Part shown: one piece after another, positions 1-64,000 of the stretch
How the letters are laid out: each line of letters starts with the position of its first letter
How positions within the stretch are numbered: position 1 is the stretch's first letter
From: Pseudomonadales bacterium
GTDB taxonomy: Bacteria > Pseudomonadota > Gammaproteobacteria > Pseudomonadales > IMCC2047
Assembly: GCA_024234615.1 (NCBI GenBank)
Contig: JACKNY010000002.1
Span: 243,528-307,527, forward strand
Length of the DNA stretch: 64,000 nucleotides
Reading direction: 5' to 3'
Position numbers and translations under genes: made by a program
Notes under the pieces: model-generated
What the model was told of the DNA's origin: nothing
The model's input: only the letters and a program-made list of their open reading frames with translations
Databases searched by the model: none

Positions 1-193
1 TTGGCCGCTGAAAGCCCGGCGTATCAACCAGCTCATAACCCGAGTGAGCGGTTTTCACCTGATAACAAGTCGCCTTTTTGGTGGTGCCGCTATCACCAGA
101 AATATTGATTGAATCATCTTGTGACAGGGTGGAAACAATCGATGACTTGCCCTTGTTGGGGTGCCCCACCACTGCAAAAATTACTTTTTCCAA
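1..193 (-). CDS. GTPase, probably GTPase/DUF3482 family; 5' part only, runs off window edge
   Basis: Manual translation from TTG at 193: LEKVIFAVVGHPNKGKSS (P-loop)...DTPGFQRP (G3). Starts 2 nt after the stop of the DUF2868-like gene, a known gene pairing. Confidence 0.75.
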   Translation of the reverse strand, partial: MEKVIFAVVGHPNKGKSSIVSTLSQDDSINISGDSGTTKKATCYQVKTAHSGYELVDTPGFQRP

Positions 194-195
194 GG

Positions 196-1356
196 TTATC
201 CCAGTTGTTGCGGTAAAAATATACGCCATTGAGGCAGTTGACTGACAAACCGCTGCCACTCCTGCAGATGGCTTTGGCGCGGCGGTTTTAATCCCGTTTC
301 ATCCCAATCCAGCGGCAACAGATAACCACGGCCATGCTGTAAAAAATCCAGCAACTCTCCCAACGGAGGTTCCCAGGCTTTGACCACCACAAGTTGTTCC
401 CCATGCCATGATTCGGCGCTGGCTTGTTGCTCTTGAGTGGCCAGCGGCCCGGCAACCAGCAAATTATCCGCCCGCAAATCCAGCTCAGCCAGCGACTTCA
501 GCAGACCTAGCGACACTCCGGCCCAATTATTGATGGCAATAGACGACGAGAGTTCAGTTACTACTGGGGCCAGTACATAACTCTTGTCGGGAGTGATGGG
601 ATGACGACTGATTTCCTGTTGCAGTCTCGATTCCAAATCTTGCCGAGCCTGATGAATAAAGCTCAGCCGCGCAACGACCAGCACCAAGGCCCGGGGTAAC
701 AAACTATAATATAGTTGGCTGGCCAGAATAAACTGCCACCAGCCTGCGTAGCGTGTCGCATCGACTCCGCTTATCAGTAATCGGGAGTCCTGCGTTGCCT
801 GTAATAACACCAAGGAAGGCTGTGCCCTTTCCCAGAACCCCCAGGGCAAAGCGATCGTATTCAGAAAAGGTAATAGGTCAGTGGCGTCAAGCAGGGTGCT
901 ACGCCAGACAAAATTAATATCTGTCGCCAATAACAGCATGAAAAACACCAATAGGCTGGCACATGAAAATGCCAATGCCGCAGCCTGGCTCTGCAATAAC
1001 AACCAGTGTTTGTGTAGATTGAGTTGACGTGTTTTTCTGAACAATGATTGTTGTTGTGCAGACCACAGCGGCAGCGCAATTAACAGGCGAGCCAAATTGA
1101 TACCTTTCCTACCCAGCAGTGACACCAGGGAGATAAGCAGGCTTACAATGGGTAATAATACATAGAGGAACAGCAAATATAGCAAATTAACTCTGCCATG
1201 CTGATCGCCACTTAATACCCCCCAGCTTAAAATCAACCCGAGAGCGGCGCCAAGGACGACCATTAACCATACTATCTTTGGTGAATTATCTGACGAGGGT
1301 TTGTTAGGGGGCACGCTGACCCACCAGATACATTTTTCCAAGTTGATCCGGCGCAA
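196..1356 (-). CDS. DUF2868-like membrane protein
   Basis: Several TM segments, VNxxYLL motif, WST/FVWRSTL segment, C-terminal WEPP motif; adjacent GTPase. Start uncertain. Confidence 0.65.
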   Translation of the reverse strand: MRRINLEKCIWWVSVPPNKPSSDNSPKIVWLMVVLGAALGLILSWGVLSGDQHGRVNLLYLLFLYVLLPIVSLLISLVSLLGRKGINLARLLIALPLWSAQQQSLFRKTRQLNLHKHWLLLQSQAAALAFSCASLLVFFMLLLATDINFVWRSTLLDATDLLPFLNTIALPWGFWERAQPSLVLLQATQDSRLLISGVDATRYAGWWQFILASQLYYSLLPRALVLVVARLSFIHQARQDLESRLQQEISRHPITPDKSYVLAPVVTELSSSIAINNWAGVSLGLLKSLAELDLRADNLLVAGPLATQEQQASAESWHGEQLVVVKAWEPPLGELLDFLQHGRGYLLPLDWDETGLKPPRQSHLQEWQRFVSQLPQWRIFLPQQLG

Positions 1357-1532
1357 TGATGATCGTGTGTATATTTTTAACGGTCACTCATATTTTCCCT
1401 ATCAAATGAGCCGCAGATAAATGCTGTTTTTCAACTTGCCATTTATTGCGCTTTAAAGCGGAAATAATAAGAACTCTACTGGATAAAGTCCATGACTAAC
1501 TGTACGCGCCCCACTGCTGGCAGGTCGATTTC

Positions 1533-3050
1533 TTACTCTTCTTCAAAAGTATCCACATAGTGTGAAATCTTAAGGCTAAAGTCGTTCTCTTTAATTTCTT
1601 CGAAGCTGGCGAGATAGGCGTATTTATCCACCACCACACCAAGCTGTACCTGACTAAAATCATCAGCCATACAGGGAGATGAACTCAGTTCCATTTCCGG
1701 CTCTGTCCGGTAACGTACACGTCGATAGGTGCTGACGACTTTGCCGATATTTTTATCGGTCAGCAGGTTTTGGTTTGTACCGGATTTGAATTCGCGAGAG
1801 GCATCGATGAATAATACTCCCTCATTCTGAGAGAGAGGGAGTCTGTCTTTGCGAAATATCAGGATAACAGCAGGGATGTCAGTGCCGTAAAAAAGCTTTT
1901 CCGGTAAGCCGATAACAGCATCGAGCAGGTTTTCTTCGATGAGTTTCTGTCGGATTCGACCCTCACTGGCACCGCGAAACAGTGCAGCATGGGGCACGAC
2001 CACAGCCATGCGCCCGCCGGGTTTCCCTCGTGAAGGGGGTCGCATAGTTTCAATCATATGCAGAATGAAGGCATAGTCGCCCTTGGTTTTTGGCGGTATG
2101 CCGCGACGGAAACGGCTGAACCTGTCGTGCTCAACCGCATCGTGACCCCATTTATCCAGGCTGAAAGGCGGATTGGCGATGATAATGTCAAACAGCAACA
2201 AGTTGCCATTCTGATCCAACAACTTGGGATTACAGATGGTGTCACCCCATTCAATTTTGTGGTTATCTTCGCCATGTAGGAACATATTCATTTTCGCCAA
2301 CGACCAGGTGGAACCGATAGTTTCCTGACCATAGAGGGCGTACTGCTTACTGCCGTAACGCTTGCGTACTTTCATGCCGCATTTCATCAGCAGTGAGGCG
2401 GAACCACAGGCCGGATCACAGATGCTGTCATCGGGTTGCGGGTCCAGTAGTTCTGCCATGAGATCGGACACTTCGGGTGGGGTATAGGATTCTCCGGCTT
2501 TTTGGTCACCACTGGCGGCAAACAATTTGATCATGTATTCGTAGGCATTCCCTATAATATCCAGGCTGCCAACGTGGGAGGGCTTGAGGTTAAGCTCCGG
2601 TTTGGCAAAGTCTTCAAGCAGGTGGCGCAGCATGAAGTTTTTTTGCTTTTCTTCGCCGAGTTTGTCGGTGTTGAAGGAAATATCCTGGAACACACTTTTA
2701 CTCGCACCCTTGAGTTTACTCCCGTTAGCTTCTTCAATGGCATGCAGTGCCTGGTCAATACGTTTACCGTTACCCGGTTCGTGACGGCGCTCCCACAGAG
2801 CATAAAAACTGGCTGCTTTGGGTAAGACAAAACGCTCATTTTTCATCATACCTTCAATCAGCTCCGGCTCATCACCGTACTCGGCCTGATACCCATCATA
2901 GTGATCCTGCCAGACATCGGAGATGTATTTAAGGAACAACATAGTGAGAATAAAGTCTTTGTAGGTATCTGCGCTAATCTTGCCACGAAAGGTATTGCAG
3001 GCGCTCCAGAGGGTTTTATTGATATCGTCCTGGTTGATCTGGTCATTCAT
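1533..3050 (-). CDS. hsdM: Type I restriction-modification methyltransferase subunit M; orphan, probably degenerate
   Basis: HsdM N-term (LWSACNTFRG, FLKYISD), DPACGS, NPPF motif. No hsdS/hsdR nearby; premature TAA (see findings). Confidence 0.9.
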   Translation of the reverse strand: MNDQINQDDINKTLWSACNTFRGKISADTYKDFILTMLFLKYISDVWQDHYDGYQAEYGDEPELIEGMMKNERFVLPKAASFYALWERRHEPGNGKRIDQALHAIEEANGSKLKGASKSVFQDISFNTDKLGEEKQKNFMLRHLLEDFAKPELNLKPSHVGSLDIIGNAYEYMIKLFAASGDQKAGESYTPPEVSDLMAELLDPQPDDSICDPACGSASLLMKCGMKVRKRYGSKQYALYGQETIGSTWSLAKMNMFLHGEDNHKIEWGDTICNPKLLDQNGNLLLFDIIIANPPFSLDKWGHDAVEHDRFSRFRRGIPPKTKGDYAFILHMIETMRPPSRGKPGGRMAVVVPHAALFRGASEGRIRQKLIEENLLDAVIGLPEKLFYGTDIPAVILIFRKDRLPLSQNEGVLFIDASREFKSGTNQNLLTDKNIGKVVSTYRRVRYRTEPEMELSSSPCMADDFSQVQLGVVVDKYAYLASFEEIKENDFSLKISHYVDTFEEE

Positions 3051-3322
3051 TCGCGGATTGCTCCATTGAACATTCTTCTTTTAATGAGATAGCATGCATT
3101 TATTTGTCTCATGCAATTGAGGTTTGTATCCTTTCCAAGCAGCTCGTCATGTTTTCATGGTCAGGTTGATTTGCAATCGATTTTATATATCATTGTCTGT
3201 AGTTTAATGATGACTGTTGCTCGATAAAGCAGTACCTTGAAGTTGTAAACATTCCCCGAACTAAATAAAAGGGCATACTAGCCATTTTTAAGTTCCCCCA
3301 GCCATAAAGCAAGGAGACCACC

Positions 3323-3778
3323 ATGAATAAAATAATCGTACTGGTGATAGGTAGTATTTTAAGCATGCAGCTATTTGCTAACGATTCGCCAGCAGAGGAC
3401 GATATTGAATATCGCACTTCTGTGATGACCGCTATCCGAGGCCATAATAATGCCATTAAACTCATCGTTACCGAAAAGGTTTCTCACACGGGCAAACTTG
3501 TAGGGCACATTGATGCGATTAAACAGTTATTCGACGAGCTGGATAGTATTTTCCCCGCTGGTAGTGGTAGTGACTCCGGCAAAACCAACGCCAAAAATGA
3601 TATCTGGGAAAAGCCTGAAAAATTTAATCGAACCATTTCCGAAGCAAAGCAGGCATTAGATACTTTTAGGGGTATCGCCACACAGGGGGATTTATCTAAA
3701 ACTGCTGTGGCATTTAAAGAGTTCGGTAAAACCAGTTGCGGTAGTTGCCATAAATCGTTTAAGAAAAAAGACGACTAA
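3323..3778 (+). CDS. Cytochrome c' / c556 (class II cytochrome c)
   Basis: Signal peptide; C-terminal CGSCH heme motif; AKxxIW motif of class II cytochromes c. Confidence 0.88.
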   Translation: MNKIIVLVIGSILSMQLFANDSPAEDDIEYRTSVMTAIRGHNNAIKLIVTEKVSHTGKLVGHIDAIKQLFDELDSIFPAGSGSDSGKTNAKNDIWEKPEKFNRTISEAKQALDTFRGIATQGDLSKTAVAFKEFGKTSCGSCHKSFKKKDD

Positions 3779-3796
3779 ACGGACAACAAAAACCTC

Positions 3797-4600
3797 ATGA
3801 AACAACCCTCCACCCTGTTATGGCTTTTATTATTGCCCGCCATCACAGGGGCTGATACGAACCTCGATAAAGGTAAATATCTTTTTCAGCTTGCCAACTG
3901 CTACGCCTGTCATACCGACACCCCCAATGACGGACCAGCGCTCGCTGGTGGACGCGCCCTGGAAACCGAGTTTGGTACTTTTTATACACCCAACATCACT
4001 TCCGACAAGCAAACCGGCATCGGCAACTGGAACGACCAGCAATTCATCATGGCAGTACGTGAGGGCATCGCGCCTGACGGCTCCCACTATTACCCCAGTT
4101 TCCCTTACCCTGCGTATCGTAACATCAGCGATAACGACCTCTTATCTATCAAGCAATACCTATTTAGCTTGCCTCCCGTCAAACAAACTAACAAAGAACA
4201 TCAACTAAATTGGTACGTCAGTCGACTTTTAATAGGCGTCTGGAAGGTACTAAACGACTTTTCAACTTACCAATCCCCAGCCGAACACAGACGCGGCGCA
4301 TATTTACTGGATACTTTGGGACACTGTAATGAATGTCACACCCCACGTAACAGCATTGGTATCCTGCAATTCTCAGAAAAATTTAAAGGCAATAAAACAC
4401 TCTCCGCACCCGATATCACCAGCGGACCAGAGGGCATAGCCGACTGGGATACCGAAGAGCTGGAGGATTTATTCAGTGATGGTGCCTTACCCGACGGCGA
4501 CTATGTCTCCGAACATATGGCGGAAGTGGTGGAATTCTCCACCTCAAAGTGGACCAAAGACGACCGCCAAGCAGCCATCGACTATTTGCGCGACCATTGA
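3797..4600 (+). CDS. Diheme c-type cytochrome (membrane-bound dehydrogenase cytochrome-like)
   Basis: CYACH and CNECHTPR heme motifs; FYTPNIT and YYPSFPY motifs; commonly paired with cytochrome c'. Confidence 0.85.
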   Translation: MKQPSTLLWLLLLPAITGADTNLDKGKYLFQLANCYACHTDTPNDGPALAGGRALETEFGTFYTPNITSDKQTGIGNWNDQQFIMAVREGIAPDGSHYYPSFPYPAYRNISDNDLLSIKQYLFSLPPVKQTNKEHQLNWYVSRLLIGVWKVLNDFSTYQSPAEHRRGAYLLDTLGHCNECHTPRNSIGILQFSEKFKGNKTLSAPDITSGPEGIADWDTEELEDLFSDGALPDGDYVSEHMAEVVEFSTSKWTKDDRQAAIDYLRDH

Positions 4601-4635
4601 GGCAAACCTTTGATACGAACCATACAATCAACGCG

Positions 4636-5403
4636 TTACTGAATTGGTCGGCAAGTAAATTCCCGAACCTTGCTACGTGCCTTTGGCACTCGAAGTATTG
4701 CGTTACCCCGTGCGATTACTTTTTGTGTTTCCATTTCTTTCAGAATTACTCCGTATTCGTACTCTTTGCCAGCCTCGGTATAACTCACTTTTTTGTAACT
4801 CGGCTTTGCTCTGAACTCCAGAGACATCGAATGCATTGGCCCACTGACAGCATAGGGACGAAGAAAAAAACCATCAAAATAATAGTGGTATCCAAAGCCA
4901 ACATCGCTCTCTAGCGACGCGACCGACACCTTGCAATCCTTCTTCGTGGTCAGTTTTTCTTTATAATCACGAGATGCGGCGCTCAGCTCCAGATTAAAGG
5001 GCTGCTTAAGCGCATGGGCTGGAACATAAGCAGAACCGCTAATAGCGACAAGCTGCTCAACCGTATCCGTTGAAGTCAGATTGATGGTCTGACCATCCGC
5101 CGCAACCCACTTGATACTCTCTGGTGCCTGGATCGGGATACGTATGATTTGAGTGTCAGCATCGGATTTGTTCTTTTCCACCAAAGTTAATCGGTATTGG
5201 CTAACACTGGCTTTCTCCGGCTTCAAGTAGACGGTGTAATTGCCTTGAGTGACCGATCGTGCCACTTGTTCGGCATCAATATAGGTAAAATTTTCGATCA
5301 CCTCCAGTGAGCCAATCAAGGATTCGTCTTTGCACGCTATCAGCAAAAACGGCATAAGCAAGAAAAAAATAATCTGTCTACCGGTTAATACAAGCTGCTT
5401 CAT
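4636..5403 (-). CDS. Hypothetical lipoprotein
   Basis: ATG at 5403: MKQLVLTGRQIIFFLLMPFLLIA-C lipobox; family not recognised. Confidence 0.6.
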   Translation of the reverse strand: MKQLVLTGRQIIFFLLMPFLLIACKDESLIGSLEVIENFTYIDAEQVARSVTQGNYTVYLKPEKASVSQYRLTLVEKNKSDADTQIIRIPIQAPESIKWVAADGQTINLTSTDTVEQLVAISGSAYVPAHALKQPFNLELSAASRDYKEKLTTKKDCKVSVASLESDVGFGYHYYFDGFFLRPYAVSGPMHSMSLEFRAKPSYKKVSYTEAGKEYEYGVILKEMETQKVIARGNAILRVPKARSKVREFTCRPIQ

Positions 5404-5532
5404 TGTTGCCTCACCTCCTCCGAATACAGACCTTGGCATTCTCTACCCGTTCCGGTCCAGGTAAAATTATGCCTTACAACTCTTCAGCTAGGATATCAAA
5501 TAGTTCGTGATCACCTAAATTCCCCGCTATAC

Positions 5533-7020
5533 TTGAGCTACTCACAGTTACTCAGTTGTCATTCAGTGTTTATAATTTTTCGACCAAAATGTAAATCAGT
5601 TAAATTTAGCCCTTGGCGCCGCTCTGTTCAAAGCGCGAGCTTTTCCTCATTGCTAAGTATTTTATTGTGTCTGAATATGTCCAGTTTGCAGGCAGGGCCC
5701 CTGCTGATAACAAGCAACGACACTCATTTGAACGAGCCCAGGGCTGTGCCGGTACAAGAAATTTCATTACCCAGCGACCAGCCCTCCGAAGCCATTACCG
5801 AAGCGGCTCCTGCAATGGATCCGGCAGCAGCCGACACACCAACATTTAGCAATGTCGACGCCCTGCCAAGTATCGAAGAAGCTGCCCCCGCAGAATATCC
5901 TGACCCCCTTCAACCCTTTAACCTCCTCGGCACCGAAGTACCGTCTGGCAACAAGAAAATTCTCTCCTGGACATATAGCCAGACCAACGAAGGGATCACT
6001 TCACCAGCGCCTGTCATTGTCGTTCATGGCACAAAGCCGGGTCCAGTCATGTGTTTAACCGCAGCGATTCACGGTGACGAATTAAATGGAATTGAAATTG
6101 TGCGCCGTGTTCTGAACAACCTGGATGCGGAAAAACTTACGGGCACCCTGATTGGTGTACCTATTGTCAATATCCAAGGTTTCCACCGCGCTTCACGTTA
6201 TTTGCCTGACCGGCGCGATTTGAATCGATATTTTCCCGGCAAGCTATACGGAAGCTCCGCGTCGCGCATTGCCTATTCCTTTTTTAACGAGATAATTGTC
6301 CATTGTGATGCGCTGGTCGATTTGCATACCGGTTCTCTACATCGAACCAACCTGCCACAGCTACGTGCCGACCTAAGCAATCCACGCGTGCTGGAACTCA
6401 CCCAAGGTTTTGGTGCCACCGTCGTACTACATCATACCGGCACCAAAGGTACGCTCAGACGCTCCGCGACGGATAGAGGCATACCCGCCGTCACCTTAGA
6501 GACCGGCGGTGCTATGCAATTACATGAAAAGCCAGTAACGCATGGCGCGAAAGGTATCCTGACGCTACTTTACAAACTCGGCATGTATAAAAAATCAAGC
6601 CTGTGGGGAGAACCCGAACCCGTTTATTACAAATCTACCTGGGTGAGAACCAATCAAGGCGGCATTCTCTTTAGTCGCGTAGCGCTGGGACAGAGGGTTA
6701 AAAAAGGTCAGCTGTTAGGTACTGTGACGGACCCTATCACTAATGCTCGACAGGAAATTTTTGCGACCCGTAAAGGCCGAATTCTGGGTATGGCGCTAAA
6801 CCAAGTGGTGCAACCAGGGTTTGCCGCCTACCGCATCGGTATCCAAACCTCAGAAGAACCGGATCAAGTACAGGGTGATGAACTTGAAGATGAAGAAGAC
6901 CCCGCCGCTCACCCTGCGTATGACTCTACTTCAGAAGAAGAACCCGACCTAGCCCACGCCGGGATCGATCCTGACATTGATCAAAACATTGATCGAGACA
7001 TTCTGGAAGACTCCGAATAG
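5533..7020 (+). CDS. Succinylglutamate desuccinylase/aspartoacylase family (M14-like) protein
   Basis: AAIHGDELNG, RRDLNRYFPG, DLHTG, TLETG motifs; acidic C-terminal tail. Start uncertain. Confidence 0.88.
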   Translation: MSYSQLLSCHSVFIIFRPKCKSVKFSPWRRSVQSASFSSLLSILLCLNMSSLQAGPLLITSNDTHLNEPRAVPVQEISLPSDQPSEAITEAAPAMDPAAADTPTFSNVDALPSIEEAAPAEYPDPLQPFNLLGTEVPSGNKKILSWTYSQTNEGITSPAPVIVVHGTKPGPVMCLTAAIHGDELNGIEIVRRVLNNLDAEKLTGTLIGVPIVNIQGFHRASRYLPDRRDLNRYFPGKLYGSSASRIAYSFFNEIIVHCDALVDLHTGSLHRTNLPQLRADLSNPRVLELTQGFGATVVLHHTGTKGTLRRSATDRGIPAVTLETGGAMQLHEKPVTHGAKGILTLLYKLGMYKKSSLWGEPEPVYYKSTWVRTNQGGILFSRVALGQRVKKGQLLGTVTDPITNARQEIFATRKGRILGMALNQVVQPGFAAYRIGIQTSEEPDQVQGDELEDEEDPAAHPAYDSTSEEEPDLAHAGIDPDIDQNIDRDILEDSE

Positions 7021-7147
7021 GCAATTACTTTCTACTTCTCGGGCACCGGGCGAGTGTTAACACCCTAAATTAACGCTGAGCATCCAAAAGTTCACTGGTT
7101 AGTATGACCCGATCTCATTTACTTCATGTGCCTTCAAAATAAAGTAA

Positions 7148-10100
7148 TTTCTAAGCTGCCTGTGCGGCAGTGAACTTGTAATACATTTTTTCCAGATCGA
7201 TCCGGTCTTTCTAAGCTGCCTGTGCGGCAGTGAACGTTAACGCGCCTAACCCCATCGCTTCTGCAGTTTTCTAAGCTGCCTGTGCGGCAGTGAACGCAAT
7301 CGCGCCATAGCTCTGATGCCGTTTTCTTTTCTAAGCTGCCTGTGCGGCAGTGAACTGTTGCCTTTACTGATCCACTTTTCTTTGTTGTTTCTAAGCTGCC
7401 TGTGCGGCAGTGAACGCGGAATGCACAGAGCGGCGTATTACTTAACTTTTCTAAGCTGCCTGTGCGGCAGTGAACAGCGCGCGGTCTGTGCAATCAACGC
7501 CACCGAATTTCTAAGCTGCCTGTGCGGCAGTGAACGTTGATAATATGCTCAGTCAACCTCTTTTAATTTTCTAAGCTGCCTGTGCGGCAGTGAACGCAGC
7601 AAAGATGTAGACGAGTCTTTTGTGCGTTTTCTAAGCTGCCTGTGCGGCAGTGAACAATGACAGTTATGACAAACCGTGTCACCCTCGTTTCTAAGCTGCC
7701 TGTGCGGCAGTGAACGGCACGCTGGCGTCGTAGGTCTTGTTTGCGCATTTCTAAGCTGCCTGTGCGGCAGTGAACTACCTCGTTCGACAGGAGCACCGCG
7801 TTCATGTTTTCTAAGCTGCCTGTGCGGCAGTGAACCGCACCCTCCCGGATCCGTTGCACACCTTGCATTTCTAAGCTGCCTGTGCGGCAGTGAACTTACC
7901 CGTCGATCTGCCCAATTATGGGTTAGATTTCTAAGCTGCCTGTGCGGCAGTGAACGTAACGGCACTCCCTTGATGGTACGGCGCTGTTTTCTAAGCTGCC
8001 TGTGCGGCAGTGAACGCTCATCTGTCACAGCTACAACCCTATCCATTTTTCTAAGCTGCCTGTGCGGCAGTGAACGAATACACGGTCATTGTCCGGCGTA
8101 CCTGTTGTTTCTAAGCTGCCTGTGCGGCAGTGAACCCTTATAAGGGCCGGGCTTTTTTTTTGTTGTTTTTCTAAGCTGCCTGTGCGGCAGTGAACTTTCT
8201 TAAACTCCATGCTGGTTAAGTTGGTATTTTCTAAGCTGCCTGTGCGGCAGTGAACAGCGCGGCAACGTGGGTGCCCTCTTCGGTGATTTTCTAAGCTGCC
8301 TGTGCGGCAGTGAACTTTGTTTTCCTGAACATAAATCCTCCATTCTTTTTCTAAGCTGCCTGTGCGGCAGTGAACCAACTGTCTCGTCTCGCGGGGCAGT
8401 TTCAATATTTCTAAGCTGCCTGTGCGGCAGTGAACGCTAAGGCAATGAAGGCTGTCAAAAAGGTTGTTTTCTAAGCTGCCTGTGCGGCAGTGAACATAAC
8501 CGCTCGTGCTGCTAATTCTGCGCTCTTTTTCTAAGCTGCCTGTGCGGCAGTGAACATTGGGCGATGTGGGTAGAGTCCACTTGATCGTTTCTAAGCTGCC
8601 TGTGCGGCAGTGAACAAACAGTGGACAAACGCAATGCATATTGCTATTTTCTAAGCTGCCTGTGCGGCAGTGAACCCTGCTATTGAGCTTAAAGAAACAC
8701 GTAGTAATTTCTAAGCTGCCTGTGCGGCAGTGAACCAAGCAATCAAAGAGTACGAAAATTCACTATATTTCTAAGCTGCCTGTGCGGCAGTGAACTTAGG
8801 CATTTTGTACATAATAGCAGTATCCTATTTCTAAGCTGCCTGTGCGGCAGTGAACTCAAGGATGCGATTCGCGCCGCATGTTTTTTATTTCTAAGCTGCC
8901 TGTGCGGCAGTGAACGTATCGCTATACGACGAATACGGAATCGAAATTTTCTAAGCTGCCTGTGCGGCAGTGAACTTTAATACACCATCCGGGCAAGATT
9001 TAATCTTTTTCTAAGCTGCCTGTGCGGCAGTGAACGGGGAATTAATGTGAACACATACATCATTGAATTTCTAAGCTGCCTGTGCGGCAGTGAACCCCGA
9101 CTACCGGATCATGGGTTCCTTATTTTGTTTCTAAGCTGCCTGTGCGGCAGTGAACATAGCAAGGCTAATAATTGGGTAGGCCAAATTTTTCTAAGCTGCC
9201 TGTGCGGCAGTGAACAAACAGTGGACAAACGCAATGCATATTGCTATTTTCTAAGCTGCCTGTGCGGCAGTGAACGTAGCATTACATGATGAATACGGAA
9301 TCGAAATTTTCTAAGCTGCCTGTGCGGCAGTGAACATCAAGCCGCCACGCCAGATGGCATCTTTGTTTTTCTAAGCTGCCTGTGCGGCAGTGAACATTAA
9401 AATAAAACCGATAACGCTTGTTGAGACTTTTCTAAGCTGCCTGTGCGGCAGTGAACTCTTTATGGCAGGTTTCGAGCCGTGCTATCTTTTTCTAAGCTGC
9501 CTGTGCGGCAGTGAACACTAAGATTGCATTGTGGGGGGTCGGTATCGTTTTCTAAGCTGCCTGTGCGGCAGTGAACATTGATAAGATTGAGGAGGTCAGC
9601 CTCTTTGATTTCTAAGCTGCCTGTGCGGCAGTGAACTCTATTACGACACGCTCTATCATATACAAATATTTCTAAGCTGCCTGTGCGGCAGTGAACTCTG
9701 TCTTGCTGCCAATGATAATCTGACCATTTTTCTAAGCTGCCTGTGCGGCAGTGAACTGCCAATGGCTTAATGGCGTCAGCGGCATACTTTTCTAAGCTGC
9801 CTGTGCGGCAGTGAACAAAACACGGCTGCATTACAAACCGCTCATTAATTTCTAAGCTGCCTGTGCGGCAGTGAACGATTTATATACATGTATATAAGCG
9901 TCGTGTTCTTTCTAAGCTGCCTGTGCGGCAGTGAACAACGAATGAACCTGTTCACGCGAATCTCTGGTTTTCTAAGCTGCCTGTGCGGCAGTGAACAAAA
10001 GAGCTCGAAATCTGCAACTAGTTTTATTTTTCTAAGCTGCCTGTGCGGCAGTGAACCAAAATTTACGGGGAGTATGGCGCCACCCTCGTTTCTAAGCTGC

Positions 10101-10776
10101 CTGTGCGGCAGTGAACAACAGCATATAACAGAAAGTACTAAAACTAGATTTCTAAGCTGCCTGTGCGGCAGTGAACTTGGGGAATGTTAATAGAGTTTGT
10201 TTATGAGTTTTCTAAGCTGCCTGTGCGGCAGTGAACAGCCTATTTATTAAAGCGCAAATAGCAGAACATTTCTAAGCTGCCTGTGCGGCAGTGAACCACG
10301 GCGCGTGCGCAGCTCAGGAATTTAACATTTTCTAAGCTGCCTGTGCGGCAGTGAACTACCCAGCGCTTGCGCCTGCGCCAAGTTGTCTTTTCTAAGCTGC
10401 CTGTGCGGCAGTGAACGTTGTACGCATTATTATTTAGATGATGCTGACTTTCTAAGCTGCCTGTGCGGCAGTGAACGTTCTGGAAGTCTATCTGATCGAC
10501 TGACATAATTTCTAAGCTGCCTGTGCGGCAGTGAACAAAAACTATATACACGGCTCAACGATAGATCATTTCTAAGCTGCCTGTGCGGCAGTGAACAGGT
10601 GGGTTTTGGGCTGTTGGAAATGTTTGCATTTCTAAGCTGCCTGTGCGGCAGTGAACATGAGCGAGTTGACAGATAAGCAGTTTGCAGCTTTCTAAGCTGC
10701 CTGTGCGGCAGTGAACTTTTCGTCGGTATGTTTATAAATCTCTGAGTATTTCTAAGCTGCCTGTGCGGCAGTGAAC
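7148..10776 (-). CRISPR. Type I-F CRISPR array: 61 identical 28-bp repeats GTTCACTGCCGCACAGGCAGCTTAGAAA, 60 spacers (59 of 32 nt, one of 33 nt at 9396-9428)
   Basis: 60-bp periodicity 7148-9395 (38 repeats), then 9429-10776 (23 repeats); Csy4-type hairpin CTGCC-N5-GGCAG; AT-rich leader on the cas side. Confidence 0.99.
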
Positions 10777-10930
10777 TGAAGTATAAGACACAAAAAAATA
10801 GTTACAACAAACACTTAGTCAAAAAATCCCGGTTTAACCAAAGTTTTTGAGATGTCTGTAACTATTTGATTTCATATAAAATTTTTAAAGAGCAATAAAT
10901 ATTAATATTTAGTTCCATATAAACACGAAG
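10777..10930 (-). promoter_or_regulatory. CRISPR leader with IHF-like sites
   Basis: AT-rich. Minus-strand AATCAAATAGTTA (10859-10871) fits WATCAANNNNTTR exactly; a 2-mismatch site lies at 10806-10818. I-F leaders are known to use IHF. Confidence 0.75.
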
Positions 10931-11018
10931 TACAGATCCAGTTATAAACGATTATTACTACTACTTCTGATACGTAAATACTCTAACAACGCTCCATTGG
11001 GGTTTGGGGGAAATCAAC

Positions 11019-11354
11019 TCACACGCCGCACCGCTCTATTTTCTCTTCAATCGCAGCACTTACGAAGGCATTTAATGATTGTTCACCCGCAGCGATTGTT
11101 GCCCGCCGATGTAAATCAGGAGAGACCCTCACATTGAATGTCCCTTTGAACGGAATATTAGGTTCTTTTTTTTGCTCTCGGCAAAAGGTTAAGTAGTCGT
11201 CAACCGCCTCTTTAAACGCTTTTTCAAGATTTTTGACTGTCGTTGCTTCGTAGTTAACCAGGTCGCGAATGTACGCCAGTTTTCCATACAGGCAGTGATC
11301 CTCCGCGCTGTATTCAGCAGTGCCATAATAGCCTTTATATTCCAGCATATTCAT
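11019..11354 (-). CDS. hicB: HicB-family antitoxin (C-terminal RHH)
   Basis: MLEYKGY.G..EY...LYGK; FKGTFNVRVSPDLH; start overlaps the hicA stop. Confidence 0.88.
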   Translation of the reverse strand: MNMLEYKGYYGTAEYSAEDHCLYGKLAYIRDLVNYEATTVKNLEKAFKEAVDDYLTFCREQKKEPNIPFKGTFNVRVSPDLHRRATIAAGEQSLNAFVSAAIEEKIERCGV

Positions 11355-11593
11355 ACTAAACCTTCACGCTCCAACATTTCTTTAACCTGCTTCACCGCAT
11401 AGGTTTTTACTTCCTTTTGCGGGTGAGGCTTATGCAACTTAATAATCACGACGCCATTGGTAAAACTAACACGTGAACCGGCACCTTCGACTTTCTGAAA
11501 TCCCAGGTGAGACAGCAGTAGAACCATATCAGTCCATTTAAATTGTCCTGTCGATGCTTTAAATCTCGCCAGCAACTTCTCTGTTTTGCTCAT
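11351..11593 (-). CDS. hicA: HicA-family toxin (RNase)
   Basis: MSKTEKLL..F, GSRVSF, LHKPHP motifs; ATG at 11593. Confidence 0.85.
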   Translation of the reverse strand: MSKTEKLLARFKASTGQFKWTDMVLLLSHLGFQKVEGAGSRVSFTNGVVIIKLHKPHPQKEVKTYAVKQVKEMLEREGLV

Positions 11594-11613
11594 TTGAGTC
11601 CTTTCAATTATGT

Positions 11614-11662
11614 GCAACTAATTATAGTTGCTCTAGCGCAATTCGCAACTAAAATTAGTTGC
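11614..11662. promoter_or_regulatory. Two 18-bp palindromic operators upstream of hicA
   Basis: GCAACTA-ATTA-TAGTTGC (11614-11631) and GCAACTAA-AA-TTAGTTGC (11645-11662), 31 bp apart; probable HicB sites (inference). Confidence 0.7.
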
Positions 11663-11727
11663 AATCTGCTCTCCTTTCTAGCCGATCATAATCACTTCAT
11701 GGCTTTATTCCCTCTGTTCCAATGAAA

Positions 11728-12279
11728 CTAGAACCAGGGAATGGTTGCTGTTTTGCTAAGGCCAAATTGATCAAATCTACCCTCCCTTGATTCATTTATT
11801 AATTCTCCAAACTCAATATAGCGCCGGTGCCGGTGCCCATTGGAACCACTCACCAATTCAACATAGGGATTATCCAGCCCTTTGGTAAACATTTTGACTT
11901 TGTATTGTTTCACTTCATCCGCCGAAATCGATCCGCGCTTTAACAAGCGCTCCAATTTTGAATGACTCATGGTGGTTTGCTTTCGCCCAACAGTCCGGTA
12001 TTGGCAATCAGAAGGGACGGGGAGCACTTCGCTGACCTGACAATAGCCTTTCATACCGCCTAACCAATCGGCCTTTTGTAGCTCGCCTAATTCCTTCGAA
12101 GCGCCATGCAGGCGCAGGATATTACCCAGGGTGATTTGATAACATGGGAAGCTGACACCTATATTTGTTGCTTCTCGGTCATTCAGGGCTTTGTGGAGTT
12201 TGGCGTAGAGCGCGTTCATAAGCACCGTTACAGGTAGTTCCGGATCCGACAATATTTTTATGTTCAGATAATATTCCAT
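11728..12279 (-). CDS. cas6f: Cas6f/Csy4 crRNA endoribonuclease
   Basis: LYAKLHKAL (catalytic His region), IGVSFP, FDQFGLS...IPWF C-terminus. Confidence 0.95.
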   Translation of the reverse strand: MEYYLNIKILSDPELPVTVLMNALYAKLHKALNDREATNIGVSFPCYQITLGNILRLHGASKELGELQKADWLGGMKGYCQVSEVLPVPSDCQYRTVGRKQTTMSHSKLERLLKRGSISADEVKQYKVKMFTKGLDNPYVELVSGSNGHRHRRYIEFGELINESREGRFDQFGLSKTATIPWF

Positions 12280-12287
12280 AGCGCCCC

Positions 12288-13313
12288 CTATTTATCACTT
12301 TCACCGAAGACACCACCTCGTACCAAAGTTGCCATGACATAGTGTTCATCTTCAACGCGCGTCAATGCTTCACCTCGCGCCCACTTGTCGAAAAAACTAT
12401 AGAAATCCTGTTTATCTTTAGGTGTACGGTAGGCTTTACCAAGATTGGTAACAGCACCATAAGGCTCGACTGCGATAGGGCCTGCCGAACTCTCTGGATC
12501 ATTAAATTCTGGGTACCAAGTATCAATGGTGCGCAGCGCGTTACCCAGCTTTTGGGAGTGCATAGCGGCAACACCATCAACCTCATACAATACTTTACTT
12601 TTATTGCCTTTACCTTTATCCAATACGAGCTCTTCACTGGGGTAAACGTCCTGAGCCTTGCCCACTTGTGCGTAGCATGTAATATCCAGCATTAGAAAAT
12701 CATCCTCGCTAGCTAGAGCACTAGCAATACAAGCAGCTAGATCATTCACCTGATGATCATCTGAATCAAAGTTACGGGGGTTGAATTGGTGCGCATCGAA
12801 CTGCCACTCCTGCTCAGCACCCTTGTTCAACGCCCTCACCTGTACTTCAATATTTTCCGCACCCACACGATTGCGCCATAGGAAACGAGCATTGGCTATA
12901 TTCAATGCATAGCGGCGCGCCAGTTCACGAAAACGCTCTTTCTCGACATAGGCTTTAGCCGCCATACTGTAACTTTGCTTAAAGGCTGCATTATTACAGG
13001 CCGACGGCTGGTGAATACCGCCTAATACTTTGAGGGTAAAATGAAGTTCAAGCGTATCCTGTTCGGTTTCGAGAGCACAGGAATCCACTGTTTGCAGATT
13101 GGCCTTCTCCACTTCTTTATTCAGCTTTACTGGATCGTTCTGAATAGCCGGTTTCAAACGATTGGAAATGGTGCCGCGAACGGATTTTTCTTTTAACTTG
13201 AGCGGGCTTGGTTCATTACGGTTGTTCCATTGAGTGCCGAACATATAACCGTCCGATGGCACCAGTTTCTTTTCAAAGGCCAGTACGGATGCAATATTTT
13301 CATTTTTAGCCAT
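12288..13313 (-). CDS. csy3: Cas7f/Csy3
   Basis: VLAFEKKL, EKSVRGTISN, NIANARFLWRNR, HSQKLGNALRTID, RGGVFG. Confidence 0.96.
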   Translation of the reverse strand: MAKNENIASVLAFEKKLVPSDGYMFGTQWNNRNEPSPLKLKEKSVRGTISNRLKPAIQNDPVKLNKEVEKANLQTVDSCALETEQDTLELHFTLKVLGGIHQPSACNNAAFKQSYSMAAKAYVEKERFRELARRYALNIANARFLWRNRVGAENIEVQVRALNKGAEQEWQFDAHQFNPRNFDSDDHQVNDLAACIASALASEDDFLMLDITCYAQVGKAQDVYPSEELVLDKGKGNKSKVLYEVDGVAAMHSQKLGNALRTIDTWYPEFNDPESSAGPIAVEPYGAVTNLGKAYRTPKDKQDFYSFFDKWARGEALTRVEDEHYVMATLVRGGVFGESDK

Positions 13314-13340
13314 GAGTTTTCTCCTTGTTTACACAGATAA

Positions 13341-14261
13341 TTAAAAGCCATCTTCTTCAAGCAAAGATTGCGGGCTTGGTTTAGATTGCTGACATAAATA
13401 CAGATTATTTTCAGGTTCAAAGTGATAGCTCCAGAACAGTTCTTGCGGAGTTTCCAATTTGTAGGCCATCTTAAACTCACCCAGAGTCACTATGCTTTCT
13501 GCAAAACGGTGAGGCACATCAGGATCGCGCTGATTTTCCGCTCGACCCAGTTTGCTAATCCCCTGAAACCCGGTAGCGATTGGAACTATCCAACCACGTT
13601 GATCCTGGTCACCGGTGGGTTTGCGCTGACTACTCCACGTCACCTTTGCTTCTCCGTTTTCTTCATGCTGCTCGCAGCTATGGTGAATTGCTAAGTAGTC
13701 CAACATGGCGTCAATAGCATCTTGACCTTGTTCCATCGCTTCAATCATTAAGTCGCGCCTCTCTATCAAGGCGTAACCGGGCATGAGTTTAGGCTTTAGT
13801 AGACTAAAATTTTTATAGAAGGCTGGTTTCTCAAAGCTTAAGATATCGCCACCGGCGATTTTTATCTGACTGTTCAAGCAATGGATAATTTTCTCCAATG
13901 CGTCATCCTCTTGCAGCTTGTCAATGCCATCGTAGAGAATCACCAAACTGACCTCTAGGTGACACCGAGCCTCTTCAATAAATGCTGACCGGGTACCGTC
14001 TTTATCCAACGGATTGGCGGTCCCGACAATGGAATATTCGAAGTCACCAGGCCCCTTGTAGGTTTGCAAATCAAACTGATGGGAAACGACACCCATCTTG
14101 TCAAAACGAGCATCAACTCCCTTAGCATTAAGTTTACGCTGCAAAGCGTGTACGACACCCAGCCAAGCGGTCATGGCCGGAAACCCAATGGTAAAAGGAC
14201 TGGAAAGTGCATTAGCATTTTGAATGCGGATATGGGGTATTAGTAGCACATTGTCAATCAT
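13341..14261 (-). CDS. csy2: Cas5f/Csy2
   Basis: IQNANALSSPFTIGFPAMTAWLG; HRFAE; operon position. Confidence 0.95.
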   Translation of the reverse strand: MIDNVLLIPHIRIQNANALSSPFTIGFPAMTAWLGVVHALQRKLNAKGVDARFDKMGVVSHQFDLQTYKGPGDFEYSIVGTANPLDKDGTRSAFIEEARCHLEVSLVILYDGIDKLQEDDALEKIIHCLNSQIKIAGGDILSFEKPAFYKNFSLLKPKLMPGYALIERRDLMIEAMEQGQDAIDAMLDYLAIHHSCEQHEENGEAKVTWSSQRKPTGDQDQRGWIVPIATGFQGISKLGRAENQRDPDVPHRFAESIVTLGEFKMAYKLETPQELFWSYHFEPENNLYLCQQSKPSPQSLLEEDGF

Positions 14262-15523
14262 CGCAATGCCTCCCGATGGGTTGTGATCACGCCTTTAAGA
14301 TACTCGCGTTCAGCAGAACCTAAAGTAACCGATTTTTTTATCGTCTTTTGGTAGGCCTTGCCGATCCAAAGGGTGATTTCCTTGCAGAGTTCCATCAACC
14401 ATTCATCCTCCTTCTCTCGCTGCAGTCTGTATTCAGGGCAAAGCCAGATTTTTTGATATTGCGGTAATTGGCTGGTTTCCTCCCGATACTGCTCTTCAGC
14501 GATAGACCGCAGGGCCGCCATCCGCGGGATAATCACATCGAGAATTTCCTCAATCCGGTGATCTCGCCCGCTTTCCAGATTGCGGCGTGGAATCATACTG
14601 TCCAAGCCAATTTTGAAAATGCTGTGTAACTTTAATAATGCATCATGAATGTCGTAATAACGAATCGCGTTAGTAAAAAAGTTTTTGACAGGAAATTGAA
14701 TATCACGTTTTACCAACGTCGGAGGTACTGACAAAAGCAAACGCGCTTTACCCCCGTGCTGATTGTTTAATACGCTTATATTTTGCGGTTTCGTGCCACC
14801 ATAGCCAATTGTCGTGATGTCATAGATTTCTGAAAAACTCTTTTCACTCGGCTGATTGTTGCGTTTCCGCTCACGCAGGATCTTTTGATTTTCAGAGAAT
14901 CGTAGCGCATCAATGCGATGACGCAACTCGTAAATTATTCCAGAGTTGCTCAGTATAGAGAGCTGGTGATAATTATTACCCGCAGGAAAGTAGACCTGTT
15001 TAATTTTGGAGCTGGTTATACTTTTGTCACTGCCTAAAGTCATCGCCAGAAAACCGTCTTTTAGCGTTTGATAATTTTCCGTTTCAATCGACAATAGTTC
15101 CTTAGCCAAATCAGAATCATGTTGGATATGTTGCAGCAACGTTTCACCATTTTGCATCTCCAAAGTGAGAAACTTGTAGACATCCAGAGCAGCGGCATTA
15201 CCCAGTGCATCACCCTGCACCTGAGCATTGCCGGTTCTTAGGTAACCGTCTGGTGCTTGGGAGGCGCTAGCGATAACAGAGGTTACATACCCATTTTTAT
15301 TCTTTCTTGCACTGGGATGACTAAATGTACAGGGATGACTAGAGATGTTTATTTGACCGGCGCGTTTGGCCGCATTAGGTAGCCATTGCTCGGGAGAGAA
15401 AAGCTGCTCACACTCAAACTCTAGTGCCAGCACTTCGTCGTTCTGCATCGAGGGTTTCAAACTTTTTTTTAACCAGCCTTCTTTACGCTCAGTAAAAAAG
15501 GCACCTATTGCAGGGTCTAGCAT
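14258..15523 (-). CDS. csy1: Cas8f/Csy1
   Basis: WLPNAAKRAGQ, SHPCTFSHP, GNAAALD, KQVYFP, GGTKPQNIS. Confidence 0.96.
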   Translation of the reverse strand: MLDPAIGAFFTERKEGWLKKSLKPSMQNDEVLALEFECEQLFSPEQWLPNAAKRAGQINISSHPCTFSHPSARKNKNGYVTSVIASASQAPDGYLRTGNAQVQGDALGNAAALDVYKFLTLEMQNGETLLQHIQHDSDLAKELLSIETENYQTLKDGFLAMTLGSDKSITSSKIKQVYFPAGNNYHQLSILSNSGIIYELRHRIDALRFSENQKILRERKRNNQPSEKSFSEIYDITTIGYGGTKPQNISVLNNQHGGKARLLLSVPPTLVKRDIQFPVKNFFTNAIRYYDIHDALLKLHSIFKIGLDSMIPRRNLESGRDHRIEEILDVIIPRMAALRSIAEEQYREETSQLPQYQKIWLCPEYRLQREKEDEWLMELCKEITLWIGKAYQKTIKKSVTLGSAEREYLKGVITTHREALR

Positions 15524-15526
15524 GAA

Positions 15527-18500
15527 TTATCTCCTTTCGTCCTTAAACAACCCAAATTGATCGTCGTATATATAATTAGGGGGTGATTGATTCTCATAGG
15601 GCTCTTGAATCACCACCTCGCCATAACGAAGAGCCGCCGTATTCAGGCTGATTTCTTTTTGCTCAGCCTGTACTTCAAGAAGGCTGCGGTAATCTCGAAA
15701 AAGCCAAAACCGCTGTCGCTGCTGATCAGAAAGCTCCATATTTTGAATACGGTAGCAATCGTCCTGATTGATTAGATCTCCCGCGACTGTGAATGCAGCT
15801 TTCCCCTTATTATCTTTTTCTGTGAAATAGCAGTGTCCTTTGTCATCAAAACAGCGATACAGGTGTATACTCGCCCTGCTTTGCCGGAAGCGATTAAGTG
15901 CTTGTGGCAAAGCTGTCATAAACCAATTTTGGCTTAAATAGCCCTGCAGTGTTTCTGGGCCTTTTGCATCGTATTGTTTCAGCCAATGCGCGGTTACAGC
16001 ATGTTCCAATCGGGCAAGGCCAAAACCTTTTGGCGGATTTTCATCGATGCGGGGTATGGCATCCAGCCGTTCTGCAACCGATTTTTCATTAACCAGTATT
16101 CTCAAATCATGAACTTCACAGGACGCGCTTCGCTCTCTCCCATTCACCTTGATCTGGCCATTAAACTCATAGCCTGGCATGCAAAAATAACAGGCGTGCT
16201 TTTTATCCCCCGACTTGATGGTTTTCCAATTGTATTGCAACAAGCCGACATTCGATGTTTGAACCGCCCCGGAACGGTGACGCCTCACCCGTCCGGCCAG
16301 TTGAACAATGGAACGATAAGATGAGGGTTCAACAATGGCCCAATCAAAATCATGATCGCGACCAACCTCTTCTACCGGAGTAGCGATCAGAATAAACACT
16401 ACATTTTTGGGCGGCTCAGATTGATTTGATAACGAATCCAGGTGTTCCCGAATCAGAACATTTTTGAACGCTTTCGCTTTTTCACCGAGTTTTTCCTTAT
16501 ACTTTAGCACCGCATCCAGATGCCTTTCCTGTTCGTGCCTTAATAACATTACCTGTTGGCTGTGATAGGGCATCACCCGGATTGCTGTATCTGTGGGTAA
16601 TGGGCATTCCAGCAGATAACGTGTCAATGCAATACAGGGGGAAATGTTAGCCATGCGCACCACACCAAAAGATACTTTCAAATCAGTTGCTTGATCAGTT
16701 TGGTGGTGTTGATGGTGTTTGATCAGAGCATCCTGGAAAATGGTCTCGAAATAGCCTGTCTGTCTCGTTGTTTCAATATCACCCTTCCCTGAGGCTTCCA
16801 GCTCCAGTATCATTTGACAATCAATAATATTGGCTTTGCGTTTTGCCTGCTGTTTACACAATGCAGCGACCCTCTTTTCGATAAAAATACTGTGTGCGGC
16901 GGCATACTCCTGGTTTGCTTGCACTGCATTCTGGGCGCTATTGTTAACAATGTGGGTAGTGAACTCGTCAATCCAGGCACAGCCTATAACCTGGCTCGCA
17001 TTACGGGTTTGGCAATACAGCTGCCAGCCCCGTTGGTAACAATTAAAGTATCCTTCCGCTAAAGAAGGTGGAATCGTAGCTGAAGAGATCATCACCTTCC
17101 TCCCTAGCATTCCCGCTAAATGAATCAAACGTCCAATAGCAATTAAGTCCGAGCCAGTAAAGTCGTCAATTTCGTCAATGACTAAATCTGACGACATCAA
17201 ACGCAGGCTCGGTAAGATATATCGCCCACCACGGGTGGTTTCGGTGGCTGCCATGATGTGGTCAATGGTGCAAGTTAGGATGGGGGCATAGAGGAAAGCT
17301 CTGTCTCTTTGGGTTTGTAGCAGCGTCGCTAACCCATCCTCAGGAGTATCACTATCAAAAATAACCTCATCACTATTTCCAAGCAGAGATTCCTGCGATT
17401 CTGAGCCCTGCTCCGTTGTTGTGTCACCCTCAGCTTGCTCCTTCGCCTGCGCGTGCAACTCAGCGACTGCTTTGGAACCAATTAACACCGCTAAATCACT
17501 ACCGTCAGTATTTTTGAAAATTCTTTCGCGATATTCGTCACCGGTTTGTAATGTCAAAGTGCGCAGCCCAAGCGCCAAAATATAGCGAAGGCTATCCTGG
17601 TTCTCAGAAAGCGCTAACATAGCTTTCGCATTGGCAAAGGTTTTGCCGCTACCCGTACTAGCCATATTAACGGCGAAAAAACCATGTTTCGTTTCGTTAC
17701 TGGCTTTAACCCACTCTTGGATTTTCGAAGCTGCCCTATCCTGCCAGCGGTACTCGGCGGGGCTTTTTTTTCTAAGCTCGGCAATGTTGTCAGAATCCGG
17801 TAATGCCTGCTCCAACACAGGAAGCTTATAGACATTACGCAGTGCCTGCCGGTAGACACCCACTAGATGCTGATCCAATGACTGTTTGGGCGAACCACCC
17901 TTTTGGGTATTGGCGACCAAGCCAGTGGTATTTCGCCACTCACCGGACTCCTTTAAAGTCAGCGATGAATAATAGTGATCACCCAACATCAGGCAAAGGC
18001 GGGCATGATGTAACACCGTCCGGTAACTACCATCTTGCATAATCTGTGCGACAAGCTCTTGTTGGCCTAGCAGCTTTTTAGCCCAACGTTTGAGTTCTTT
18101 TAACCAGGGCTGGGAATTACTAATTAGCCCCTTGGGGAAATGAAGACAATCTTTAAGCTGCTGATCGTAGCCATCAAATCGGTTTTCGTAACTCCAATCT
18201 TGAGTAATGTATGCAAACAGGTCGTCCATAGTTTCCGTTGCAACACCGCACCACTCATTCAGTAATATGCTAGGCTTTAAGGTCTGCAACGGTAAGCGGT
18301 GGTGGGTTAAAATCAACCAAGCAACCAGCTTAGCTGTCTGCGGTAGCTCGGCAAGCGGCCTTCGAAATTTTAGAAGATCAGTTTGCTTTAACGCTTCTTC
18401 ATTAATTTCGCCCTCGGCCAGCTGCGTTAACCAACCGCTATCCGACTCCGAATCCGTCTTGCAGATCAGCGCTTTGAGTAATAGACAAGAGATCCATTCA

Positions 18501-18949
18501 TGGCGAAGTGCATCGCCGTATTTGCCTTTGTACTCCTGTGATAATTTTTCCTGAAAGCGGGCGCTGGCTTTACCCCAGTCATGCAACAAGGCCGCCAGGG
18601 ATACCAACGACTGAATAAGGGGAAGATACTTCCAGTCAGCGCGATCATCGCGGTACGTTCGATTAACCGTGGTGCTATTCACGGGAACTAAACCCAGACC
18701 ATTAAATTTGCTTTTATTCCCAACCAACCAAACCAACTCCGTCCGTGACCGGCTCCTTACCCAATGACAACTCACCGCCGTATTCTTGGTTGCAGTTTTG
18801 CGCAGCAGTTTTTTCACTGCCAACAACCCTTCTTGCGTGATGACGGTTTGCCAAGTATTGTCACCAATGCGGTCCGCAAACGCATCCAGCACCCGCCGGG
18901 TACGGTTAAGTGCCTTTTTCTCGCATTGAGAGACGAAAGTGACCATCAT
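15527..18949 (-). CDS. cas3f: Cas2-Cas3 fusion (Cas3f) nuclease-helicase
   Basis: N-term MMVTFVSQCEKKAL...RVLDAFA (Cas2), LLHDWGK (HD), MASTGSGKT, DEIDDF, SAT, QLAGRVRRH. Start set at ATG 18949. Confidence 0.97.
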   Translation of the reverse strand: MMVTFVSQCEKKALNRTRRVLDAFADRIGDNTWQTVITQEGLLAVKKLLRKTATKNTAVSCHWVRSRSRTELVWLVGNKSKFNGLGLVPVNSTTVNRTYRDDRADWKYLPLIQSLVSLAALLHDWGKASARFQEKLSQEYKGKYGDALRHEWISCLLLKALICKTDSESDSGWLTQLAEGEINEEALKQTDLLKFRRPLAELPQTAKLVAWLILTHHRLPLQTLKPSILLNEWCGVATETMDDLFAYITQDWSYENRFDGYDQQLKDCLHFPKGLISNSQPWLKELKRWAKKLLGQQELVAQIMQDGSYRTVLHHARLCLMLGDHYYSSLTLKESGEWRNTTGLVANTQKGGSPKQSLDQHLVGVYRQALRNVYKLPVLEQALPDSDNIAELRKKSPAEYRWQDRAASKIQEWVKASNETKHGFFAVNMASTGSGKTFANAKAMLALSENQDSLRYILALGLRTLTLQTGDEYRERIFKNTDGSDLAVLIGSKAVAELHAQAKEQAEGDTTTEQGSESQESLLGNSDEVIFDSDTPEDGLATLLQTQRDRAFLYAPILTCTIDHIMAATETTRGGRYILPSLRLMSSDLVIDEIDDFTGSDLIAIGRLIHLAGMLGRKVMISSATIPPSLAEGYFNCYQRGWQLYCQTRNASQVIGCAWIDEFTTHIVNNSAQNAVQANQEYAAAHSIFIEKRVAALCKQQAKRKANIIDCQMILELEASGKGDIETTRQTGYFETIFQDALIKHHQHHQTDQATDLKVSFGVVRMANISPCIALTRYLLECPLPTDTAIRVMPYHSQQVMLLRHEQERHLDAVLKYKEKLGEKAKAFKNVLIREHLDSLSNQSEPPKNVVFILIATPVEEVGRDHDFDWAIVEPSSYRSIVQLAGRVRRHRSGAVQTSNVGLLQYNWKTIKSGDKKHACYFCMPGYEFNGQIKVNGRERSASCEVHDLRILVNEKSVAERLDAIPRIDENPPKGFGLARLEHAVTAHWLKQYDAKGPETLQGYLSQNWFMTALPQALNRFRQSRASIHLYRCFDDKGHCYFTEKDNKGKAAFTVAGDLINQDDCYRIQNMELSDQQRQRFWLFRDYRSLLEVQAEQKEISLNTAALRYGEVVIQEPYENQSPPNYIYDDQFGLFKDERR

Positions 18950-19165
18950 GAGTTTTATTAATCCCATTCTATTTGTAAGGATTAGACTGTTGTCACGCCA
19001 ACGAATCAACAGCCTTCGCCCTAATGACTACCCCAAATACCAGATGCAGCATCCAAAGACTCGGCGATTGGTCTTCACTACCAAAGAAGACATCAGCCTT
19101 ACTCTCGACGAGAGTATATTTTAAATAAAATCTATTTAAAACCTATAGGAAGTTGATTTAATATA

Positions 19166-19247
19166 TAACTCTGCCGTATAGGCAGCTTAGAAATATAGTA
19201 AGTTCATTTAAATCTTTATCTTTACTGCCGCACAGGCAGCAGACCAG
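19166..19247 (+). ncRNA. CRISPR mini-array (degenerate repeat - 26-nt spacer - degenerate repeat); putative CreR/CreA-type regulatory RNA
   Basis: Repeat 1 TAACTCTGCCGTATAGGCAGCTTAGAAA (19166-19193); spacer 19194-19219; repeat 2 CTTTACTGCCGCACAGGCAGC... (19220-). Both Cas6f hairpins intact. Spacer matches 19144-19161 behind a CC PAM. Confidence 0.85.
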
Positions 19248-19282
19248 GGAGAAATCACTACATGTGTTTCTCCCTGGTTTTT
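19243..19282 (+). terminator. Intrinsic terminator closing the mini-array transcript (possibly bidirectional)
   Basis: 12-bp stem ACCAGGGAGAAA / TTTCTCCCTGGT followed by a T run. Confidence 0.7.
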
Positions 19283-19300
19283 CCAATTTCACTTTGATGA

Positions 19301-19885
19301 TCATTTCCCCGCCAACTTTTTAACAGTTTTGTTCTCTACCAGTAGCCCCATCTGTTGAATAGCGATCTGGTTAAGACGAACTAATCGTTCTTGTTGGGCC
19401 AACCCATCGTTAATAAATACCGTATTTAGATTTCCCATATTAGCCAAGCAAACCAATTGGGTAACATTCGCGTAGTCACGAATATTGCCACTTTTGTCTG
19501 AGTGTTCCGCTCGCCATTGAGAAGTGGTTTTACCAAAAAGCGCCACATTGAGGACATCAGCTTCACTGGCATACATCTGGTTTATTGCCTGCTGTGATAA
19601 AGCTTCGGGCACCAGATTTCCTTTAATGGCATCGGTATGAATACGATAGTTTATTTTGGCTAGATTACGCTTAATGTCCCAATCTAAGCCTTTTTCTTGC
19701 TCGCTTTTTAACCCCTGAAACTCTTTGATTAAATAAAACTTGAACTCTACTGAAACCCATGACGCGAACTCTAATGCAATATCAGCAGGCGACTCAGGGT
19801 TTTTATATTTTGCAATATCTGTGATGCTAATAAAGTCTTCGGTGCTCGTTTGAGTGAATGAAATTTTCCTGCCAATAACATCCAT
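19301..19885 (-). pseudogene. KilA-N-family DNA-binding protein with in-frame deletion of the KilA-N core
   Basis: FISITDIAKYKNPE joins directly to DIALEFASW..EFK.YLIKEFQ.LK; C-term KINYRIHTDAIK, YASEADVLNVALFG, NIRDYA typical of the family. Confidence 0.7.
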
Positions 19886-20068
19886 AGTCTGATTCCTACT
19901 ACGCATTACCCATACCCCTCTTTGTAACACTGAAACCTTTAGCCGTTATCAACACGATTAAGAAAATATAATCATTCGATAAAATAGTGATGTCTTCCCC
20001 CTGAATCGTCACCAACTTATATTTGCTCACCATTTGTTTTGCTCCTACTACATTTATATCCATATTCA

Positions 20069-21028
20069 CTACTTGGCTGCTTCAAGCGCATAAGAATCTA
20101 GTGCAACTGCTTTCACCTGATCAAACATAAAATCCAATGCCTTATGCTGGGTAAAAGCCTGCAAACATTGCTGACGAAACTCCTGTTCGGTAGCATTTTC
20201 TTTGGCGCTAATAAAAGACCAGGGCAGAATCAGCGCGTCTTTGATCAGGTCTGCGATATCAAATACCAAGGCACCTCTCCGGGTTTTACCGTGCATCACT
20301 GCAAAACCATGAGGAATGCCTAATACCCATAGGGTGGTCGCAGCCAGACCATAAGCGAGGTAGTTGCCATGATTGAGAAATGCGTTAGCGGTGTCAGTAG
20401 CTTCACGCTCGCGTACAAAATCACCGTATTTGGTGCTGTTGGCTGCCGTTTTATATAGCTGCTTGGTGAGCTGGGCTTCGATTTTCAGAAGGTCACCAAC
20501 TTTCGACGCTTTTTCGATTTTGTGAAGAAAGTTATTTAATGCCTGGATAATGTGGTCATCATCGCTGCTAAAACCCTCTGCTTTTAAATCGCGATCTTTG
20601 CGCCAAACTTGCTGCAGGTAAGAAATTCTTGCTCGTTGAAAATATTTTGCGGCTTGCAAGCGTTTTTCGTCGTCAAACCAGAATTGCATCCAGCCCTGGA
20701 TATATTCGGTAGGACGGTATTCGCTTTGCGGAGACAGCCATTCAATTTCGTTCGCCATGAGCAATGGCGTCCCACCTCCACCACAAAAGCCTAGCAACAC
20801 GCCTGCTTGCGCCAGCATTCTGGTAGCGGCCTGTGTTATCGATGTTCCAGTACCAAGCAAAAGGCAGGTGGTATTAGCGATCGGGATATTCCAATACTGA
20901 TTTTGATTTTTCTCTTCCGTGAGGTAGAGCACACGGCCATCCTTCTGCATGACACGGCATTTTTCGAGGTAATAGATATTGGCGCGCTTGGAGTGCAGGA
21001 TTGCTTTAAGGTCTGTTAATTGATCCAT
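20069..21028 (-). CDS. cas1f: Type I-F Cas1
   Basis: ILHSKRANIYYLEKCRV, WNIPIANT, GTGTSITQAA, LNHGNYLAYGLAA, HGKTRRGALVFDIAD. Confidence 0.98.
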   Translation of the reverse strand: MDQLTDLKAILHSKRANIYYLEKCRVMQKDGRVLYLTEEKNQNQYWNIPIANTTCLLLGTGTSITQAATRMLAQAGVLLGFCGGGGTPLLMANEIEWLSPQSEYRPTEYIQGWMQFWFDDEKRLQAAKYFQRARISYLQQVWRKDRDLKAEGFSSDDDHIIQALNNFLHKIEKASKVGDLLKIEAQLTKQLYKTAANSTKYGDFVREREATDTANAFLNHGNYLAYGLAATTLWVLGIPHGFAVMHGKTRRGALVFDIADLIKDALILPWSFISAKENATEQEFRQQCLQAFTQHKALDFMFDQVKAVALDSYALEAAK

Positions 21029-21067
21029 CAACAAAACTCCATTCCTGAAGCCCAGTTTCGATAGTCC

Positions 21068-21076
21068 ATTATATCA
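21068..21076 (-). promoter_or_regulatory. Extended -10 promoter element for cas1
   Basis: Minus-strand TGATATAAT (TGn-TATAAT) about 40 nt upstream of the cas1 ATG. Confidence 0.55.
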
Positions 21077-21290
21077 ATTTGTGAGGTTTCAACGTTCTCG
21101 ATAAACTGTCGTTTGTTCACGCTAACTTCCTTTTATTCCTTGTGTGACACCAGTATAGCCAGTACTTTGGTCAAAACATGTCCTGTCGATTTATCCAGTA
21201 TTTTTTATCCGACTAAAGCCAAACCTACTCTTGTGAGACTGAACGGGACTCGGCTTGAGCCTTTATTGATTTTCAGTCTCCCACATAGAG

Positions 21291-21488
21291 TTATCGGTCT
21301 TTTCTTTTAGGCTCTGGCGGTGTCATTAGTAGCCAGACCGAATTGAAAGCTATTTTAAGTTGTTTACCATATTTTTGTTCCTTCACATCGAATTTTTGTG
21401 CCAATTCTTGATGTGAATTTAGCAGCTGCCTGAGTCGTACAAACGTGCGCATAATGACAATATTGGTTTGTAAACGCCCTTTCGGCAT
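21291..21488 (-). pseudogene. C-terminal remnant of an ORF6N-domain protein
   Basis: NIVIMRTFVRLRQLL.SH.ELA.K...E.KY...LMTPPEPKRK resembles the ORF6N-family C-terminus; N-terminal domain absent. Confidence 0.65.
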
Positions 21489-21506
21489 GTGGTTAATCGC
21501 TTCCTT

Positions 21507-22490
21507 TTAGGGCTGGCGGATGCGTTTGCCGCTGTAGATTTCCAGCCCCGCATGCAATCGATTTTGCACAGCCTTGCGCAATTTTACCGGCGCTTCAACA
21601 TAAACGTGAGGAATGTGTTTTAGGATATCCTGCATCAACTCCCGTTCATCCGCATAGGGTAAACTGAGCAGATATTCATTCCCTTGCCATTCTCCTTGCT
21701 GTTGCGGATGCCATTGTTGAAGTGCGATTTCGCGAGCAATTGTTTGGTCGAATCTTAGCTTGGCGGTATGTTTGGCTTGACCGGCAAAGATACCAAAACT
21801 TTGTTCGAAATGGTCTCTCAATACTTGGGCAGGAATAGCCTTTGCTTTCTGATCGGTGATTTCCAGCCATTCGATTCTGGCTAACGAAAAGGTACGGAGC
21901 TCTTGGCGCAGATGACACCAGGCATCGATATACCAGTTTTCGCGATAATACACGAGATTTTGCGGGCTGATCAGGCGCTTGGTTTTCTGTTGATGATAGC
22001 TCGAATAGCGAATGTTCAAACACTGGTGCTGTAGCAACGCTTCACCCACCAACCGAAAAGTGCGGTTGGTAATCTGGCGGTTTGCCATGGGCAGCACTTT
22101 GATATGCTGATCAAACTCGGAGCGTTTGATACCTCTGGCACTTAACAGGCGGTCGATTTGCCGGTCAATCACCCCCAACTCGTCACGCAACAAGCCTTTG
22201 CCAAAGCTTTCCATGCTGTGCATGAGTAGAGTGAGAGATTGCAGTTCATCACTGGTTAGCCAGAGGCCGGGCAGTTCAAATAAATCTCTGTTTTCCCCAA
22301 CATATTGCCAGCCTTTTTCCTTAGCAAAATACTCAATTGGCGCATCGAGATAATCCCGCATTTGCGCTATAGTGCGTTTGACAGTTCTTTCGCCACACTC
22401 TAATTTTTGTGCGAGCAAACTCAGAGTAACTGGTCGTCGATGGTTCTTGAAAATACGATGCAATAGTTGGAAGCGGTCGAACTTGTCCAT
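21507..22490 (-). CDS. WYL-domain transcriptional regulator (HTH-WYL-WCX)
   Basis: N-term wHTH (LAQKLECGERTVKRTI), ENWYIDAWCHLRQELRTFSLARI, SFGIF. Confidence 0.93.
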   Translation of the reverse strand: MDKFDRFQLLHRIFKNHRRPVTLSLLAQKLECGERTVKRTIAQMRDYLDAPIEYFAKEKGWQYVGENRDLFELPGLWLTSDELQSLTLLMHSMESFGKGLLRDELGVIDRQIDRLLSARGIKRSEFDQHIKVLPMANRQITNRTFRLVGEALLQHQCLNIRYSSYHQQKTKRLISPQNLVYYRENWYIDAWCHLRQELRTFSLARIEWLEITDQKAKAIPAQVLRDHFEQSFGIFAGQAKHTAKLRFDQTIAREIALQQWHPQQQGEWQGNEYLLSLPYADERELMQDILKHIPHVYVEAPVKLRKAVQNRLHAGLEIYSGKRIRQP

Positions 22491-22573
22491 GTTTCTTTTG
22501 GTGTACTATAAAAAGATGTCCCGGATGATAAACCGAAAGTCTCAAGGGATTCAATCGGCAGACCCTACTTGAT

Positions 22574-22613
22574 AGCGCTCAGTCTAGCCTTCTCCCCGGT
22601 CAGGGAGAAGGCT
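22574..22613 (-). repeat. REP-like hairpin repeat / terminator after purL
   Basis: AGCCTTCTCCC-N6-GGGAGAAGGCT stem; related to the copy at 62306-62340. Confidence 0.6.
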
Positions 22614-22657
22614 TTTGTATTATCGGCAACGCCTTCGCCCTAACATGCCTGCAAATT

Positions 22658-25600
22658 CTATCCTAACCACACCCGCGCATTACGGAACATCCGCAGCCAG
22701 GCGCCATCTTCCTGCCACTCGCTTGGATACCAGGAATTCTGTACGGCGCGAAATACCCGTTCCGGATGCGGCATCATGATCGTAACCCGCCCATCCTGGT
22801 TTGTTAGCCCGGTGATGCCCTGGGGAGTGCCGTTAGGGTTTTGCGGGTAATTTTCAGTGATAGCCCCATGGTTATCAACATAACGCAGACTAACGAGTTG
22901 GTTGTTGGTTAACGCCTCAATACTTCCGGCATTTTTAAATTCCGCACGACCCTCGCCGTGTGCAACAGCAATAGGTAGGCGTGACCCCGCCATGCCCTGT
23001 AGCATGACTGATAATGAATCCTGTACCTCTACCATCGCCACACGTGCTTCGAATTGTTCGGATTGATTGCGCACAAAATGCGGCCAGTGTTCAGTGCCGG
23101 GAATCAGTTCATGAAGGTTAGAGAGCATCTGACAACCGTTACACACACCCAAGGTAAAGTTGTCCTGACGAGTGAACCAGGCGCAGAATTGGTCTCTTGC
23201 ACGGGTATTGAAAAGTATCGATTTAGCCCAACCTTCTCCCGCTCCCAAGACATCGCCGTAAGAAAAACCGCCACAGGCCGCCAGACCTTTGAAATCATCC
23301 AGCGTCACTCGCCCGGATAAGATGTCACTCATGTGTACATCGACACTGGCGAAACCGGCACGATCAAATGCCGCTGCCATTTCCACCTGTCCGTTTACAC
23401 CCTGTTCGCGTAACACCGCAATACGTGGGCGAGCACCTCGATTGAGGTAAGGAGCAGAGATATCATCGTTTTGATCATAAGTTAAATTTACCGATAATCC
23501 GGGGTCATCAGCTGTTAACAGCTGATCAAATTCCTGTTTTGCACATTCCGCATTATCACGTAACGACTGAATACGGTAACTGGTTTCCGACCACCAGCGT
23601 TGCGCCTGTATGCGAGAAATGTCCAGCAGGGTGTTTTCCTGTGCGATAAAGCGGATGCTGTCCTGATCATTCAACTTAGCCACCACGTATGCGCAATCAG
23701 CAAATCCGGCAGCACTCAGTTGGGTGAGAATCTGCTCTGTATTACTACGTGCCACTTGCAATACAACTCCCAATTCCTCAGTAAATAAGGCGGCACTTAC
23801 CAGACTGCTGTTTTCCGCCAGGATATCCAGATTCACATCTAACCCCACGTGCCCGGCGAATGCCATTTCACACAGCGTCGTGAACAGACCACCGTCGGCG
23901 CGATCATGATAGGCCAATAATAACTGGTCTTCGATTAAGCCCTGTACCACCGCAAACAACGCTTTGAGGTCTTCCGCCTCATCCAGATCCGGCGCTTGAT
24001 CACCGATTTGTTTGTACACCTGCGCCAGCGCCGAAGCGCCCAAGCGGTTTTGTCCCCGGCCTAAATCAACCAGGATCAGATCCGTTTCACCGGCATCGGT
24101 TTTTAGCTGAGGCGTAACGGTTTTACGCACGTCTTTGACTGGCGCGAAACTGCTGATTATCAGCGATAGTGGAGCGGTTACACTTTTCTGTTCATCTCCC
24201 TCTTGCCATTGAGTTCGCATGGACATGGAATCCTTACCGACAGGAATAGCAATACCTAGGGCCGGACACAATTCCATTCCGACAGCTTTTACTGTGGCGT
24301 AGAGATTTTCATCTTCGCCCGGATGCCCTGCCGCAGCCATCCAGTTTGCCGATAGCTTAATTTGCCCAATATCGCCTATATTGGCGCTGGCAATATTCGT
24401 AATGGCTTCAGCAATGGCTAGTCGACCGGAAGCGGGTGAGTCGATTAATGCAACAGGAGTACGCTCACCCATCGCCATGGCTTCACCGGCGTAGGTATCA
24501 TAGGCACTAATAGTCACCGCTGCATCGGCAACCGGTATTTGCCAGGGGCCGACAAACTGGTCGCGAGCAACCATCCCAGTGATCGAGCGATCGCCAATAG
24601 TTATCAAAAAACTCTTGCTGGCTACTGTGGGTAGCTTCAGTACGCGTTCAGCTGCTTCCAGCAGGTCAATGTTACTGCTATCAAATTCATCCGGTTGAAA
24701 TGCAACACGTTCTACCTGACGTAACATTTTTGGCGGTTTACCTAACAACACATTGAGCGGCATATCCACCGGTGTATTATTGAAATGGGCATCCTCAACG
24801 ACCAGCTGCTGTTCATCAGTGGCCTCACCAATGACCGCATAGAGACAGCGTTCGCGCTGACAGATAGCTTCAAATCGATCCCAGTCTTCGGGTTTTACGG
24901 CTAACGAGTAGCGTTCTTGCGACTCATTGCACCAGATTTCCAAAGGCGACATACCCGGCTCATCACTGGGCACATTGCGCAGTTGAATACGACCACCCTT
25001 ATCGCAATCAGATACCAGCTCCGGAAAAGCATTGGACAAACCGCCCGCACCGATGTCGTGAATAAAGGCGATTGGGTTTCGCTCCCCAAGCTGCCAGCAT
25101 TGGTCAATCACCTCCTGACAACGGCGCTCCATTTCCGGATTATCTCGTTGTACCGACGCAAAATCCAAATCTTCGCTACTGCTACCGGAAGCCATTGAAG
25201 ATGCAGCGCCTCCGCCCAAACCAATCAGCATGGCCGGACCACCCAACAAGACGAGCTTGGTACCCGCAGGGATGCCGGTTTTAATCACATGCTCAGCGCG
25301 AATATTACCCAAACCACCAGCGATCATGATGGGTTTATGATAACCACGCACCTCTTCTCCTGCTGCTCCCTTCGTCTTTTCCTCAAAGGTGCGAAAGTAA
25401 CCGCACAGATTGGGCCGACCGAATTCATTGTTGAACCCGGCGCCACCGAGAGGGCCTTCGATCATTATGTCTAACGCCGAAACAATGCGTCCCGGTTTAC
25501 CGTAATCGCTTTCCCAGGGTTGCTCAAAACCAGGAATCTTTAGGTTAGAAACGGAAAACCCTGTGAGCCCCGCTTTTGGCTTGGCGCCTTTTCCTGTCGC

Positions 25601-26560
25601 ACCTTCATCGCGAATTTCTCCGCCGGAACCTGTTGCTGCACCGGGATAAGGAGCAATAGCCGTTGGGTGGTTATGGGTTTCCACCTTCATCAGAATATGA
25701 ATATCCTGGGTGTTGGCGGCGTACTCTTTTGTCTCCGGATCAGGATAAAAACGCCCCGCCTTGGAACCTGCGATCACCGCCGAATTATCGGAATAAGCAG
25801 ACAGTACGCCAGTACCATTTAATTGTGTGGTGTTGCGGATCATCGCGAACAGGGATTTATCCTGTTCTTGACCATCGATAACCCAGTCAGCGTTAAAGAT
25901 TTTATGACGGCAATGTTCCGAGTTCGCCTGGGCAAACATCATTAATTCGACATCGGTGGGGTTACGGCCCAGAGCAGTAAAATTTTCGACCAGGTATTCA
26001 ATTTCATCTTCCGCAAGCGCCAAACCAAGATCAACGTTTGCCCGCGACAGCTCTGCCTTACCTCCCTGAAGAATATCCACCGAGATGAATGGTTTGGGCT
26101 CGGCATGCTGAAATATTCGAGTCGCGTCGTTGGCATCATCAAGAATCGTTTCCGTCATCCGATCATGGATGAGCGGTACAATCGCCTCGCGTTCAAGCTG
26201 ACTGAGTGGAGAGGACGATTGTATATAGTAAGCAATGCCCCGCTCCAACCGCTTGACCACTTCCAGCCCACAATTATGTGCGATATCGGTGGCTTTACTG
26301 GACCAGGGCGAAATCGTACCAAAACGGGGAAGCACCAAAAACAACTCTCCCTGCGCCGCCTTGATTTCTGCCTTAGGCCCATAGGTTAAAAGCTTGGCGA
26401 GAACGTCCTTGTGTTGCGTACTAAGCTCCGTCGCCAGTTCAGCAAAGTGCTGGAATTCGGCGTAGACATTCTCCACCGTCGGCGCAACGAGCTTAAGTTG
26501 ATCGAGTAATTTTTTAAGACGGAAATCGGAAAGAGCGGGAGCACCACGCAATTGAAGCAT
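22658..26560 (-). CDS. purL: Phosphoribosylformylglycinamidine synthase (large single-chain type)
   Basis: [11 protein letters not shown] start, [41 protein letters not shown]. Start ATG 26560. Confidence 0.99.
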
Positions 26561-26650
26561 TTTAACTGAATTCTCTCGGCTATTTTGGGGGGACAAAAAG
26601 GGCAGCGCTAATGATACTGAAAGCGGCCACTTACCGCCACTAATTAAGGG

Positions 26651-27139
26651 CTATTTACTCTTTCTAACCTGGTCGCGGCGGCGCTTAAAAAACTGGCTCA
26701 TTAATGCAGAGCATTCCTCGGACAACACCCCTCCCAGCCAATCGATTTTATGGTTAAAAAAATGTGCATCCAATAACTGTGCATTGCTTTCAATGGCACC
26801 CGATTTCAACTCTCTCGCACCGTATACCAACTGCTTAATACGCGCGTGCACCATCGCGCCTGTGCACATAGTGCAGGGTTCAATCGTGACATAAAGAGTG
26901 CAGTCTACCAACCGGTAATTGCCGAGGTGTTTCGCTGCCTCTCGCAACGCCATCATTTCCGCGTGCGCGGTGGGATCATTGGTGGAAATGGGCTGATTGA
27001 AGCCTCGCCCAACAATTTGATCATCCTTAACCACAATTGCGCCCACCGGCACTTCATTCAAATGCTCGGCTTGACGCGCTAACGCAAGCGCTTCGCCCAT
27101 CCATTTTTCGTGATTCGGGTCTGTGATAACTGAGTTCAT
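26651..27139 (-). CDS. tadA: tRNA adenosine(34) deaminase
   Basis: EVPVGA, DPTAHAE, LYVTIEPCTMCTGAMVHARI, FNH. Confidence 0.97.
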   Translation of the reverse strand: MNSVITDPNHEKWMGEALALARQAEHLNEVPVGAIVVKDDQIVGRGFNQPISTNDPTAHAEMMALREAAKHLGNYRLVDCTLYVTIEPCTMCTGAMVHARIKQLVYGARELKSGAIESNAQLLDAHFFNHKIDWLGGVLSEECSALMSQFFKRRRDQVRKSK

Positions 27140-27196
27140 TTGGCAATAAGGTGCCTTTGTCTGACTGAAGCCTAATCTACGAAGAGTATCGAGCGG

Positions 27197-27300
27197 TCAC
27201 TCCCACTCTATTATCAATAAGCCTTTTTTGTCTTTAATATTCAATAGCTTATTTTCCTGCTAAATAGGAATACCATGAAAAATACCATGCTCAAAAATTT
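27197..27300. repeat. att junction 1 (outer boundary): guaA-end core plus arm repeats
   Basis: TCACTCCCACTC (reverse complement = E-W-E-stop), then AATACCATGAAAAATACCATG at 27269-27289; imperfect ~100-bp direct repeat of 31481-31585. Confidence 0.85.
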
Positions 27301-27437
27301 CTTGTAAATATATATCCTGAGCGGAAGAATGCGCCACTTTACAGCATCGATGCAGATATCTCTCAAATCCAGTTTCATCTGCCGGGGTCTCTAACCCCGC
27401 TTTCGCAGAAAACATCCTCAAGTAACAACGACTCCGG

Positions 27438-27839
27438 TCATTGCGCTAAAAGCTGGCTATCGAGAAATTTCCTTACAGCTGCCAAATCGACGACAAAACC
27501 ACCCAACATTTTTTTCATTGGCGCCGAACCATCGAACACCGGATTGTCATTCGGTGTTTGAAGCCACTGATCGCTGAGCGCTTCTTCGGGAAAGAGTATT
27601 TGTAGCGCTCTATAAATGCCCAGGATATAGCTGGCCCTTTCCAGAAAGTCTCGGGTCAATTTCGCTTTTTCCGGCTGATTTTTCCAATTGTAGAAGGTCT
27701 TCTCGTTGCTCAGACCCAGCAGAGTCATTTGCTCGTGCCCGCTAAGATGCCACAACGCAAAAATATTGAATATAGCTGGCAGCAAGGAACCTGGCTCGAT
27801 GGAGTAAGGTTGCAATAGCTTCTCGAATTCTGCTTTCAT
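27438..27839 (-). CDS. Xre/MbcA/ParS-type (DUF2384) antitoxin, orphan
   Basis: HTH N-term, ER.SYILGIYRALQILFP, W...PN.NP.F.G..P, DL..VR.FLD; no RES toxin follows. Confidence 0.85.
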   Translation of the reverse strand: MKAEFEKLLQPYSIEPGSLLPAIFNIFALWHLSGHEQMTLLGLSNEKTFYNWKNQPEKAKLTRDFLERASYILGIYRALQILFPEEALSDQWLQTPNDNPVFDGSAPMKKMLGGFVVDLAAVRKFLDSQLLAQ

Positions 27840-27850
27840 CTCTGCCCCTT

Positions 27851-27901
27851 AATACTGTAACAATACAGTATTTACAGACTCCCATACTGTACTATTACAG
27901 T
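27851..27901. promoter_or_regulatory. Two palindromic operators upstream of the DUF2384 gene
   Basis: AATACTGTA-ACAA-TACAGTATT (27851-27872) and ACTGTA-CTAT-TACAGT (27886-27901). Confidence 0.6.
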
Positions 27902-27933
27902 CAACTATGGGTTTGACAGCAAACCATTTGACT

Positions 27934-27983
27934 TTACGGATAAATCCCGTAATACTTTTATTGATTACGGAGATTTTCCGTAA
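27934..27983. promoter_or_regulatory. Two operators upstream of the DUF1778-GNAT operon
   Basis: TTACGG-N7-CCGTAA at 27934-27952 and 27965-27983. Confidence 0.7.
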
Positions 27984-28002
27984 ATAGTATTTGGAGATTA
28001 AC

Positions 28003-28290
28003 ATGTCTAAAGTTTTACGCTATGAAATGCAGTGGGATGAGGAAACTTATGCGCTGGCAGAGCGTGCTGCACGCGCGTCCGGTTTAACCAGCATCAAGGC
28101 CTATGTCACTCAGTTGGTGAAACAGCATGCGCCCGAGGCATTGGAAGCCTACAGCAGTATTCAACTGACCAATGCGCAATTCGATGCCTTTTGCGAGGCT
28201 TGTGACAACCCGCCAGCACCAACCGATAAACTCCGTAAGGTGGCAGAAGCACTTGACCAAGAGGGCTTCGTGCTGAATGCCAACCACTGA
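28003..28290 (+). CDS. DUF1778 (TacA/AtaR-like) RHH antitoxin
   Basis: LAERAARASG, I.LTNAQFDAFCEACDNPPAPTDKL; ATG 28003 after GGAG; overlaps the GNAT gene. Confidence 0.85.
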   Translation: MSKVLRYEMQWDEETYALAERAARASGLTSIKAYVTQLVKQHAPEALEAYSSIQLTNAQFDAFCEACDNPPAPTDKLRKVAEALDQEGFVLNANH

Positions 28291-28813
28291 GTTTTTGCCA
28301 CTGGATCCCAGTGCAATCAATGTTAAATCATTCGATTGCGGCAAGGATGCCATTAACACCTACCTGCGTCGCTACGCGGCAAAGAATATGGCATTGAACC
28401 TCAACCGGACCTTTGTTCTGCCCTATATACCCGAGGCCCTTGCCCCTAAAGAAGGATCAGGGAAATCTCATGTGGCTGCTTATTACACCTTGGCCCATCA
28501 GACCCTGGTTCGTGAAGAGTTGCCCGATCCATCCCGCCTGCCGCGATACCCTGTTCCCGTGATCCTGCTCGCTCAACTTGGAATCGACCGACGGTTCCAC
28601 CGGCAAGGCCTGGGGGCAAAAACACTGGTTCACGCACTTAGACATGCCTATCAGATCGCCAGCAACCCAAATGGCATACCTGCTCTGGGCATCGTTCTAG
28701 ACGTGCTTGATCAGGAAGCGTTGGCCTTTTACCGATCTTTCGACTTTTTCTTACCGTTAAGAGACAGCCCCATGAAGCTATTCGTGCCCATGGCATCATT
28801 GGAGACACTATAA
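28277..28813 (+). CDS. GNAT acetyltransferase toxin (TacT/AtaT-like)
   Basis: FDCG...INTYL, AAYYTL, PVILLAQLGIDRRFHRQGLG, FYRSFDF, LFVPM. Confidence 0.88.
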   Translation: MPTTEFLPLDPSAINVKSFDCGKDAINTYLRRYAAKNMALNLNRTFVLPYIPEALAPKEGSGKSHVAAYYTLAHQTLVREELPDPSRLPRYPVPVILLAQLGIDRRFHRQGLGAKTLVHALRHAYQIASNPNGIPALGIVLDVLDQEALAFYRSFDFFLPLRDSPMKLFVPMASLETL

Positions 28814-28848
28814 GCACCTATCGCTGCATCCGTCCATGGAACAACATC

Positions 28849-31278
28849 ATGTCTAACCACCATCCACCCAAAGAGAAGCTCCGCGGCAGCGGAAATAAGT
28901 TTGGTGATATCTCCACTATCGATGCAAGATTGACTGAGCTTGAGCAGGAAAAACAGCAGCTCATGGCTCTCAGGGAAAAGCTGCAAAGATCCAAGTCCCC
29001 TCCCCCCGCTTCGGACTCACTCTCACCGGAACAAAAAATTGCAATTTTCAGAATGCTGTTTCGCGGGCGCACCGATATTTTTGCCAATCGCTGGCAAAAC
29101 CAACAAGGACGAAGTGGCTATTCCGTAGCCTGTAACAACGAGTGGGTTCAGGGCATCTGCAAAAAACCGAGGATCAAATGTCTTGACTGCACTCACCACC
29201 AGTTTAGCGAGTTAAACGATCAGGTCATTTATCGCCACTTGGCTGGACAGCAGATTGTTGGCTTGTACCCTTTACTCCAAGATAACACCTGCTTCTTGCT
29301 GGCCGTCGATTTCGATAAAGGCAGCTGGCAAGACGAAGTAAAAGCGATGTCCAGAGCTTGTACCGAATATAGCGTGCCTCACGCTGTAGAGATTTCCCGC
29401 TCAGGAAATGGCGCGCATCTCTGGATATTTTTTGATGAAAAAATTTCCGCCAACGAAGCTCGCTTACTGGGGTTCAGCCTGCTGGGTAAAGCGATGGAGA
29501 TTTATCCAAACCTGTCTTTCGATTCCTATGACAGATTGTTTCCCAATCAGGATATTCTTCCTGAAGGTGGATTCGGCAATTTGATTGCTTTGCCGCTCCA
29601 ACGCGAAGCCAGGCAAGCAGGCAATAGCTCATTTGTCGATAAGGAATTGAATGTCATTGAAGATCAATGGCAGTACCTCGCAGAGATAAAGAGGCTTTCC
29701 AGATCTGAGCTAAATAAGCTTCTTTCGCAGATTTCTCCCAATGGAAACCTGATTTCAGAGCAGGATGTTAATGATACCCGGCCACCCTGGGAGATAACAG
29801 CCAAACCCAAGCCACTGATTCTGGAAAACCCACCTCAACAGATAACGATAACGCTCGCCAACCACATCTATTTCGAGATAAAGTCTCTGCCAGGCGCTCT
29901 TTCAGCAAGATTAAGACGTTTAGCGAGTTTTTCGAATCCGGTTTTCTTTAAAACACAGGCGCTTCGCTTTTCTACTCACGGCATTCCGAGGTTCATTTCT
30001 TGCGCACGCATTGAGCAAGGCTACTTGGCATTGCCACGCGGGTGTCTGGATGCGGCCCTCGCCTTATTGCAAGAGAACAATATTGACGTCCAAATCGATG
30101 ACAAGCGTGAGCCGGGAACAAAGCTTTCTTCGATAAAACCGCTGCTAACTTTAAGAAAAAACCAACAGGCCGCTGTTAAAGCAATGAGCAAACACGATAC
30201 AGGAGTACTGCATGCACCTACGGCATTTGGCAAAACCGTAACGGCTATCGGAATGATCGCCAAGCGTAATACAAACACGCTCATTCTTGTGCATAGCCGC
30301 CAGTTGCTTGATCAATGGCAGGAAAGACTGCGTTCGTTCTTACCAGAAGCAGAGATTGGCGTCATCCGAGGCGGTAAGAAGAAGCCGGCCGGAATCATTG
30401 ATATAGCGACATATCAAAGCCTGATTAACAAGAAAGACAATACCGTCTCTCCCATTGTTCAGGACTACGGGCATGTCATAGTTGATGAATGCCACCACGT
30501 ATCCGCCCCGCGCTTTGAAATGGTATTGAACGAAGTTCGAGCGAAGTACGTGCTCGGCCTTACTGCTACCCCGGAAAGACAGGACGGCCACCAGAAGATC
30601 ATCTTTATGGCTGCCGGCCCCATTCGGCACAAAGTTAAAAGCTCAACTGAAGGAAACTTCGAACAAGAAGTTCAAGTCCATCAATTCTATGATACGCCCC
30701 CACTACATCTTTCCCAGCCCGAGAAGCGGCCCAAAATTACAGATGCCTACCGGTGGATAATGGAAAACGAAGAGCGAACACAACGAATTGCTTCAGATGT
30801 GATCAATAGTGTTCGCGAAGGCAGGCACCCAATCGTCCTCACTGAAAGGCGCGAACATGCCGAGATGATTAACAACCTTCTCCAAGAAAACGGTATTGAT
30901 TCCATCATATTAAAAGGCGCAATGAAAGCCGCTGAACGCAAGCGAGTTGATGAGCATTTGCATTCGGCGCAGGTTGTGGTCGCCACCGGAAAGTATGTGG
31001 GAGAGGGTTTTGACTTGCCCAGGCTGGATACACTGTTTCTTGCCATGCCCATCGCCTGGAAAGGTTCGTTAGCGCAATACGCAGGAAGGATTCATCGGGA
31101 ATCAGACGGCAAAACGCAAGTGACGATTCACGACTACGTTGACTGCGGACTTCCCATGCTCCAGCGCATGTTCAATAAACGCGAAAAAAGCTACAAGTCG
31201 ATGGGCTATACCATCTTGTTCTCAGGTGAATCAGACAGCTCGAATGGCACTAAGCAACTTGATGCCATGCTGGTGTAG
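28849..31278 (+). CDS. Archaeo-eukaryotic primase-like (TOTE-type) domain fused to SF2 DEAD/DEAH helicase
   Basis: N-term LFRGRTD, Cys cluster (C..C..C..C), AVDFD, SRSGNGAHLW; C-term APTAFGKT, VDECHH, GLTATP, GEGFDLP, QYAGRIHR. Confidence 0.82.
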   Translation: MSNHHPPKEKLRGSGNKFGDISTIDARLTELEQEKQQLMALREKLQRSKSPPPASDSLSPEQKIAIFRMLFRGRTDIFANRWQNQQGRSGYSVACNNEWVQGICKKPRIKCLDCTHHQFSELNDQVIYRHLAGQQIVGLYPLLQDNTCFLLAVDFDKGSWQDEVKAMSRACTEYSVPHAVEISRSGNGAHLWIFFDEKISANEARLLGFSLLGKAMEIYPNLSFDSYDRLFPNQDILPEGGFGNLIALPLQREARQAGNSSFVDKELNVIEDQWQYLAEIKRLSRSELNKLLSQISPNGNLISEQDVNDTRPPWEITAKPKPLILENPPQQITITLANHIYFEIKSLPGALSARLRRLASFSNPVFFKTQALRFSTHGIPRFISCARIEQGYLALPRGCLDAALALLQENNIDVQIDDKREPGTKLSSIKPLLTLRKNQQAAVKAMSKHDTGVLHAPTAFGKTVTAIGMIAKRNTNTLILVHSRQLLDQWQERLRSFLPEAEIGVIRGGKKKPAGIIDIATYQSLINKKDNTVSPIVQDYGHVIVDECHHVSAPRFEMVLNEVRAKYVLGLTATPERQDGHQKIIFMAAGPIRHKVKSSTEGNFEQEVQVHQFYDTPPLHLSQPEKRPKITDAYRWIMENEERTQRIASDVINSVREGRHPIVLTERREHAEMINNLLQENGIDSIILKGAMKAAERKRVDEHLHSAQVVVATGKYVGEGFDLPRLDTLFLAMPIAWKGSLAQYAGRIHRESDGKTQVTIHDYVDCGLPMLQRMFNKREKSYKSMGYTILFSGESDSSNGTKQLDAMLV

Positions 31279-31325
31279 TCGCAGGTTTCCGGATTGCTCC
31301 AGAACGCGAGTTGTTCAAGCTCCCT

Positions 31326-31585
31326 GATACCATGCCAGCATCAATCTTCCTCTCATGGTATCGATGTAATGTGCCTTGTTACGCGCAAAAAAATACCATG
31401 AAAAATACCATTGATGATGCAGATTATATTATCAATTGGATTATTTTTATTGTTATTTTTCAATATGTTATGAATTCCCGTCACTCCCACTCGATTGTAA
31501 ATAAGCCTTTTTTATCTTTTATATTCGATGACTTATTTTCCTGACAATTGGTAATACCATGAAAAATACCATGCTCAGAAATTCC
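31326..31585. repeat. att junction 2 (between tandem elements)
   Basis: IR GATACCATG/CATGGTATC (31326-31362), AATACCAT pair 31392-31411, core TCACTCCCACTCGAT 31481-31495, AATACCAT pair 31553-31573. Confidence 0.85.
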
Positions 31586-31646
31586 TTCAAAATACTCAAA
31601 AAAATTGCCGATTGAAAGCTCTCACACTGCCCCTTGGTAATATCGC

Positions 31647-32449
31647 TTACCCAGCATTCAGCCGGTTCTGGAAATCAGCGACTTCCTCCAGAATCTCCTC
31701 AAATGTTGGCACATCACCATAGAACATTTCCTGCTGCATACTTTCATAATCGGCCTGCCATGCAGGGAGATCGGCGGCTGAGGGTACCAGCTGCAGTTCC
31801 TGCGGATTTAGCGTCGAATAGTCGACCCATGTATAGCGGAAGAACAGCTGACGATGCATGGCAATACGATGGAATAGTCCGAGATCCCGGACAGATTCGT
31901 CACCCACTCCGGCCTGAATCATCCTGTAGAGGTCATCGTAATGGCGGGCCATCGATCGTCGCTGCTTTTTTCTGGCTTCTGGTCGAAATGTCTCCTCATG
32001 CAGCAGCATTGCCTTTCCCAGGAATGTGCGCTCTGGCCGCACTGCCCTCACCTCTGAACCTGGCTCGGCCAATAATTCCGGGAAGGCTTCGTTGATGTAG
32101 GGCGTGATTTCGACGGATGCAACAGGTTCTGTATTTGACCGGGCGCCCATCTCAATCTTTACAGCACGACGCAGATAGGCGGCCTGCTCCGGGAAGGCCG
32201 TTGGATTCAACAACAGCAAGGTCTGTTCATCGGGATCGTCGGGATCAGGCTCAAGCGACCATTCGAGTGTGTCCGATAAATCTGATGAGATCGATTCGAT
32301 GAGTGTCGGTTGAATCTGGTCGCTGATACATTGCTGGCAGGCTTCTTTCAGCGCCTTGAGGCGCTTGGTCATCTGTTTCCTGCTGGGTGCTTGTTCCGGG
32401 GCATTTTCTCCACCAAAACCCAAGGCTTCCCTGTCGATGACGATATCGA
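31647..32449 (-). pseudogene. AbiEii/AbiGii nucleotidyltransferase toxin, 3' exon
   Basis: [42 protein letters not shown]; continues RFSED from the 5' exon once the intron is removed. Confidence 0.85.
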
Positions 32450-34328
32450 GGTGAGTCGGCCAGCGGAACTTCCCCGCCAGCCGCTCTCCGAACCGTACGT
32501 GACAGTCTCCCGTCATACGGCTCTCCTTGCTCCATCAGCCGGTAAGTAACCGAGAATATTCCAATGTGCGAACAGCTTGGTCTTCCGGCGGGCCATCTTG
32601 CCCAAGGCATGTATTGCCCGCCGCGGTTTGCGTCTGAACGTCTTGTACTTATTCGCCACCCATTTTCCCAGATGCCGGTTAATATGCTCAGCCAGGGAAA
32701 ATAAGGCAGATTTGTAGTACTTGCTGTAATACTGAATCCACCCCTGTGCGATTGGATTAAACATCCTCGATAGGTCTTCTATGCTTTTCTCGCAACACCA
32801 TTTCAATCTCCACGCCCTGACCGTTCTTTTCATCGCAGTCAGCGCATCCCGGCTGACTGCCGGGAGGAAATTGCAGAACAGCTTTCCGTATCGGTTCCTT
32901 GCCCCCCTCGGTCTGAACTCAAACCCGAGGAATTTGAAACTGATATTTGGATAGCGCCCCTTGCGATCCGCATCCTTGCAATAGACGATCTTCGTCTTGA
33001 TCGGATGAAGTTCTAAGCGGCATTCTGCCATTCTTGCTTCGAGATGTTGCCTCAACGCCTTGGCCTGAGCCTCACTCTTGAGATGAATAACAATATCATC
33101 AGCGTACCGCTCGAACAGTACGCGCGGATAAGTCCTTGTCATCCATTGATCAAATGCATAGTGCAGGTAAAGATTTGCCAACAGGGGACTGACAACCCCC
33201 CCTTGCGGCGTACCCTTGCTCCGCTCCTCCAAACGTCCATCTTCATGCTGAACTGGAGCGGTTAACCATCTTTGTATGTATAACCGTACCCAAGGGTTTT
33301 GGGTGTGCTTATGCACTGCCTTCATCAGCAGGTCGTGATCGATGTTATCGAAGAACCCCTTGATATCGACGTCCAGAACGAAGTCATTGCGCCAGCATCG
33401 CTGCCGTGCCCTGCCTACTGCCTGGTGTGCCGATTTGTTAGGGCGATAGCCATACGAGTCTTCGTGGAAATAAGGTTCTATTTCCGGCTCGAAGGCCATT
33501 TTCACAACCGTTTGCGCGATTCGATCCGATACCGTCGGCACTCCTAATGGCCGTACACCTCCATCCGCCTTGGGTATTTCCACCCGTTTGACGGCTGGCG
33601 GGAAATACGTCCCCGATGCCATGCGATTCCAGAGTTTATACAGATTGCGTGGCGCATTCCGATTGAACTCCTCGATCGTCTGGTCATCGATGCCAGCGGC
33701 TCCTCCCTTAGCGCAAACTCGTTTATACGCATCCCAGACCATTCGCTTGGTTATCTCAAACGGCCTTGTTGTTATACTGAGCTCATCCTATTCCTAGTTG
33801 GCAAAATTTAACAACGAAACAATTGAACCCCTTCGCTCCAGGCTCATTACAAGCCATTCACCACTACTACGGGTTCTTCCGCCCCTGAACTTCCCATCGA
33901 TATTTCGCCTCGTGGGGGCTCCACTTGTGCTTTTCTCTTTGCATGGAAGTCCAGGTTCCCACGTTCCATGGATGAGCCTGTATTCGGGTCACGCCACCTT
34001 TACACCGGACACCGCTTGAGCCGTCATTTATAGGTCACGCTCAAACTTTTCCAGGGCGAAGACAGTTCCCTGTTCTGATGTCATCTCTTTCTTTCGATGC
34101 TTCAACGGTGATTCGCTTACGCTCGTCTCCTCGAACACGTACTTAACATGGTCATGCCATGCCTTTTCCATAACGCTCACGACCATGACTCTTTATCACA
34201 GCCGCTTATGGTAGTTTGCAACCCAGCCTATCCCTTGGTTGCGAGGGGCCTTCCCTCATCTCATCCACAGTTACACACTTCGGTTGTGATTCTTTAGCTC
34301 ATCACTTCCTCCATGCTTCGTGGCACAC
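32450..34328 (-). mobile_element. Group II intron, 1879 nt, RmInt1-like (class D, IIB)
   Basis: 5' GTGTG at 34328; domain V GAGCCGTATGACGGGAGACTGTCACGTACGGTTC; domain VI with bulged A at -7, ending CTCACC; EBS1/EBS2 complementary to the flanking exon; splicing restores the host frame. Confidence 0.93.
32513..33742 (-). CDS. ltrA: Group II intron reverse transcriptase/maturase (no endonuclease domain)
   Basis: [63 protein letters not shown]. Confidence 0.95.
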
Positions 34329-34530
34329 TATCTTCGGAAAAGCGTTCGATGAGATTCCAGCACTTGGATAACGACGTACCACCCTTAAACGTCAGATGTT
34401 TGCCCCATTCGGGCAGATCGAATAATTTGCCCAGCGTCCAACAAACCCAGAAGTCCTTTTCGACGGCAATCTCGAACAGATTCAGTTGTGCGCCTGTCTC
34501 CGTACAGACGAGCCGGCGACGTTCTTCCGG
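34329..34530 (-). pseudogene. AbiEii toxin 5' exon, start codon lost
   Basis: Manual translation [29 protein letters not shown]...[20 protein letters not shown]; no in-frame start found upstream. Confidence 0.8.
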
Positions 34531-35003
34531 CCCAGGTGGCGCAGTGCCTGGATCACCAACCCACTGATCTTTCCCGCAGTGGCCATATTGCGGGGAGTCG
34601 TGTGCTTCAGGATGATCTGGCGCTTGCCAACCTGGACAGTCCGCGAGCGGCCATCCGTTAAATAAACAACCTTCATGGGGACTTGCGTGGAGAGCCCAAG
34701 CAAATTAGCTGCGTAGGCCCCGGAGGGTTGAAGCCGGGTGGCGTCGCGACCTGCAAGTGCGCTTGCGATATCATCCGTCGATGGTTGCAACGAACCCAAC
34801 TGGGGATCAATTTTCGGGTAATCGTAGAGTCCCCGGGCCAGCTGACGGATAAGGCCGCTGTCCCGATGCCGCATCAGTGCCAGATCGACAGCCCCGCGGG
34901 TACCAAGATCCGTAAAACTATCGGGCGTAAAGACCCAGCCCCGCTTGCGGCCCTGAATCCGGCGGAGGATCTTGCTGTCGGTACTGTCTGCGTGCCTGCC
35001 CAT
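34482..35003 (-). CDS. AbiEi-type antitoxin (DUF6088 family), C-terminally truncated
   Basis: [42 protein letters not shown]. Confidence 0.85.
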
Positions 35004-35005
35004 AT

Positions 35006-35040
35006 TTTTGAAAGAAAAGTGTATATCTTTTCTTTCAAAA
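35006..35040. promoter_or_regulatory. Perfect 14-bp inverted repeat operator upstream of abiEi
   Basis: TTTTGAAAGAAAAG-N7-CTTTTCTTTCAAAA abutting the ATG; AbiEi antitoxins autoregulate through promoter inverted repeats. Confidence 0.75.
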
Positions 35041-35309
35041 TAAAAGTGCTATTCAGGCCCTCTGAGTCTGTATGAGTGAGCGCGGGGTAAGGTCGGGCAG
35101 TGCCTGAATGGTTTCTGAACTTTTGCAGGCCGAAGGATAGGTCTTGATAGTGGTCAGATTACTGCTGTCACTCCAGACGCCGCACTCCGGTATCTTCGGC
35201 GCAAAACAAGCAAGGACGCGCATCCCCTTCGTGGTCTGGGAGCCGATCATGTCTTTAATGGCCGAAAGCAGGCTGAGGCCTTGCTCGACAGGTAATGCTC
35301 AGTCCGGCT

Positions 35310-35463
35310 GATACCATGCCAACATCAATCTACCCCTCATAGTATCACTGGTTTTTACATTACAGTGCGCAGGAAAACGCCGATTGTAAACAGGCCATTT
35401 TCCAGCATTATTTTCAATTGTTTATTTATTGGTGCAGGTGAGAATACCATGCAAAATACCATG
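35310..35463. repeat. att junction 3 (diverged)
   Basis: GATACCATGCCAACATCAATC...CATAGTATC (cf. 31326), CGATTGTAAA (35381-35390; cf. 31492), AATACCATGCAAAATACCATG (35443-35463). Confidence 0.7.
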
Positions 35464-35512
35464 TTCAGCATTTACTGCTAATCGATACGGTAATCACCAA
35501 TTCACACGTGCA

Positions 35513-35935
35513 TCAACCACTTTTGCGTCCAACCATGCGGCCGGCGAACTCCTGCCTCTCAAAGACCAGATGTTTGAAAGCGCCGAACACATGCAGAACC
35601 ACCGCAACCAGAACGGCCTTCGCGGCAACCACATGAACCACTTCAAGTGCCTCGTGCAGGGACTCCATTTTACCGGTCGGGCTCGGTATCGAAAACCAGG
35701 TGAAAACCTCGATGGCCCGATCACCGGTCCACACTGCCAGCGGGCCGGTGACGATAAGCACGCTGATACCCAGTAACAGGACGACGTGCACAAACTGCGT
35801 CAGACGTTGCATCGCCACGGGTTGCTTGAAGGCCGCAGGGCCGTCGCTGAACATCCTCCACAGCACGCGAAACGCAAGCGGTGCGAACACCAGCGCGCCG
35901 ATGGCTATATGCAGTTTCGGGAATTCCAGGGACAC
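35513..35935 (-). CDS. Cytochrome b561/b-type membrane protein, possibly N-truncated
   Basis: LHIAIG, R.LWR, H.VL, LH...H, LHV.GA.KH heme-ligand His pattern. Confidence 0.7.
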   Translation of the reverse strand: MSLEFPKLHIAIGALVFAPLAFRVLWRMFSDGPAAFKQPVAMQRLTQFVHVVLLLGISVLIVTGPLAVWTGDRAIEVFTWFSIPSPTGKMESLHEALEVVHVVAAKAVLVAVVLHVFGAFKHLVFERQEFAGRMVGRKSG

Positions 35936-36001
35936 CCTACATAATCAGGGACAATCAGGATGGCAGAAATATTGATGTATGGTATTCACATGGCTTTACA
36001 G

Positions 36002-37336
36002 TTATCGCATCTCGAAAAACTCGCGATGAAAGTTTGCCGCCGGTAGTCCGTTGGCCAGAAAATCCTCACGCAGGGCATCACCGAAAGCCGCGGGCCCGCA
36101 GAACCAGACACCCGTCGAACGCCATTCCGGTACTAATTTACGGATTCGCTCACCCGTCAGGCGGCTATCCTTTGGTGTAACGAACAGATGCAGTTTTACG
36201 TTAGCCGCTTCAGCATCGGCCGTAAGCTTGTCAATCGCCGTCTGGTCAAAATCCGTCGTCGCATGGAACAGATCGATCTCCTGCTCGCCCGGCGTGTGGG
36301 CCAGATGCTTCATTCGCGCAATAAACGGTGTAATGCCAATGCCACCCCCAATCCAGATCTGCCGTGATCGACCGTCATTGAAATCGAAACAACCGTAAGG
36401 GCCTTCCACGGAAACCGGCGTACCCACTTTTAGTCTGTCGCGCAACCGACTCGTCCAGTCACCCAACCCCTTGGTTATAAACGTCATCCTGTGCTCTTCC
36501 GGATTCCACGCAGAGGCAATGGTGTAAGGGTGGGCACCCTCGCGTTTGTTGGATATGACAAATGCGAACTGCCCCGGTACATGCCCCTGCCATCCGTTGC
36601 CCACATCGAGAGTGCCTTCTATGACGTTCAGTCCTGGATAGTAAGTCACTGACTCGATGACACCTTCCGCTTTGCGTCTGGCACCCACTTGGCCAGCCAG
36701 TACCAGCAAAGCCGACATGGTTCCCCCCAGCATCAGGATCGCCAATACCCAGCCGACAGGTTGCGACCAGTAGCTAAACTGAGTAAGAACAACGGTGTGA
36801 AACACCAGCGCCAGGTAAGCAATCGCAAGCCAGTTATGGGTTTTTCTAAACAGGTGATACGGAAATTTCTTTATCAGTGCAAGAACAATGAGGATCGCCA
36901 CGATATAGAACACCCATTCACCAACAGATTCGGCCAGACCGCGCTGGCTCCGCAGCAATTCTTCAGGTGCTGAGAGCATCTGCTCAATGACTGGTTTGCG
37001 CTCGGGTTTTGTCAGCCAGCCCCAGCCGACCATCCACTTGGTACCCTTCGCCCACCACCAGTGAACCGTTGCAACAACCAAGGCCGTGACGCCAAGCCAT
37101 TTGTGCAGACGGTACATCTTGTCTAGCCCGTTCAATGGACGCTCGATCAGTTTTGGCCGTAGCGCAAGCAGCAATGCCGCGCTCATGACACCGATGGCGA
37201 CCACCCCGGTGTACTGGACAAATACACCACGAAACGAAAAATAGTTGAATGGGTCTGGTATTAATGTGTCGGCGAACAGCCACAGCGCACTTAGTGCCAG
37301 CAACAGTCCCCAAAAACTGAGTTTGATCTTGCTCAT
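36002..37336 (-). CDS. Ferric reductase-like transmembrane protein with FAD/NAD-binding domain
   Basis: GLDKMYRLHKWLG, H.WL, HPYTIAS, EGPYG, WIGGGIGITPF, FCGP, EFFEMR. Confidence 0.88.
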   Translation of the reverse strand: MSKIKLSFWGLLLALSALWLFADTLIPDPFNYFSFRGVFVQYTGVVAIGVMSAALLLALRPKLIERPLNGLDKMYRLHKWLGVTALVVATVHWWWAKGTKWMVGWGWLTKPERKPVIEQMLSAPEELLRSQRGLAESVGEWVFYIVAILIVLALIKKFPYHLFRKTHNWLAIAYLALVFHTVVLTQFSYWSQPVGWVLAILMLGGTMSALLVLAGQVGARRKAEGVIESVTYYPGLNVIEGTLDVGNGWQGHVPGQFAFVISNKREGAHPYTIASAWNPEEHRMTFITKGLGDWTSRLRDRLKVGTPVSVEGPYGCFDFNDGRSRQIWIGGGIGITPFIARMKHLAHTPGEQEIDLFHATTDFDQTAIDKLTADAEAANVKLHLFVTPKDSRLTGERIRKLVPEWRSTGVWFCGPAAFGDALREDFLANGLPAANFHREFFEMR

Positions 37337-37350
37337 AGTGAAATATGATC

Positions 37351-37828
37351 CTATGCGTTTGCTATCCTCAGAATCGGCTTGATGGTTTTTCCGGTTTTTG
37401 AGTCTTCGAACGCCTGGTCGATGTCCTCAAAATCGTAAATACCCACTAACCTGTCGAAAGGCAACAGGCCTTTTTTATGATAATTCACCAGTTCGGGAAG
37501 TATCATCTGTGGCACGGTGTCGTCTTCAATAACGCCTATCAATGCCTTGCCTTCGGCCATAATTTCTTGCTGAATGTTTGAACGTCACTTCACCGGTAAA
37601 ACCAACAATGGCACATTGACCCAGTGGGCGCAGACCTTGAACAGCCTGCTTGACCACCGGCGCAACGCCCGTTGTATCGATTGCATAATGCCGAGCATGA
37701 CGAGTACCAGTGCCGCGACAGTGATTCAACCTGAAGATCAAACCGTAGCAATCCAGCGTGTCGCGCAACGACACATCGTTAGCGCTAGGGTTTAACGGAG
37801 GATTCATTGTGTTCGATTCAGAAGTCAT
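37351..37828 (-). pseudogene. Chimeric, frameshifted remnant of a Zn-dependent (aryl-)alcohol dehydrogenase
   Basis: YAIDTTGV..V...GLRPLGQCAIVG, then frameshift near 37578 into GKALIGVIE....P..I....KG.LPFDRL...IKPIL; N-terminal catalytic domain absent. Confidence 0.75.
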
Positions 37829-37861
37829 GGTGTTTCTCCTTGTCATCGCGCGCATTGGAAA

Positions 37862-39319
37862 CTAGCGAGCGACCGCAATCGCATCAGGCGCGCTGTCGGC
37901 CTCCTGCCAACCGCTCCCGAGCACTTTGTAGAGGGTCACAAGATTGGTCGACCGTGAAAGTTGGGTAGCGATCAGGTTTTTCTGGGCACTGTAGAGCGCG
38001 CGTTGCGCGTCGAGCACGTTGAGATAGCTGTCGATGCCGCCGCGGTAGCGTACCTCGGACAGTTGGTAGGTCACTGCGGTGGCATCCGTCAGCGAACGCT
38101 GCGCAGCGAGTTGATTGTCAATGTTGCTACGCAAAGCAAGCGCATCGGCCACCTCGCGGAAAGCGGTCTGGATTCTCTTCTCATACTGCGCCACCAGCAT
38201 GTCGCGCTCGACCTCGGCGACGCGCAGATGGGCGCGGTTGCTGCCAGCGTTGAAGATCGGCAGCGTCACCTGCGGCAGGAAGCTCCAGGTGCCGGAACCG
38301 GAGGCGAACAAGCCCGACAGACTGTCGCTGGCAGTGCCCGCGCTGGCGGTGAGCGTGATGCTCGGGAAAAACGCGGCTCGCGCCGCACCGATGTTGGCAT
38401 TGGCGGCGAGCAGTGCGTGCTCTGCCTGTTGCACATCGGGACGCTGCAACAACACCTCGCCGGGTAGTCCAACCGACAGCTCCGACATTACGTCGCGCAA
38501 TTGATCCGGCGCCGCCGGCAGCAGGTCGGCCGGGACCGGCGTACCGAGCAGCAACGCCAGTGCATTGCGGTCCTGTGCGACCAGGGCGGTGAAAGCCGCG
38601 ACGTCGACGCGCGCCGCATCGACGCTGGTCTGGGCCTGGCGGGCGTCCAGTTCGGAGGCCACGCCCACCTCGAAGCTGCGGCGTGTGAGCGCGTAGGATT
38701 CGCTCTGGCTTGCTAGGGTCTCCTGCGCGAGCCGCAGGCGTTCCGCGTCCGCGCTCCAGGTCAGGTAGGCGCTGGCGACTTCGGCAACCAGGCTGATACG
38801 CGTACTGCGCGTCGCCTGTTCGCTGGCGAGATACTGTTCCAGCGCCTGGTCCTTGAGACTGCGCAGCCGCCCGAACAGGTCGAGTTCCCAGGCGGAGAAA
38901 CCCAGATCGACGGCGTACTCGTGACTCGAACGCGTGCTGTCATTGCCCGACAGCGTGAACAACGCGCGCTGGGCACTGTACCCGGCACTGGCATCGACAG
39001 ACGGCAACAGGTCGGCACGCTGGATACGATACTGCGCCTGTACCTTTTCGACGTTCAGTGCTGCCACGCGCAGGTCGCGGTTATTTTCCAGCGCCAGTTC
39101 GATGAGTCGCTGCAGGGCAGCATCGTTGAAGTAAGCGCGCCATTCGAGATCGGCCGCAGCGCGTGCGTCCTGCTGCGCTTGCGGCGTGTCCGCCGCTTTG
39201 CTGGGCCAGCTGTCGGGCACCGGCGCCGGCGGGCGCTGGTAGTCCGGTGCCAGCGTGGCGCAACCGCCGAGCAACAGTGCGGCCAGTACCGTGGTGGTAG
39301 CTTTGCTAACTGTGTACAT
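37862..39319 (-). CDS. RND efflux outer-membrane lipoprotein (OprM/NodT family)
   Basis: LLLGG-C lipobox, LAPDY.RP, NRDLRVA.LN, RPDV..AE..L.AANANIGAARAAFFP. Confidence 0.93.
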   Translation of the reverse strand: MYTVSKATTTVLAALLLGGCATLAPDYQRPPAPVPDSWPSKAADTPQAQQDARAAADLEWRAYFNDAALQRLIELALENNRDLRVAALNVEKVQAQYRIQRADLLPSVDASAGYSAQRALFTLSGNDSTRSSHEYAVDLGFSAWELDLFGRLRSLKDQALEQYLASEQATRSTRISLVAEVASAYLTWSADAERLRLAQETLASQSESYALTRRSFEVGVASELDARQAQTSVDAARVDVAAFTALVAQDRNALALLLGTPVPADLLPAAPDQLRDVMSELSVGLPGEVLLQRPDVQQAEHALLAANANIGAARAAFFPSITLTASAGTASDSLSGLFASGSGTWSFLPQVTLPIFNAGSNRAHLRVAEVERDMLVAQYEKRIQTAFREVADALALRSNIDNQLAAQRSLTDATAVTYQLSEVRYRGGIDSYLNVLDAQRALYSAQKNLIATQLSRSTNLVTLYKVLGSGWQEADSAPDAIAVAR

Positions 39320-39322
39320 GAT

Positions 39323-42300
39323 TCACGCCTCTCCCGTGGCGGGCGCATCGGGCAGCGCCACGGTATCGGCTTGAGTGCGGATGAAACGCTGCCGGATCAT
39401 CACGAAGAACAGGGGCACGAAGAAAATACCCAGCAGCGTCGCCGCCAGCATGCCGCCCAGTACGCCGGTGCCGATCGCATTCTGGCTGCCCGAGCCGGCG
39501 CCGTTGCTGATCGCCAGCGGCAGCACGCCGAAACCGAACGCCAGCGAGGTCATAATGATCGGTCGCAGGCGCCGGCGCGCTGCTGCCATGGCTGCGTCGA
39601 CCAGTGCCATACCCTCTTCCTGCAGTGCCTTGGCGAATTCCACGATCAAAATGGCGTTCTTGGACGCCAGCCCGATGGTGGTCAACAGGCCGACCTGGAA
39701 GTAGATGTCGTTGGGCAGACCTCGCAGTGTGGTGGCCAAGACCGCGCCGAGCACGCCCAGCGGCACCACCAGCATCACCGAGAACGGTACCGACCAGCTT
39801 TCGTACAATGCCGCCAGCGCCAGGAATACCACCAGGATGGATAGCGCGTACAGCGCCGGGGCCTGACCGCCGGCCAGGCGTTCTTCAAAGGACAACCCTG
39901 TCCAGCTGAAACCAACCCCTGTGGGCAGTTTGGCGATCAGGCTCTCCATCGTTGCCATGGCTTCGCCGGAACTCACACCCGGCGCCGCCGCACCGTTGAT
40001 CTGCAATGCAGGCAGACCGTTGTAGCGCTCCAGGCGCGGTGAACCGTAGCTCCATTCGGCGTCGGCGAAGGCCGGGAACGGTACCATTTCACCGGCGCTG
40101 TTGCGCACCCACCAGTCATCGAGGTGTTCGGGCAGCATGCGGAACGGTGCGTCGGCCTGCAGATAGACCTTCTTCACCCGGCCCTCGTGTACGAAGTCAT
40201 CCACGTAGGCACTGCCCCAGGCGCTGGACAGACCGGCGTTGATGTCGGCAATCGACAGGCCAAGGGCGCCCGCCCTGGTATGATCCACGTTAACCTGCAA
40301 CTGCGGTGTATCGTTGAGGCCGTTGGGACGCACGCCGACCAGGCGCGCATCCTGCGCAGCCATACCCAGCAACTGGTTGCGCGCCTGCATCAGCGCGTCA
40401 TGGCCGACATTAGCCTGGTCCTGCAGGTACAGATCGAAACCGTTGGCGGTGCCCAGTTCCATCACCGCCGGCGGCGGGAAGGCGAACACCTGCGCATCGC
40501 GGATCTTGCTGAACGCCTGCATGGCGCGGCCGACCACGGCATTGAGACTCAGGTCGGGAGTCTGCCGCTCGCTCCAGTCTTTCAGGCGCACGAAGGCGAT
40601 CGCCATATTCTGGCCGCTGCCGGCAAAACTGAAGCCGGCCACCGCGACCATCTGCTCCACCGCGGGATCACTCAGAAAATGCGCTTCCACCTGCTCGATC
40701 ACTTCCAGTGCGCGCTCCTGGGTGGCGCCCGCCGGCAGCACGATCTGGTTGAACAGGATGCCCTGGTCCTCGTCCGGCAGGAAGGCCGTGGGTATGCGTA
40801 GGAACAACGCCGCCATGACAGCCACCAGCAGGCCATAAACAAACAGCGAACGGCGCCTGCGCATCAACATACCGCCGACCAGTGCCAGGTAGCCGCCACG
40901 GGCGCGCTCGAAACCGCGGTTAAAGGCGCCGAAGAAACCGCCGCGCGCGGCGTGTTTCTCGTCATCGATGGGCTTGAGCATGGTGGCGCAGAGCGCCGGT
41001 GTGAACACCAGCGCCACCAGCACCGACAACAGCATGGCCGAAACGATAGAGATGGAGAACTGGCGGTAGATCACGCCCGTGGAGCCGCCGAAAAACGCCA
41101 TCGGCACGAACACCGCCGACAGCACCAGCGCGATGCCGATCAGCGCGCCGGTGATCTGCCCCATGGACTTGCGCGTCGCCTCGCGCGGCGACAATCCGTC
41201 CTCACGCATCACGCGCTCGACGTTTTCCACCACCACGATGGCGTCGTCCACCAGCAGGCCGATGGCCAGCACCATGGCGAACATGGTCAGGGTGTTGATG
41301 GAAAAACCGAACGCCGCCAGCACGCCGAAGGTACCGAGCAGCACCACCGGCACCGCCAGCGTAGGGATTAGGGTGGCGCGCAGATTCTGCAGAAACAGGT
41401 ACATGACCAGGAACACCAGCACGATCGCCTCGCCCAGGGTAAAGACGACTTCACTGATAGAGATACGCACGAACGGCGTGGTGTCGTAGGGGTAGATCAC
41501 CTCCATGTCCGCCGGAAAGTACTGCGCCAGCTCGTCGAGCCTGGCGCGCACGGCGTTGGCCGTATCCAGCGCATTGGCGCCGGTGGCCAGGCGCACCGCC
41601 ATGGCGGCGGCCGGTTTGCCGTTGTGGCGCGCCAGCTTGCCGTAGGTTTCGTTGCCCAGCGTCACCCGCGCCACATCGCGCAGGTACACGCGCGCGCCGT
41701 CGGCACCGGTCCGCAACAGGATGTCTTCGAACTGCTCAGGCGTGTTCAGACGGCTCTGCACCGTGATGGTGGCATTGAGCTGCTGCCCGGGTACGGCCGG
41801 TGTCGCACCCAGCTGGCCCGCCGAGACCTGCGCGTTCTGCGCCTGGATCGCGGCTGTCACGTCATCCGGCGTCAGGCCGTACTGGTGCAGTTTGTCGGGA
41901 TTGAGCCAGATGCGCATCGCATACTGCGAACTGAATGCGGTCACTTCGCCGACACCGGGTACACGGCTGATGGGGTCCTGCACGCGGCTGGCCAGGTAGT
42001 CACCCAGGGCGCCGTCGTCGAAACTGCCGTTGGGGGACACCAGGCCGACCACCATCAAAAAGTTGCGTACCGACTTGGCCACGCGCATGCCCTGTGCCTG
42101 CACTTCGGCCGGCAACTGGGGTGTGGCCAGCTGCAGCTTGTTCTGCACCTGCACCTGCGCGGTGTCCGGGTCGGTGCCGTTCTCGAAGGTCAGTGTCACG
42201 GTACCCGCGCCGGTCGATTCACTGGTGGACGAGATATAACGCAGACCGTCGAGGCCGGACATCTGTTGCTCGATAACCTGGACCACCGTGTCCTGCACCG

Positions 42301-42466
42301 CCTGTGCCGAGGCGCCCGGGTAGCTCGCACTGATACTGATCTGCGGTGAAGCGATGGCGGGATACTGCGCGATGGGCAGTGCAAGGATGGACAGGGTACC
42401 CGCCAGCATGATGACGATGGCGATCACCCAGGCGAAGATGGGACGGTCGATAAAGAATCGGGCCAT
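39323..42466 (-). CDS. RND efflux inner-membrane transporter (AcrB/MexB family)
   Basis: [54 protein letters not shown]. Confidence 0.96.
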
Positions 42467-42485
42467 GGTCAGTGTCCTCGCAGGT

Positions 42486-43709
42486 TCAGTTGACGGCGCC
42501 GGCGCCGGGTTCGTCGTTGCTGCTGGCCGTGACCAGCACGGCCGTGGCCCTGTCGCCCGGGCGTACCTTTTGCAAACCGTCCACGATCACGCGTTCACCC
42601 GCGTTCAGACCATCGCGCACCAGCCACTGGCTGCCGGCGGCGCGCGCGACATCGACAGGCCGGACCTCGACCTGGTCGTTGTCATTCAGGATCATCACGC
42701 TGGCCTTGCCCGTGTGGTCGCGGCTGACCGCCTGCTGCGGCACCAGCACGGCGTGTTCCGTGACACCCTCCTGCACCCGCGCACGCACGAACATACCGGG
42801 CAGCAGTTGCTGTTCCGGGTTGGGGAACAGGGCGCGCAGGGTGACGGAGCCGGTGCTTTCGTCCACGGTCACCTCGGAGAATTCCAGCGTGCCCTTGTGT
42901 ACATAGGTACTGCCGTCTTCGAGTATCAGTTCCACCTGCGCCGACAGTTCATCCGGTCGCTGAACCTCGCCCTTGCCGAGGGCCCGCTTCAGGCGCAGCA
43001 GTTCGGCGCTGGACTGGGTGACGTCCACGTAGATGGGATCGAGCTGCCGAACCGCCGCCAGCGCGGTTGCCTGGTTCGCTATCACCAGCGCGCCCTGCGT
43101 GACCGTGGAACGCCCGATACGCCCGTCGATCGGCGCGGTGACGCGCGTGTAGCCGAGATTGATGCGTGCGGTTTCCAGGGCCGCCTTGTCCATCGCCACC
43201 GTGGCCTGCGCCTGTTTCAGCGCCGCGACGGCATCGTCATTGGCTTCCTGGCTCACCGCCTTGACCTTCACCAGTTCCGCGTAACGCTTTGCCTTGAGAC
43301 GGGCCGTGGTCAGCGCCGCCTCGTCGCGCGCCAGCGTCGCCGCGGCGCTGTCGTAGGCGGCCTGGTAAGTCGCCGGGTCGATCTGATAGAGCACCTGCCC
43401 CGCCTCGACATCGCCGCCCTCCCGGAACGGGCGCTCGAGAATGATGCCGGTGACCTGCGGACGCACCTCGGCAATGAGGTAAGGCGCGGTGCGGCCCGCC
43501 AGTTCCGAACTGACGGCCAGGGACTGCGGCGCGACCTCGTGGACACCCACCGTCGGTGCCGGTGCCGCCGCCTGCTGGCCAGTGCCAGCCGGTTCGGAGG
43601 AATTCGATACGCCCCAGGCAGACAGCAGCGACGCCAGCAGCAGGACACTCAGCATGCCGGCAATGCCCGGGTTTCGGAATATCTGAAAAAGTGTGGTGGT
43701 CTGTTTCAT
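42486..43709 (-). CDS. RND periplasmic adaptor (AcrA/MexA family)
   Basis: LAGRT....AEVRPQV.GII, LYQIDPA.Y, YT.V.API.GRIG, FPNP...LLPGMFV. Confidence 0.93.
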
Positions 43710-43724
43710 GCAATCCGGCCCATT

Positions 43725-43775
43725 TATCTTTCCAGGAAGATAACTATAGTGACATCTTATCTTTCTTGCAAGATA
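43725..43775. promoter_or_regulatory. Two MarR-type operators in the divergent promoter
   Basis: TATCTT-N6-AAGATA at 43725-43742 and 43758-43775. Confidence 0.7.
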
Positions 43776-43825
43776 TTTATTTTACGCGTACCATGAGTAA
43801 AAGTTACCAGGCGGGAGTTACACCG

Positions 43826-44341
43826 ATGGCAGACAACTACACCTCGGACCAGATCATTGGGTTCATAAAGAAAAACTGGCCGGACATGCACAGTCCCACC
43901 CATGAGTTTGCCGTCTACATGAACCGGGTTCACGACCTGGGTTTCGCCCGCGCGCAGGAGGCACTGGCAGGCTTCAACCTGACAGTCGGCGAATTCGATA
44001 TTCTCGCCACCCTGCGCCGCTCCGCCCCGCCTCACGTCCTGACCCCCACCGAACTGCAGCGCTCCCTGCTCATCACGTCGGGCGGACTGACCAAGCTGCT
44101 GTACCAGCTGGAAGCCGGCGGCCTGGTCAACCGCTCAGTGCAAGAACAGGACAAGCGCAGCAAGCTGGCTCACCTCACGCCGAAAGGGAAAAAAGTCGCG
44201 GAAAAAGCCATGAAGGCGATACAGGGCGTGACCAGTGAATGGCTCGGCGAGGCGCTGTCGCAGCGCGAGCTGGCGCAATTAAAAAATCTGCTGGGCAAGA
44301 CTGCCCAGGCTCTGGAAAAGAGCGATTCCGATGGTGCCTGA
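43826..44341 (+). CDS. MarR-family transcriptional regulator
   Basis: LT.GEFDILATLRR, LTPTEL...L.ITSGGLTK.L..LE..GLV.R....DKRS; RBS GGAG 8 nt upstream. Confidence 0.92.
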   Translation: MADNYTSDQIIGFIKKNWPDMHSPTHEFAVYMNRVHDLGFARAQEALAGFNLTVGEFDILATLRRSAPPHVLTPTELQRSLLITSGGLTKLLYQLEAGGLVNRSVQEQDKRSKLAHLTPKGKKVAEKAMKAIQGVTSEWLGEALSQRELAQLKNLLGKTAQALEKSDSDGA

Positions 44342-44432
44342 TTACCCGTTGCCTCTCAGGGTCGGCTCACCCATCGATCGCTTATCAAGAGCAGACACCT
44401 TCCGGCGCCTTTCTCCCGATTCAGTCGCAGCC

Positions 44433-46010
44433 CTACTCCCACTCGATCGTTGCCGGCGGCTTCGAAGAAATATCGTAGGCGACGCGGGAAATACCCTTCA
44501 CTTCATTAATAATCCTGCCGGAGACACGTTCTAACAATTCATAAGGCAAATGTGCCCAACGCGCTGTCATAAAGTCGATGGTTTCCACCGCTCGAATGGC
44601 AACAACGTATTCATATTGGCGCGCATCGCCCACCACGCCTACCGATTTCACCGGCATAAAAACGGTAAAAGCTTGGCTGGTTTTATGGTAATAGTCCGCT
44701 GCATACAGTTCTTCAATAAAGATTGCATCCGCTTCGCGTAAAATATCAGCGTATTCTTTTTTAACCTCGCCGAGAATACGCACGCCAAGACCGGGACCGG
44801 GGAACGGGTGACGGTAAACCATGTCGTAGGGCAGACCCAATTCCAGACCGACTTTACGTACTTCATCTTTAAACAATTCTCGTAGCGGTTCTACCAATTC
44901 CAGCTTCATGTCATCCGGCAAACCGCCAACATTATGGTGCGATTTGATCACATGCGCCTTGCCGGTTTTCGCGGCGGCGGATTCAATCACATCCGGGTAG
45001 ATAGTCCCCTGCGCCAACCAACGTACATCCTTGAGCGTTTCGGCTTCACGGTCAAATATCTCGATAAATGCGTTGCCGATGATTTTACGTTTTTTCTCTG
45101 GATCATCAACGCCTTTCAAGCGCGCCAAAAACTCATCTTCGGCATCGACGCGGATAACCCGTACGCCCATATTTTTAGCGAACATGTCCATAACCTGATC
45201 ACCTTCATGCTTGCGCAACAAACCGTTATCGACAAACACACAGGTCAGTTGTTCGCCAATTGCACGTTTCAACAGTGCCGCAACAACGGAGGAATCAACA
45301 CCACCCGACAAGCCTAACAGCACTTTATCCTTGCCTACCTGATCACGCACTTTGGTAATGGCATCCTCAATAATATGCGCGGGCGTCCACAGTCCTTCGC
45401 AACCGGCAATATTTTTAATGAAATGTTCCAGAATTCGCAGACCTTGCAGGGTGTGTGTAACTTCCGGATGGAATTGAACACCATAAAAATGTCTTGTCTC
45501 ATCATACATCCCCGCTATCGGCGCGGACTCCGTCGACGCTAACAGAGTAAAGCCCTGCGGCATCTGCGTTACTTTATCGCCATGACTCATCCAGACATCA
45601 AGTAGTGCTTTTCCGGACTCATCCAAGTGATCGGCAATACCCTCCAGTAATTGGCTTTGTCCCTCAACCGCAACCCGCGCATAACCGAACTCACGTTCAT
45701 CAGAAGCCTGCACTTCCCCGCCCAGTTGTGTCGCCATCGTTTGCATGCCGTAACAAATACCTAATACCGGCACCCCCATTTCAAAAACCATTTGCGGGGC
45801 CCGTGGCGTGAGCTCCTCGGTAACCGATTCGGGACCACCAGCCAAAATAATAGCTCGTGGGTTAAATGTCTTGATCGCATCGGCAGCCATGTCAAAAGCG
45901 TGGATTTCACTATAGACGCCAATTTCGCGTACACGCCGTGCAATCAACTGAGTATATTGAGAACCGAAGTCCAAAATAAGAATACGTTCGGCATGTATGT
46001 CTTGATGCAT
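44433..46010 (-). CDS. guaA: GMP synthase (glutamine-hydrolysing)
   Basis: [50 protein letters not shown]. Confidence 0.99.
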
Positions 46011-46187
46011 TATTTAGAGTTCCACTTCATGGTTCTGGAGGATAAAAAACGGGGCTTAATGCCCCTAGCTTGTTTTGTTACTTTTTACTTTTACTGTGTC
46101 CGGTTGAAGCCGAGCCCACAAACTACCTATGTATCTTTAACATTGCCTGATCACAAATCAGACTAATGCGGTTTCAAATAATAAGTG

Positions 46188-47657
46188 TTAGCTCACCCGA
46201 TAATTCGGTGCTTCCTTGGTGATGGCAACATCATGGACATGGCTTTCATTCATACCAGCATTGGTTACCCTGACAAACGTTGGCTTGGTGCGCAGCTCTT
46301 CAATGTCAGCGCAGCCTGTGTAACCCATGCTGGCGCGCAAACCACCTATCATTTGCAGGACAATAGAAGATAAGGGGCCTTTACAAGGCACTCGTCCCTC
46401 AATACCTTCCGGCACAAGCTTTTCTACACCAGCATCTTTATCTTGAAAATAGCGATCACTGGAGCCATTTGACTGTCCCATCGCACCAAGCGACCCCATA
46501 CCACGATAGGCTTTGAAAGTTCGTCCCTGATATAGCTCCACCTCGCCGGGCGCCTCATCGGAACCAGCCAACAAACTACCGACCATAATCGCATGTGCAC
46601 CGGCTACCAATGCCTTGGCCAAGTCGCCGGAAAAACGTACGCCGCCATCAGCAATCAGCGGAATATCATACTCTTTAAGTGCCTTCGCCACATTCGCCAC
46701 TGCTGTAATCTGGGGCACACCAATGCCCGTGACTATACGGGTAGTACAAATCGAGCCAGGGCCAATACCCACTTTGACCGCATCCACACCCACATCCGCC
46801 AAGGCTTTCGCTGCCTCACCAGTGGCAATATTACCGCCAATCACCTGAATATGCGGATAATGCTGCTTCACCCATTTTACGCGACTAATCACACCCTCTG
46901 AATGGCCGTGTGCAGTATCAACAACTATGACGTCAACACCCGCTTCCACTAATGCCGCTACCCGATCCGGGGTTTCCACACCAGTTCCAACAGCCGCGCC
47001 CACTCTTAATTGACCTTGCCCATCTTTACAGGCGTTCGGGAATGCTTCCGACTTGAAGATATCTTTGACGGTCATCAGGCCTCGTAGCTGAAACTCGTCG
47101 TTTACGACCAGTACTTTTTCGATACGATATTTGTGCAGTAAGGATTTTACCGCTGCGGCAGTCGCGCCTTCTTTTACCGTAATCAGTCGCTCTTTCGGTG
47201 TCATGATTTCTGACACTTTGCGGCTTAAGTTGTCCTCAAAGCGAAAATCCCGTGAAGTGACTATTCCCACCAAACCGCTCGCGTCCACCACCGGTACGCC
47301 GGAAATATTGTAATGACGCGTAATGTCGATTAATTCCCGCACCGTTTTATCGGGCGTAACGGTAATGGGATCTTTCACAACCCCACTCTCATATTTTTTG
47401 ACCGCTCTGACTTCGCGGGCCTGTTGTTCGACGGAATAATTTTTATGAATAATACCGATACCCCCTTCCTGCGCCATAGCAATCGCAAGTCGCGATTCGG
47501 TGACGGTATCCATTGCCGCCGAAACCAGAGGGATATTCAGGTTTATAGTACGCGTAAGCCGCGTTTTTAAAGAGACGTCCTTAGGCAGCACTTGGGAATA
47601 GGCTGGCAGCAGGAGTACGTCGTCAAAGGTGAGGGCATCTTCAGCAATACGCAACAT
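46188..47657 (-). CDS. guaB: IMP dehydrogenase
   Basis: [13 protein letters not shown] pair, [30 protein letters not shown]. Confidence 0.99.
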
Positions 47658-47808
47658 AGGCACAACTACTCCAAAAGTGTAAAAATAACCGGCTATTATA
47701 GTGAACTTGGCGATCCATATAAACCAAATTTATTATAAGATTATTTATCCTCAATCACTTTGACACGGCAATGAAAAGCTCGGTTCAACCCTGATATACT
47801 GCACCACT

Positions 47809-49161
47809 ATGCGCGATACTCAGATTACAGCTAAAAAAATATATTCAGTCGGCGAATTAAACCGCCATGCTCGCAATCTTATCGAAAGCGAATTCAGCCA
47901 GCTCTGGGTCGAGGGCGAAGTTTCCAATTTTGTCCGCGCAGCTTCCGGTCATTGGTATTTTAGTCTCAAGGACGAGCAGGCTCAGGTTCGCTGCGCTATG
48001 TTCAGTAGCCGTAACCGGACCCTCGGATTTCTGCCCAAAGATGGCGCTCATGTCATACTGCGGGGCAAAGCCAGCATTTATGAGGGCCGTGGTGAATTTC
48101 AGCTCATTGCTGAAAATTTGATGCCTGCAGGGGAAGGCTTGCTTCAACAACGGTTTGAGGCGCTGAAGCAAAAACTTGCTGTCGAAGGCTTATTCTCTAA
48201 CGATTACAAGCAACCCATACCTATGCTACCACGCCATATTGGCGTAATCACCTCTCCGACAGGAGCAGCAATTCACGATATTTTGACCGTCTTACAACGG
48301 CGGTTTCCAGCACTACCTGTCACCCTCATTCCTACAGCAGTGCAAGGTGCCGAGGCAGCTAAACAGATTATTAACGCGATAGCGCTGGCTAATAATGCAC
48401 TGGAAATAGCGCCCTTCGATGTACTGATTGTTGGACGCGGTGGCGGCTCGCTGGAAGATTTGTGGTGTTTCAATGAAGAAGAGGTCGCCCGTGCCATCTT
48501 CGCTAGTAAAATTCCGATCATCTCAGCAGTCGGACATGAAACAGATTTCACCATTGCTGATTTCGTTGCCGATTTACGCGCTCCCACCCCTTCCGCCGCC
48601 GCGGAAATCGTTGCGCCAGACCAGGACGAATGGCAGCGTAATCTGATTGCTTACCGGCAATATTTGGGCGACGCGATAAAACGTCAATTATCACAACGAA
48701 ACATCGCCCTTAACGCCATACAAAAAAGACTACGCCATCCGGGCCGGCGACTACAGGATTATGCACAGCGTTTGGATTATATCGAAACTCGTCTTTCACA
48801 TGCGGCTAGCAGCGGGCTAAAACTACGCCGAGCTAGGCTTGCACACATTTTTGCGGAATTAAGGCAGCACTTACCATCGCACCAAATCAAGCGCCTGGCT
48901 TTACAAAACAAGCAAATGGAGCAAAGGTTATGCGCATCGATCAAACAAATACTTTTTAATCAGCAGCGCCAATTACAATCCAAAGCGCAGCAGCTCAACG
49001 CTTTTAACCCTTTGGAAACCCTGCATCGGGGTTACGCCATTATCATGGATCAAAACGAGCAAATCGTTCGGAATGCTGTTCAGGTCGAAGTGGGTGACCG
49101 GGTGACGGCCAGATTGGCATCAGGTCGTCTGCATTGTCTGGTTGATGGAGTTGAGGAATGA
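47809..49161 (+). CDS. xseA: Exodeoxyribonuclease VII large subunit
   Basis: WVEGEVSNF, SGHWYFSLKD, GRGGGSLEDLW.FN, SAVGHETD, APTPSAAAE; divergent from guaB. Confidence 0.98.
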   Translation: MRDTQITAKKIYSVGELNRHARNLIESEFSQLWVEGEVSNFVRAASGHWYFSLKDEQAQVRCAMFSSRNRTLGFLPKDGAHVILRGKASIYEGRGEFQLIAENLMPAGEGLLQQRFEALKQKLAVEGLFSNDYKQPIPMLPRHIGVITSPTGAAIHDILTVLQRRFPALPVTLIPTAVQGAEAAKQIINAIALANNALEIAPFDVLIVGRGGGSLEDLWCFNEEEVARAIFASKIPIISAVGHETDFTIADFVADLRAPTPSAAAEIVAPDQDEWQRNLIAYRQYLGDAIKRQLSQRNIALNAIQKRLRHPGRRLQDYAQRLDYIETRLSHAASSGLKLRRARLAHIFAELRQHLPSHQIKRLALQNKQMEQRLCASIKQILFNQQRQLQSKAQQLNAFNPLETLHRGYAIIMDQNEQIVRNAVQVEVGDRVTARLASGRLHCLVDGVEE

Positions 49162-50021
49162 CGAAACATTTGTCGCTACAGATGCTTTTTACCAGCTGGT
49201 TATTCTTGCTAGCAAGCAGTGGCGTCGAAGCCAAAACTGACTTCCCTCAACACAGTCCGGTTCCGGGTGGTGTCGCACTGGTCAGCATACCCCGCTCGCT
49301 AACGTCTGACGCCAGCGTACCGAAAGTCTACTTTGAAAAAAATCGAGTAATGGTTTTACCTACAAATGAGCCGGAGGCGCAATGGATAGCCGTGATAGGG
49401 ATTCCTCTTTCCGCCAAACCGGGGCCGCAGCAGTTGCAGTTCATGGATGCAGACGCAAAGGAAAACACCCTCGTCTTTGAGGTCAAGCCAAAAACCTATG
49501 AAGAACAACGTATTCAGCTGAACAACAAGCGACAGGTCAACCCGTTAAAACAGGACCTTGAGCGTATTCAGCGCGAGCAGTCGGAAATGGTCAGCGCCTT
49601 TAAAAGCTGGCACTCCACCTCGCTAGAATTTTCTCGTTTTGAACTTCCCACCAAAGGTGAAATCAGCAGCCCTTTTGGACTCCGTCGCTTTTTTAATGAT
49701 CAGCCCAGAAACCCGCATAGTGGCTTGGATATTGCCGCCCCAGAAGGGACACCCATTTACGCCCCTGCCAGCGGACAAGTCATGACAACCGGCAATTACT
49801 TTTTCAACGGGAATACGGTGTTGATAAACCATAACAATGGCTTAGTTACCATGTATTGCCACATGCACGACATTAACGTTGCCCCCGGCGACTCACTTGA
49901 AAAAGGGGCGCTACTTGGCTTCGTCGGTAAGACGGGCCGTGCCACAGGGGCTCATCTTCACTGGTCCGTCAGTCTGAATAATACGCGTGTTGACCCGGTC
50001 CTGCTGCTAGACCACAAATAA
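49158..50021 (+). CDS. M23-family peptidoglycan DD-metalloendopeptidase
   Basis: HSGLD, YCH, TG.HLH motifs; signal peptide. Confidence 0.92.
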   Translation: MTKHLSLQMLFTSWLFLLASSGVEAKTDFPQHSPVPGGVALVSIPRSLTSDASVPKVYFEKNRVMVLPTNEPEAQWIAVIGIPLSAKPGPQQLQFMDADAKENTLVFEVKPKTYEEQRIQLNNKRQVNPLKQDLERIQREQSEMVSAFKSWHSTSLEFSRFELPTKGEISSPFGLRRFFNDQPRNPHSGLDIAAPEGTPIYAPASGQVMTTGNYFFNGNTVLINHNNGLVTMYCHMHDINVAPGDSLEKGALLGFVGKTGRATGAHLHWSVSLNNTRVDPVLLLDHK

Positions 50022-50127
50022 TAATCATTCATCCTTTTCTCTACATTAGCCATTTCTCTAAAAACGTCTATTCTTAAAGAATTCGGACGTTTTCATTCAC
50101 CAAAAATCAATCAATGAAGTCACTCTC

Positions 50128-53100
50128 ATGAGCCAAATGAAACGCTTTACCGTTGCTGCAAAATTCAATAGCGTAGTGGTTATTTTTAGTTTAATCATCA
50201 CGACTGGTGTGGTTGCGTATTTAACTTTTCGAGAATATTCCTACGCCCAAGAGCGCCTCCTTTTTGAGGCAGTTTCTTCTACCGCTCTCCCCGGTCACGT
50301 CCAAGAATTGGCCATCTATTACGCCGAGCCAGAGCTGCTAGAGCATGTCATGAGTTCCTTGCTAAAAAACCCATCGTTAGACTATGCCGCAATCTACGAT
50401 TACAAAAACAAATTGATTACGCAGAAAAACAAGAGAACGCTCGATGCCATCCCCAGCATTAGCCAAGCCAGACAACAAACTGACGCTTTGGAACAATCAA
50501 CTTATACTTATGAGGGTAATATCAGTGGCGACAAATATTATGATTTGGTGATCCCGATTTTTTCACCAATCAACCCCAGTTTTAAAATGCTTGAAAAAGA
50601 GGATTTTGTAAAAAACCTGGCGGATTTCGGCCCCGGTCGCAGCCAATACGTTATGGGCTATGTTCGCTTGGGTCTGAATCAAGCGACCATCATCAAACAA
50701 ACTATTGATTACTTTATGGTTCTCTCCATCGTAGCATTATGCCTAGTGCTGTTAAGCACCTTGGTATCGATGGTCATTACTCGCCGTATTACTGCGCCAT
50801 TAAAAGAGTTGGTAAAAATTTCTAAACGCATTTCTGAAGGCGATTTTGACGTCAGAATGCCAAGCAACAACTCTTATGAAATAAAAGAAGTCGCCTCTAG
50901 CATGAATTACATGATCAAGAGCGTGGAGGCTTATCAAACCAAGTTGAAAACCAGCCATGAACTACTCGCCCTAAAAGTAAAAGAGCGTACCGCGCAACTT
51001 TCAGATAGTAACAAACAATTGCAAAAGGCTATTTCCGAGGCTGTCTCAGCAAAAGATATCGCTGAGCACGCAAGCCGCGCCAAGAGTGAATTTCTAGCCA
51101 CTATGAGCCATGAAATCAGAACTCCGCTGAATGGAGTTCTCGGCATGACGGATATGCTGACAAAAACAGCACTTTCCCGCGAGCAACAAAAATTCACCAG
51201 CGTCATTCAAGAATCCGGGCGGGCTCTGCTGGATGTAATCAATGACATCCTGGATTTTTCAAAAATTGAAGCTGGCAAACTCGAACTAAACGCTACTCGC
51301 TTTAATTTGCGCAGACTCGTCGAAGATATCATTAATATGTTCGCTAGCCTCGCCCACAATAAAGGACTGTCGCTTAATTACAGTATTCCCCAAAATTTGA
51401 ACCTAACGGTAGAAGCCGATAGCGTCAGGCTACGTCAGATTCTTTCCAATCTAATTAGCAATGCCATCAAATTCACACACAAAGGTGAAATTCATTTATC
51501 ACTCAAGTTAGTCAGCACTCAGTCTGGTAGAAGCCGTATCCGCTTTGAAGTGAATGACACCGGCATCGGTATTAATAAGAGCAAACTAGATCAAATTTTC
51601 CTGGCATTCACTCAAGAAGATGGTTCAACTACCAGAAAATTTGGTGGCACCGGGTTGGGGTTGGCTATCTCTAAACAACTCATCGCACTGATGGGCGGAG
51701 AAATCAAGGTGACAAGCCAACCGGGCAAGGGCACTCAGTTCTGGTTCGAAGTGGAAATGCAAACAGAAATTGACCAAAGTCACCCACCCAAGTCGCAAGC
51801 CGATTTACTTCAGCATCTTAAAATCCTCGTGCTTGAGCCAGCAGATCAACGAGTGAGACAAGTCGTTGAAGAGTGGAAAATAAAATGCGATTCCGTCGAC
51901 GCGGTCGACCGCCTGACAGAACGCCTGAGAGAAAATTCATCGGAGCAAGACCAATATAATACATTGATCTTTCAAGCTGGTCTCATAGGTGACCATCAGG
52001 CTGACCTGCTGACATTGATAAAATCCGAACAAATGGCGCACAGGTTCCAAATACTTTGGATTAACTCGCCTCTGCAACCAATCAACACAGAACCATTTGA
52101 AGCCGTGGCGGAAAGGCTGGTTACGCTCAGCCAACCATTACACCAATCCGATCTCTATGACTCCCTTGTGAGCTTAGCAATGGTCAAAGATGAGTTTACC
52201 AAAGCACCCGCGGTAGCCAGTGTAGACCAAACCAGCACCATACGACCCAACGCCAAGTTCTCCGCCAAAGTGCTGTTGGCGGAAGACACCGTGGTCAACC
52301 AAGAAGTCGCGATAACCATGCTGGAATGGCTTGGCTGTGAGGCTACACTTGCCAAAAATGGTCAGGAAGCAGCCGATCTTTTCGTGTCCGGCAATTTCGA
52401 TTTAGTTTTTATGGACTGTCAAATGCCCGTGATGGACGGCTACGCGGCAACCTCAGCGATTCGAAACAAAGAAGGCTTTAGTAATGTCACTAGAAATGCT
52501 GAACACACGACCCACACACCTATCATTGCACTGACAGCTAACGCCGTTGAAGGTGAACGGGAAAAATGTTTAGCAGCAGGCATGGATGATTTTTTGACTA
52601 AGCCATTCCGACATCAAGACATTGAGGCTATGCTCAAAAAATGGTTACCTGTTAAAGCCATCAACAAGCAGGAAACCATTGCATCAGTAAGAGATATTCC
52701 AGAGCCTGCGCCCACCCAGAAGGACAATTCACGCCTGGTTACGGAGTCTCCGAGCAATGACTCAGCAAACAAGAAGGTCACCAGCATTAACCGTAAATCA
52801 CTGGATAATCTCAGGGCTATTCAGACACCGGGCGGTGCTGATATTGTCAGCAAAGTGATTAACGCTTATCTGTCCGAGTCTTCCAATCTGTTGAAAAAAT
52901 TACAGCAAGCGAAAAATGATAATGACCCCGCCAATCTATACAAGCTCGCACATGCCCTTAAATCCAGCAGCGCCAATGTCGGTGCTTTGACACTTGCCGA
53001 TTTCTGTAAATCATTGGAAGCGATTGGTCGCGGGGGCTCCATGGAAGGGACGGCAGAATTAGTCGAGTCGATTAAAAACGAGTACCACAACGCAACCTCC

Positions 53101-53151
53101 CAATTAAAACATGAGCTAGATAATGACTATGGAAAGCAAGCCTCTGCCTAA
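50128..53151 (+). CDS. Hybrid sensor histidine kinase (HAMP-HisKA-HATPase-REC-HPt)
   Basis: FLATMSHEIRTPLNG, NAIKFT, GGTGLGL, MDCQMP, LAHALKSSS. Confidence 0.95.
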   Translation: MSQMKRFTVAAKFNSVVVIFSLIITTGVVAYLTFREYSYAQERLLFEAVSSTALPGHVQELAIYYAEPELLEHVMSSLLKNPSLDYAAIYDYKNKLITQKNKRTLDAIPSISQARQQTDALEQSTYTYEGNISGDKYYDLVIPIFSPINPSFKMLEKEDFVKNLADFGPGRSQYVMGYVRLGLNQATIIKQTIDYFMVLSIVALCLVLLSTLVSMVITRRITAPLKELVKISKRISEGDFDVRMPSNNSYEIKEVASSMNYMIKSVEAYQTKLKTSHELLALKVKERTAQLSDSNKQLQKAISEAVSAKDIAEHASRAKSEFLATMSHEIRTPLNGVLGMTDMLTKTALSREQQKFTSVIQESGRALLDVINDILDFSKIEAGKLELNATRFNLRRLVEDIINMFASLAHNKGLSLNYSIPQNLNLTVEADSVRLRQILSNLISNAIKFTHKGEIHLSLKLVSTQSGRSRIRFEVNDTGIGINKSKLDQIFLAFTQEDGSTTRKFGGTGLGLAISKQLIALMGGEIKVTSQPGKGTQFWFEVEMQTEIDQSHPPKSQADLLQHLKILVLEPADQRVRQVVEEWKIKCDSVDAVDRLTERLRENSSEQDQYNTLIFQAGLIGDHQADLLTLIKSEQMAHRFQILWINSPLQPINTEPFEAVAERLVTLSQPLHQSDLYDSLVSLAMVKDEFTKAPAVASVDQTSTIRPNAKFSAKVLLAEDTVVNQEVAITMLEWLGCEATLAKNGQEAADLFVSGNFDLVFMDCQMPVMDGYAATSAIRNKEGFSNVTRNAEHTTHTPIIALTANAVEGEREKCLAAGMDDFLTKPFRHQDIEAMLKKWLPVKAINKQETIASVRDIPEPAPTQKDNSRLVTESPSNDSANKKVTSINRKSLDNLRAIQTPGGADIVSKVINAYLSESSNLLKKLQQAKNDNDPANLYKLAHALKSSSANVGALTLADFCKSLEAIGRGGSMEGTAELVESIKNEYHNATSQLKHELDNDYGKQASA

Positions 53152-55282
53152 CAACAAAGCCTTGGTTGTCGATGATGACATTACTATTCGCATCGCCATG
53201 CGCTCCGTGTTGGAGGGCCTTAACTTTAGTGTCACTGAGGCTGGGGATGGCGAAGAAGCGTTAATTCGCTTTGAAGAAGAAACACCGGATATCATCGTCT
53301 TAGATATCGAAATGCCCATACTAGATGGGCTTTCGACCTGCACAGAAATTCGTAAAAAGGCTGCCGGAAAGCATATACCTATCATTATGTCCACAGGCAT
53401 GGATGACGAAGCATCCATTAACAACGCCTATGAGGCTGGCGCTACAGACTTTATCGTCAAACCCATTACCTGGCCGGTGTTTGGTCATCGCGTTCGCTAT
53501 ATTTTACGTGCGGCACAAGCTATCGCTGACTTTAGACAGGCCGAACAGTTGGCATTACGCCTCGGTAAAGTTATCGAAAGCTCCTCCAATGAGATTTATA
53601 TTGCTGATGCAGAAACACTCCTACTCAAACAATTAAACGCCAGCGCACGTGACAACACAGGATATTCCGCTACCGAATTTTTGGACATCAGATTAACAGA
53701 CATTATGATGGCTTACGGACAGAGCTTTATCTCTGAGCTGCTTAACCGGCTTGAAGGCAGTAGTCGCCCCGAAGCCTTTCTCAAAAGTGATATTCAACGC
53801 AAAGACGGTTCTTTTTACCCCTCTGAAATCCGATTACAACGTTCACCCGGCGAAGGCGGTGACTTGGTAGTTGCTATCGTTCAGGACATTACCGAGCGCA
53901 AGCAAAATGAAGACAGGATGCGTCAACTTGCCTATTTTGACAGCTTGACGGGGCTGCCCAACCGAGCGCTTTTCACAGAGCAACTGGAGCAGATGCTTGA
54001 GACCGCCAACCGTCACCAGCATAAACTCGCTATTCTTTTTATCGACCTGGATAACTTTAAACGGATTAACGACTCCTTGGGGCACACTGTTGGTGACTCT
54101 CTCCTAAAAGAAATCAGCCAGCGGCTACTAACCTGTATTCGGCAGAGTGATCTAATATCACGGTATGTGGACGCAGACACCGAAATTAGCGTCTCTCGGC
54201 TCGGTGGCGATGAGTTCACCATCGTACTCAATAAAATTGAAGATACCGACGTAGCGGCTATTGTGGCCAAACGCCTACTCAACACCCTCAGCCGACCAAT
54301 GATGCTGGACGGACACGAAATAGTGGTCACGCCCAGCATTGGCATTGCACTGGCGCCCTTAGATATCGATAGTGTTGAAAACCTGCTCAAACATGCTGAT
54401 ACCGCTATGTACCACGCTAAAAATAATGGCAAAAATAATTACCAATATTACTCCAGCACCATGAACGCCATGGGACTGGAACGCTTGACCTTAGAAAGCG
54501 AGTTACGCAAAGCACTAAAGAGCGACGAGCTAGTGGTGTACTACCAACCACAGATTGACATTCATAATGGCAAGATTACCGGTGCAGAAGCGCTGGTGCG
54601 ATGGAAACACCCTAAACACGGGCTGGTCGCACCGGATTATTTTATACCTCTCGCTGAGGAAATGGGTGTGGTTGTCGAACTCGGCGACAGAATTTTGCAT
54701 GAAGCTTGTCAACAGGTTAAACAATGGCATGACAAAGGCTTAACGCTCGATAAAATCGCAGTCAATTTATCCAGTCTACAATTCAGTCAACCGAACCTTA
54801 TCGGGGCCATCCAGAGAACCTTATCCGATACGGGACTGCCCGCCAAGCACTTAGAACTTGAGTTGACAGAAAGTATTATCATGAAAAACCTGGAAGCTAC
54901 TATCAAGGTATTAGAAGAACTCAAAGACATGGGAATATCCATATCCGTTGACGATTTCGGCACCGGCTATTCTTCACTCAATTATCTAAAACGCTTCCCA
55001 CTCGATGAGCTTAAAATCGATAAGAGTTTTATTGTCGATATCGACACCGATGCGCACAATGCCGGCATCGTCACCGCCATCATCGCCATGGCAAAAAGCC
55101 TCGGCCTAACTTTAGTTGCCGAAGGCGTAGAAACAGATAACCAACTCAAGTATATTCGTGACGCTGGCGTGATTACCGTACAAGGGTTTTTGTTTAGTAA
55201 GCCGTTGCCTGCGGAAGAGTTTGAACAATTGCTGGGACGGTATAATTTTTTGGCTTGTTTAGGCAGGAGTGAAGTGGCTTAG
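53123..55282 (+). CDS. REC-PAS-GGDEF-EAL c-di-GMP signalling protein
   Basis: LDIEMP receiver, PAS (RKDGSFYP), RLGGDEF, EALVRW, DDFGTGYSSL. Confidence 0.95.
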   Translation: MTMESKPLPNNKALVVDDDITIRIAMRSVLEGLNFSVTEAGDGEEALIRFEEETPDIIVLDIEMPILDGLSTCTEIRKKAAGKHIPIIMSTGMDDEASINNAYEAGATDFIVKPITWPVFGHRVRYILRAAQAIADFRQAEQLALRLGKVIESSSNEIYIADAETLLLKQLNASARDNTGYSATEFLDIRLTDIMMAYGQSFISELLNRLEGSSRPEAFLKSDIQRKDGSFYPSEIRLQRSPGEGGDLVVAIVQDITERKQNEDRMRQLAYFDSLTGLPNRALFTEQLEQMLETANRHQHKLAILFIDLDNFKRINDSLGHTVGDSLLKEISQRLLTCIRQSDLISRYVDADTEISVSRLGGDEFTIVLNKIEDTDVAAIVAKRLLNTLSRPMMLDGHEIVVTPSIGIALAPLDIDSVENLLKHADTAMYHAKNNGKNNYQYYSSTMNAMGLERLTLESELRKALKSDELVVYYQPQIDIHNGKITGAEALVRWKHPKHGLVAPDYFIPLAEEMGVVVELGDRILHEACQQVKQWHDKGLTLDKIAVNLSSLQFSQPNLIGAIQRTLSDTGLPAKHLELELTESIIMKNLEATIKVLEELKDMGISISVDDFGTGYSSLNYLKRFPLDELKIDKSFIVDIDTDAHNAGIVTAIIAMAKSLGLTLVAEGVETDNQLKYIRDAGVITVQGFLFSKPLPAEEFEQLLGRYNFLACLGRSEVA

Positions 55283-55508
55283 TCAAGGTTTGCGACTAAT
55301 AGAATTTAAACACATATTCTGAATACAAAAATAAGCACCCTTAATATCACCTTCCAAATTAATTATTCCAATTAGTCGCACGAGATGGCCACAGTAAAAT
55401 ATCAAAATCATATCGTCTGATAAAATTTTTCTGTCTGTAGATACATAAAACTAAATTGGATAACCTTAAATCTACTTCTTCAGATTAATAGGTTCTAATT
55501 TTTTTAAA

Positions 55509-56204
55509 ATGAAAATAAATAGCATGAATCGATGGCAAGCATTCTCAATACACTTGTGCATTAGTAGTGTAATTTTTGTAACCTTATTATTCATTATTGT
55601 AGCTTTTTGGTATCCAGGAGTTTTTATTTATCTGGGCGGTTGGCTTGGGATCAAAATTGTGGCAGCTGTTGATATGGTACTTGGGCCACTATTAACGCTA
55701 ATAATCTTCAATCCAGCAAAAAAGAAATTAAAAATTGATCTAACAATAATTGCTGCTATACAAATAAGCTGTTTAGCCTATGGAGTATGGACAATAGAGC
55801 AACAGCGACCTTTAGTACAGGCTTTGCTGGATGACAGGTTATATGTCATTCCCAAAGCTCAGTACAGGGCAGTAAATATAAAGTTAGACTTCCTGGATAG
55901 AATTCCGGGCCCTAGTCCTAAAATAGTTATGCTAAATTTGCCGGATAACCATAGTATAATTGCGATGGAGGTCGTTAATGGCTTTTATGTGGAAAACCCA
56001 GTACATCTACAAACTCAAAAATACATCCCGATTACTAACGCAGTTGATAACCACACCTATCAGGATAAACTAATGTGGCGCTTAAACCGCTTAGACTTTG
56101 ATAGGGAGAGAAACTGCTATTGGTTGCCTGCTGAATCATCTTACTATAAAGGTGAACTATGTTTTAACCTTGAATTAGGGGCCATAGCCCAGCGCTCCTT
56201 TTGA
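55509..56204 (+). CDS. Type IV pilin accessory protein (TfpX/TfpZ/FimB-like)
   Basis: R..AF.IHL..S, WYP, VD.VLGPLLTLI.F..KK.L..DL..I..IQ...L.YG; adjacent to pilA; low GC. Confidence 0.75.
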   Translation: MKINSMNRWQAFSIHLCISSVIFVTLLFIIVAFWYPGVFIYLGGWLGIKIVAAVDMVLGPLLTLIIFNPAKKKLKIDLTIIAAIQISCLAYGVWTIEQQRPLVQALLDDRLYVIPKAQYRAVNIKLDFLDRIPGPSPKIVMLNLPDNHSIIAMEVVNGFYVENPVHLQTQKYIPITNAVDNHTYQDKLMWRLNRLDFDRERNCYWLPAESSYYKGELCFNLELGAIAQRSF

Positions 56205-56396
56205 TGGAATAATCTGCTTAATTAAAGACCATCCTCTTGTCTCATAGAGCCAAGATTCGATTAGAATCAATCGGCTCGCAGCTTCGCCTCTTCACAACCT
56301 GTCACATCATGTTGTTGCGTTTCACTTCGTTCGCTGTGATCAACTTATGGAAGGACTTGCCTGCTAGCGCGCACCCATGCTGGACACACCACAAAA

Positions 56397-56422
56397 AAAG
56401 CCCCATTAAAAAATGGGGCTTT
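56397..56422 (-). terminator. Intrinsic terminator of pilA
   Basis: AAAGCCCCATT-AAAA-AATGGGGCTTT stem with a T run on the minus strand. Confidence 0.8.
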
Positions 56423-56474
56423 GAATCAGATGCTAAGAGAAGAGAAGCACTGTAGCCGCATCTCTCATCCTAGA

Positions 56475-56975
56475 TTACTTGCATTCCGAAGGAGCAAAAC
56501 GTGCAGGTAATGTTCCAGCGGCAAATCCAGCAAACCCAGCTGCTGCTGCACCTGTCGCAGCGCAACGCCAAGCAAGTGAATCATTGGGCGGAGTAAACGC
56601 GGCTGTTCCTACTGGCAAAATAGTGCCCACAGGAGAGTTAGGAGTATAAACCAATGTACCACCACCAGCTGCAGCTGTCATAGTTACCGTAATGACACCC
56701 GTAGCTGGCGTAATAGCAACGCCTGTGACGTTAGACGTTGCTGTTGGGCTGGTATAGCCCGTGTTGTACCCCGTAGCAGCACCTCGGGGGTTACCAGAAG
56801 CAAGTACATCTGCCACATTAAGTTTAGCCGCTGATGCCGCTACCATACCTTCCGTTACCCGGCCGCGGGTAGTGTAATCCTGATAAGCAGGCAAAGCCAC
56901 CGCCGCCAAAATACCAATGATCGCGATCACGATCATTAACTCAATTAATGTAAAACCCTGTTGTACCTTTTTCAT
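56475..56975 (-). CDS. pilA: Type IVa major pilin
   Basis: MKKVQQG|[27 protein letters not shown]; C-terminal disulfide loop C...C; ATG 56975. Confidence 0.95.
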
Positions 56976-57040
56976 AATCATACTCTCCGTTTTAGAACAC
57001 TCAAAATTGCTTGAATAAACTGCTGTCGAAAATAAGTATG

Positions 57041-57056
57041 GCAAGGGTTGTGCCAA
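57041..57056 (-). promoter_or_regulatory. Sigma-54 (-24/-12) promoter of pilA
   Basis: Minus strand TTGGCAC-AACCC-TTGC, matches TGGCAC-N5-TTGC. Confidence 0.88.
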
Positions 57057-57184
57057 AATCAAAAAAATAATCAATTATTTGTTAAGTCATTGTATTTAAA
57101 AATTTTATAAGCGCATTTAAGGTTAGAAAAGAAATCACTTCGATGCCCCAGACTTGATAAGCCATGATCTAAAATGGCGTTGAC

Positions 57185-57199
57185 TGACAAATTGTGTCA
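57185..57199. promoter_or_regulatory. Putative PilR upstream activator site
   Basis: TGACA-N5-TGTCA palindrome about 130 bp upstream of the sigma-54 site; assignment inferred from Pseudomonas TGTC-containing PilR sites. Confidence 0.5.
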
Positions 57200-57470
57200 C
57201 TTTGCTCTATCGCAATTCTGACTTGAACAATAAAATCAGGCGAACCCTATTTGCGGTTTTAAGGGTATCCGATAAGATAACCTGCTATCGATTAAGGCAC
57301 ACAACCTGTCGAAAGTCTGCTTGGTGCAGCGAGGACACTTCTGGATCAATGCAAAATAAGGCTGCATAATTTTGCGGTTATCTATTTTTATTATTATTTC
57401 CAGGTTTTGCACCTATAATATATGAATTCAGTGCTATTCTGATTTGCTAACTATTTGAAAGACAGAGATT

Positions 57471-59186
57471 ATGGCTCCACAAGATATAGCGGCAGTGCAA
57501 TTAAGCGGTTTGGCGAAGCGCTTGGTGAGCGACCAAATCCTCAATGAAAAACAAGCTGTCGAAGCGTACCAATATTCGAAAAAGAACAAAATCCCCTTCG
57601 TTACTCACCTGGTGCAAAGTGGTTTAGCCAATAGCAAATCCATCGCTATCGTTGCCGCCGATGAATTTGGTACGCCTCTGCTGGACTTATCTGTTTTTGA
57701 TACAGAATTTTTCCCGAAGGAACTGGTTGATGCGAAATTAATTCGCAACCTGCATGCCCTGCCATTATTTAAGCGCGGCAACCGTTTGCACGTCGCTGTA
57801 TCAGACCCCACTAACCTACAAGCCCTGGATGAGTTTAAGTTCAACACTGGCATATCGACCGATGCCATTTTGGTTGAGGAGTCCAAGCTTACGTCTGCCA
57901 TTGAAAAATATCTGGATGATGCGGACGCCACGCTCGGCGACCTCGAAGACACCGACTTAGAGAATCTGGATATTTCGGATGGTTCTGAGGAAGATGAGGA
58001 TGATGGCGCCAGAGGGGCAGATGAAGCACCTATTGTTAAGTTTATTAACAAAATTTTATTAGATGCCATCAAAACCGGGGCTTCGGATATTCACTTTGAG
58101 CCCTACGAAAAACGCTACCGTATTCGTTGTCGCACCGACGGTATTTTGCATGAGGTTGCCAATCCTCCATCGAATCTTGCACCAAGGCTGGCTGCCAGAT
58201 TGAAAGTAATGTCGCGTATGGATATTTCTGAGCGACGAATCCCCCAAGATGGCCGTATCAAGATGAAGCTTTCCAAGCAACGAGCCATTGATTTTCGTGT
58301 AAACACCCTGCCTACGCTGTGGGGAGAAAAGGTAGTGTTGCGGATTCTTGACCCGAGCAGCGCTAAAATGGGAATCGATGCGCTGGGTTATGATGAGGAT
58401 CAAAAAGAGCTTTACATGAAGGCGCTATCTCAACCGCAAGGTATGATTCTAGTTACCGGACCTACCGGTAGCGGTAAAACGGTTTCCCTATATACCGGCT
58501 TAAATATCCTTAACACCCCTGAGCGCAACATCTCAACCGCCGAAGACCCAGTAGAAATAAACTTAGAAGGTATCAACCAGGTTCACGTCAACCACAAGGT
58601 CGGACTTGGTTTTCCGGAAGCGCTACGCTCATTTTTACGTCAAGACCCTGATATTGTCATGGTGGGCGAAATTCGAGATCTTGAAACTGCTGAAATTGCA
58701 ATAAAAGCGGCGCAAACTGGACATTTGGTACTTTCTACACTACATACTAATAGTGCACCGGAGACGCTAACACGTTTGCGCAATATGGGCGTACCTGCAT
58801 TTAATATAGCAACCTCCGTAAGTTTGATTATCGCGCAACGTTTGGCACGTAGACTTTGTGAAAGTTGTAAAAAACCAGCTGACATACCGCATGAAACCTT
58901 AATTGAAGAGGGTTTTACGGATGAAATGCTGCAAGGAAAAGAAATATTCTCACCCGGCGACGGCTGTAGCCAATGTTTAAATGGCTATAAAGGCCGGGTC
59001 GGCATCTACGAGGTTGTGAAAGTAACGCCGGAAATTGGCCGCATTATTATGGAAGAAGGCAATTCTCTGGACATTGCTTTAAAAGCTAAAGAAGAAGGCT
59101 TTAGAAATTTACGTGTATCGGGCTTAATGAAAGCCGCTCAGGGTATAACCAGCTTGGAAGAAGTCAATCGAGTGACGAAGGATTAG
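57471..59186 (+). CDS. pilB: Type IV pilus assembly ATPase
   Basis: ASDIHFEP, RIPQDGR, GPTGSGKT, LRQDPD, GHLVLSTLH, tetracysteine motif. Confidence 0.98.
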   Translation: MAPQDIAAVQLSGLAKRLVSDQILNEKQAVEAYQYSKKNKIPFVTHLVQSGLANSKSIAIVAADEFGTPLLDLSVFDTEFFPKELVDAKLIRNLHALPLFKRGNRLHVAVSDPTNLQALDEFKFNTGISTDAILVEESKLTSAIEKYLDDADATLGDLEDTDLENLDISDGSEEDEDDGARGADEAPIVKFINKILLDAIKTGASDIHFEPYEKRYRIRCRTDGILHEVANPPSNLAPRLAARLKVMSRMDISERRIPQDGRIKMKLSKQRAIDFRVNTLPTLWGEKVVLRILDPSSAKMGIDALGYDEDQKELYMKALSQPQGMILVTGPTGSGKTVSLYTGLNILNTPERNISTAEDPVEINLEGINQVHVNHKVGLGFPEALRSFLRQDPDIVMVGEIRDLETAEIAIKAAQTGHLVLSTLHTNSAPETLTRLRNMGVPAFNIATSVSLIIAQRLARRLCESCKKPADIPHETLIEEGFTDEMLQGKEIFSPGDGCSQCLNGYKGRVGIYEVVKVTPEIGRIIMEEGNSLDIALKAKEEGFRNLRVSGLMKAAQGITSLEEVNRVTKD

Positions 59187-59188
59187 CA

Positions 59189-60412
59189 ATGGCGACGAAT
59201 ACAGCGAAAAATTATACTTTTTCATGGCAAGGCACCGATAAAAAAGGGCAGAGAACCGATGGTGAAATTAATGGTGCCAATCTTGCCTTAGTTAAAGCGC
59301 AGTTGCGTAAACAGGGTATTAACCCTACCAAAGTGAGAAAAAAGCAAACTTCCATCTTTAGTGGGCCGAAAAAGAAAAAAATTACCGCTGGCGACATTAC
59401 CCTTTTTACCCGCCAGATGGCGACCATGATGAGGGCTGGCGTCCCGTTGGTTCAGTCTTTCGATATTGTTGCGGATGGGCTGGATAATATTTCCCTGAAA
59501 GCACTTATCATGGAAATCAAAGGCGATGTATCCTCCGGCACTAACTTCGCTACCGCATTACGCAAACATCCCCGCCATTTTGATGATTTGTTTTGCAACC
59601 TTGTAGAATCAGGTGAGCATTCCGGTGCGTTGGAGACTATGCTGGACCGCTTAGCAACCTATAAAGAAAAAAGCGAAACGCTCAAGAAAAAGATCAAAAA
59701 AGCGATGACCTATCCCATTGCGGTGGTGGTTGTCGCCATTATTGTTACCGGAATACTGCTGGTAAAGGTTGTGCCCACCTTCGAAGAGCTGTTCCAGGGT
59801 TTTGGTGCTGAGTTACCCGCGTTCACTCAGTTTGTTATCGGAATTTCCAACGTCCTACAAGAATGGTGGTTCATTTTTGTGCTGGGGCTCATTATTTTTA
59901 TCATTGCATTTAGGGAAGCGAAACTGAGATCAAAGAAAGTGGCAAATGCAGTGGATCGATTCGTTTTGAAAATTCCTGTCACCGGAGAAATTCTGGAAAA
60001 ATCAATTTATGCGCGTTTCGCGAGAACGCTCTCCACCACTTTTGCAGCTGGTGTGCCACTGGTTGAAGCCCTGACGTCAACAGCAGGCGCAGCCGGAAAC
60101 GTAGTCTATGGCACCGCCATTAAACGTATTCGAGAAGACGTTGCTACAGGCCAGCAATTAAATTTTTCAATGCGCAATACCCGTGTTTTTCCCAATATGC
60201 TGATCCAAATGACGGCTATCGGCGAAGAATCGGGAGCATTGGATGAGATGCTAGATAAAGCCGCTGAATTCTATGAAGAAGAAGTCGATAACGCCGTCGA
60301 TAACCTAACGGCCTTGATGGAGCCGATGATTATGGCGGTATTGGGGGTGGTCATTGGAGGCCTCATTGTGGCTATGTATCTCCCCATCTTCAAAATGGGC
60401 TCTGTGGTTTAA
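59189..60412 (+). CDS. pilC: Type IV pilus platform protein
   Basis: FTRQ.ATM..AGVPL, GE.SG.L..ML, KAM.YP, EPMIM, MYLPIF. Confidence 0.96.
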   Translation: MATNTAKNYTFSWQGTDKKGQRTDGEINGANLALVKAQLRKQGINPTKVRKKQTSIFSGPKKKKITAGDITLFTRQMATMMRAGVPLVQSFDIVADGLDNISLKALIMEIKGDVSSGTNFATALRKHPRHFDDLFCNLVESGEHSGALETMLDRLATYKEKSETLKKKIKKAMTYPIAVVVVAIIVTGILLVKVVPTFEELFQGFGAELPAFTQFVIGISNVLQEWWFIFVLGLIIFIIAFREAKLRSKKVANAVDRFVLKIPVTGEILEKSIYARFARTLSTTFAAGVPLVEALTSTAGAAGNVVYGTAIKRIREDVATGQQLNFSMRNTRVFPNMLIQMTAIGEESGALDEMLDKAAEFYEEEVDNAVDNLTALMEPMIMAVLGVVIGGLIVAMYLPIFKMGSVV

Positions 60413-60429
60413 ACGTAACCATCCAAACA

Positions 60430-61314
60430 ATGCATGTAGTTAATTTCTTAGCCACCAACCTGTTTGCATTGGTTGCGGTAACCGGGCTCCTTGGTCTCTT
60501 AGTTGGCAGTTTTTTAAATGTTGTTATCTATCGCGTGCCGCTTATGCTGCAACGCGAATGGGAATCGCAATGTCAGGAGTTCATCAGCGAAAATAACTCC
60601 GCGGCAGTCGCGACCAACCCAGCGCCTTTTAACCTGCTGCATCCCAACTCACATTGCCCCCACTGCGAAGCACCAATTCGTGCCTGGCAGAATATACCTA
60701 TCATTAGTTACCTTTTTTTGGGCGGTCGATGCGCGCAGTGTAAAACTTCGATTTCCATACGCTACCCTATTATCGAAGCTATTACTGGAATTCTTTCCTG
60801 CGTAGCAGTTTGGTACTTTGGCGCCACCTGGCAAGCCGCTGCCATGTTGCTTCTCAGCTGGGCATTGATTGCTTTAACCATGATTGATTTCGATCACCAG
60901 TTGCTCCCAGACAACATAACACTTCCGTTACTTTGGTTGGGTCTGGTCGCAAATAGCTTTGGGCTATTTTGTACCCTACCCGATGCACTCTGGGGTGCGA
61001 TATTCGGATATTTAAGCTTGTGGTCGATTTATTGGGGCTTTAAGTTACTTACCGGCAAGGAAGGCATGGGTTACGGTGACTTTAAGCTATTGGCAATGTT
61101 GGGTGCCTGGTTCGGTTGGCAGCTGTTGCCGATGATTATTCTGTTGTCCTCCTTGGTTGGAGCAGTCGTCGGTATTTTCATCATGATATTAAAACATAAA
61201 GGTAAAAGCGTCCCGATTCCTTTTGGCCCATACCTCGCCGCTGCGGGTTGGATAGCCGCTCTTTGGGGCGAGCAATTAACTCAAGCCTATTTGAAGTTTG
61301 CTGGGCTGAATTAG
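60430..61314 (+). CDS. pilD: Prepilin peptidase/N-methyltransferase
   Basis: GSFLNVVIYRVP, two CxxC motifs, IDFDHQLLPD, GMGYGDFKL, IPFGPYL. Confidence 0.98.
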   Translation: MHVVNFLATNLFALVAVTGLLGLLVGSFLNVVIYRVPLMLQREWESQCQEFISENNSAAVATNPAPFNLLHPNSHCPHCEAPIRAWQNIPIISYLFLGGRCAQCKTSISIRYPIIEAITGILSCVAVWYFGATWQAAAMLLLSWALIALTMIDFDHQLLPDNITLPLLWLGLVANSFGLFCTLPDALWGAIFGYLSLWSIYWGFKLLTGKEGMGYGDFKLLAMLGAWFGWQLLPMIILLSSLVGAVVGIFIMILKHKGKSVPIPFGPYLAAAGWIAALWGEQLTQAYLKFAGLN

Positions 61315-61476
61315 TAAGGGGGCTTCCTTTCCCTCACACCAGCCCCAAATAGAGAGGGGGTTTCACACCAAGCTGGAATTTTTGATCCCTAGGGTACCAC
61401 TCGCAATATGCGCTAAAACCATTTATTCTCTGCCTCTCGATCTTTCCGCTAATTTAAACTTCAAACGTCCATTGCC

Positions 61477-62079
61477 ATGTATGTAGTAGGCCTTACAGGT
61501 GGTATCGGCAGCGGTAAAAGTACCGTCGCCAACATCTTCTCCGAGCTTGGTATTCAAATAGTGGATGCCGACTTATCTGCACGGGCTGTTGTAACACCTA
61601 GCAGTCCGGCATTAAAGAAAATAGCCGAGCAATTTGGTGCAAATGTCATCTTGACTAACGGCCATCTAGACCGTAAAGCGCTACGTGCCAAAGTGTTTAG
61701 CGATGAACAGGCACTCAAGTGGTTGGAGGCGTTGCTCCACCCTCTCATTCGATTGCATATCGAGCAACAGTTACAAAATAGTTCGTCTGCCTATACCATT
61801 CTAGAGTCACCTCTATTATTGGAAACTAACCAGCATGAAATGACCGATAGAATTCTGGTTATTGATGTTCCAGAAGACGTGCAAATAGCAAGGGCCCTGC
61901 GTCGGGATAATAGTAATGAAAAGGAAATCAGAAAAATCATGTCAGCCCAGTGCAGTCGAGAATCGCGCTTAGCAATGGCGGATGATATCATTGTTAACGA
62001 TCAAAAATTGGAAACCCTGACACCCTTTGTACAGGCACTACACCAACAATACTTAAATTTTGCAAAAGACAAACCATGA
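61477..62079 (+). CDS. coaE: Dephospho-CoA kinase
   Basis: [30 protein letters not shown]. Confidence 0.97.
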
Positions 62080-62282
62080 CCAAAACCGCCACCATCATAC
62101 CCTGCCCCACCTGTAAAAAGTCTGTTATCTGGAGCGAGAAAGAACCCTTTCGCCCATTTTGCTCTGAACGTTGCAAGCTGATTGATCTCGGCGAATGGGC
62201 CAGTGGTGGACATAGTATTCCGGGAGACCCAGTCATGCCAACGGATCACCTCCAAGGCTATGAGGGTCTGGATCAAGACTAA
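62076..62282 (+). CDS. yacG: DNA gyrase inhibitor
   Basis: CPTC...[17 protein letters not shown]; follows coaE. Confidence 0.95.
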
Positions 62283-62305
62283 ACGAGTTTTCGGGCTTGT
62301 ACGCA

Positions 62306-62340
62306 CCCTTCTCCCTCCGGGAGCAGGTTAGGATGAGGGC
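62306..62340 (+). repeat. REP-like palindromic repeat
   Basis: CCCTTCTCCC-TCC-GGGAGCAGG-TTAGGATGAGGG between convergent yacG and prfC. Confidence 0.6.
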
Positions 62341-62364
62341 ACTAAAATATAAACCCAGAAAGTA

Positions 62365-63945
62365 TTAGTGCTCTCGCGTAGGATTAAATTCAACCTCGGG
62401 CCAACGTTCCTCTGAGAGGGAAAGATTGGCTCTGCTCGGGGCTAAATAAGTCAAATAATCACCGCCATCCCAGGCCAGATTATCATGCGCTTTACGCTTA
62501 AATTCTTCTAGTTTTTTGCTATCGCTACATTCGATCCAACGCGCGGTAAATACATTTACCGGCTCATAGCTACACTCAACTTTATACTCATCCAAAAGTC
62601 GGTAGGCTACCACGTCAAATTGCAAGACTCCGACGGCACCCACAATGATGTCATTATTACGCAGAGGCAAAAATACCTGTGTTGAGCCTTCTTCCGATAA
62701 TTGCTTCAGCCCTTTTTGGAGCTGCTTCATTTTTAATGGATCTTTCAGTCGCACCCGGCGGAACAGCTCCGGCGCGAAATGAGGAATACCAGTGAACTGT
62801 AAATCTTCTCCGCTGGTAAACGTATCGCCAATCTGTATCGTACCATGGTTGTGTAATCCCAGAATGTCACCGGACCAGGCTTCATCGACATGGGATCTTT
62901 CGCCAGCAAAAAAGGTCAGGGCATCGGAAATCCTAACGTCTTTCCCCGTGCGGGTATGACGCATTTTCATCCCCTTGGTGTATTGCCCTGAACAGATTCT
63001 CAGGAAGGCAATACGATCACGATGGTTAGGATCCATGTTGGCCTGAATCTTAAAAATAAACCCGCTAAAACTTTCTTCTTTGGCATCAACTAATCGCTGA
63101 TTCGTTGCTCGCGGTAAAGGACTGGGCGCATACTCAACAAAACCATCCAACATTTCCCGTACACCAAAATTCCCCAGCGCGGTGCCAAAGTAAACTGGTG
63201 TTAGTTTTCCATCGAGATAGTCTTGCAAATTAAATTCATGGCTAGCGCCACGCACCAGCTCCACCTCTTCCCGCAGCTCCTCGATATGGTCTTTCAGGAC
63301 TATTTCCGCTTCTTTACTGGCCAGACCATTAACTTGCCTGTCAGCCTGAATGGTATGTCCTTGTCCCTGCGCATAGAGATGGATGGTATCAGTATAGAGG
63401 TTATATACGCCCTTAAACTGTTTGCCCATACCAATCGGCCAGGTGATCGGCGCACAATGTATCTTGAGTACGTCTTCGACTTCATCTAACAAGTCAACAG
63501 GATTACGGATATCACGATCCATTTTGTTGATAAAAGTCAGTATGGGAGTGTCGCGTAAGCGACAAACATCCATAAGTTTAATTGTTCTATCCTCTACGCC
63601 CTTGGCACCATCAATCACCATAAGCACCGAGTCAACCGCCGTCAACGTACGATAAGTATCCTCGGAAAAATCCTCGTGCCCAGGCGTATCCAGTAAATTA
63701 ACGATACGATCTTTATAAGGGAACTGCATAACAGAGGAGGTCACGGAAATACCGCGTTGTTTTTCCATCTCCATCCAGTCCGAGGTCGCATGCCGTCCAG
63801 ACTTTTTCCCTTTTACGGTGCCAGCCGTTTGAATGGCATTGCCGAATAATAGCAGTTTCTCTGTAATAGTTGTTTTACCCGCATCGGGGTGCGAGATTAT
63901 CGCAAAGGTGCGCCGCTTAGCGACTTCCTGATCAAGTATGTTCAT
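62365..63945 (-). CDS. prfC: Peptide chain release factor 3
   Basis: [47 protein letters not shown]. Confidence 0.99.
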
Positions 63946-64000
63946 AGTAATCTGGCATTAACCGTAATTAACAAAGGCGGCGTATTATATAGGATTGGTA

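Follow-up and report, generated by a model that had tools for sequence, protein, structure and literature searches.

A mini-CRISPR element located between cas1 and cas2-3 of a type I-F1 system, on the strand opposite to the cas genes, is with a probability of about 0.8 a CreR/CreA-type crRNA-like regulator of that system. Two observations carried this reading. The spacer-like guide and its partially matching, CC-flanked target changed in step across nine loci, and the PAM of that target was held at a nearly constant distance from a promoter-like site reading toward the cas genes. Both supported the original prediction of a Csy-guided autoregulator, while the novelty of mechanism that it implied did not stand, because the CreR/CreA class of regulatory mini-arrays is already published. 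The mini-array may belong to a portable cassette of four parts, namely a guide gene, a target with its PAM next to a -35 hexamer, a promoter and a leader of about 150 nt.

The I-F1 locus, its mini-array and the target

The minus strand of the window (the whole 64,000-nt stretch of DNA that was analysed) harbored a complete type I-F1 system (Table 1). The genome comprised 3.45 Mb in 3 contigs, and the organism recurred with hardly any change in many metagenomes of activated sludge and wastewater. The genes cas1 and cas2-3 were separated by 1.1 kb with a terminator hairpin in between, while cas2-3 overlapped csy1. An internal promoter cassette would not fit into this overlap, which, together with the distance of cas1 behind the terminator hairpin, implies that the operon needs a promoter beside the target.

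Table 1. Position of the features of the window and of the homologous leader copies (positions of leader copies are those of the respective locus).
Feature	Position	Strand	Description
WYL regulator	21507-22490	minus	
cas1	20069-21034	minus	
ORF209	19301-19930	minus	209-codon phage-like ORF
Intrinsic terminator of the mini-array	19244-19282	plus	11-bp GC-rich core stem (19244-19254/19267-19277), then TTTTT (19278-19282)
PsiR2, second repeat-like element	19220-19247	plus	CTTTACTGCCGCACAGGCAGCAGACCAG; hairpin CTGCCGCACAGGCAG, identical to the array repeat hairpin
PsiS, spacer-like guide	19194-19219	plus	TATAGTAAGTTCATTTAAATCTTTAT, 26 nt
Predicted mature crRNA-like RNA	19186-19239	plus	54 nt, deduced from the Cas6f cleavage rule and P. 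aeruginosa CreA2
PsiR1, first repeat-like element	19166-19193	plus	TAACTCTGCCGTATAGGCAGCTTAGAAA; Cas6f hairpin CTGCCGTATAGGCAG and 8-nt handle CTTAGAAA intact
Target	19142-19161	plus	PAM CC 19142-19143 and 18-nt protospacer-like TATAGGAAGTTGATTTAA 19144-19161
Putative mini-array promoter (weak)	19135-19164	plus	-35 TTTAAA 19135-19140, 18 nt, TAATAT 19159-19164
Promoter-like site toward cas2-3	19113-19140	minus	-35 TTTAAA 19140-19135, N16, -10 TATACT 19118-19113
Leader (5' UTR), conserved and structured	18953-19106	minus	between promoter-like site and cas2-3 start; two covarying helices
cas2-3	15527-18952	minus	operon predicted to be regulated (11728-18952)
csy1	14258-15523	minus	same predicted regulated operon
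csy2	13341-14261	minus	same predicted regulated operon
csy3	12288-13313	minus	same predicted regulated operon
cas6f	11728-12279	minus	same predicted regulated operon
hicA/hicB pair	11019-11617	co-oriented with operon	between cas6f and CRISPR array
Main CRISPR array	7150-10780	minus	61 repeats, repeat GTTCACTGCCGCACAGGCAGCTTAGAAA
Leader copy, L030	4844-4999		mini-array in the cas1/cas2-3 gap, as in the window
Leader copy, L010	4847-5000		mini-array in the cas1/cas2-3 gap, as in the window
Leader copy, L108	2343-2491		Methylophaga frappieri JAM7 (CP003380.1: 1067636-1076034); cas1/cas2-3 gap
Leader copy, L021	8558-8709		homologous cassette in the cas2-3/csy1 gap
Leader copy, L082	189-343		metagenome contig; homologous cassette in the cas2-3/csy1 gap
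Leader copy, L083	4880-5032	minus	metagenome contig; homologous cassette in the cas2-3/csy1 gap
Leader copy, L084	3294-3447		metagenome contig; homologous cassette in the cas2-3/csy1 gap
Leader copy, L107	2488-2631	minus	genome from covariance-model search; homologous cassette in the cas2-3/csy1 gap
Leader copy, L036	8362-8482		

On re-reading of the sequence, the repeats, spacer, terminator and target were found exactly where the original prediction had placed them. The stems of PsiR1 and PsiR2 were both CTGCC/GGCAG. Both Cas6f hairpins and the handle were intact as claimed, but drift was not confined to the ends of the repeats, since the loop of PsiR1 read GTATA against GCACA in the array. 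Compared with the array repeat, PsiR1 had diverged in its five 5' bases and in two loop bases, keeping the stem and the handle. PsiR2 kept the whole hairpin, its 3' handle having degenerated and merged into the terminator stem. The Rfam family CRISPR-DR4 matched PsiR1 with an E-value of 4.7e-5 (model positions 6-28) and PsiR2 with an E-value of 0.13, and the 120-nt mini-array transcript including the terminator had a fold z of -6.4 compared with shuffles.

The predicted 54-nt RNA is made of the 8-nt handle, the 26-nt guide and a 20-nt hairpin, and its 5' end reads CUUAGAAA. A guide of 26 nt falls within the 23-27 nt reported for spacers of bacterial I-F CreA/CreR (10.1101/2024.10.29.618823). 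The earlier proposal of a 54-nt guide bound by one Cas7f fewer agreed with published P. aeruginosa CreA2, a 54-nt RNA with five Csy3 (10.1101/2024.10.29.618823).

The target was located 5 nt upstream of the mini-array. As predicted, spacer and target were identical at 16/18 positions with mismatches only at positions 6 and 12 and with CC directly 5', and pairing was lost beyond position 18, with 2/8 matches at positions 19-26. Leaving out every sixth base, all pairing positions matched (15/15). None of 5000 shuffled spacers equalled the observed score within +/-600 nt, and a scan of the window would be expected to yield 0.03 matches even when allowing three mismatches. With up to two mismatches allowed, a scan of the whole 3.45-Mb genome recovered the spacer itself and the target and nothing else, and no second target, for instance ahead of ORF209 or cas1, was found by the window and genome scans.

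In four aligned metagenomes, the target, PAM, guide and hairpins were invariant apart from T19162G. This natural variant, displayed by a freshwater-sediment population (run X20), is located one base beyond the paired target, inside the TAATAT hexamer that is the -10 candidate of the mini-array.

Guides and targets in homologous cassettes

Relatives were collected as 80 I-F loci through a Cas2-3 profile built from 25 aligned homologues; a related-locus search by Cas2-3 sequence alone returned no loci. Most of the 80 loci had a cas1-cas2-3 overlap of 4 nt. Many also displayed opposite-strand repeat-like hairpins in the cas2-3/csy1 gap, which is the position described by Shmakov et al., who reported repeat-like sequences upstream and downstream of cas3 (10.1101/2023.03.03.530964). 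The nearest Cas2-3 proteins were 68% identical, and their three loci packed cas1, cas2-3 and csy1 together without the cassette, which is therefore dispensable for I-F function. Among 12 family genomes and 400 order genomes, a strict pattern for I-F mini-arrays with short spacers matched only the copy in the window, thus no close orthologue in the lineage. In metagenomes, a pattern tied to the first bases of the guide gave no matches, and a pattern on the PsiR1/PsiR2 loop pair recovered three loci (L082-L084).

Altogether, eight other I-F loci harbored a homologous cassette (Table 1). In two further loci, the cas1/cas2-3 gap consisted of tandem REP-like units of about 30 nt (TTATTTGTAGGTCGTGCTTTAGCGCGTCA) with no mini-array (L020, 4772-5001; L077, 1512-1624).

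All nine guides had a nearby CC-flanked partial match, and in the eight other loci guide and target differed in sequence from those of the window. Shuffled guides did as well as the real one in 0/5000 trials for eight loci and in 2/5000 for L084. Guides and their own targets matched in 129 of the 135 pairing cells (nine loci by 15 positions), compared with a mean of 7.1/15 for cross-locus pairings. Mismatches were never found in the seed (positions 1-5) or at position 7 in any locus, while position 6 was matched in 5/9 loci, position 12 in 1/9 and position 18 in 1/9. At 14 of the 15 pairing positions, at least two different matched bases occurred among the first seven loci.

Paired changes could be followed between individual loci. 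Guide and target had both changed at positions 5 and 13 between the window and Methylophaga frappieri, at 5, 7 and 13 between the window and L030, at 7 between L083 and L084, and at 3 and 10 between L083 and L082. The original prediction had named a spacer-target match that is not conserved in relatives as evidence against itself; guides and targets were found to change in step over the nine loci. The nine-locus alignment is in effect a natural mutagenesis readout of I-F target recognition, with positions 1-5, 7-11 and 13-17 held and positions 12 and 18 free.

These counts also bear on the idea that the element is a non-functional relic, either a decayed array remnant or a spacer-repeat unit duplicated in tandem, in which the target would be an earlier spacer copy without any regulatory role. 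Target-PsiR1 and spacer-PsiR2 do follow each other head to tail with a period of 50-54 nt, so that duplication is a plausible origin, and the closest relatives lack the cassette. Drift after a duplication, however, would not put the two mismatches exactly where bases are flipped out (about 3/153) and generate a CC PAM as well, nor would it leave the pairing cells of nine diverged loci matched with positions 12 and 18 free, the PAM within 0-2 nt of a -35 in every locus, and the hairpins and handle intact amid diverged flanks. A relic thus appears very unlikely.

Promoter-like sites, leader RNA and transcription

In the window, the PAM complement GG was found 1 nt upstream of the -35 hexamer (GG-T-TTTAAA-N16-TATACT). 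The arrangement recurred in 9/9 loci, with the PAM complement 0-2 nt from a -35-like hexamer, 16-17 nt to the -10 and a cas-ward reading; the L084 version was GG-TTGACA-N17-TATCAT. Both promoters of the window are consensus matches, and promoter-like matches were no more numerous in the region than in shuffles. It is the fixed distance from PAM to -35 across loci, not the consensus match alone, that lends weight to the predicted site.

The target falls between the putative -35 and -10 hexamers of the mini-array itself. Because it ends 9 nt before the PsiR1 hairpin, the mini-array promoter must overlap the target. The two hexamers proposed earlier, TTTAAA at 19135 and TAATAT at 19159, were indeed present on the plus strand; they gave 8/12 matches to consensus, a score below the promoter-scan threshold. 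TTTAAA is palindromic, and its use as a shared -35, with TAATAT as the -10 of the mini-array, is possible but weak.

Downstream of the promoter-like site, a leader of about 150 nt was homologous in all nine cassette loci and in L036, whether it preceded cas2-3 or csy1. In its helices, 93.7% of the cells were paired compared with 35-54% for slid partners, and 11 of the 20 pairs displayed compensatory changes; none of 500 shuffles reached the observed values. The 5' arm of helix 1 contained an invariant GGAUG. Overlap between the 3' hairpin and the first cistron's SD-like GGGA/AGGA has the look of regulation in cis. No Rfam family matched the leader, and a covariance-model search of 400 genomes sampled from the class detected it in two. 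The main texts searched in the mini-array literature contain no description of this leader RNA or of a mini-array between cas1 and cas2-3, and the cassette thus draws attention to a structured leader that had gone undescribed in those texts.

Mini-array, target and promoter-like site were all missing from L036 (8336-8490), whose leader is situated ahead of csy1, so that loss of the guide from the cassette need not entail loss of the leader.

Two coding candidates within the leader were set aside. A conserved leader peptide (MLHLVF...) was promising in five loci, and its frame stopped after 5 codons in L082 and was frameshifted in L084, so that RNA structure was preferred. The start codon of a 21-codon ORF (ATG 19092) was missing in L030, L010 and L021.

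These ORFs matter for a CreTA-type guard, in which the guide would silence an RNA toxin (CreT) carried by the leader and loss of Csy would kill or arrest the cell. Several traits agree with it. Conservation of the leader extends over all 10 loci in which it occurs, with two covarying helices, and its invariant AUG lies in a stem, as does the CreT start codon of Acinetobacter WCHA45 in a 5-bp stem (PMC10097628). A divergent guide gene with an element downstream of the target is moreover the CreTA layout of Acinetobacter and P. aeruginosa (PMC10097628; 10.64898/2026.06.02.729485). A toxin nevertheless seems unlikely. No Shine-Dalgarno sequence preceded the conserved AUG in any locus of the leader alignment, and neither the frame of that AUG nor the 21-codon ORF is kept across loci. 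No terminator separates the leader from cas2-3, so a toxin would be made with every transcription of the cas operon. L036 has the leader but no mini-array, and the position of the 3' hairpin suggests control in cis.

We read the leader as a cis-acting 5' UTR rather than as a CreT toxin. Being continuous with cas2-3, it would accompany any expression of the operon. A more speculative, on balance doubtful, extension is that it forms a second, RNA-level control layer tied to Csy feedback, as an SD-sequestering riboregulator or a new CreT-like RNA, in a loop that here would also throttle Cas2-3.

On the far side of the mini-array, ORF209 abuts the terminator and is convergent with the mini-array. 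It matched phrog_2657 (E 3.5e-41) from profile position 82 onward only, and KilA-N weakly, and its residues 36-209 were 43-52% identical to phage and satellite KilA-N-type regulator proteins. The N-terminal 40-80 residues were missing, the upstream frame (20064-19905) being closed by two stops; as four metagenomes displayed no indel upstream of ORF209, the truncation is real. ORF209 was missing from L030, L010 and Methylophaga frappieri. We regard it as a truncated phage gene that was inserted later and stands outside the cassette. Its position, orientation and absence from relatives ruled it out as a CreP-like toxin.

The phage relationship of ORF209 raises the question of whether the mini-array arrived with it, as a captured viral Cracr-type anti-CRISPR RNA that over-represses cas. 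The adjacency of the two, the GTATA loop of PsiR1 against the host GCACA, and the existence of viral I-F mini-arrays targeting cas promoters (10.1101/2023.03.03.530964; 10.1101/2024.10.29.618823) would fit such an origin. Yet L030, L010 and M. frappieri share the leader, the position and GTATA or host-type loops without any phage gene, and ORF209 itself is truncated behind a broken frame. The guide has the length of bacterial ones, viral Cracr guides being mostly 17-21 nt (10.1101/2024.10.29.618823). In the viral contigs scanned, no repeat-linked copy of the guide was found, the nine matches being chance ones in AT-rich coding DNA. Capture from a phage is therefore extremely improbable.

Transcription of the locus was displayed by a sediment metatranscriptome (run X25, window 10700-22600), in which contig depths were about 632 over the array, 10-15 over the csy genes and 3-5 over cas2-3. 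This rise along the operon agrees with crRNA being abundant and cas2-3 mRNA scarce in situ, and the coverage of array, csy genes and cas2-3 indicates that the system is active in nature. A low-depth RNA contig of 277 nt spanned 18900-19176, over the leader. It reaches past the position predicted for the minus-strand TSS, about 19105, so that part of the transcription may start further upstream. Logan contigs, at a depth of about 3, left 19177-19347 uncovered, and no run among the metatranscriptomes scanned for sequence words of the mini-array contained them. The bin 19037-19433 seemed to have a depth of 45, but this signal disappeared when the same run was aligned without the main array, and it was read as spill-over from abundant repeat-bearing crRNA contigs.

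Proposed mechanism and comparison with known systems

In the regulator that we propose, the mini-array would be transcribed from the plus strand and cut by Cas6f after the PsiR1 and PsiR2 hairpins, releasing the 54-nt RNA, which would assemble with Csy1, Csy2, Cas6f and probably five Csy3. The RNA would then pair with the target through positions 1-5, 7-11 and 13-18, the step for which the sequence match and the comparison of loci speak directly. With positions 19-26 unpaired, the R-loop would remain incomplete and Cas2-3 would not be licensed to cut. Bound at a distance of 1 nt from the -35 hexamer in the promoter-like site, the complex would repress the leader and cas2-3-csy1-csy2-csy3-cas6f; lying also across the presumed promoter of the mini-array, it would repress both promoters. 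The resulting negative feedback would derepress the operon when free Csy-guide complex drops, which could happen by dilution, when numerous crRNAs compete, or through anti-CRISPRs that prevent DNA binding.

The loop would include Cas2-3 besides the effector genes because an insertion has split cas1 from cas2-3. Cas2-3, both interference nuclease and adaptation factor, would thus be under Csy-guided feedback, with cas1 outside the loop. The mechanism adds nothing to CreR/CreA biology, and the value of the locus is comparative. [quoted passage not shown]

Experimental tests of CreR and CreA regulators exist for P. aeruginosa, Acinetobacter, Salmonella and haloarchaea. The window displayed these traits of the I-F representatives: intact hairpins and handle, a short guide, and a partial CC-flanked match in the own cas locus; guide and target covaried in related loci.

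The closest resemblance in anatomy was to P. aeruginosa CreA2 and the I-F1 mini-array of strain YL84, the latter repressing without cleavage (Shmakov et al. 2023, 10.1101/2023.03.03.530964). As in the window, two degenerate repeats keep the Cas6f hairpin and PsiR1 the 8-nt handle, the element is opposite to the cas genes, and pairing is PAM-proximal beside a CC PAM with mismatches at positions 6 and 12, as described for I-F1 mini-arrays (10.1101/2023.03.03.530964). The 26-nt PsiS of CreA2 yields a 54-nt RNA carried by five Csy3 (10.1101/2024.10.29.618823, by cryo-EM; Wang et al. 2026, 10.64898/2026.06.02.729485), which is the RNA length predicted for the window. The P. aeruginosa elements, however, are located between cas2-3 and csy1 with the -35 about 30 bp from the target, and control creT2 and/or the csy operon. 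In the window, the mini-array occupies the cas1/cas2-3 gap, the PAM adjoins a putative -35, the operon predicted to be controlled includes Cas2-3, and no mini-ORF toxin with proline codons is present.

In the proposed regulatory logic, the window is like CreR of types I-B, I-E and V-A, where a degenerate mini-CRISPR guides the effector to its own cas promoter without any toxin. CreR was demonstrated for these three types and only predicted for I-F (10.1101/2023.03.10.532045), and no structured leader was reported with it. The published feedback model of CreR, in which crRNA load and anti-CRISPRs are sensed (Liu et al., 10.1101/2023.03.10.532045), is the one followed above.

Acinetobacter I-F CreTA (PMC10097628) and CrePA (10.1101/2024.01.05.574328) share with the window a divergent guide gene and a CC-flanked target. 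In these modules the target is next to a promoter, as is predicted for the window, and in CrePA the -35 directly adjoins the target (10.1101/2024.01.05.574328), as the -35-like hexamer does in the window. Both are situated in the cas3-csy1 gap and control a toxin, either an RNA with a Shine-Dalgarno sequence and a 33-bp mini-ORF or the KilAC protein CreP. In the window, the target is followed by the cas2-3 leader, in which a Shine-Dalgarno sequence before the AUG, an ORF intact across loci and a terminator before cas2-3 are all missing. The targeted promoter does not drive ORF209, which is convergent with the mini-array on its far side and is missing from homologous cassettes. Viral Cracr elements, found on mobile elements with guides of mostly 17-21 nt and often with acrIF24, differ from the 26-nt guide inside a chromosomal cas operon.

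Besides these published systems, a homologous cassette was found in the cultured Methylophaga frappieri JAM7, whose locus displays the same order of WYL regulator, cas1, mini-array, target, putative promoter, leader and cas2-3/csy genes. Its guide (TATAAGAAGTTTGTTTATAT) is homologous and covaries with its target at the two positions given above, and it shares the leader RNA with the window (70.6 bits, E 2.8e-12). It differs by a 20-nt PsiS instead of 26 nt, a PsiR2 that overlaps the end of cas1, and the lack of a phage-gene insertion. With the same architecture in a cultured strain, M. frappieri JAM7 would offer a practical bench model of the cassette.

Follow-up and report, generated by a model that had tools for sequence, protein, structure and literature searches.

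GIsul2 is a guaA-specific genomic island found in Shigella, Enterobacter, Acinetobacter and IncC plasmids. Its integrase, Int, acts on GIsul2 itself and on the CR2-sul2 unit, which has no integrase; both are excised and integrated through three att sites that have GAGTGGGA in common (PMC9376610). The action on CR2-sul2 is an experimental precedent for the mobilization in trans of a unit without an integrase (PMC9376610). Also residing at guaA, in Gamma- and Betaproteobacteria, are the Pseudomonadota integrative mobilizable elements, or PIMEs (bioRxiv 10.64898/2026.01.12.698999). Their defining genes are int, alpA, a replicase and trbJ/trbL, and helper conjugative plasmids induce them. CIMEs (ICESt1/CIME in Streptococcus thermophilus) have both attL and attR but neither integration nor transfer genes; site-specific recombination stacks them in tandem at a single target, and an incoming element that bears an integrase can move them in cis (PMC5704250). 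The principle of tandem accretion and trans-mobilization is already known.

Here, we analyzed a window of 64,000 nucleotides (contig C2, 243528-307527) in which the essential gene guaA is followed by three consecutive blocks of accessory genes, E1, E2 and E3, in the region 27197-44447 (Table 1). This region is very probably a tandem (accretion) array, located at the 3' end of guaA and made up of elements without an integrase, whose att sites are those of the GIsul2 family of P4-like tyrosine integrases. The blocks have such sites but no integrase of their own, and hence most likely depend on an incoming enzyme, supplied by related elements that are absent from this genome. The array shares with GIsul2 the guaA 3' target, the core GAGTGGGA, an attR arm ~85% identical that includes AATACCATGAAAAATACCATG, and the inverted-repeat layout of attL; with CR2-sul2 it shares integrase-less units bounded by att cores, which Int moves in trans in that case; and with PIMEs, an attB beside guaA and large accessory regions with many immune systems. 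What sets it apart from GIsul2 and CR2-sul2 is the absence of int, alpA, repA/repC, trbJKL, resG, ISCR2 and sul2 from the window, and a cargo of toxin-antitoxin, defense and efflux genes.

Table 1. Features of the array and its flanks, numbered from the first letter of the window
Feature	Position	Strand	Details
tadA	26651-27139		Borders native B' side
Native sequence downstream of guaA (B' side)	27140-27196	.	Between tadA start and distal core
Distal core copy, attR of array	27197-27208	+	GIsul2 crossover motif GAGTGGGA (PMC9376610)
P arm of E1	27209-27310	+	Double arm-type site AATACCATGAAAAATACCATG at 27269-27289
Xre-like antitoxin (ParS/MbcA type)	27438-27839	-	PF20432, PF09722; without toxin partner
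TacA antitoxin and GNAT TacT-like toxin	27991-28290 and 28277-28813	+	PF08681, weak PF13508 match
PrimPol (AEP-TOTE)/SF2 helicase fusion, 809 aa	28849-31278	+	PF22548 E = 6e-99, ResIII, Helicase_C; PADLOC PrimPol
P' arm of E1 (type B)	31324-31480	+	Inverted repeat, double site, 69-nt AT-rich spacer
Core copy, E1/E2 junction	31481-31492	+	
P arm of E2	31493-31594	+	Double site 31553-31573
AbiEii toxin gene, 3' part, intron-severed	31647-32449	-	PF08843; alignment with uninterrupted G002 copy
Group II intron in AbiEii	32450-34328	-	RF00029 32450-32525, RF01999 34141-34257
Intron reverse transcriptase/maturase	32513-33742	-	RVT_1, GIIM
AbiEii 5' remnant and truncated DUF6088 (AbiEi-like) gene (34482-35003)	34329-35003	-	PF19570
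E2 P' arm remnant	35308-35380	+	Inverted repeat GATACCATG-N19-CATAGTATC only
P arm of E3	35381-35481	+	Double site AATACCATGCAAAATACCATG at 35443-35463; core cut to CGATTGTAAAC
Truncated cytochrome b561, ferric-reductase-like flavoprotein, alcohol-dehydrogenase fragment	35513-37855	-	
RND efflux operon: outer-membrane factor, AcrB-type pump, membrane-fusion protein	37862-43709	-	
MarR-family regulator	43826-44341	+	171 aa as called in public contigs
Proximal core, attL of array	44433-44447	+	Overlaps guaA stop (TAG) and last codons
guaA (GMP synthase), target gene	44433-46010	-	

Direct repeats containing GAGTGGGA lie at 27197, 31481 and 44433, with the core ACTCCCACTC at 27199, 31483 and 44435 and the 12-mer TCACTCCCACTC at 27197 and 31481. 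The distal core is the reverse complement of GAGTGGGAGTGA, that is, guaA's last codons (EWE) and a TGA stop; at guaA itself the core reads CTA (TAG stop) where the distal copies have TCA. A direct repeat of 115 nt (27196-27310 versus 31480-31594) is 85% identical, with a weaker third copy at 35381-35481, and the sequence left of the distal core (27140-27196) holds no arm-like match. The 20-mer AATACCATGMAAAATACCAT is found at 27269, 31392, 31553 and 35443 and nowhere else in the 3.45-Mb genome, where a reversed control pattern has no match at all. The 9-mer AATACCATG occurs 7 times against 0.47 expected, a number reached in 0 of 100 shuffles, and the module GATACCATG-N19-CATRGTATC, at 31326/31354 and 35310/35338, sits inside a 70-nt repeat that is 73% identical. 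A preceding sequence-only reading of this DNA had located all of these repeats correctly; they are far above chance. Its unit sizes of about 4.3, 3.9 and 9 kb and their gene contents agree with gene and domain annotation; the paired sites, to which it gave a period of 11 bp, are in fact spaced by 12 bp (starts 27269 and 27281).

E1 (27197-31492) is the only complete unit of the three, with both arms and both cores and without a recombinase. Its P arm is 85-89% identical to other P arms, has the layout of GIsul2 attR and fits a consensus of 78 P arms; its P' arm, beginning 45 nt after the helicase stop, contains the inverted repeat GATACCATG-N19-CATGGTATC (31326-31362) and a double site at 31392-31411 and agrees with a consensus built from 31 type-B P' arms, although the double site was the search pattern and its conservation across the collected loci is therefore circular. 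A TacA/TacT-like pair with 80-88% amino acid identity is also present in G034, another genome with a guaA-adjacent integrase, and copies of the PrimPol-helicase, 75-88% identical, occur in att-bounded cassettes of other genomes. Having attL and attR without integration or transfer genes, E1 is built as a CIME is; E2 and E3 are so only as a fused block. Retention of the units by toxin-antitoxin addiction, as had been proposed, can apply to E1 alone, through TacAT; the AbiE system of E2 is disrupted and E3 has no toxin-antitoxin pair.

Both ends of the arrangement are homologous to those of GIsul2. The P arm matches GIsul2 attR at 85% identity over 129 nt (blastn), and when the ends are compared side by side, attR consists of core, 60 nt and AATACCATGAAAAATACCATG, as in the P arm, and attL, beside the int start, of GATACCATG / AATACCATG-N19-CATGGTATC / degenerate double site, as in the P' arm. 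The P arm of E2 is likewise 85% identical to attR, and this piece turns up in 1636 of the 5426 E. coli genomes. From these and other loci a canonical cassette emerges: core, ~60 nt and double site (P arm), cargo, then inverted site pair, double site, 69 nt and core (P' arm). In ~20 complete cassettes of 0.9-7.7 kb from other genomes, the distance from inverted repeat to core is constant at 157-159 nt while the cargo varies (Fic, HipA, AAA/DUF4143, DUF6880, chromate transporter). The double site stands 89 nt from the core in type-B arms (31 loci) versus ~150 nt in integrase-bearing elements, and this full P' arm also distinguishes the cassettes from CR2-sul2, which has the core and part of one arm.

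Independent occurrence of the units, the lack of which would have favored a single deleted island, is evident, with E1-like and E2-like cassettes standing alone beside guaA in unrelated genomes. At one locus (L060) an AEP-helicase cassette lies between P and P' arms directly beside guaA, with more copies at L037, L080 and L100, and at another (L051) an AbiE cassette adjoins guaA. Most of the genomes that carry the arms have no such integrase. Homologues of the integrase (P0001) with at least 42% identity are present in at most 14 of 50 arm-bearing genomes, and with at least 56% in 13, but many of these genomes are incomplete MAGs, so that absence of the integrase is overestimated.

The other two blocks are less intact. 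In E2, a 155-bp deletion relative to G002, a congener of another species, lies at the border of the AbiEii and DUF6088 genes, and the intron's 1879 bp are missing from G002 and from one metagenome contig. The E2 P' arm has lost approximately 100 bp, comprising the double site, the spacer and most of the core, and E2 is thereby fused to E3; G002 shares this deleted junction (L026 8263/8396). The 91 nt following the MarR gene contain no arm-type site, leaving E3 without a P' arm, as it is in both genomes that carry E2-E3, which suggests that E3 may never have been a cassette of the E1 design. Given the deleted junction site and the missing arm, E2 and E3 travel together and can only be moved within a larger composite.

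No tyrosine recombinase is encoded in the window, in agreement with the sequence-only reading: a PF00589 search of the whole genome yielded 10 genes, 0 of them in this stretch, and tblastn with GIsul2 Int, AlpA, RepA, RepC, TrbJ, TrbL and ResG gave a best E of 0.4 in the window, with E > 0.5 for Int. The combination of int, alpA, replicase (repA/repC) and trbJ/trbL that defines PIMEs has no representative in the window by tblastn or by Pfam search of all ORFs. A cognate integrase is absent from the genome as a whole, the closest homologue being 33% identical.

G002, however, encodes a 405-aa integrase directly downstream of guaA that is 82.5% identical to GIsul2 Int and has Arm-DNA-bind_3, Phage_int_M and Phage_integrase domains. 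ATACCATG sites lie between this gene and guaA, in the element's own arm, and their position and conservation make ATACCATG a putative binding site of the arm-binding domain. This cognate enzyme and the homology to the GIsul2 ends support the proposal that the repeats are att arms of a guaA-specific tyrosine integrase. In G034, the arm of the integrase beside guaA is free of ATACCATG sites, indicating that not every guaA integrase is cognate. In G002 the array reaches 134 kb and five elements, including the E2-E3 block, with the integrase at its head beside guaA; beyond the core right of E3 come another P arm and two additional elements, of which the last carries int. Judged by sequence, core-by-core removal of these two extra elements would yield exactly the junction of our window.

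The E2-E3 block is 97-99% identical to that of G002 at the nucleotide level over most of its length, against 78% for guaA and 73% for tadA, indicating recent exchange between the two species, and the high-identity tract ends exactly at cores, at 31473 and 44450. The efflux operon has a G+C content of 64-68%, versus ~50% in the host, and is a mosaic whose identity varies along the operon (75-99%). Within this species, all public contigs with exact E1 (n = 13) and E3 (n = 23) proteins have the same order and hence give no sign of current mobility, though assembled metagenome contigs are unable to reveal rare circles.

We propose that an integrase with an N-terminal arm-binding domain, encoded by an incoming GIsul2/PIME-like island, large island or plasmid, would bind (A/G)ATACCATG on both arms and exchange strands within GAGTGGGA. 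This would allow a circular cassette to enter at the guaA end or at any of the cores that the array already contains, and to be excised alone or with its neighbors. To pass between cells, a cassette would ride on a composite with an integrase-bearing element; for E2-E3, exactly such a composite exists in G002, where the integrase-bearing element lies between E3 and guaA. With no cognate integrase in the present genome, the array is frozen, with E1 predicted to be a still complete substrate.

An alternative is that the units are what deletions have left of a larger GIsul2/PIME-like island, or of more than one, with int, alpA, rep and trb lost in place; they would then be classical CIMEs with no independent existence as cassettes. 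We consider this unlikely, although decay is the textbook route to CIMEs (PMC5704250) and damage is plain to see: the E2/E3 junction is short of ~100 bp including the core, AbiE is broken by both intron and 155-bp deletion, the cytochrome b561 and alcohol-dehydrogenase genes are fragmentary, and E3 lacks its P' arm. The window retains no remnant of int, alpA, repA, repC, trbJ, trbL or resG (all E > 0.4), and the P' arm of E1 is of the conserved type B, seen at 31 loci with a fixed spacing and with the double site 89 nt from the core, versus ~150 nt in integrase-bearing elements, which argues against recent decay; the same cargo, moreover, is found as separate cassettes beside guaA elsewhere. 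In contrast to CIMEs, which are described as decayed ICEs or IMEs, we see a recurrent, standardized design: the arm spacing is conserved across many lineages, and there are no integrase remnants. An old origin of the cassettes by decay of an ICE or IME may nevertheless apply.

Far less probable is a spread and reshuffling of the repeats by homologous recombination without a site-specific integrase, acting on the arms of 100-160 bp or on guaA and tadA at the flanks, for instance after transformation. The congener shares both E2-E3 and the flanking genes, making exchange via flanking homology possible, and the efflux mosaic points to recombination inside the block, yet the high-identity tract stops at the cores and not in guaA or tadA, arms that are 85% identical over 115 nt make a poor RecA substrate, and junctions are precise at the 8-10-nt core in many genomes. 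The repeats could also be regulatory or terminator modules, or a non-autonomous MITE/REP-like family, with no site-specific recombination, being short, AT-rich and intergenic and having a small ORF (MKNTML...) that begins within the double site. That ORF is inconsistent in length (10 to 18 codons), however, and the repeats occur at guaA-linked loci only, in one orientation, each with guaA's last codons, and are homologous to the experimentally defined GIsul2 ends (PMC9376610), so that this reading is effectively refuted.

The integrase-dependent array that we favor resembles integron cassettes in its small, promoter-poor units of one to few genes with their own recombination site, in the single docking site, and in the dependence on an integrase from outside the cassette. 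The sites are of the lambda/P4 type, arm-type repeats with a guaA core, in place of attC hairpins; the locus has no integron integrase (IntI) or attI/Pc platform, and docking is at the end of an essential gene. Plausibly, though as a tentative extension, the guaA end and GIsul2-family integrases form a widespread gene-capture platform, integron-like in outcome, with a large pool of standardized integrase-less cassettes circulating in Gamma- and Betaproteobacteria that are stacked, rearranged or exported on passage of a rare integrase-bearing island or plasmid. Each cassette would then be a complete lambda-type attP (P arm, core and fixed-spacing type-B P' arm) and E1 a canonical member, whose PrimPol-helicase could even replicate the excised circle.

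The literature that we searched contains no description of this standardized cassette form, and its work on the GIsul2 family covers 19-bp core sites only, to which our analysis adds a concrete, testable map of putative arm-type sites for this integrase family. GIsul2 and the sul2 unit play a major part in carrying sulfonamide resistance, and PIMEs are newly recognized as pervasive. If the same integrases service a large pool of cassettes, themselves without an integrase, with defense, toxin-antitoxin, efflux and metal resistance genes, the guaA end would be a general site of accessory-gene exchange, its content open to reshuffling by any incoming GIsul2-type element, also one borne by a broad-host-range plasmid in wastewater. 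Wastewater is the habitat of the host organism studied here.

We asked whether the 17.3 kb of accessory DNA between tadA and guaA, which falls into the three blocks E1, E2 and E3, consists of cassettes captured one after another at the guaA 3' end. Repeat search of the window bore out the repeats on which the sequence-only reading had built this idea, with counts above expectation. A direct repeat of 115 nt has copies at 27196 and 31480 (85% identity) and a weaker third one at 35381, and there are four double sites (two arm-type sites in tandem), a 70-nt module at 31324 and 35308, three copies of ACTCCCACTC, and seven occurrences of AATACCATG against 0.47 expected. Across the 3.45-Mb genome, the 20-mer double site is confined to its four window positions. 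The 11-bp period ascribed to the paired sites was wrong, as their starts lie 12 bp apart. Each copy of the core is the reverse complement of the last guaA codons (E-W-E-stop), the stop being TAG at the true guaA end and TGA in the copies at 27197 and 31481. A small ORF beginning in the double site (MKNTML...) was considered and dropped because its length is not conserved.

Features of the tadA-guaA interval and of the corresponding array in G002, another species of the genus
Feature	Position	Strand	Content or remark
purL	22658-26596	minus	
tadA	26651-27139	minus	
E1	27197-31480		orphan Xre-type antitoxin, TacA/GNAT-toxin pair, 809-aa PrimPol (AEP-TOTE)-SF2 helicase fusion
E2	31481-35380		AbiEii/DUF6088 pair with group II intron inside
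Group II intron in AbiEii	32450-34328	minus	Rfam matches 32450-32525, 34141-34257
155-bp deletion relative to G002	34517-34529		removes AbiEii start and last ~45 DUF6088 codons
E3	35381-44432		truncated cytochrome b561, ferric-reductase-like protein, alcohol-dehydrogenase fragment, RND efflux operon, MarR gene
guaA	44433-46010	minus	followed by guaB
G002 array	C2:364118-498575 (L026/L027/L158-L162/L032)		five units, 134 kb, at guaA

The att arms of these blocks are homologous to the ends of GIsul2, a guaA-specific family of integrative elements. Of 5426 complete E. coli genomes, 1636 contain an 85% match to the segment running from core through P arm (31466-31594), and in plasmid NC_022371 the matched sequence forms the attR end of GIsul2, on the sul2 side. 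In window orientation, this attR reads core, 60 nt and AATACCATGAAAAATACCATGCTCAG, colinear with 27197-27295 and 31481-31579. The attL, at the int start codon, reads GATACCATG, N59, AATACCATG-N19-CATGGTATC and a degenerate double site, which is the layout of the module and double site that the earlier reading had described at 31326-31411. GIsul2 targets the guaA 3' end, with core GAGTGGGA, and experiments showed that its Int acts through three att sites in the excision and integration of the complete island as well as of the CR2-sul2 unit, which has no integrase (PMC9376610).

The window is without an intact tyrosine recombinase, as had been claimed from the sequence, and a search of window and genome for a cognate integrase found none, the best homologue being 33% identical and outside the locus. 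By tblastn, the window also has no remnants of int, alpA, repA, repC, trbJ, trbL or resG. The cognate enzyme is present in the congener G002, where the gene immediately downstream of guaA encodes a 405-aa integrase that shares 82.5% identity with GIsul2 Int and contains Arm-DNA-bind_3, Phage_int_M and Phage_integrase domains; the stretch from guaA to the integrase start codon holds four ATACCATG-type sites. Homologues of this integrase at 42% identity or more occur in at most 14 of 50 arm-bearing genomes, 13 of them at 56% or more among the matches listed. Six homologues share the same 83% identity and the same span and are thus probably GIsul2 itself. An integrase is therefore usually absent from arm-bearing genomes, an absence that is somewhat overestimated because many of these are MAGs. 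The guaA-adjacent integrase (P0002) of a further genome, G034, was not counted as support, as its arm is without a ATACCATG site.

To what extent are E1, E2 and E3 independent elements rather than deletion relics of one larger island? A 20-mer scan with one genome per species returned at least 120 stretches, in Gamma- and Betaproteobacteria and a few others. Among the matches listed, an AEP-helicase cassette (79% amino acid identity) at L060 immediately adjoins guaA and is bounded by a P arm on one side and a P' arm on the other, further AEP-helicase copies at 75-88% occur at L037, L080 and L100, and an AbiE cassette whose DUF6088 is 94% identical directly adjoins guaA at L051. Among the matches listed, about 20 cassettes could be delimited as complete; they measure 0.9-7.7 kb, carry cargo as varied as Fic, HipA, AAA/DUF4143, DUF6880, a chromate transporter and unknowns, and all have 157-159 nt between the inverted repeat and the core that follows. 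The P' arm consensus from 31 loci among the matches listed is conserved from the inverted repeat through the core and no further. In this type B P' arm (inverted repeat, double site, 69-nt spacer, core), the double site lies 89 nt from the core, compared to ~150 nt in the integrase-bearing elements GIsul2 and G002. The separate cassettes elsewhere and their standard spacing, together with the identity of E2-E3 across species and the lack of int, rep and trb remnants in the window, argue against relics of one island.

Exchange of E2-E3 between species is apparent from the G002 array, which consists, in order from tadA, of a core, a different element of 4 kb, a second core, E2 (intronless), E3, a third core, an element of 25.8 kb, a fourth core and an element of 93 kb, followed by guaA. 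Besides int, the final element encodes alpA in convergent orientation; tblastn of the array gave no match to GIsul2-type rep or trb genes. Window and G002 are 97-99% identical in nucleotide sequence over 34517-38015 and 43016-44450, in species whose guaA and tadA are 78% and 73% identical, and this high-similarity tract stops at cores. In G002, E3 is bordered on its right by a core with a normal P arm behind it; judging from the sequences, the E3/guaA junction found in the window is precisely what recombination of this core with the one at guaA would produce. The RND operon (38016-43015), at 64-68% G+C versus ~50% in the host, is a mosaic with 75-93% identity to G002 inside E3 flanks of 97-99%, a pattern that suggests allele replacement via homologous recombination within an otherwise recently shared block. 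In G001, another species of the genus, the 6.2-kb tadA-guaA insert (L031 3259-9508) encodes enoyl-CoA hydratases, SDRs and an acyl-CoA dehydrogenase, of fatty-acid-type metabolism. It was rejected as a cassette, having a P' arm remnant beside guaA only and no distal core or P arm.

The blocks differ in their present state. In E1, a core and an arm are present at each end and the arms match the consensus, so that by sequence it appears to be a complete substrate. At the E2/E3 junction, the double site, spacer and most of the core (~100 bp) are missing, and the identical deletion in G002 indicates that E2 and E3 have been one traveling block ever since. E3 ends 91 nt past MarR with no arm site. 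Two lesions inactivate AbiE: the intron, and the 155-bp deletion at the gene border, which makes it a pseudo-operon here even if the intron splices. The limits of the intron were set from the uninterrupted copy in G002 and from a metagenome contig in which 1879 bp are skipped. In a public contig (L163), an IS21-family element (IstA/IstB) adjoins the intron reverse transcriptase gene. A public look-up of exact proteins found the order guaA-E3-E2-E1-tadA in 13 of 13 contigs with the AEP-helicase and 23 of 23 with the ferric reductase, all from the same species and none in another gene context. This invariant order fits an array frozen for want of its integrase.

Cis-mobilization, tandem accretion and CIMEs (cis-mobilizable elements) are established (PMC5704250), as is the ability of GIsul2 Int to mobilize in trans a unit that has no integrase (PMC9376610), and a 2026 study (bioRxiv 10.64898/2026.01.12.698999) described Pseudomonadota integrative mobilizable elements (PIMEs) at guaA. 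The literature searched yielded no description of a standardized cassette that is without an integrase, has a complete P' arm of a distinct type and recurs in stacked arrays across many lineages. We propose that Int would bind the (A/G)ATACCATG sites of both arms, AATACCATGAAAAATACCATG being the candidate arm-site sequence for its N-terminal domain, and would exchange strands within GAGTGGGA. Cassettes could integrate at guaA or at any core of the array and would exit the cell by cis-mobilization, as composites with an integrase-bearing, transferable element. The interpretation as att arms around serially captured cassettes is supported, with the qualifications that E2 and E3 are fused, E3 is without a P' arm, the array is frozen, and these mechanistic steps are ones we infer.

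Contigs from four activated-sludge and wastewater metagenome runs were also compared with the region for empty sites and circles; they break at repeats, and rare forms are not visible in them. In activated-sludge metagenomes containing this organism, depth in the P-arm bin is ~30-fold above the remaining region (634 versus 14-23 in run X6), and several distinct sequences continue past the P arm, which together indicate that such P arms are abundant in the same habitat. A joint leading back from 35160 to 27199 was rejected as a circle, as it has just 39 nt on one side and derives from another organism or a repeat.

Within E1, the Xre/ParS-type antitoxin gene (27438-27839) has no RES/MbcT-type toxin gene downstream and lies only ~130 nt from the P arm; orphan antitoxin and TacAT have an equal arrangement in G034. 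From its domains, the PrimPol-helicase might replicate an E1 circle or have a defense role. In many P arms (e.g., L043, L044, L053, L064, L075; window 27289-27330 and 31573-31650), conservation reaches ~100 nt past the double site, as GCTCAGAAAATCCTTCAAAATGCTCGAAAAAATTGC.GATTGAAC..., an extension that GIsul2 also has and that might contain a promoter or additional sites for protein binding. A second type of left flank near the core, ...TGCCAGACATTGCC.GCCAGTGCCGGTCACTCCCACTC, contains TGCCAG as a direct repeat and occurs at L043:1312, L047, L055, L061, L064, L071:3999, L075, L130 and L029 of G034. It resembles the core-proximal portion of the integrase-bearing arms (G002, GIsul2) and could represent a second class of arm or a region of core-type binding.

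Follow-up and report, generated by a model that had tools for sequence, protein, structure and literature searches.

A group II intron lineage with a probable homing site in the catalytic motif of AbiEii toxin genes

Results

A group II intron interrupts the toxin gene of an AbiE operon

The window, by which we mean the whole 64,000-nt stretch of Pseudomonadales DNA that was analysed, carries on its minus strand an AbiE operon. Its first gene (34482..35003) encodes an AbiEi-type antitoxin of the DUF6088 family, which is 173 aa long, truncated at its 3' end and aligned with positions 1-156 of the 172 in the PF19570 profile (E 1.8e-52). The AbiEii toxin gene that follows on the same strand is in two parts. 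Exon 1 (34329..34516) is a remnant recognized from its translation; it has no start codon, includes motif I (GGT) and motif II (R...D), and ends with the A of an Ile codon. Exon 2 (31647..32449), recognized from its translation and from PF08843, supplies the TC of the same codon and reads DIVIDRE... to a stop. When joined, the two exons matched the AbiEii profile PF08843 at 4e-37 and read FKGGTS...RFSEDID, with ...RFSED-I-DIVID across the junction. This match bears out the original prediction, made from the letters of the window alone, that the insertion splits the Ile codon of RFSED-I-D as A/TC (here and below, a slash within a target sequence marks the insertion point).

The two motifs of the AbiEii nucleotidyltransferase (NTase) have been defined previously (PMC3985639), and both motif I, hG[GS], and motif II, R-x3-D-h-D, are present in the joined exons. 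In the S. agalactiae protein, motif II corresponds to R63...D67-h-D69, and toxicity requires each of these residues (PMC3985639). Therefore, the insertion point falls within the 'h' codon, with a catalytic aspartate on either side.

The window copy of the operon has also undergone a 168-bp deletion, whose junction (34517..34529, minus strand) carries a 13-nt microhomology and was located by comparison with the X26 contig, with locus L197 of the same-genus genome G009, and with a relative, L165. The deletion is absent from the first two, which hold 155 extra nucleotides plus the 13-nt overlap, and the same 168-bp gap was seen in a MAFFT alignment with L165. Comparison with L165 and with the same-genus ortholog indicated that ~37 codons at the end of the antitoxin gene were lost, together with the beginning of AbiEii (MKEFIE...). 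With its start codon and the 3' end of the antitoxin gene deleted, the toxin of the window copy is neither intact nor expressible.

Intron boundaries, RNA domains and encoded protein

The intron occupies 32450..34328 on the minus strand (1879 nt, GUGUGCC...GACUCACC), as delimited by Rfam, by an identical second copy and by empty-site alleles. The element had originally been placed at 32450-34342; a minus-strand intron is indeed present there, but it ends at 34328, and the segment up to 34342 includes exon positions -14 to -1. The junctions on the minus strand read ...CGC TTT TCC GAA GAT A / GTGTGCC ... GACTCACC / TC GAT ATC GTC.... Joining the flanks gives GAAGATA/TCGATATC, and the AbiEii target from -25 to +10 is CGCTTTTCCGAAGATA/TCGATATC. 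These boundaries are proven exactly, because intronless alleles skip precisely 32450-34328.

The 5' end of the intron is GUGUG (34328-34324), in agreement with GUGYG and with the fold of domain I, a segment of which (34141..34257, minus strand) matched Rfam family RF01999 (group-II-D1D4-2) with 93.5 bits (E 9e-18). Domains V and VI (32450..32525, minus strand) matched RF00029 with 60.8 bits in a structure alignment. In this Rfam alignment, an A that bulges from the 3' strand of domain VI lies ~7 nt before the intron 3' end and is the likely branch point.

The intron-encoded protein (IEP), whose ORF lies in domain IV, is a reverse transcriptase (RT)-maturase of 409 aa (32513..33742, minus strand), which contains YADD (...ERYADDIV...) and matched the Pfam domains RVT_1 (5.8e-42) and GIIM (2.4e-14). 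Domains V and VI and the YADD motif, which the original prediction had called intact, are present. The protein has no DNA-binding or endonuclease domain: GIIM covers residues 302-372 and is followed by 37 residues with no further Pfam domain. Its relatives in the PDB are group II RTs. Owing to a 1-nt indel at 33775, the window IEP does not have the upstream start that was found in relatives.

The C-terminus of the IEP carries the class D motif LX3AX3PXLF[V/A]HW, as defined elsewhere (PMC4615759), with T replacing P, and the same is true of an S. meliloti IEP (LERIARRQTGLFAHW). The 419-aa S. meliloti protein, which is RmInt1-like, is 59% identical to the window IEP and fell in the sister group of the AbiEii clade in an IQ-TREE phylogeny that was built without the other named classes. 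At the DNA level, similarity to the intron reaches Sinorhizobium, Rhizobium and Shigella plasmid introns. On this tree, the intron appears to represent a new clade, either inside bacterial class D (RmInt1-like) or next to it. Assignment to group IIC was also considered and was rejected, as the 5' exon is coding and has no hairpin, and EBS2-type covariation is present.

Exon recognition by EBS1 and a candidate EBS2

EBS1 (UGUCUUC, 34058..34064, minus strand) lies in the 11-nt loop of a CAGGG/CCCUG hairpin and pairs with IBS1 (GAAGATA, exon -7 to -1, 34329..34335, minus strand). The perfect complement of EBS1 is GAAGACA, and the window exon GAAGATA therefore forms one G-U pair. The original prediction had described this pairing, G-U pair and stem included, and it was confirmed here; in the consensus fold, the stem shows compensatory changes among relatives. 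GAAGAYA is kept as IBS1 in most AbiEii-resident copies, with deviations at one to three positions in L172, L176 and L177, and EBS1 is kept as UGUCUUC in all of them save L172 (GAUCUUC).

The prediction of EBS2 fared differently. The proposed sequence, GGAAAAG (34163..34169, minus strand), is present and complementary to CTTTTCC, but it is a conserved structural motif and not EBS2. The RF01999 family consensus includes it, it is invariant in 12/12 clade introns whatever the exon, forming 3-7 of 7 pairs, and it also occurs in 127/160 outgroup loci with unrelated targets. Its perfect match to CTTTTCC is coincidental, because the exon has the Phe-Ser codons TTT TCC at this position.

A likely EBS2 is instead GAAAG (34087..34091, minus strand), which lies in the 11-12-nt terminal loop of a CAUC/GAUG hairpin of the consensus fold, ~45 nt upstream of EBS1. 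It would pair with the candidate IBS2, CTTTT, at exon -14 to -10 (34338..34342, minus strand), and the same geometry, with a 2-nt linker, has been described for RmInt2 (PMC4615759). The loop is variable and fits each intron's own exon: GAAAG pairs with CTTTT in the window copy, GAUAG with CTATT in L176, UAAUC with GATTA in L172, GACA with TGTC in L175, GAAAC with GTTTC in L179, and AGAAAUG with CGTTTCT in L177. Across relatives, cognate loop-exon pairs outscored non-cognate pairs (permutation p = 0.002), and EBS and IBS sequences covary. Several copies (L173, L178, L169) pair imperfectly at EBS2, and the register is ambiguous by 1-2 nt, the exon being T-rich and the loop A-rich. The +1 exon base (IBS3; 32449 in the window) is T in all clade copies.

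A second identical copy and empty sites

The same genome contains a second copy of the intron, which is 100% identical to the first (C2:13060..9235). Its host AbiEii is only 28% identical to that of the window and belongs to a different AbiE module, in which the DUF6088 gene (205 aa) is intact and exon 1 is full. The insertion is nevertheless at the same codon (GAT CGA TTT TCT GAA GAT A/TA GAC, or DRFSED-I-D). Near nucleotide 745, this intron copy is interrupted by a ~1.9-kb IS21-type element with IstA and IstB. No further AbiEii gene exists in this genome, and with both invaded no available site is left free. Both AbiE modules of this genome are dead.

The orthologous AbiE locus of G009 (L197), which has 94-97% DNA identity, contains no intron, and its empty site is uninterrupted (CGT TTT TCC GAA GAT ATC GAT). 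Similarly, ~95% identical alleles without exactly these 1879 nt were present on contigs from four metatranscriptomes, including those of groundwater and mollusc. These joined forms represent intronless alleles and not spliced RNA, because intron coverage was absent. A DNA search of 12 genomes of the same family found the intron in none of the 11 other genomes. The intron has moved recently, and its activity in splicing and retrohoming is predicted, if indirectly, from the two identical copies and the empty sites.

One clade of introns shares the AbiEii target

In a protein search with the IEP, 56 IEPs stood apart at 67-87% identity, with identity falling to 64% beyond them. The 56 form one clade with 100/100 support (IQ-TREE). 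Flanking contexts were retrieved for 12 IEPs from the protein search matches; the resulting 13 contexts comprise ten metagenomic or isolate loci, the two copies of this genome, and L166/167, and this sample covers 13 of the 56 clade members. The insertion site was the same AbiEii codon in 12 of the 13. All 11 AbiEii-resident IEPs fall inside the clade and are spread over both of its deep branches, and the target is lineage-wide in this sample. It had been proposed that the site is a cognate homing site and that the lineage may spread through abiEii genes. The flanks of the other copies, together with the identical copies in paralogs and the empty ortholog, strongly support this proposal.

In the ten AbiEii loci (L165, L168, L169-171, L172/L181, L173/174, L175, L176, L177, L178 and L179), the insertion motif is R[FYLM]S[EV]D/[ILV]D; L172 is plasmid 4 of Aquicella lusitana SGT-39. 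Three antitoxin types accompany the interrupted toxin genes: DUF6088 directly upstream in the window copy, L165, L169, L178 and L179, and AbiEi_3 or AbiEi_1/4 upstream in L172, L173 and L176. The host AbiEii proteins of the clade are 24-76% identical, several pairs being alignable only around the motif, and the IEPs of the sampled AbiEii-resident copies are 71-86% identical.

The sole exception in the sample, L166/167, lies in the gene for an outer-membrane beta-barrel protein, at ...CGTAGATT/T. In this intron, EBS1 is GGUCUUC and not UGUCUUC, and the exon is GTAGATT, so that pairing at -1 is restored. Copies at unrelated targets with the same EBS sequences would have spoken against a cognate site; this copy, with its changed EBS1 and its look-alike target, is the only one that comes near to that pattern. 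In the sister group, L180, whose IEP has 64% identity, is inserted in the RYADD codons of another RT gene.

The genome and metagenome contig matches to the IEP that were listed all had ≤63% identity and were used as outgroup only. Among these listed matches, 80 genome and 80 metagenome loci, the screen for AbiEii covered the flanks of the genome loci and found none. No further member of the clade turned up when 400 genomes of the class were searched with the IEP. The intron was absent from the phage collection, the plasmid collection contained one copy, in Aquicella, and a junction-pattern scan of viral contigs gave two matches (L188 and L189), neither of which fits the 3'-end pattern.

Consequence of the insertion for the toxin

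The reading frame of exon 1 meets a stop 11 codons inside the intron. In RmInt1, exon ligation in vivo amounts to 0.07% (PMC3035460). The host genes are pseudogenised in L175 and L177, and IS elements interrupt the introns of the second copy and of L178. Full-length exons are kept in five relatives (L165, L169, L172, L173 and L179).

No spliced junction was found in the RNA runs searched, where the joined forms were the ~95% identical intronless alleles, from other habitats. Metatranscriptomes from the study whose DNA run holds this organism contained, at low depth, RNA 100% identical to the 5' part of the intron, and no exon or junction reads were found in them.

From these observations, the insertion would usually disarm the AbiEii toxin. 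Either disarming or splicing-dependent toxin output had been put forward as its consequence. The former fits the data; the latter cannot apply to the window copy, because with the AbiEii start codon deleted no splicing could restore this toxin. Given the deletion in the window copy and the IS21-split second copy, disarming thus fits better than splicing-gated output. Splicing-dependent toxin expression in the intact alleles is possible and unsupported.

Discussion

The element is of a known kind, a group II intron that resembles class D; new is the niche that its lineage as a whole occupies, a catalytic motif in a defence toxin. A full-text literature search turned up no earlier description of a group II intron within AbiEii/DUF1814. 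Judging from sequence comparisons, it is very probably a mobile, RmInt1-like, endonuclease-less IIB-type intron of class D, whose cognate retrohoming site is the DNA that encodes AbiEii/DUF1814 motif II (R-x-S-E-D-h-D).

Under this explanation, EBS1 would pair with GAAGAYA, which represents the Glu-Asp-Ile codons, and the 5-nt EBS2, which in this intron is GAAAG in the loop of the adjacent hairpin, would pair with -14 to -10, which covers the third base of the Arg codon and the Phe/Tyr codon. A putative EBS3 would pair with T+1. Conservation of the catalytic site may fix these target bases, plus G-15, G+3 and A+4, across very divergent AbiEii genes, and would therefore allow one intron lineage to invade many AbiE subfamilies. 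Integration would proceed, by analogy with RmInt1, through reverse splicing into single-stranded DNA at replication forks. With a stop 11 codons into the intron and ligation as inefficient as in RmInt1, insertion would be a practical knock-out of the toxin. A toxin-antitoxin (TA) or Abi toxin may offer a safe refuge that is widespread and often mobile, as its loss would never be lethal. Both AbiE modules of this genome have decayed further, through the 168-bp deletion in the first and the IS21 element within the intron of the second.

The closest known systems are the Sinorhizobium introns RmInt1, RmInt2 and Sr.md.I1 (class D, structural IIB3), which are likewise ~1.88 kb long and encode IEPs of ~410-420 aa with RT and maturase domains, no DNA-binding/endonuclease (D/En) domain, and the class D C-terminal motif. 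RmInt2 likewise has a 7-nt EBS1 and a 5-nt EBS2 pairing. Unlike these introns, which home to IS transposase genes (ISRm2011-2, IS66), the window intron would home to a toxin catalytic motif, and its lineage forms a clade of its own with 100/100 support. Its IBS3, T, is a further difference from the three. Group IIC and IIC-attC introns (e.g. B.h.I1) are likewise compact and endonuclease-less and have a lineage-wide target niche (PMC1702495). For target recognition, group IIC introns use the stem-loop of a terminator or attC site together with a short IBS1, and they lack EBS2. The window intron lies inside an ORF, without a hairpin upstream, and contains an EBS2-type element and ~650 nt of RNA outside its own reading frame. 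Inteins and group I introns follow the same strategy, in which an active-site motif under purifying selection provides a target in many hosts. In contrast to them, the window intron would use RNA-guided retrohoming and not an endonuclease-driven process, and it targets a dispensable toxin gene in place of an essential one.

The prevailing view of bacterial group II introns is that they spare conserved protein-coding genes and reside in IS elements, terminators or attC sites. Here, the catalytic-motif codons of a widespread phage-defence/TA toxin appear to have become the specialised target of a whole intron lineage. The rationale of such a niche may be that conservation of the motif makes the target common to many genera, while the gene is dispensable, safe to break and often on mobile DNA. 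The lineage explains a class of 'split' AbiEii annotations, such as that of Aquicella lusitana plasmid 4, and offers a natural example of a targetron-like knock-out of a defence gene. It may also serve as a tractable system for the evolution of new EBS and IEP specificities in class D introns and for the modulation of abortive infection by intron insertion.

A larger role for the clade is doubtful, namely that it acts as an RNA-guided 'toxin disarmer' on plasmids and mobile DNA that silences AbiE modules of abortive infection or addiction in the cells that it reaches, or as a splicing-gated AbiEii switch. If it did, the lineage would be an active player in defence and counter-defence and not neutral junk.

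We also consider it unlikely that co-option of the intron has made AbiEii production dependent on splicing, which would give abortive infection a further level of control or lower the toxin:antitoxin ratio. In every case the intron has the sense orientation within the ORF, splicing would restore the frame exactly, and the exon ORFs and antitoxins are intact in five relatives. However, any retrohomed intron automatically gives sense orientation and exact frame restoration, and the hosts are often decayed, as seen in the lost start codon of the window copy, the L175 and L177 pseudogenes and the two IS-split introns. The low exon ligation of RmInt1, the class D model, and the lack of spliced RNA in the metatranscriptomes also argue against gating.

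Very improbable is a generalist intron whose location in AbiEii reflects chance or ectopic insertion, with incidental complementarities. One clade member does lie in a beta-barrel gene, and the match of GGAAAAG to the exon was indeed coincidental. Against this stand the recurrence of one codon in 12 of 13 contexts and the ectopic site itself, GTAGATT/T, which resembles the home site and is matched at -1 by a changed EBS1. The survey of contexts thus refutes this reading.

A single ancient insertion, inherited vertically with the AbiEii family and without ongoing homing, is scarcely credible. The window copy and L165 (hosts 76% and IEPs 86% identical) could be a vertically related pair, but two findings refute the model: in G009, a genome of the same genus, the orthologous site (94-97% identity) has no insertion, and the genome studied here has 100% identical introns in two paralogs that share only 28% identity. 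In addition, none of the 11 other family genomes carries the intron, and across the clade the IEPs have been conserved far better than their hosts.

Copies, cassette setting and coding sequence of the AbiEii-resident intron

Outside the window, a second copy of the intron was found in the source genome (locus L004, G000:C2:9235-13060), where it lies within another AbiE module and is 100% identical to the window intron. At about intron nt 745, this copy is interrupted by an IS21-type element of ~1.9 kb, which encodes IstA (355 aa) and IstB (257 aa). IS256-type (Transposase_mut) elements were also observed among related introns, at L178 1620-2918 and L170 2926-4164, respectively inside a related intron copy and just downstream of another. 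Insertion of IS elements into or beside introns of the AbiEii-homing clade seems to be frequent.

Direct repeats of ~100-115 nt that are 70-88% identical (window 27196-27310, 31480-31594 and 35380-35481) flank two tandem cassettes, one containing a TOTE conflict-system AEP-helicase (28849-31278) and the other the AbiE module, including the intron. Because these repeats bound the tandem cassettes, the AbiE module looks, from its sequence context, like a mobile cassette.

The reading frame of the intron-encoded protein (IEP) was assessed in the minus-strand region 33786-33742. One additional base after window position 33775 was present in both a DNA run (X3) and an RNA run (X45). This base brings the upstream ATG at 33786 into frame, giving an IEP of 424 aa, as in its relatives. 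The start of the 409-aa IEP in the window could reflect either genuine variation or an indel introduced during assembly.

Related introns outside AbiEii

Among the 13 contexts sampled for the clade, the sole non-AbiEii copy was that of loci L166/L167 (about 2438 and 4326), which is inserted in a gene for an OMP beta-barrel protein, the site reading ...SSSVD|LG (CGTAGATT|T). The EBS1 of this intron is altered to GGUCUUC.

At L180 (about 2430-2450), a sister-group intron (64% IEP identity) lies directly 3' of the CGA TAC GCC GAC GAC (RYADD) codons. Its host gene is the RT gene of another group II intron; as judged from sequence, this is a nested intron whose predicted target is the RT catalytic motif.

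Junction-like strings, GAAGAYA|GTGTGCCRCG, were also seen in two viral contigs (L188, 4138-4154; L189, 5556-5572) in non-AbiEii surroundings. They could mark further introns whose IBS1 is similar, or could have arisen by chance.

On Aquicella lusitana plasmid 4 (L181), which carries an AbiEii-resident intron, the Rep gene is adjoined by the RT gene of a further group II intron (1-492).

The window also contains a type I-F CRISPR-Cas locus (7148-21034). Its array spans 7148-10776 and has 61 CRISPR-DR4 repeats; a Cas2-3 fusion lies at 15527-19009 and Cas1 at 20069-21034, and a WYL regulator follows at 21507-22490.
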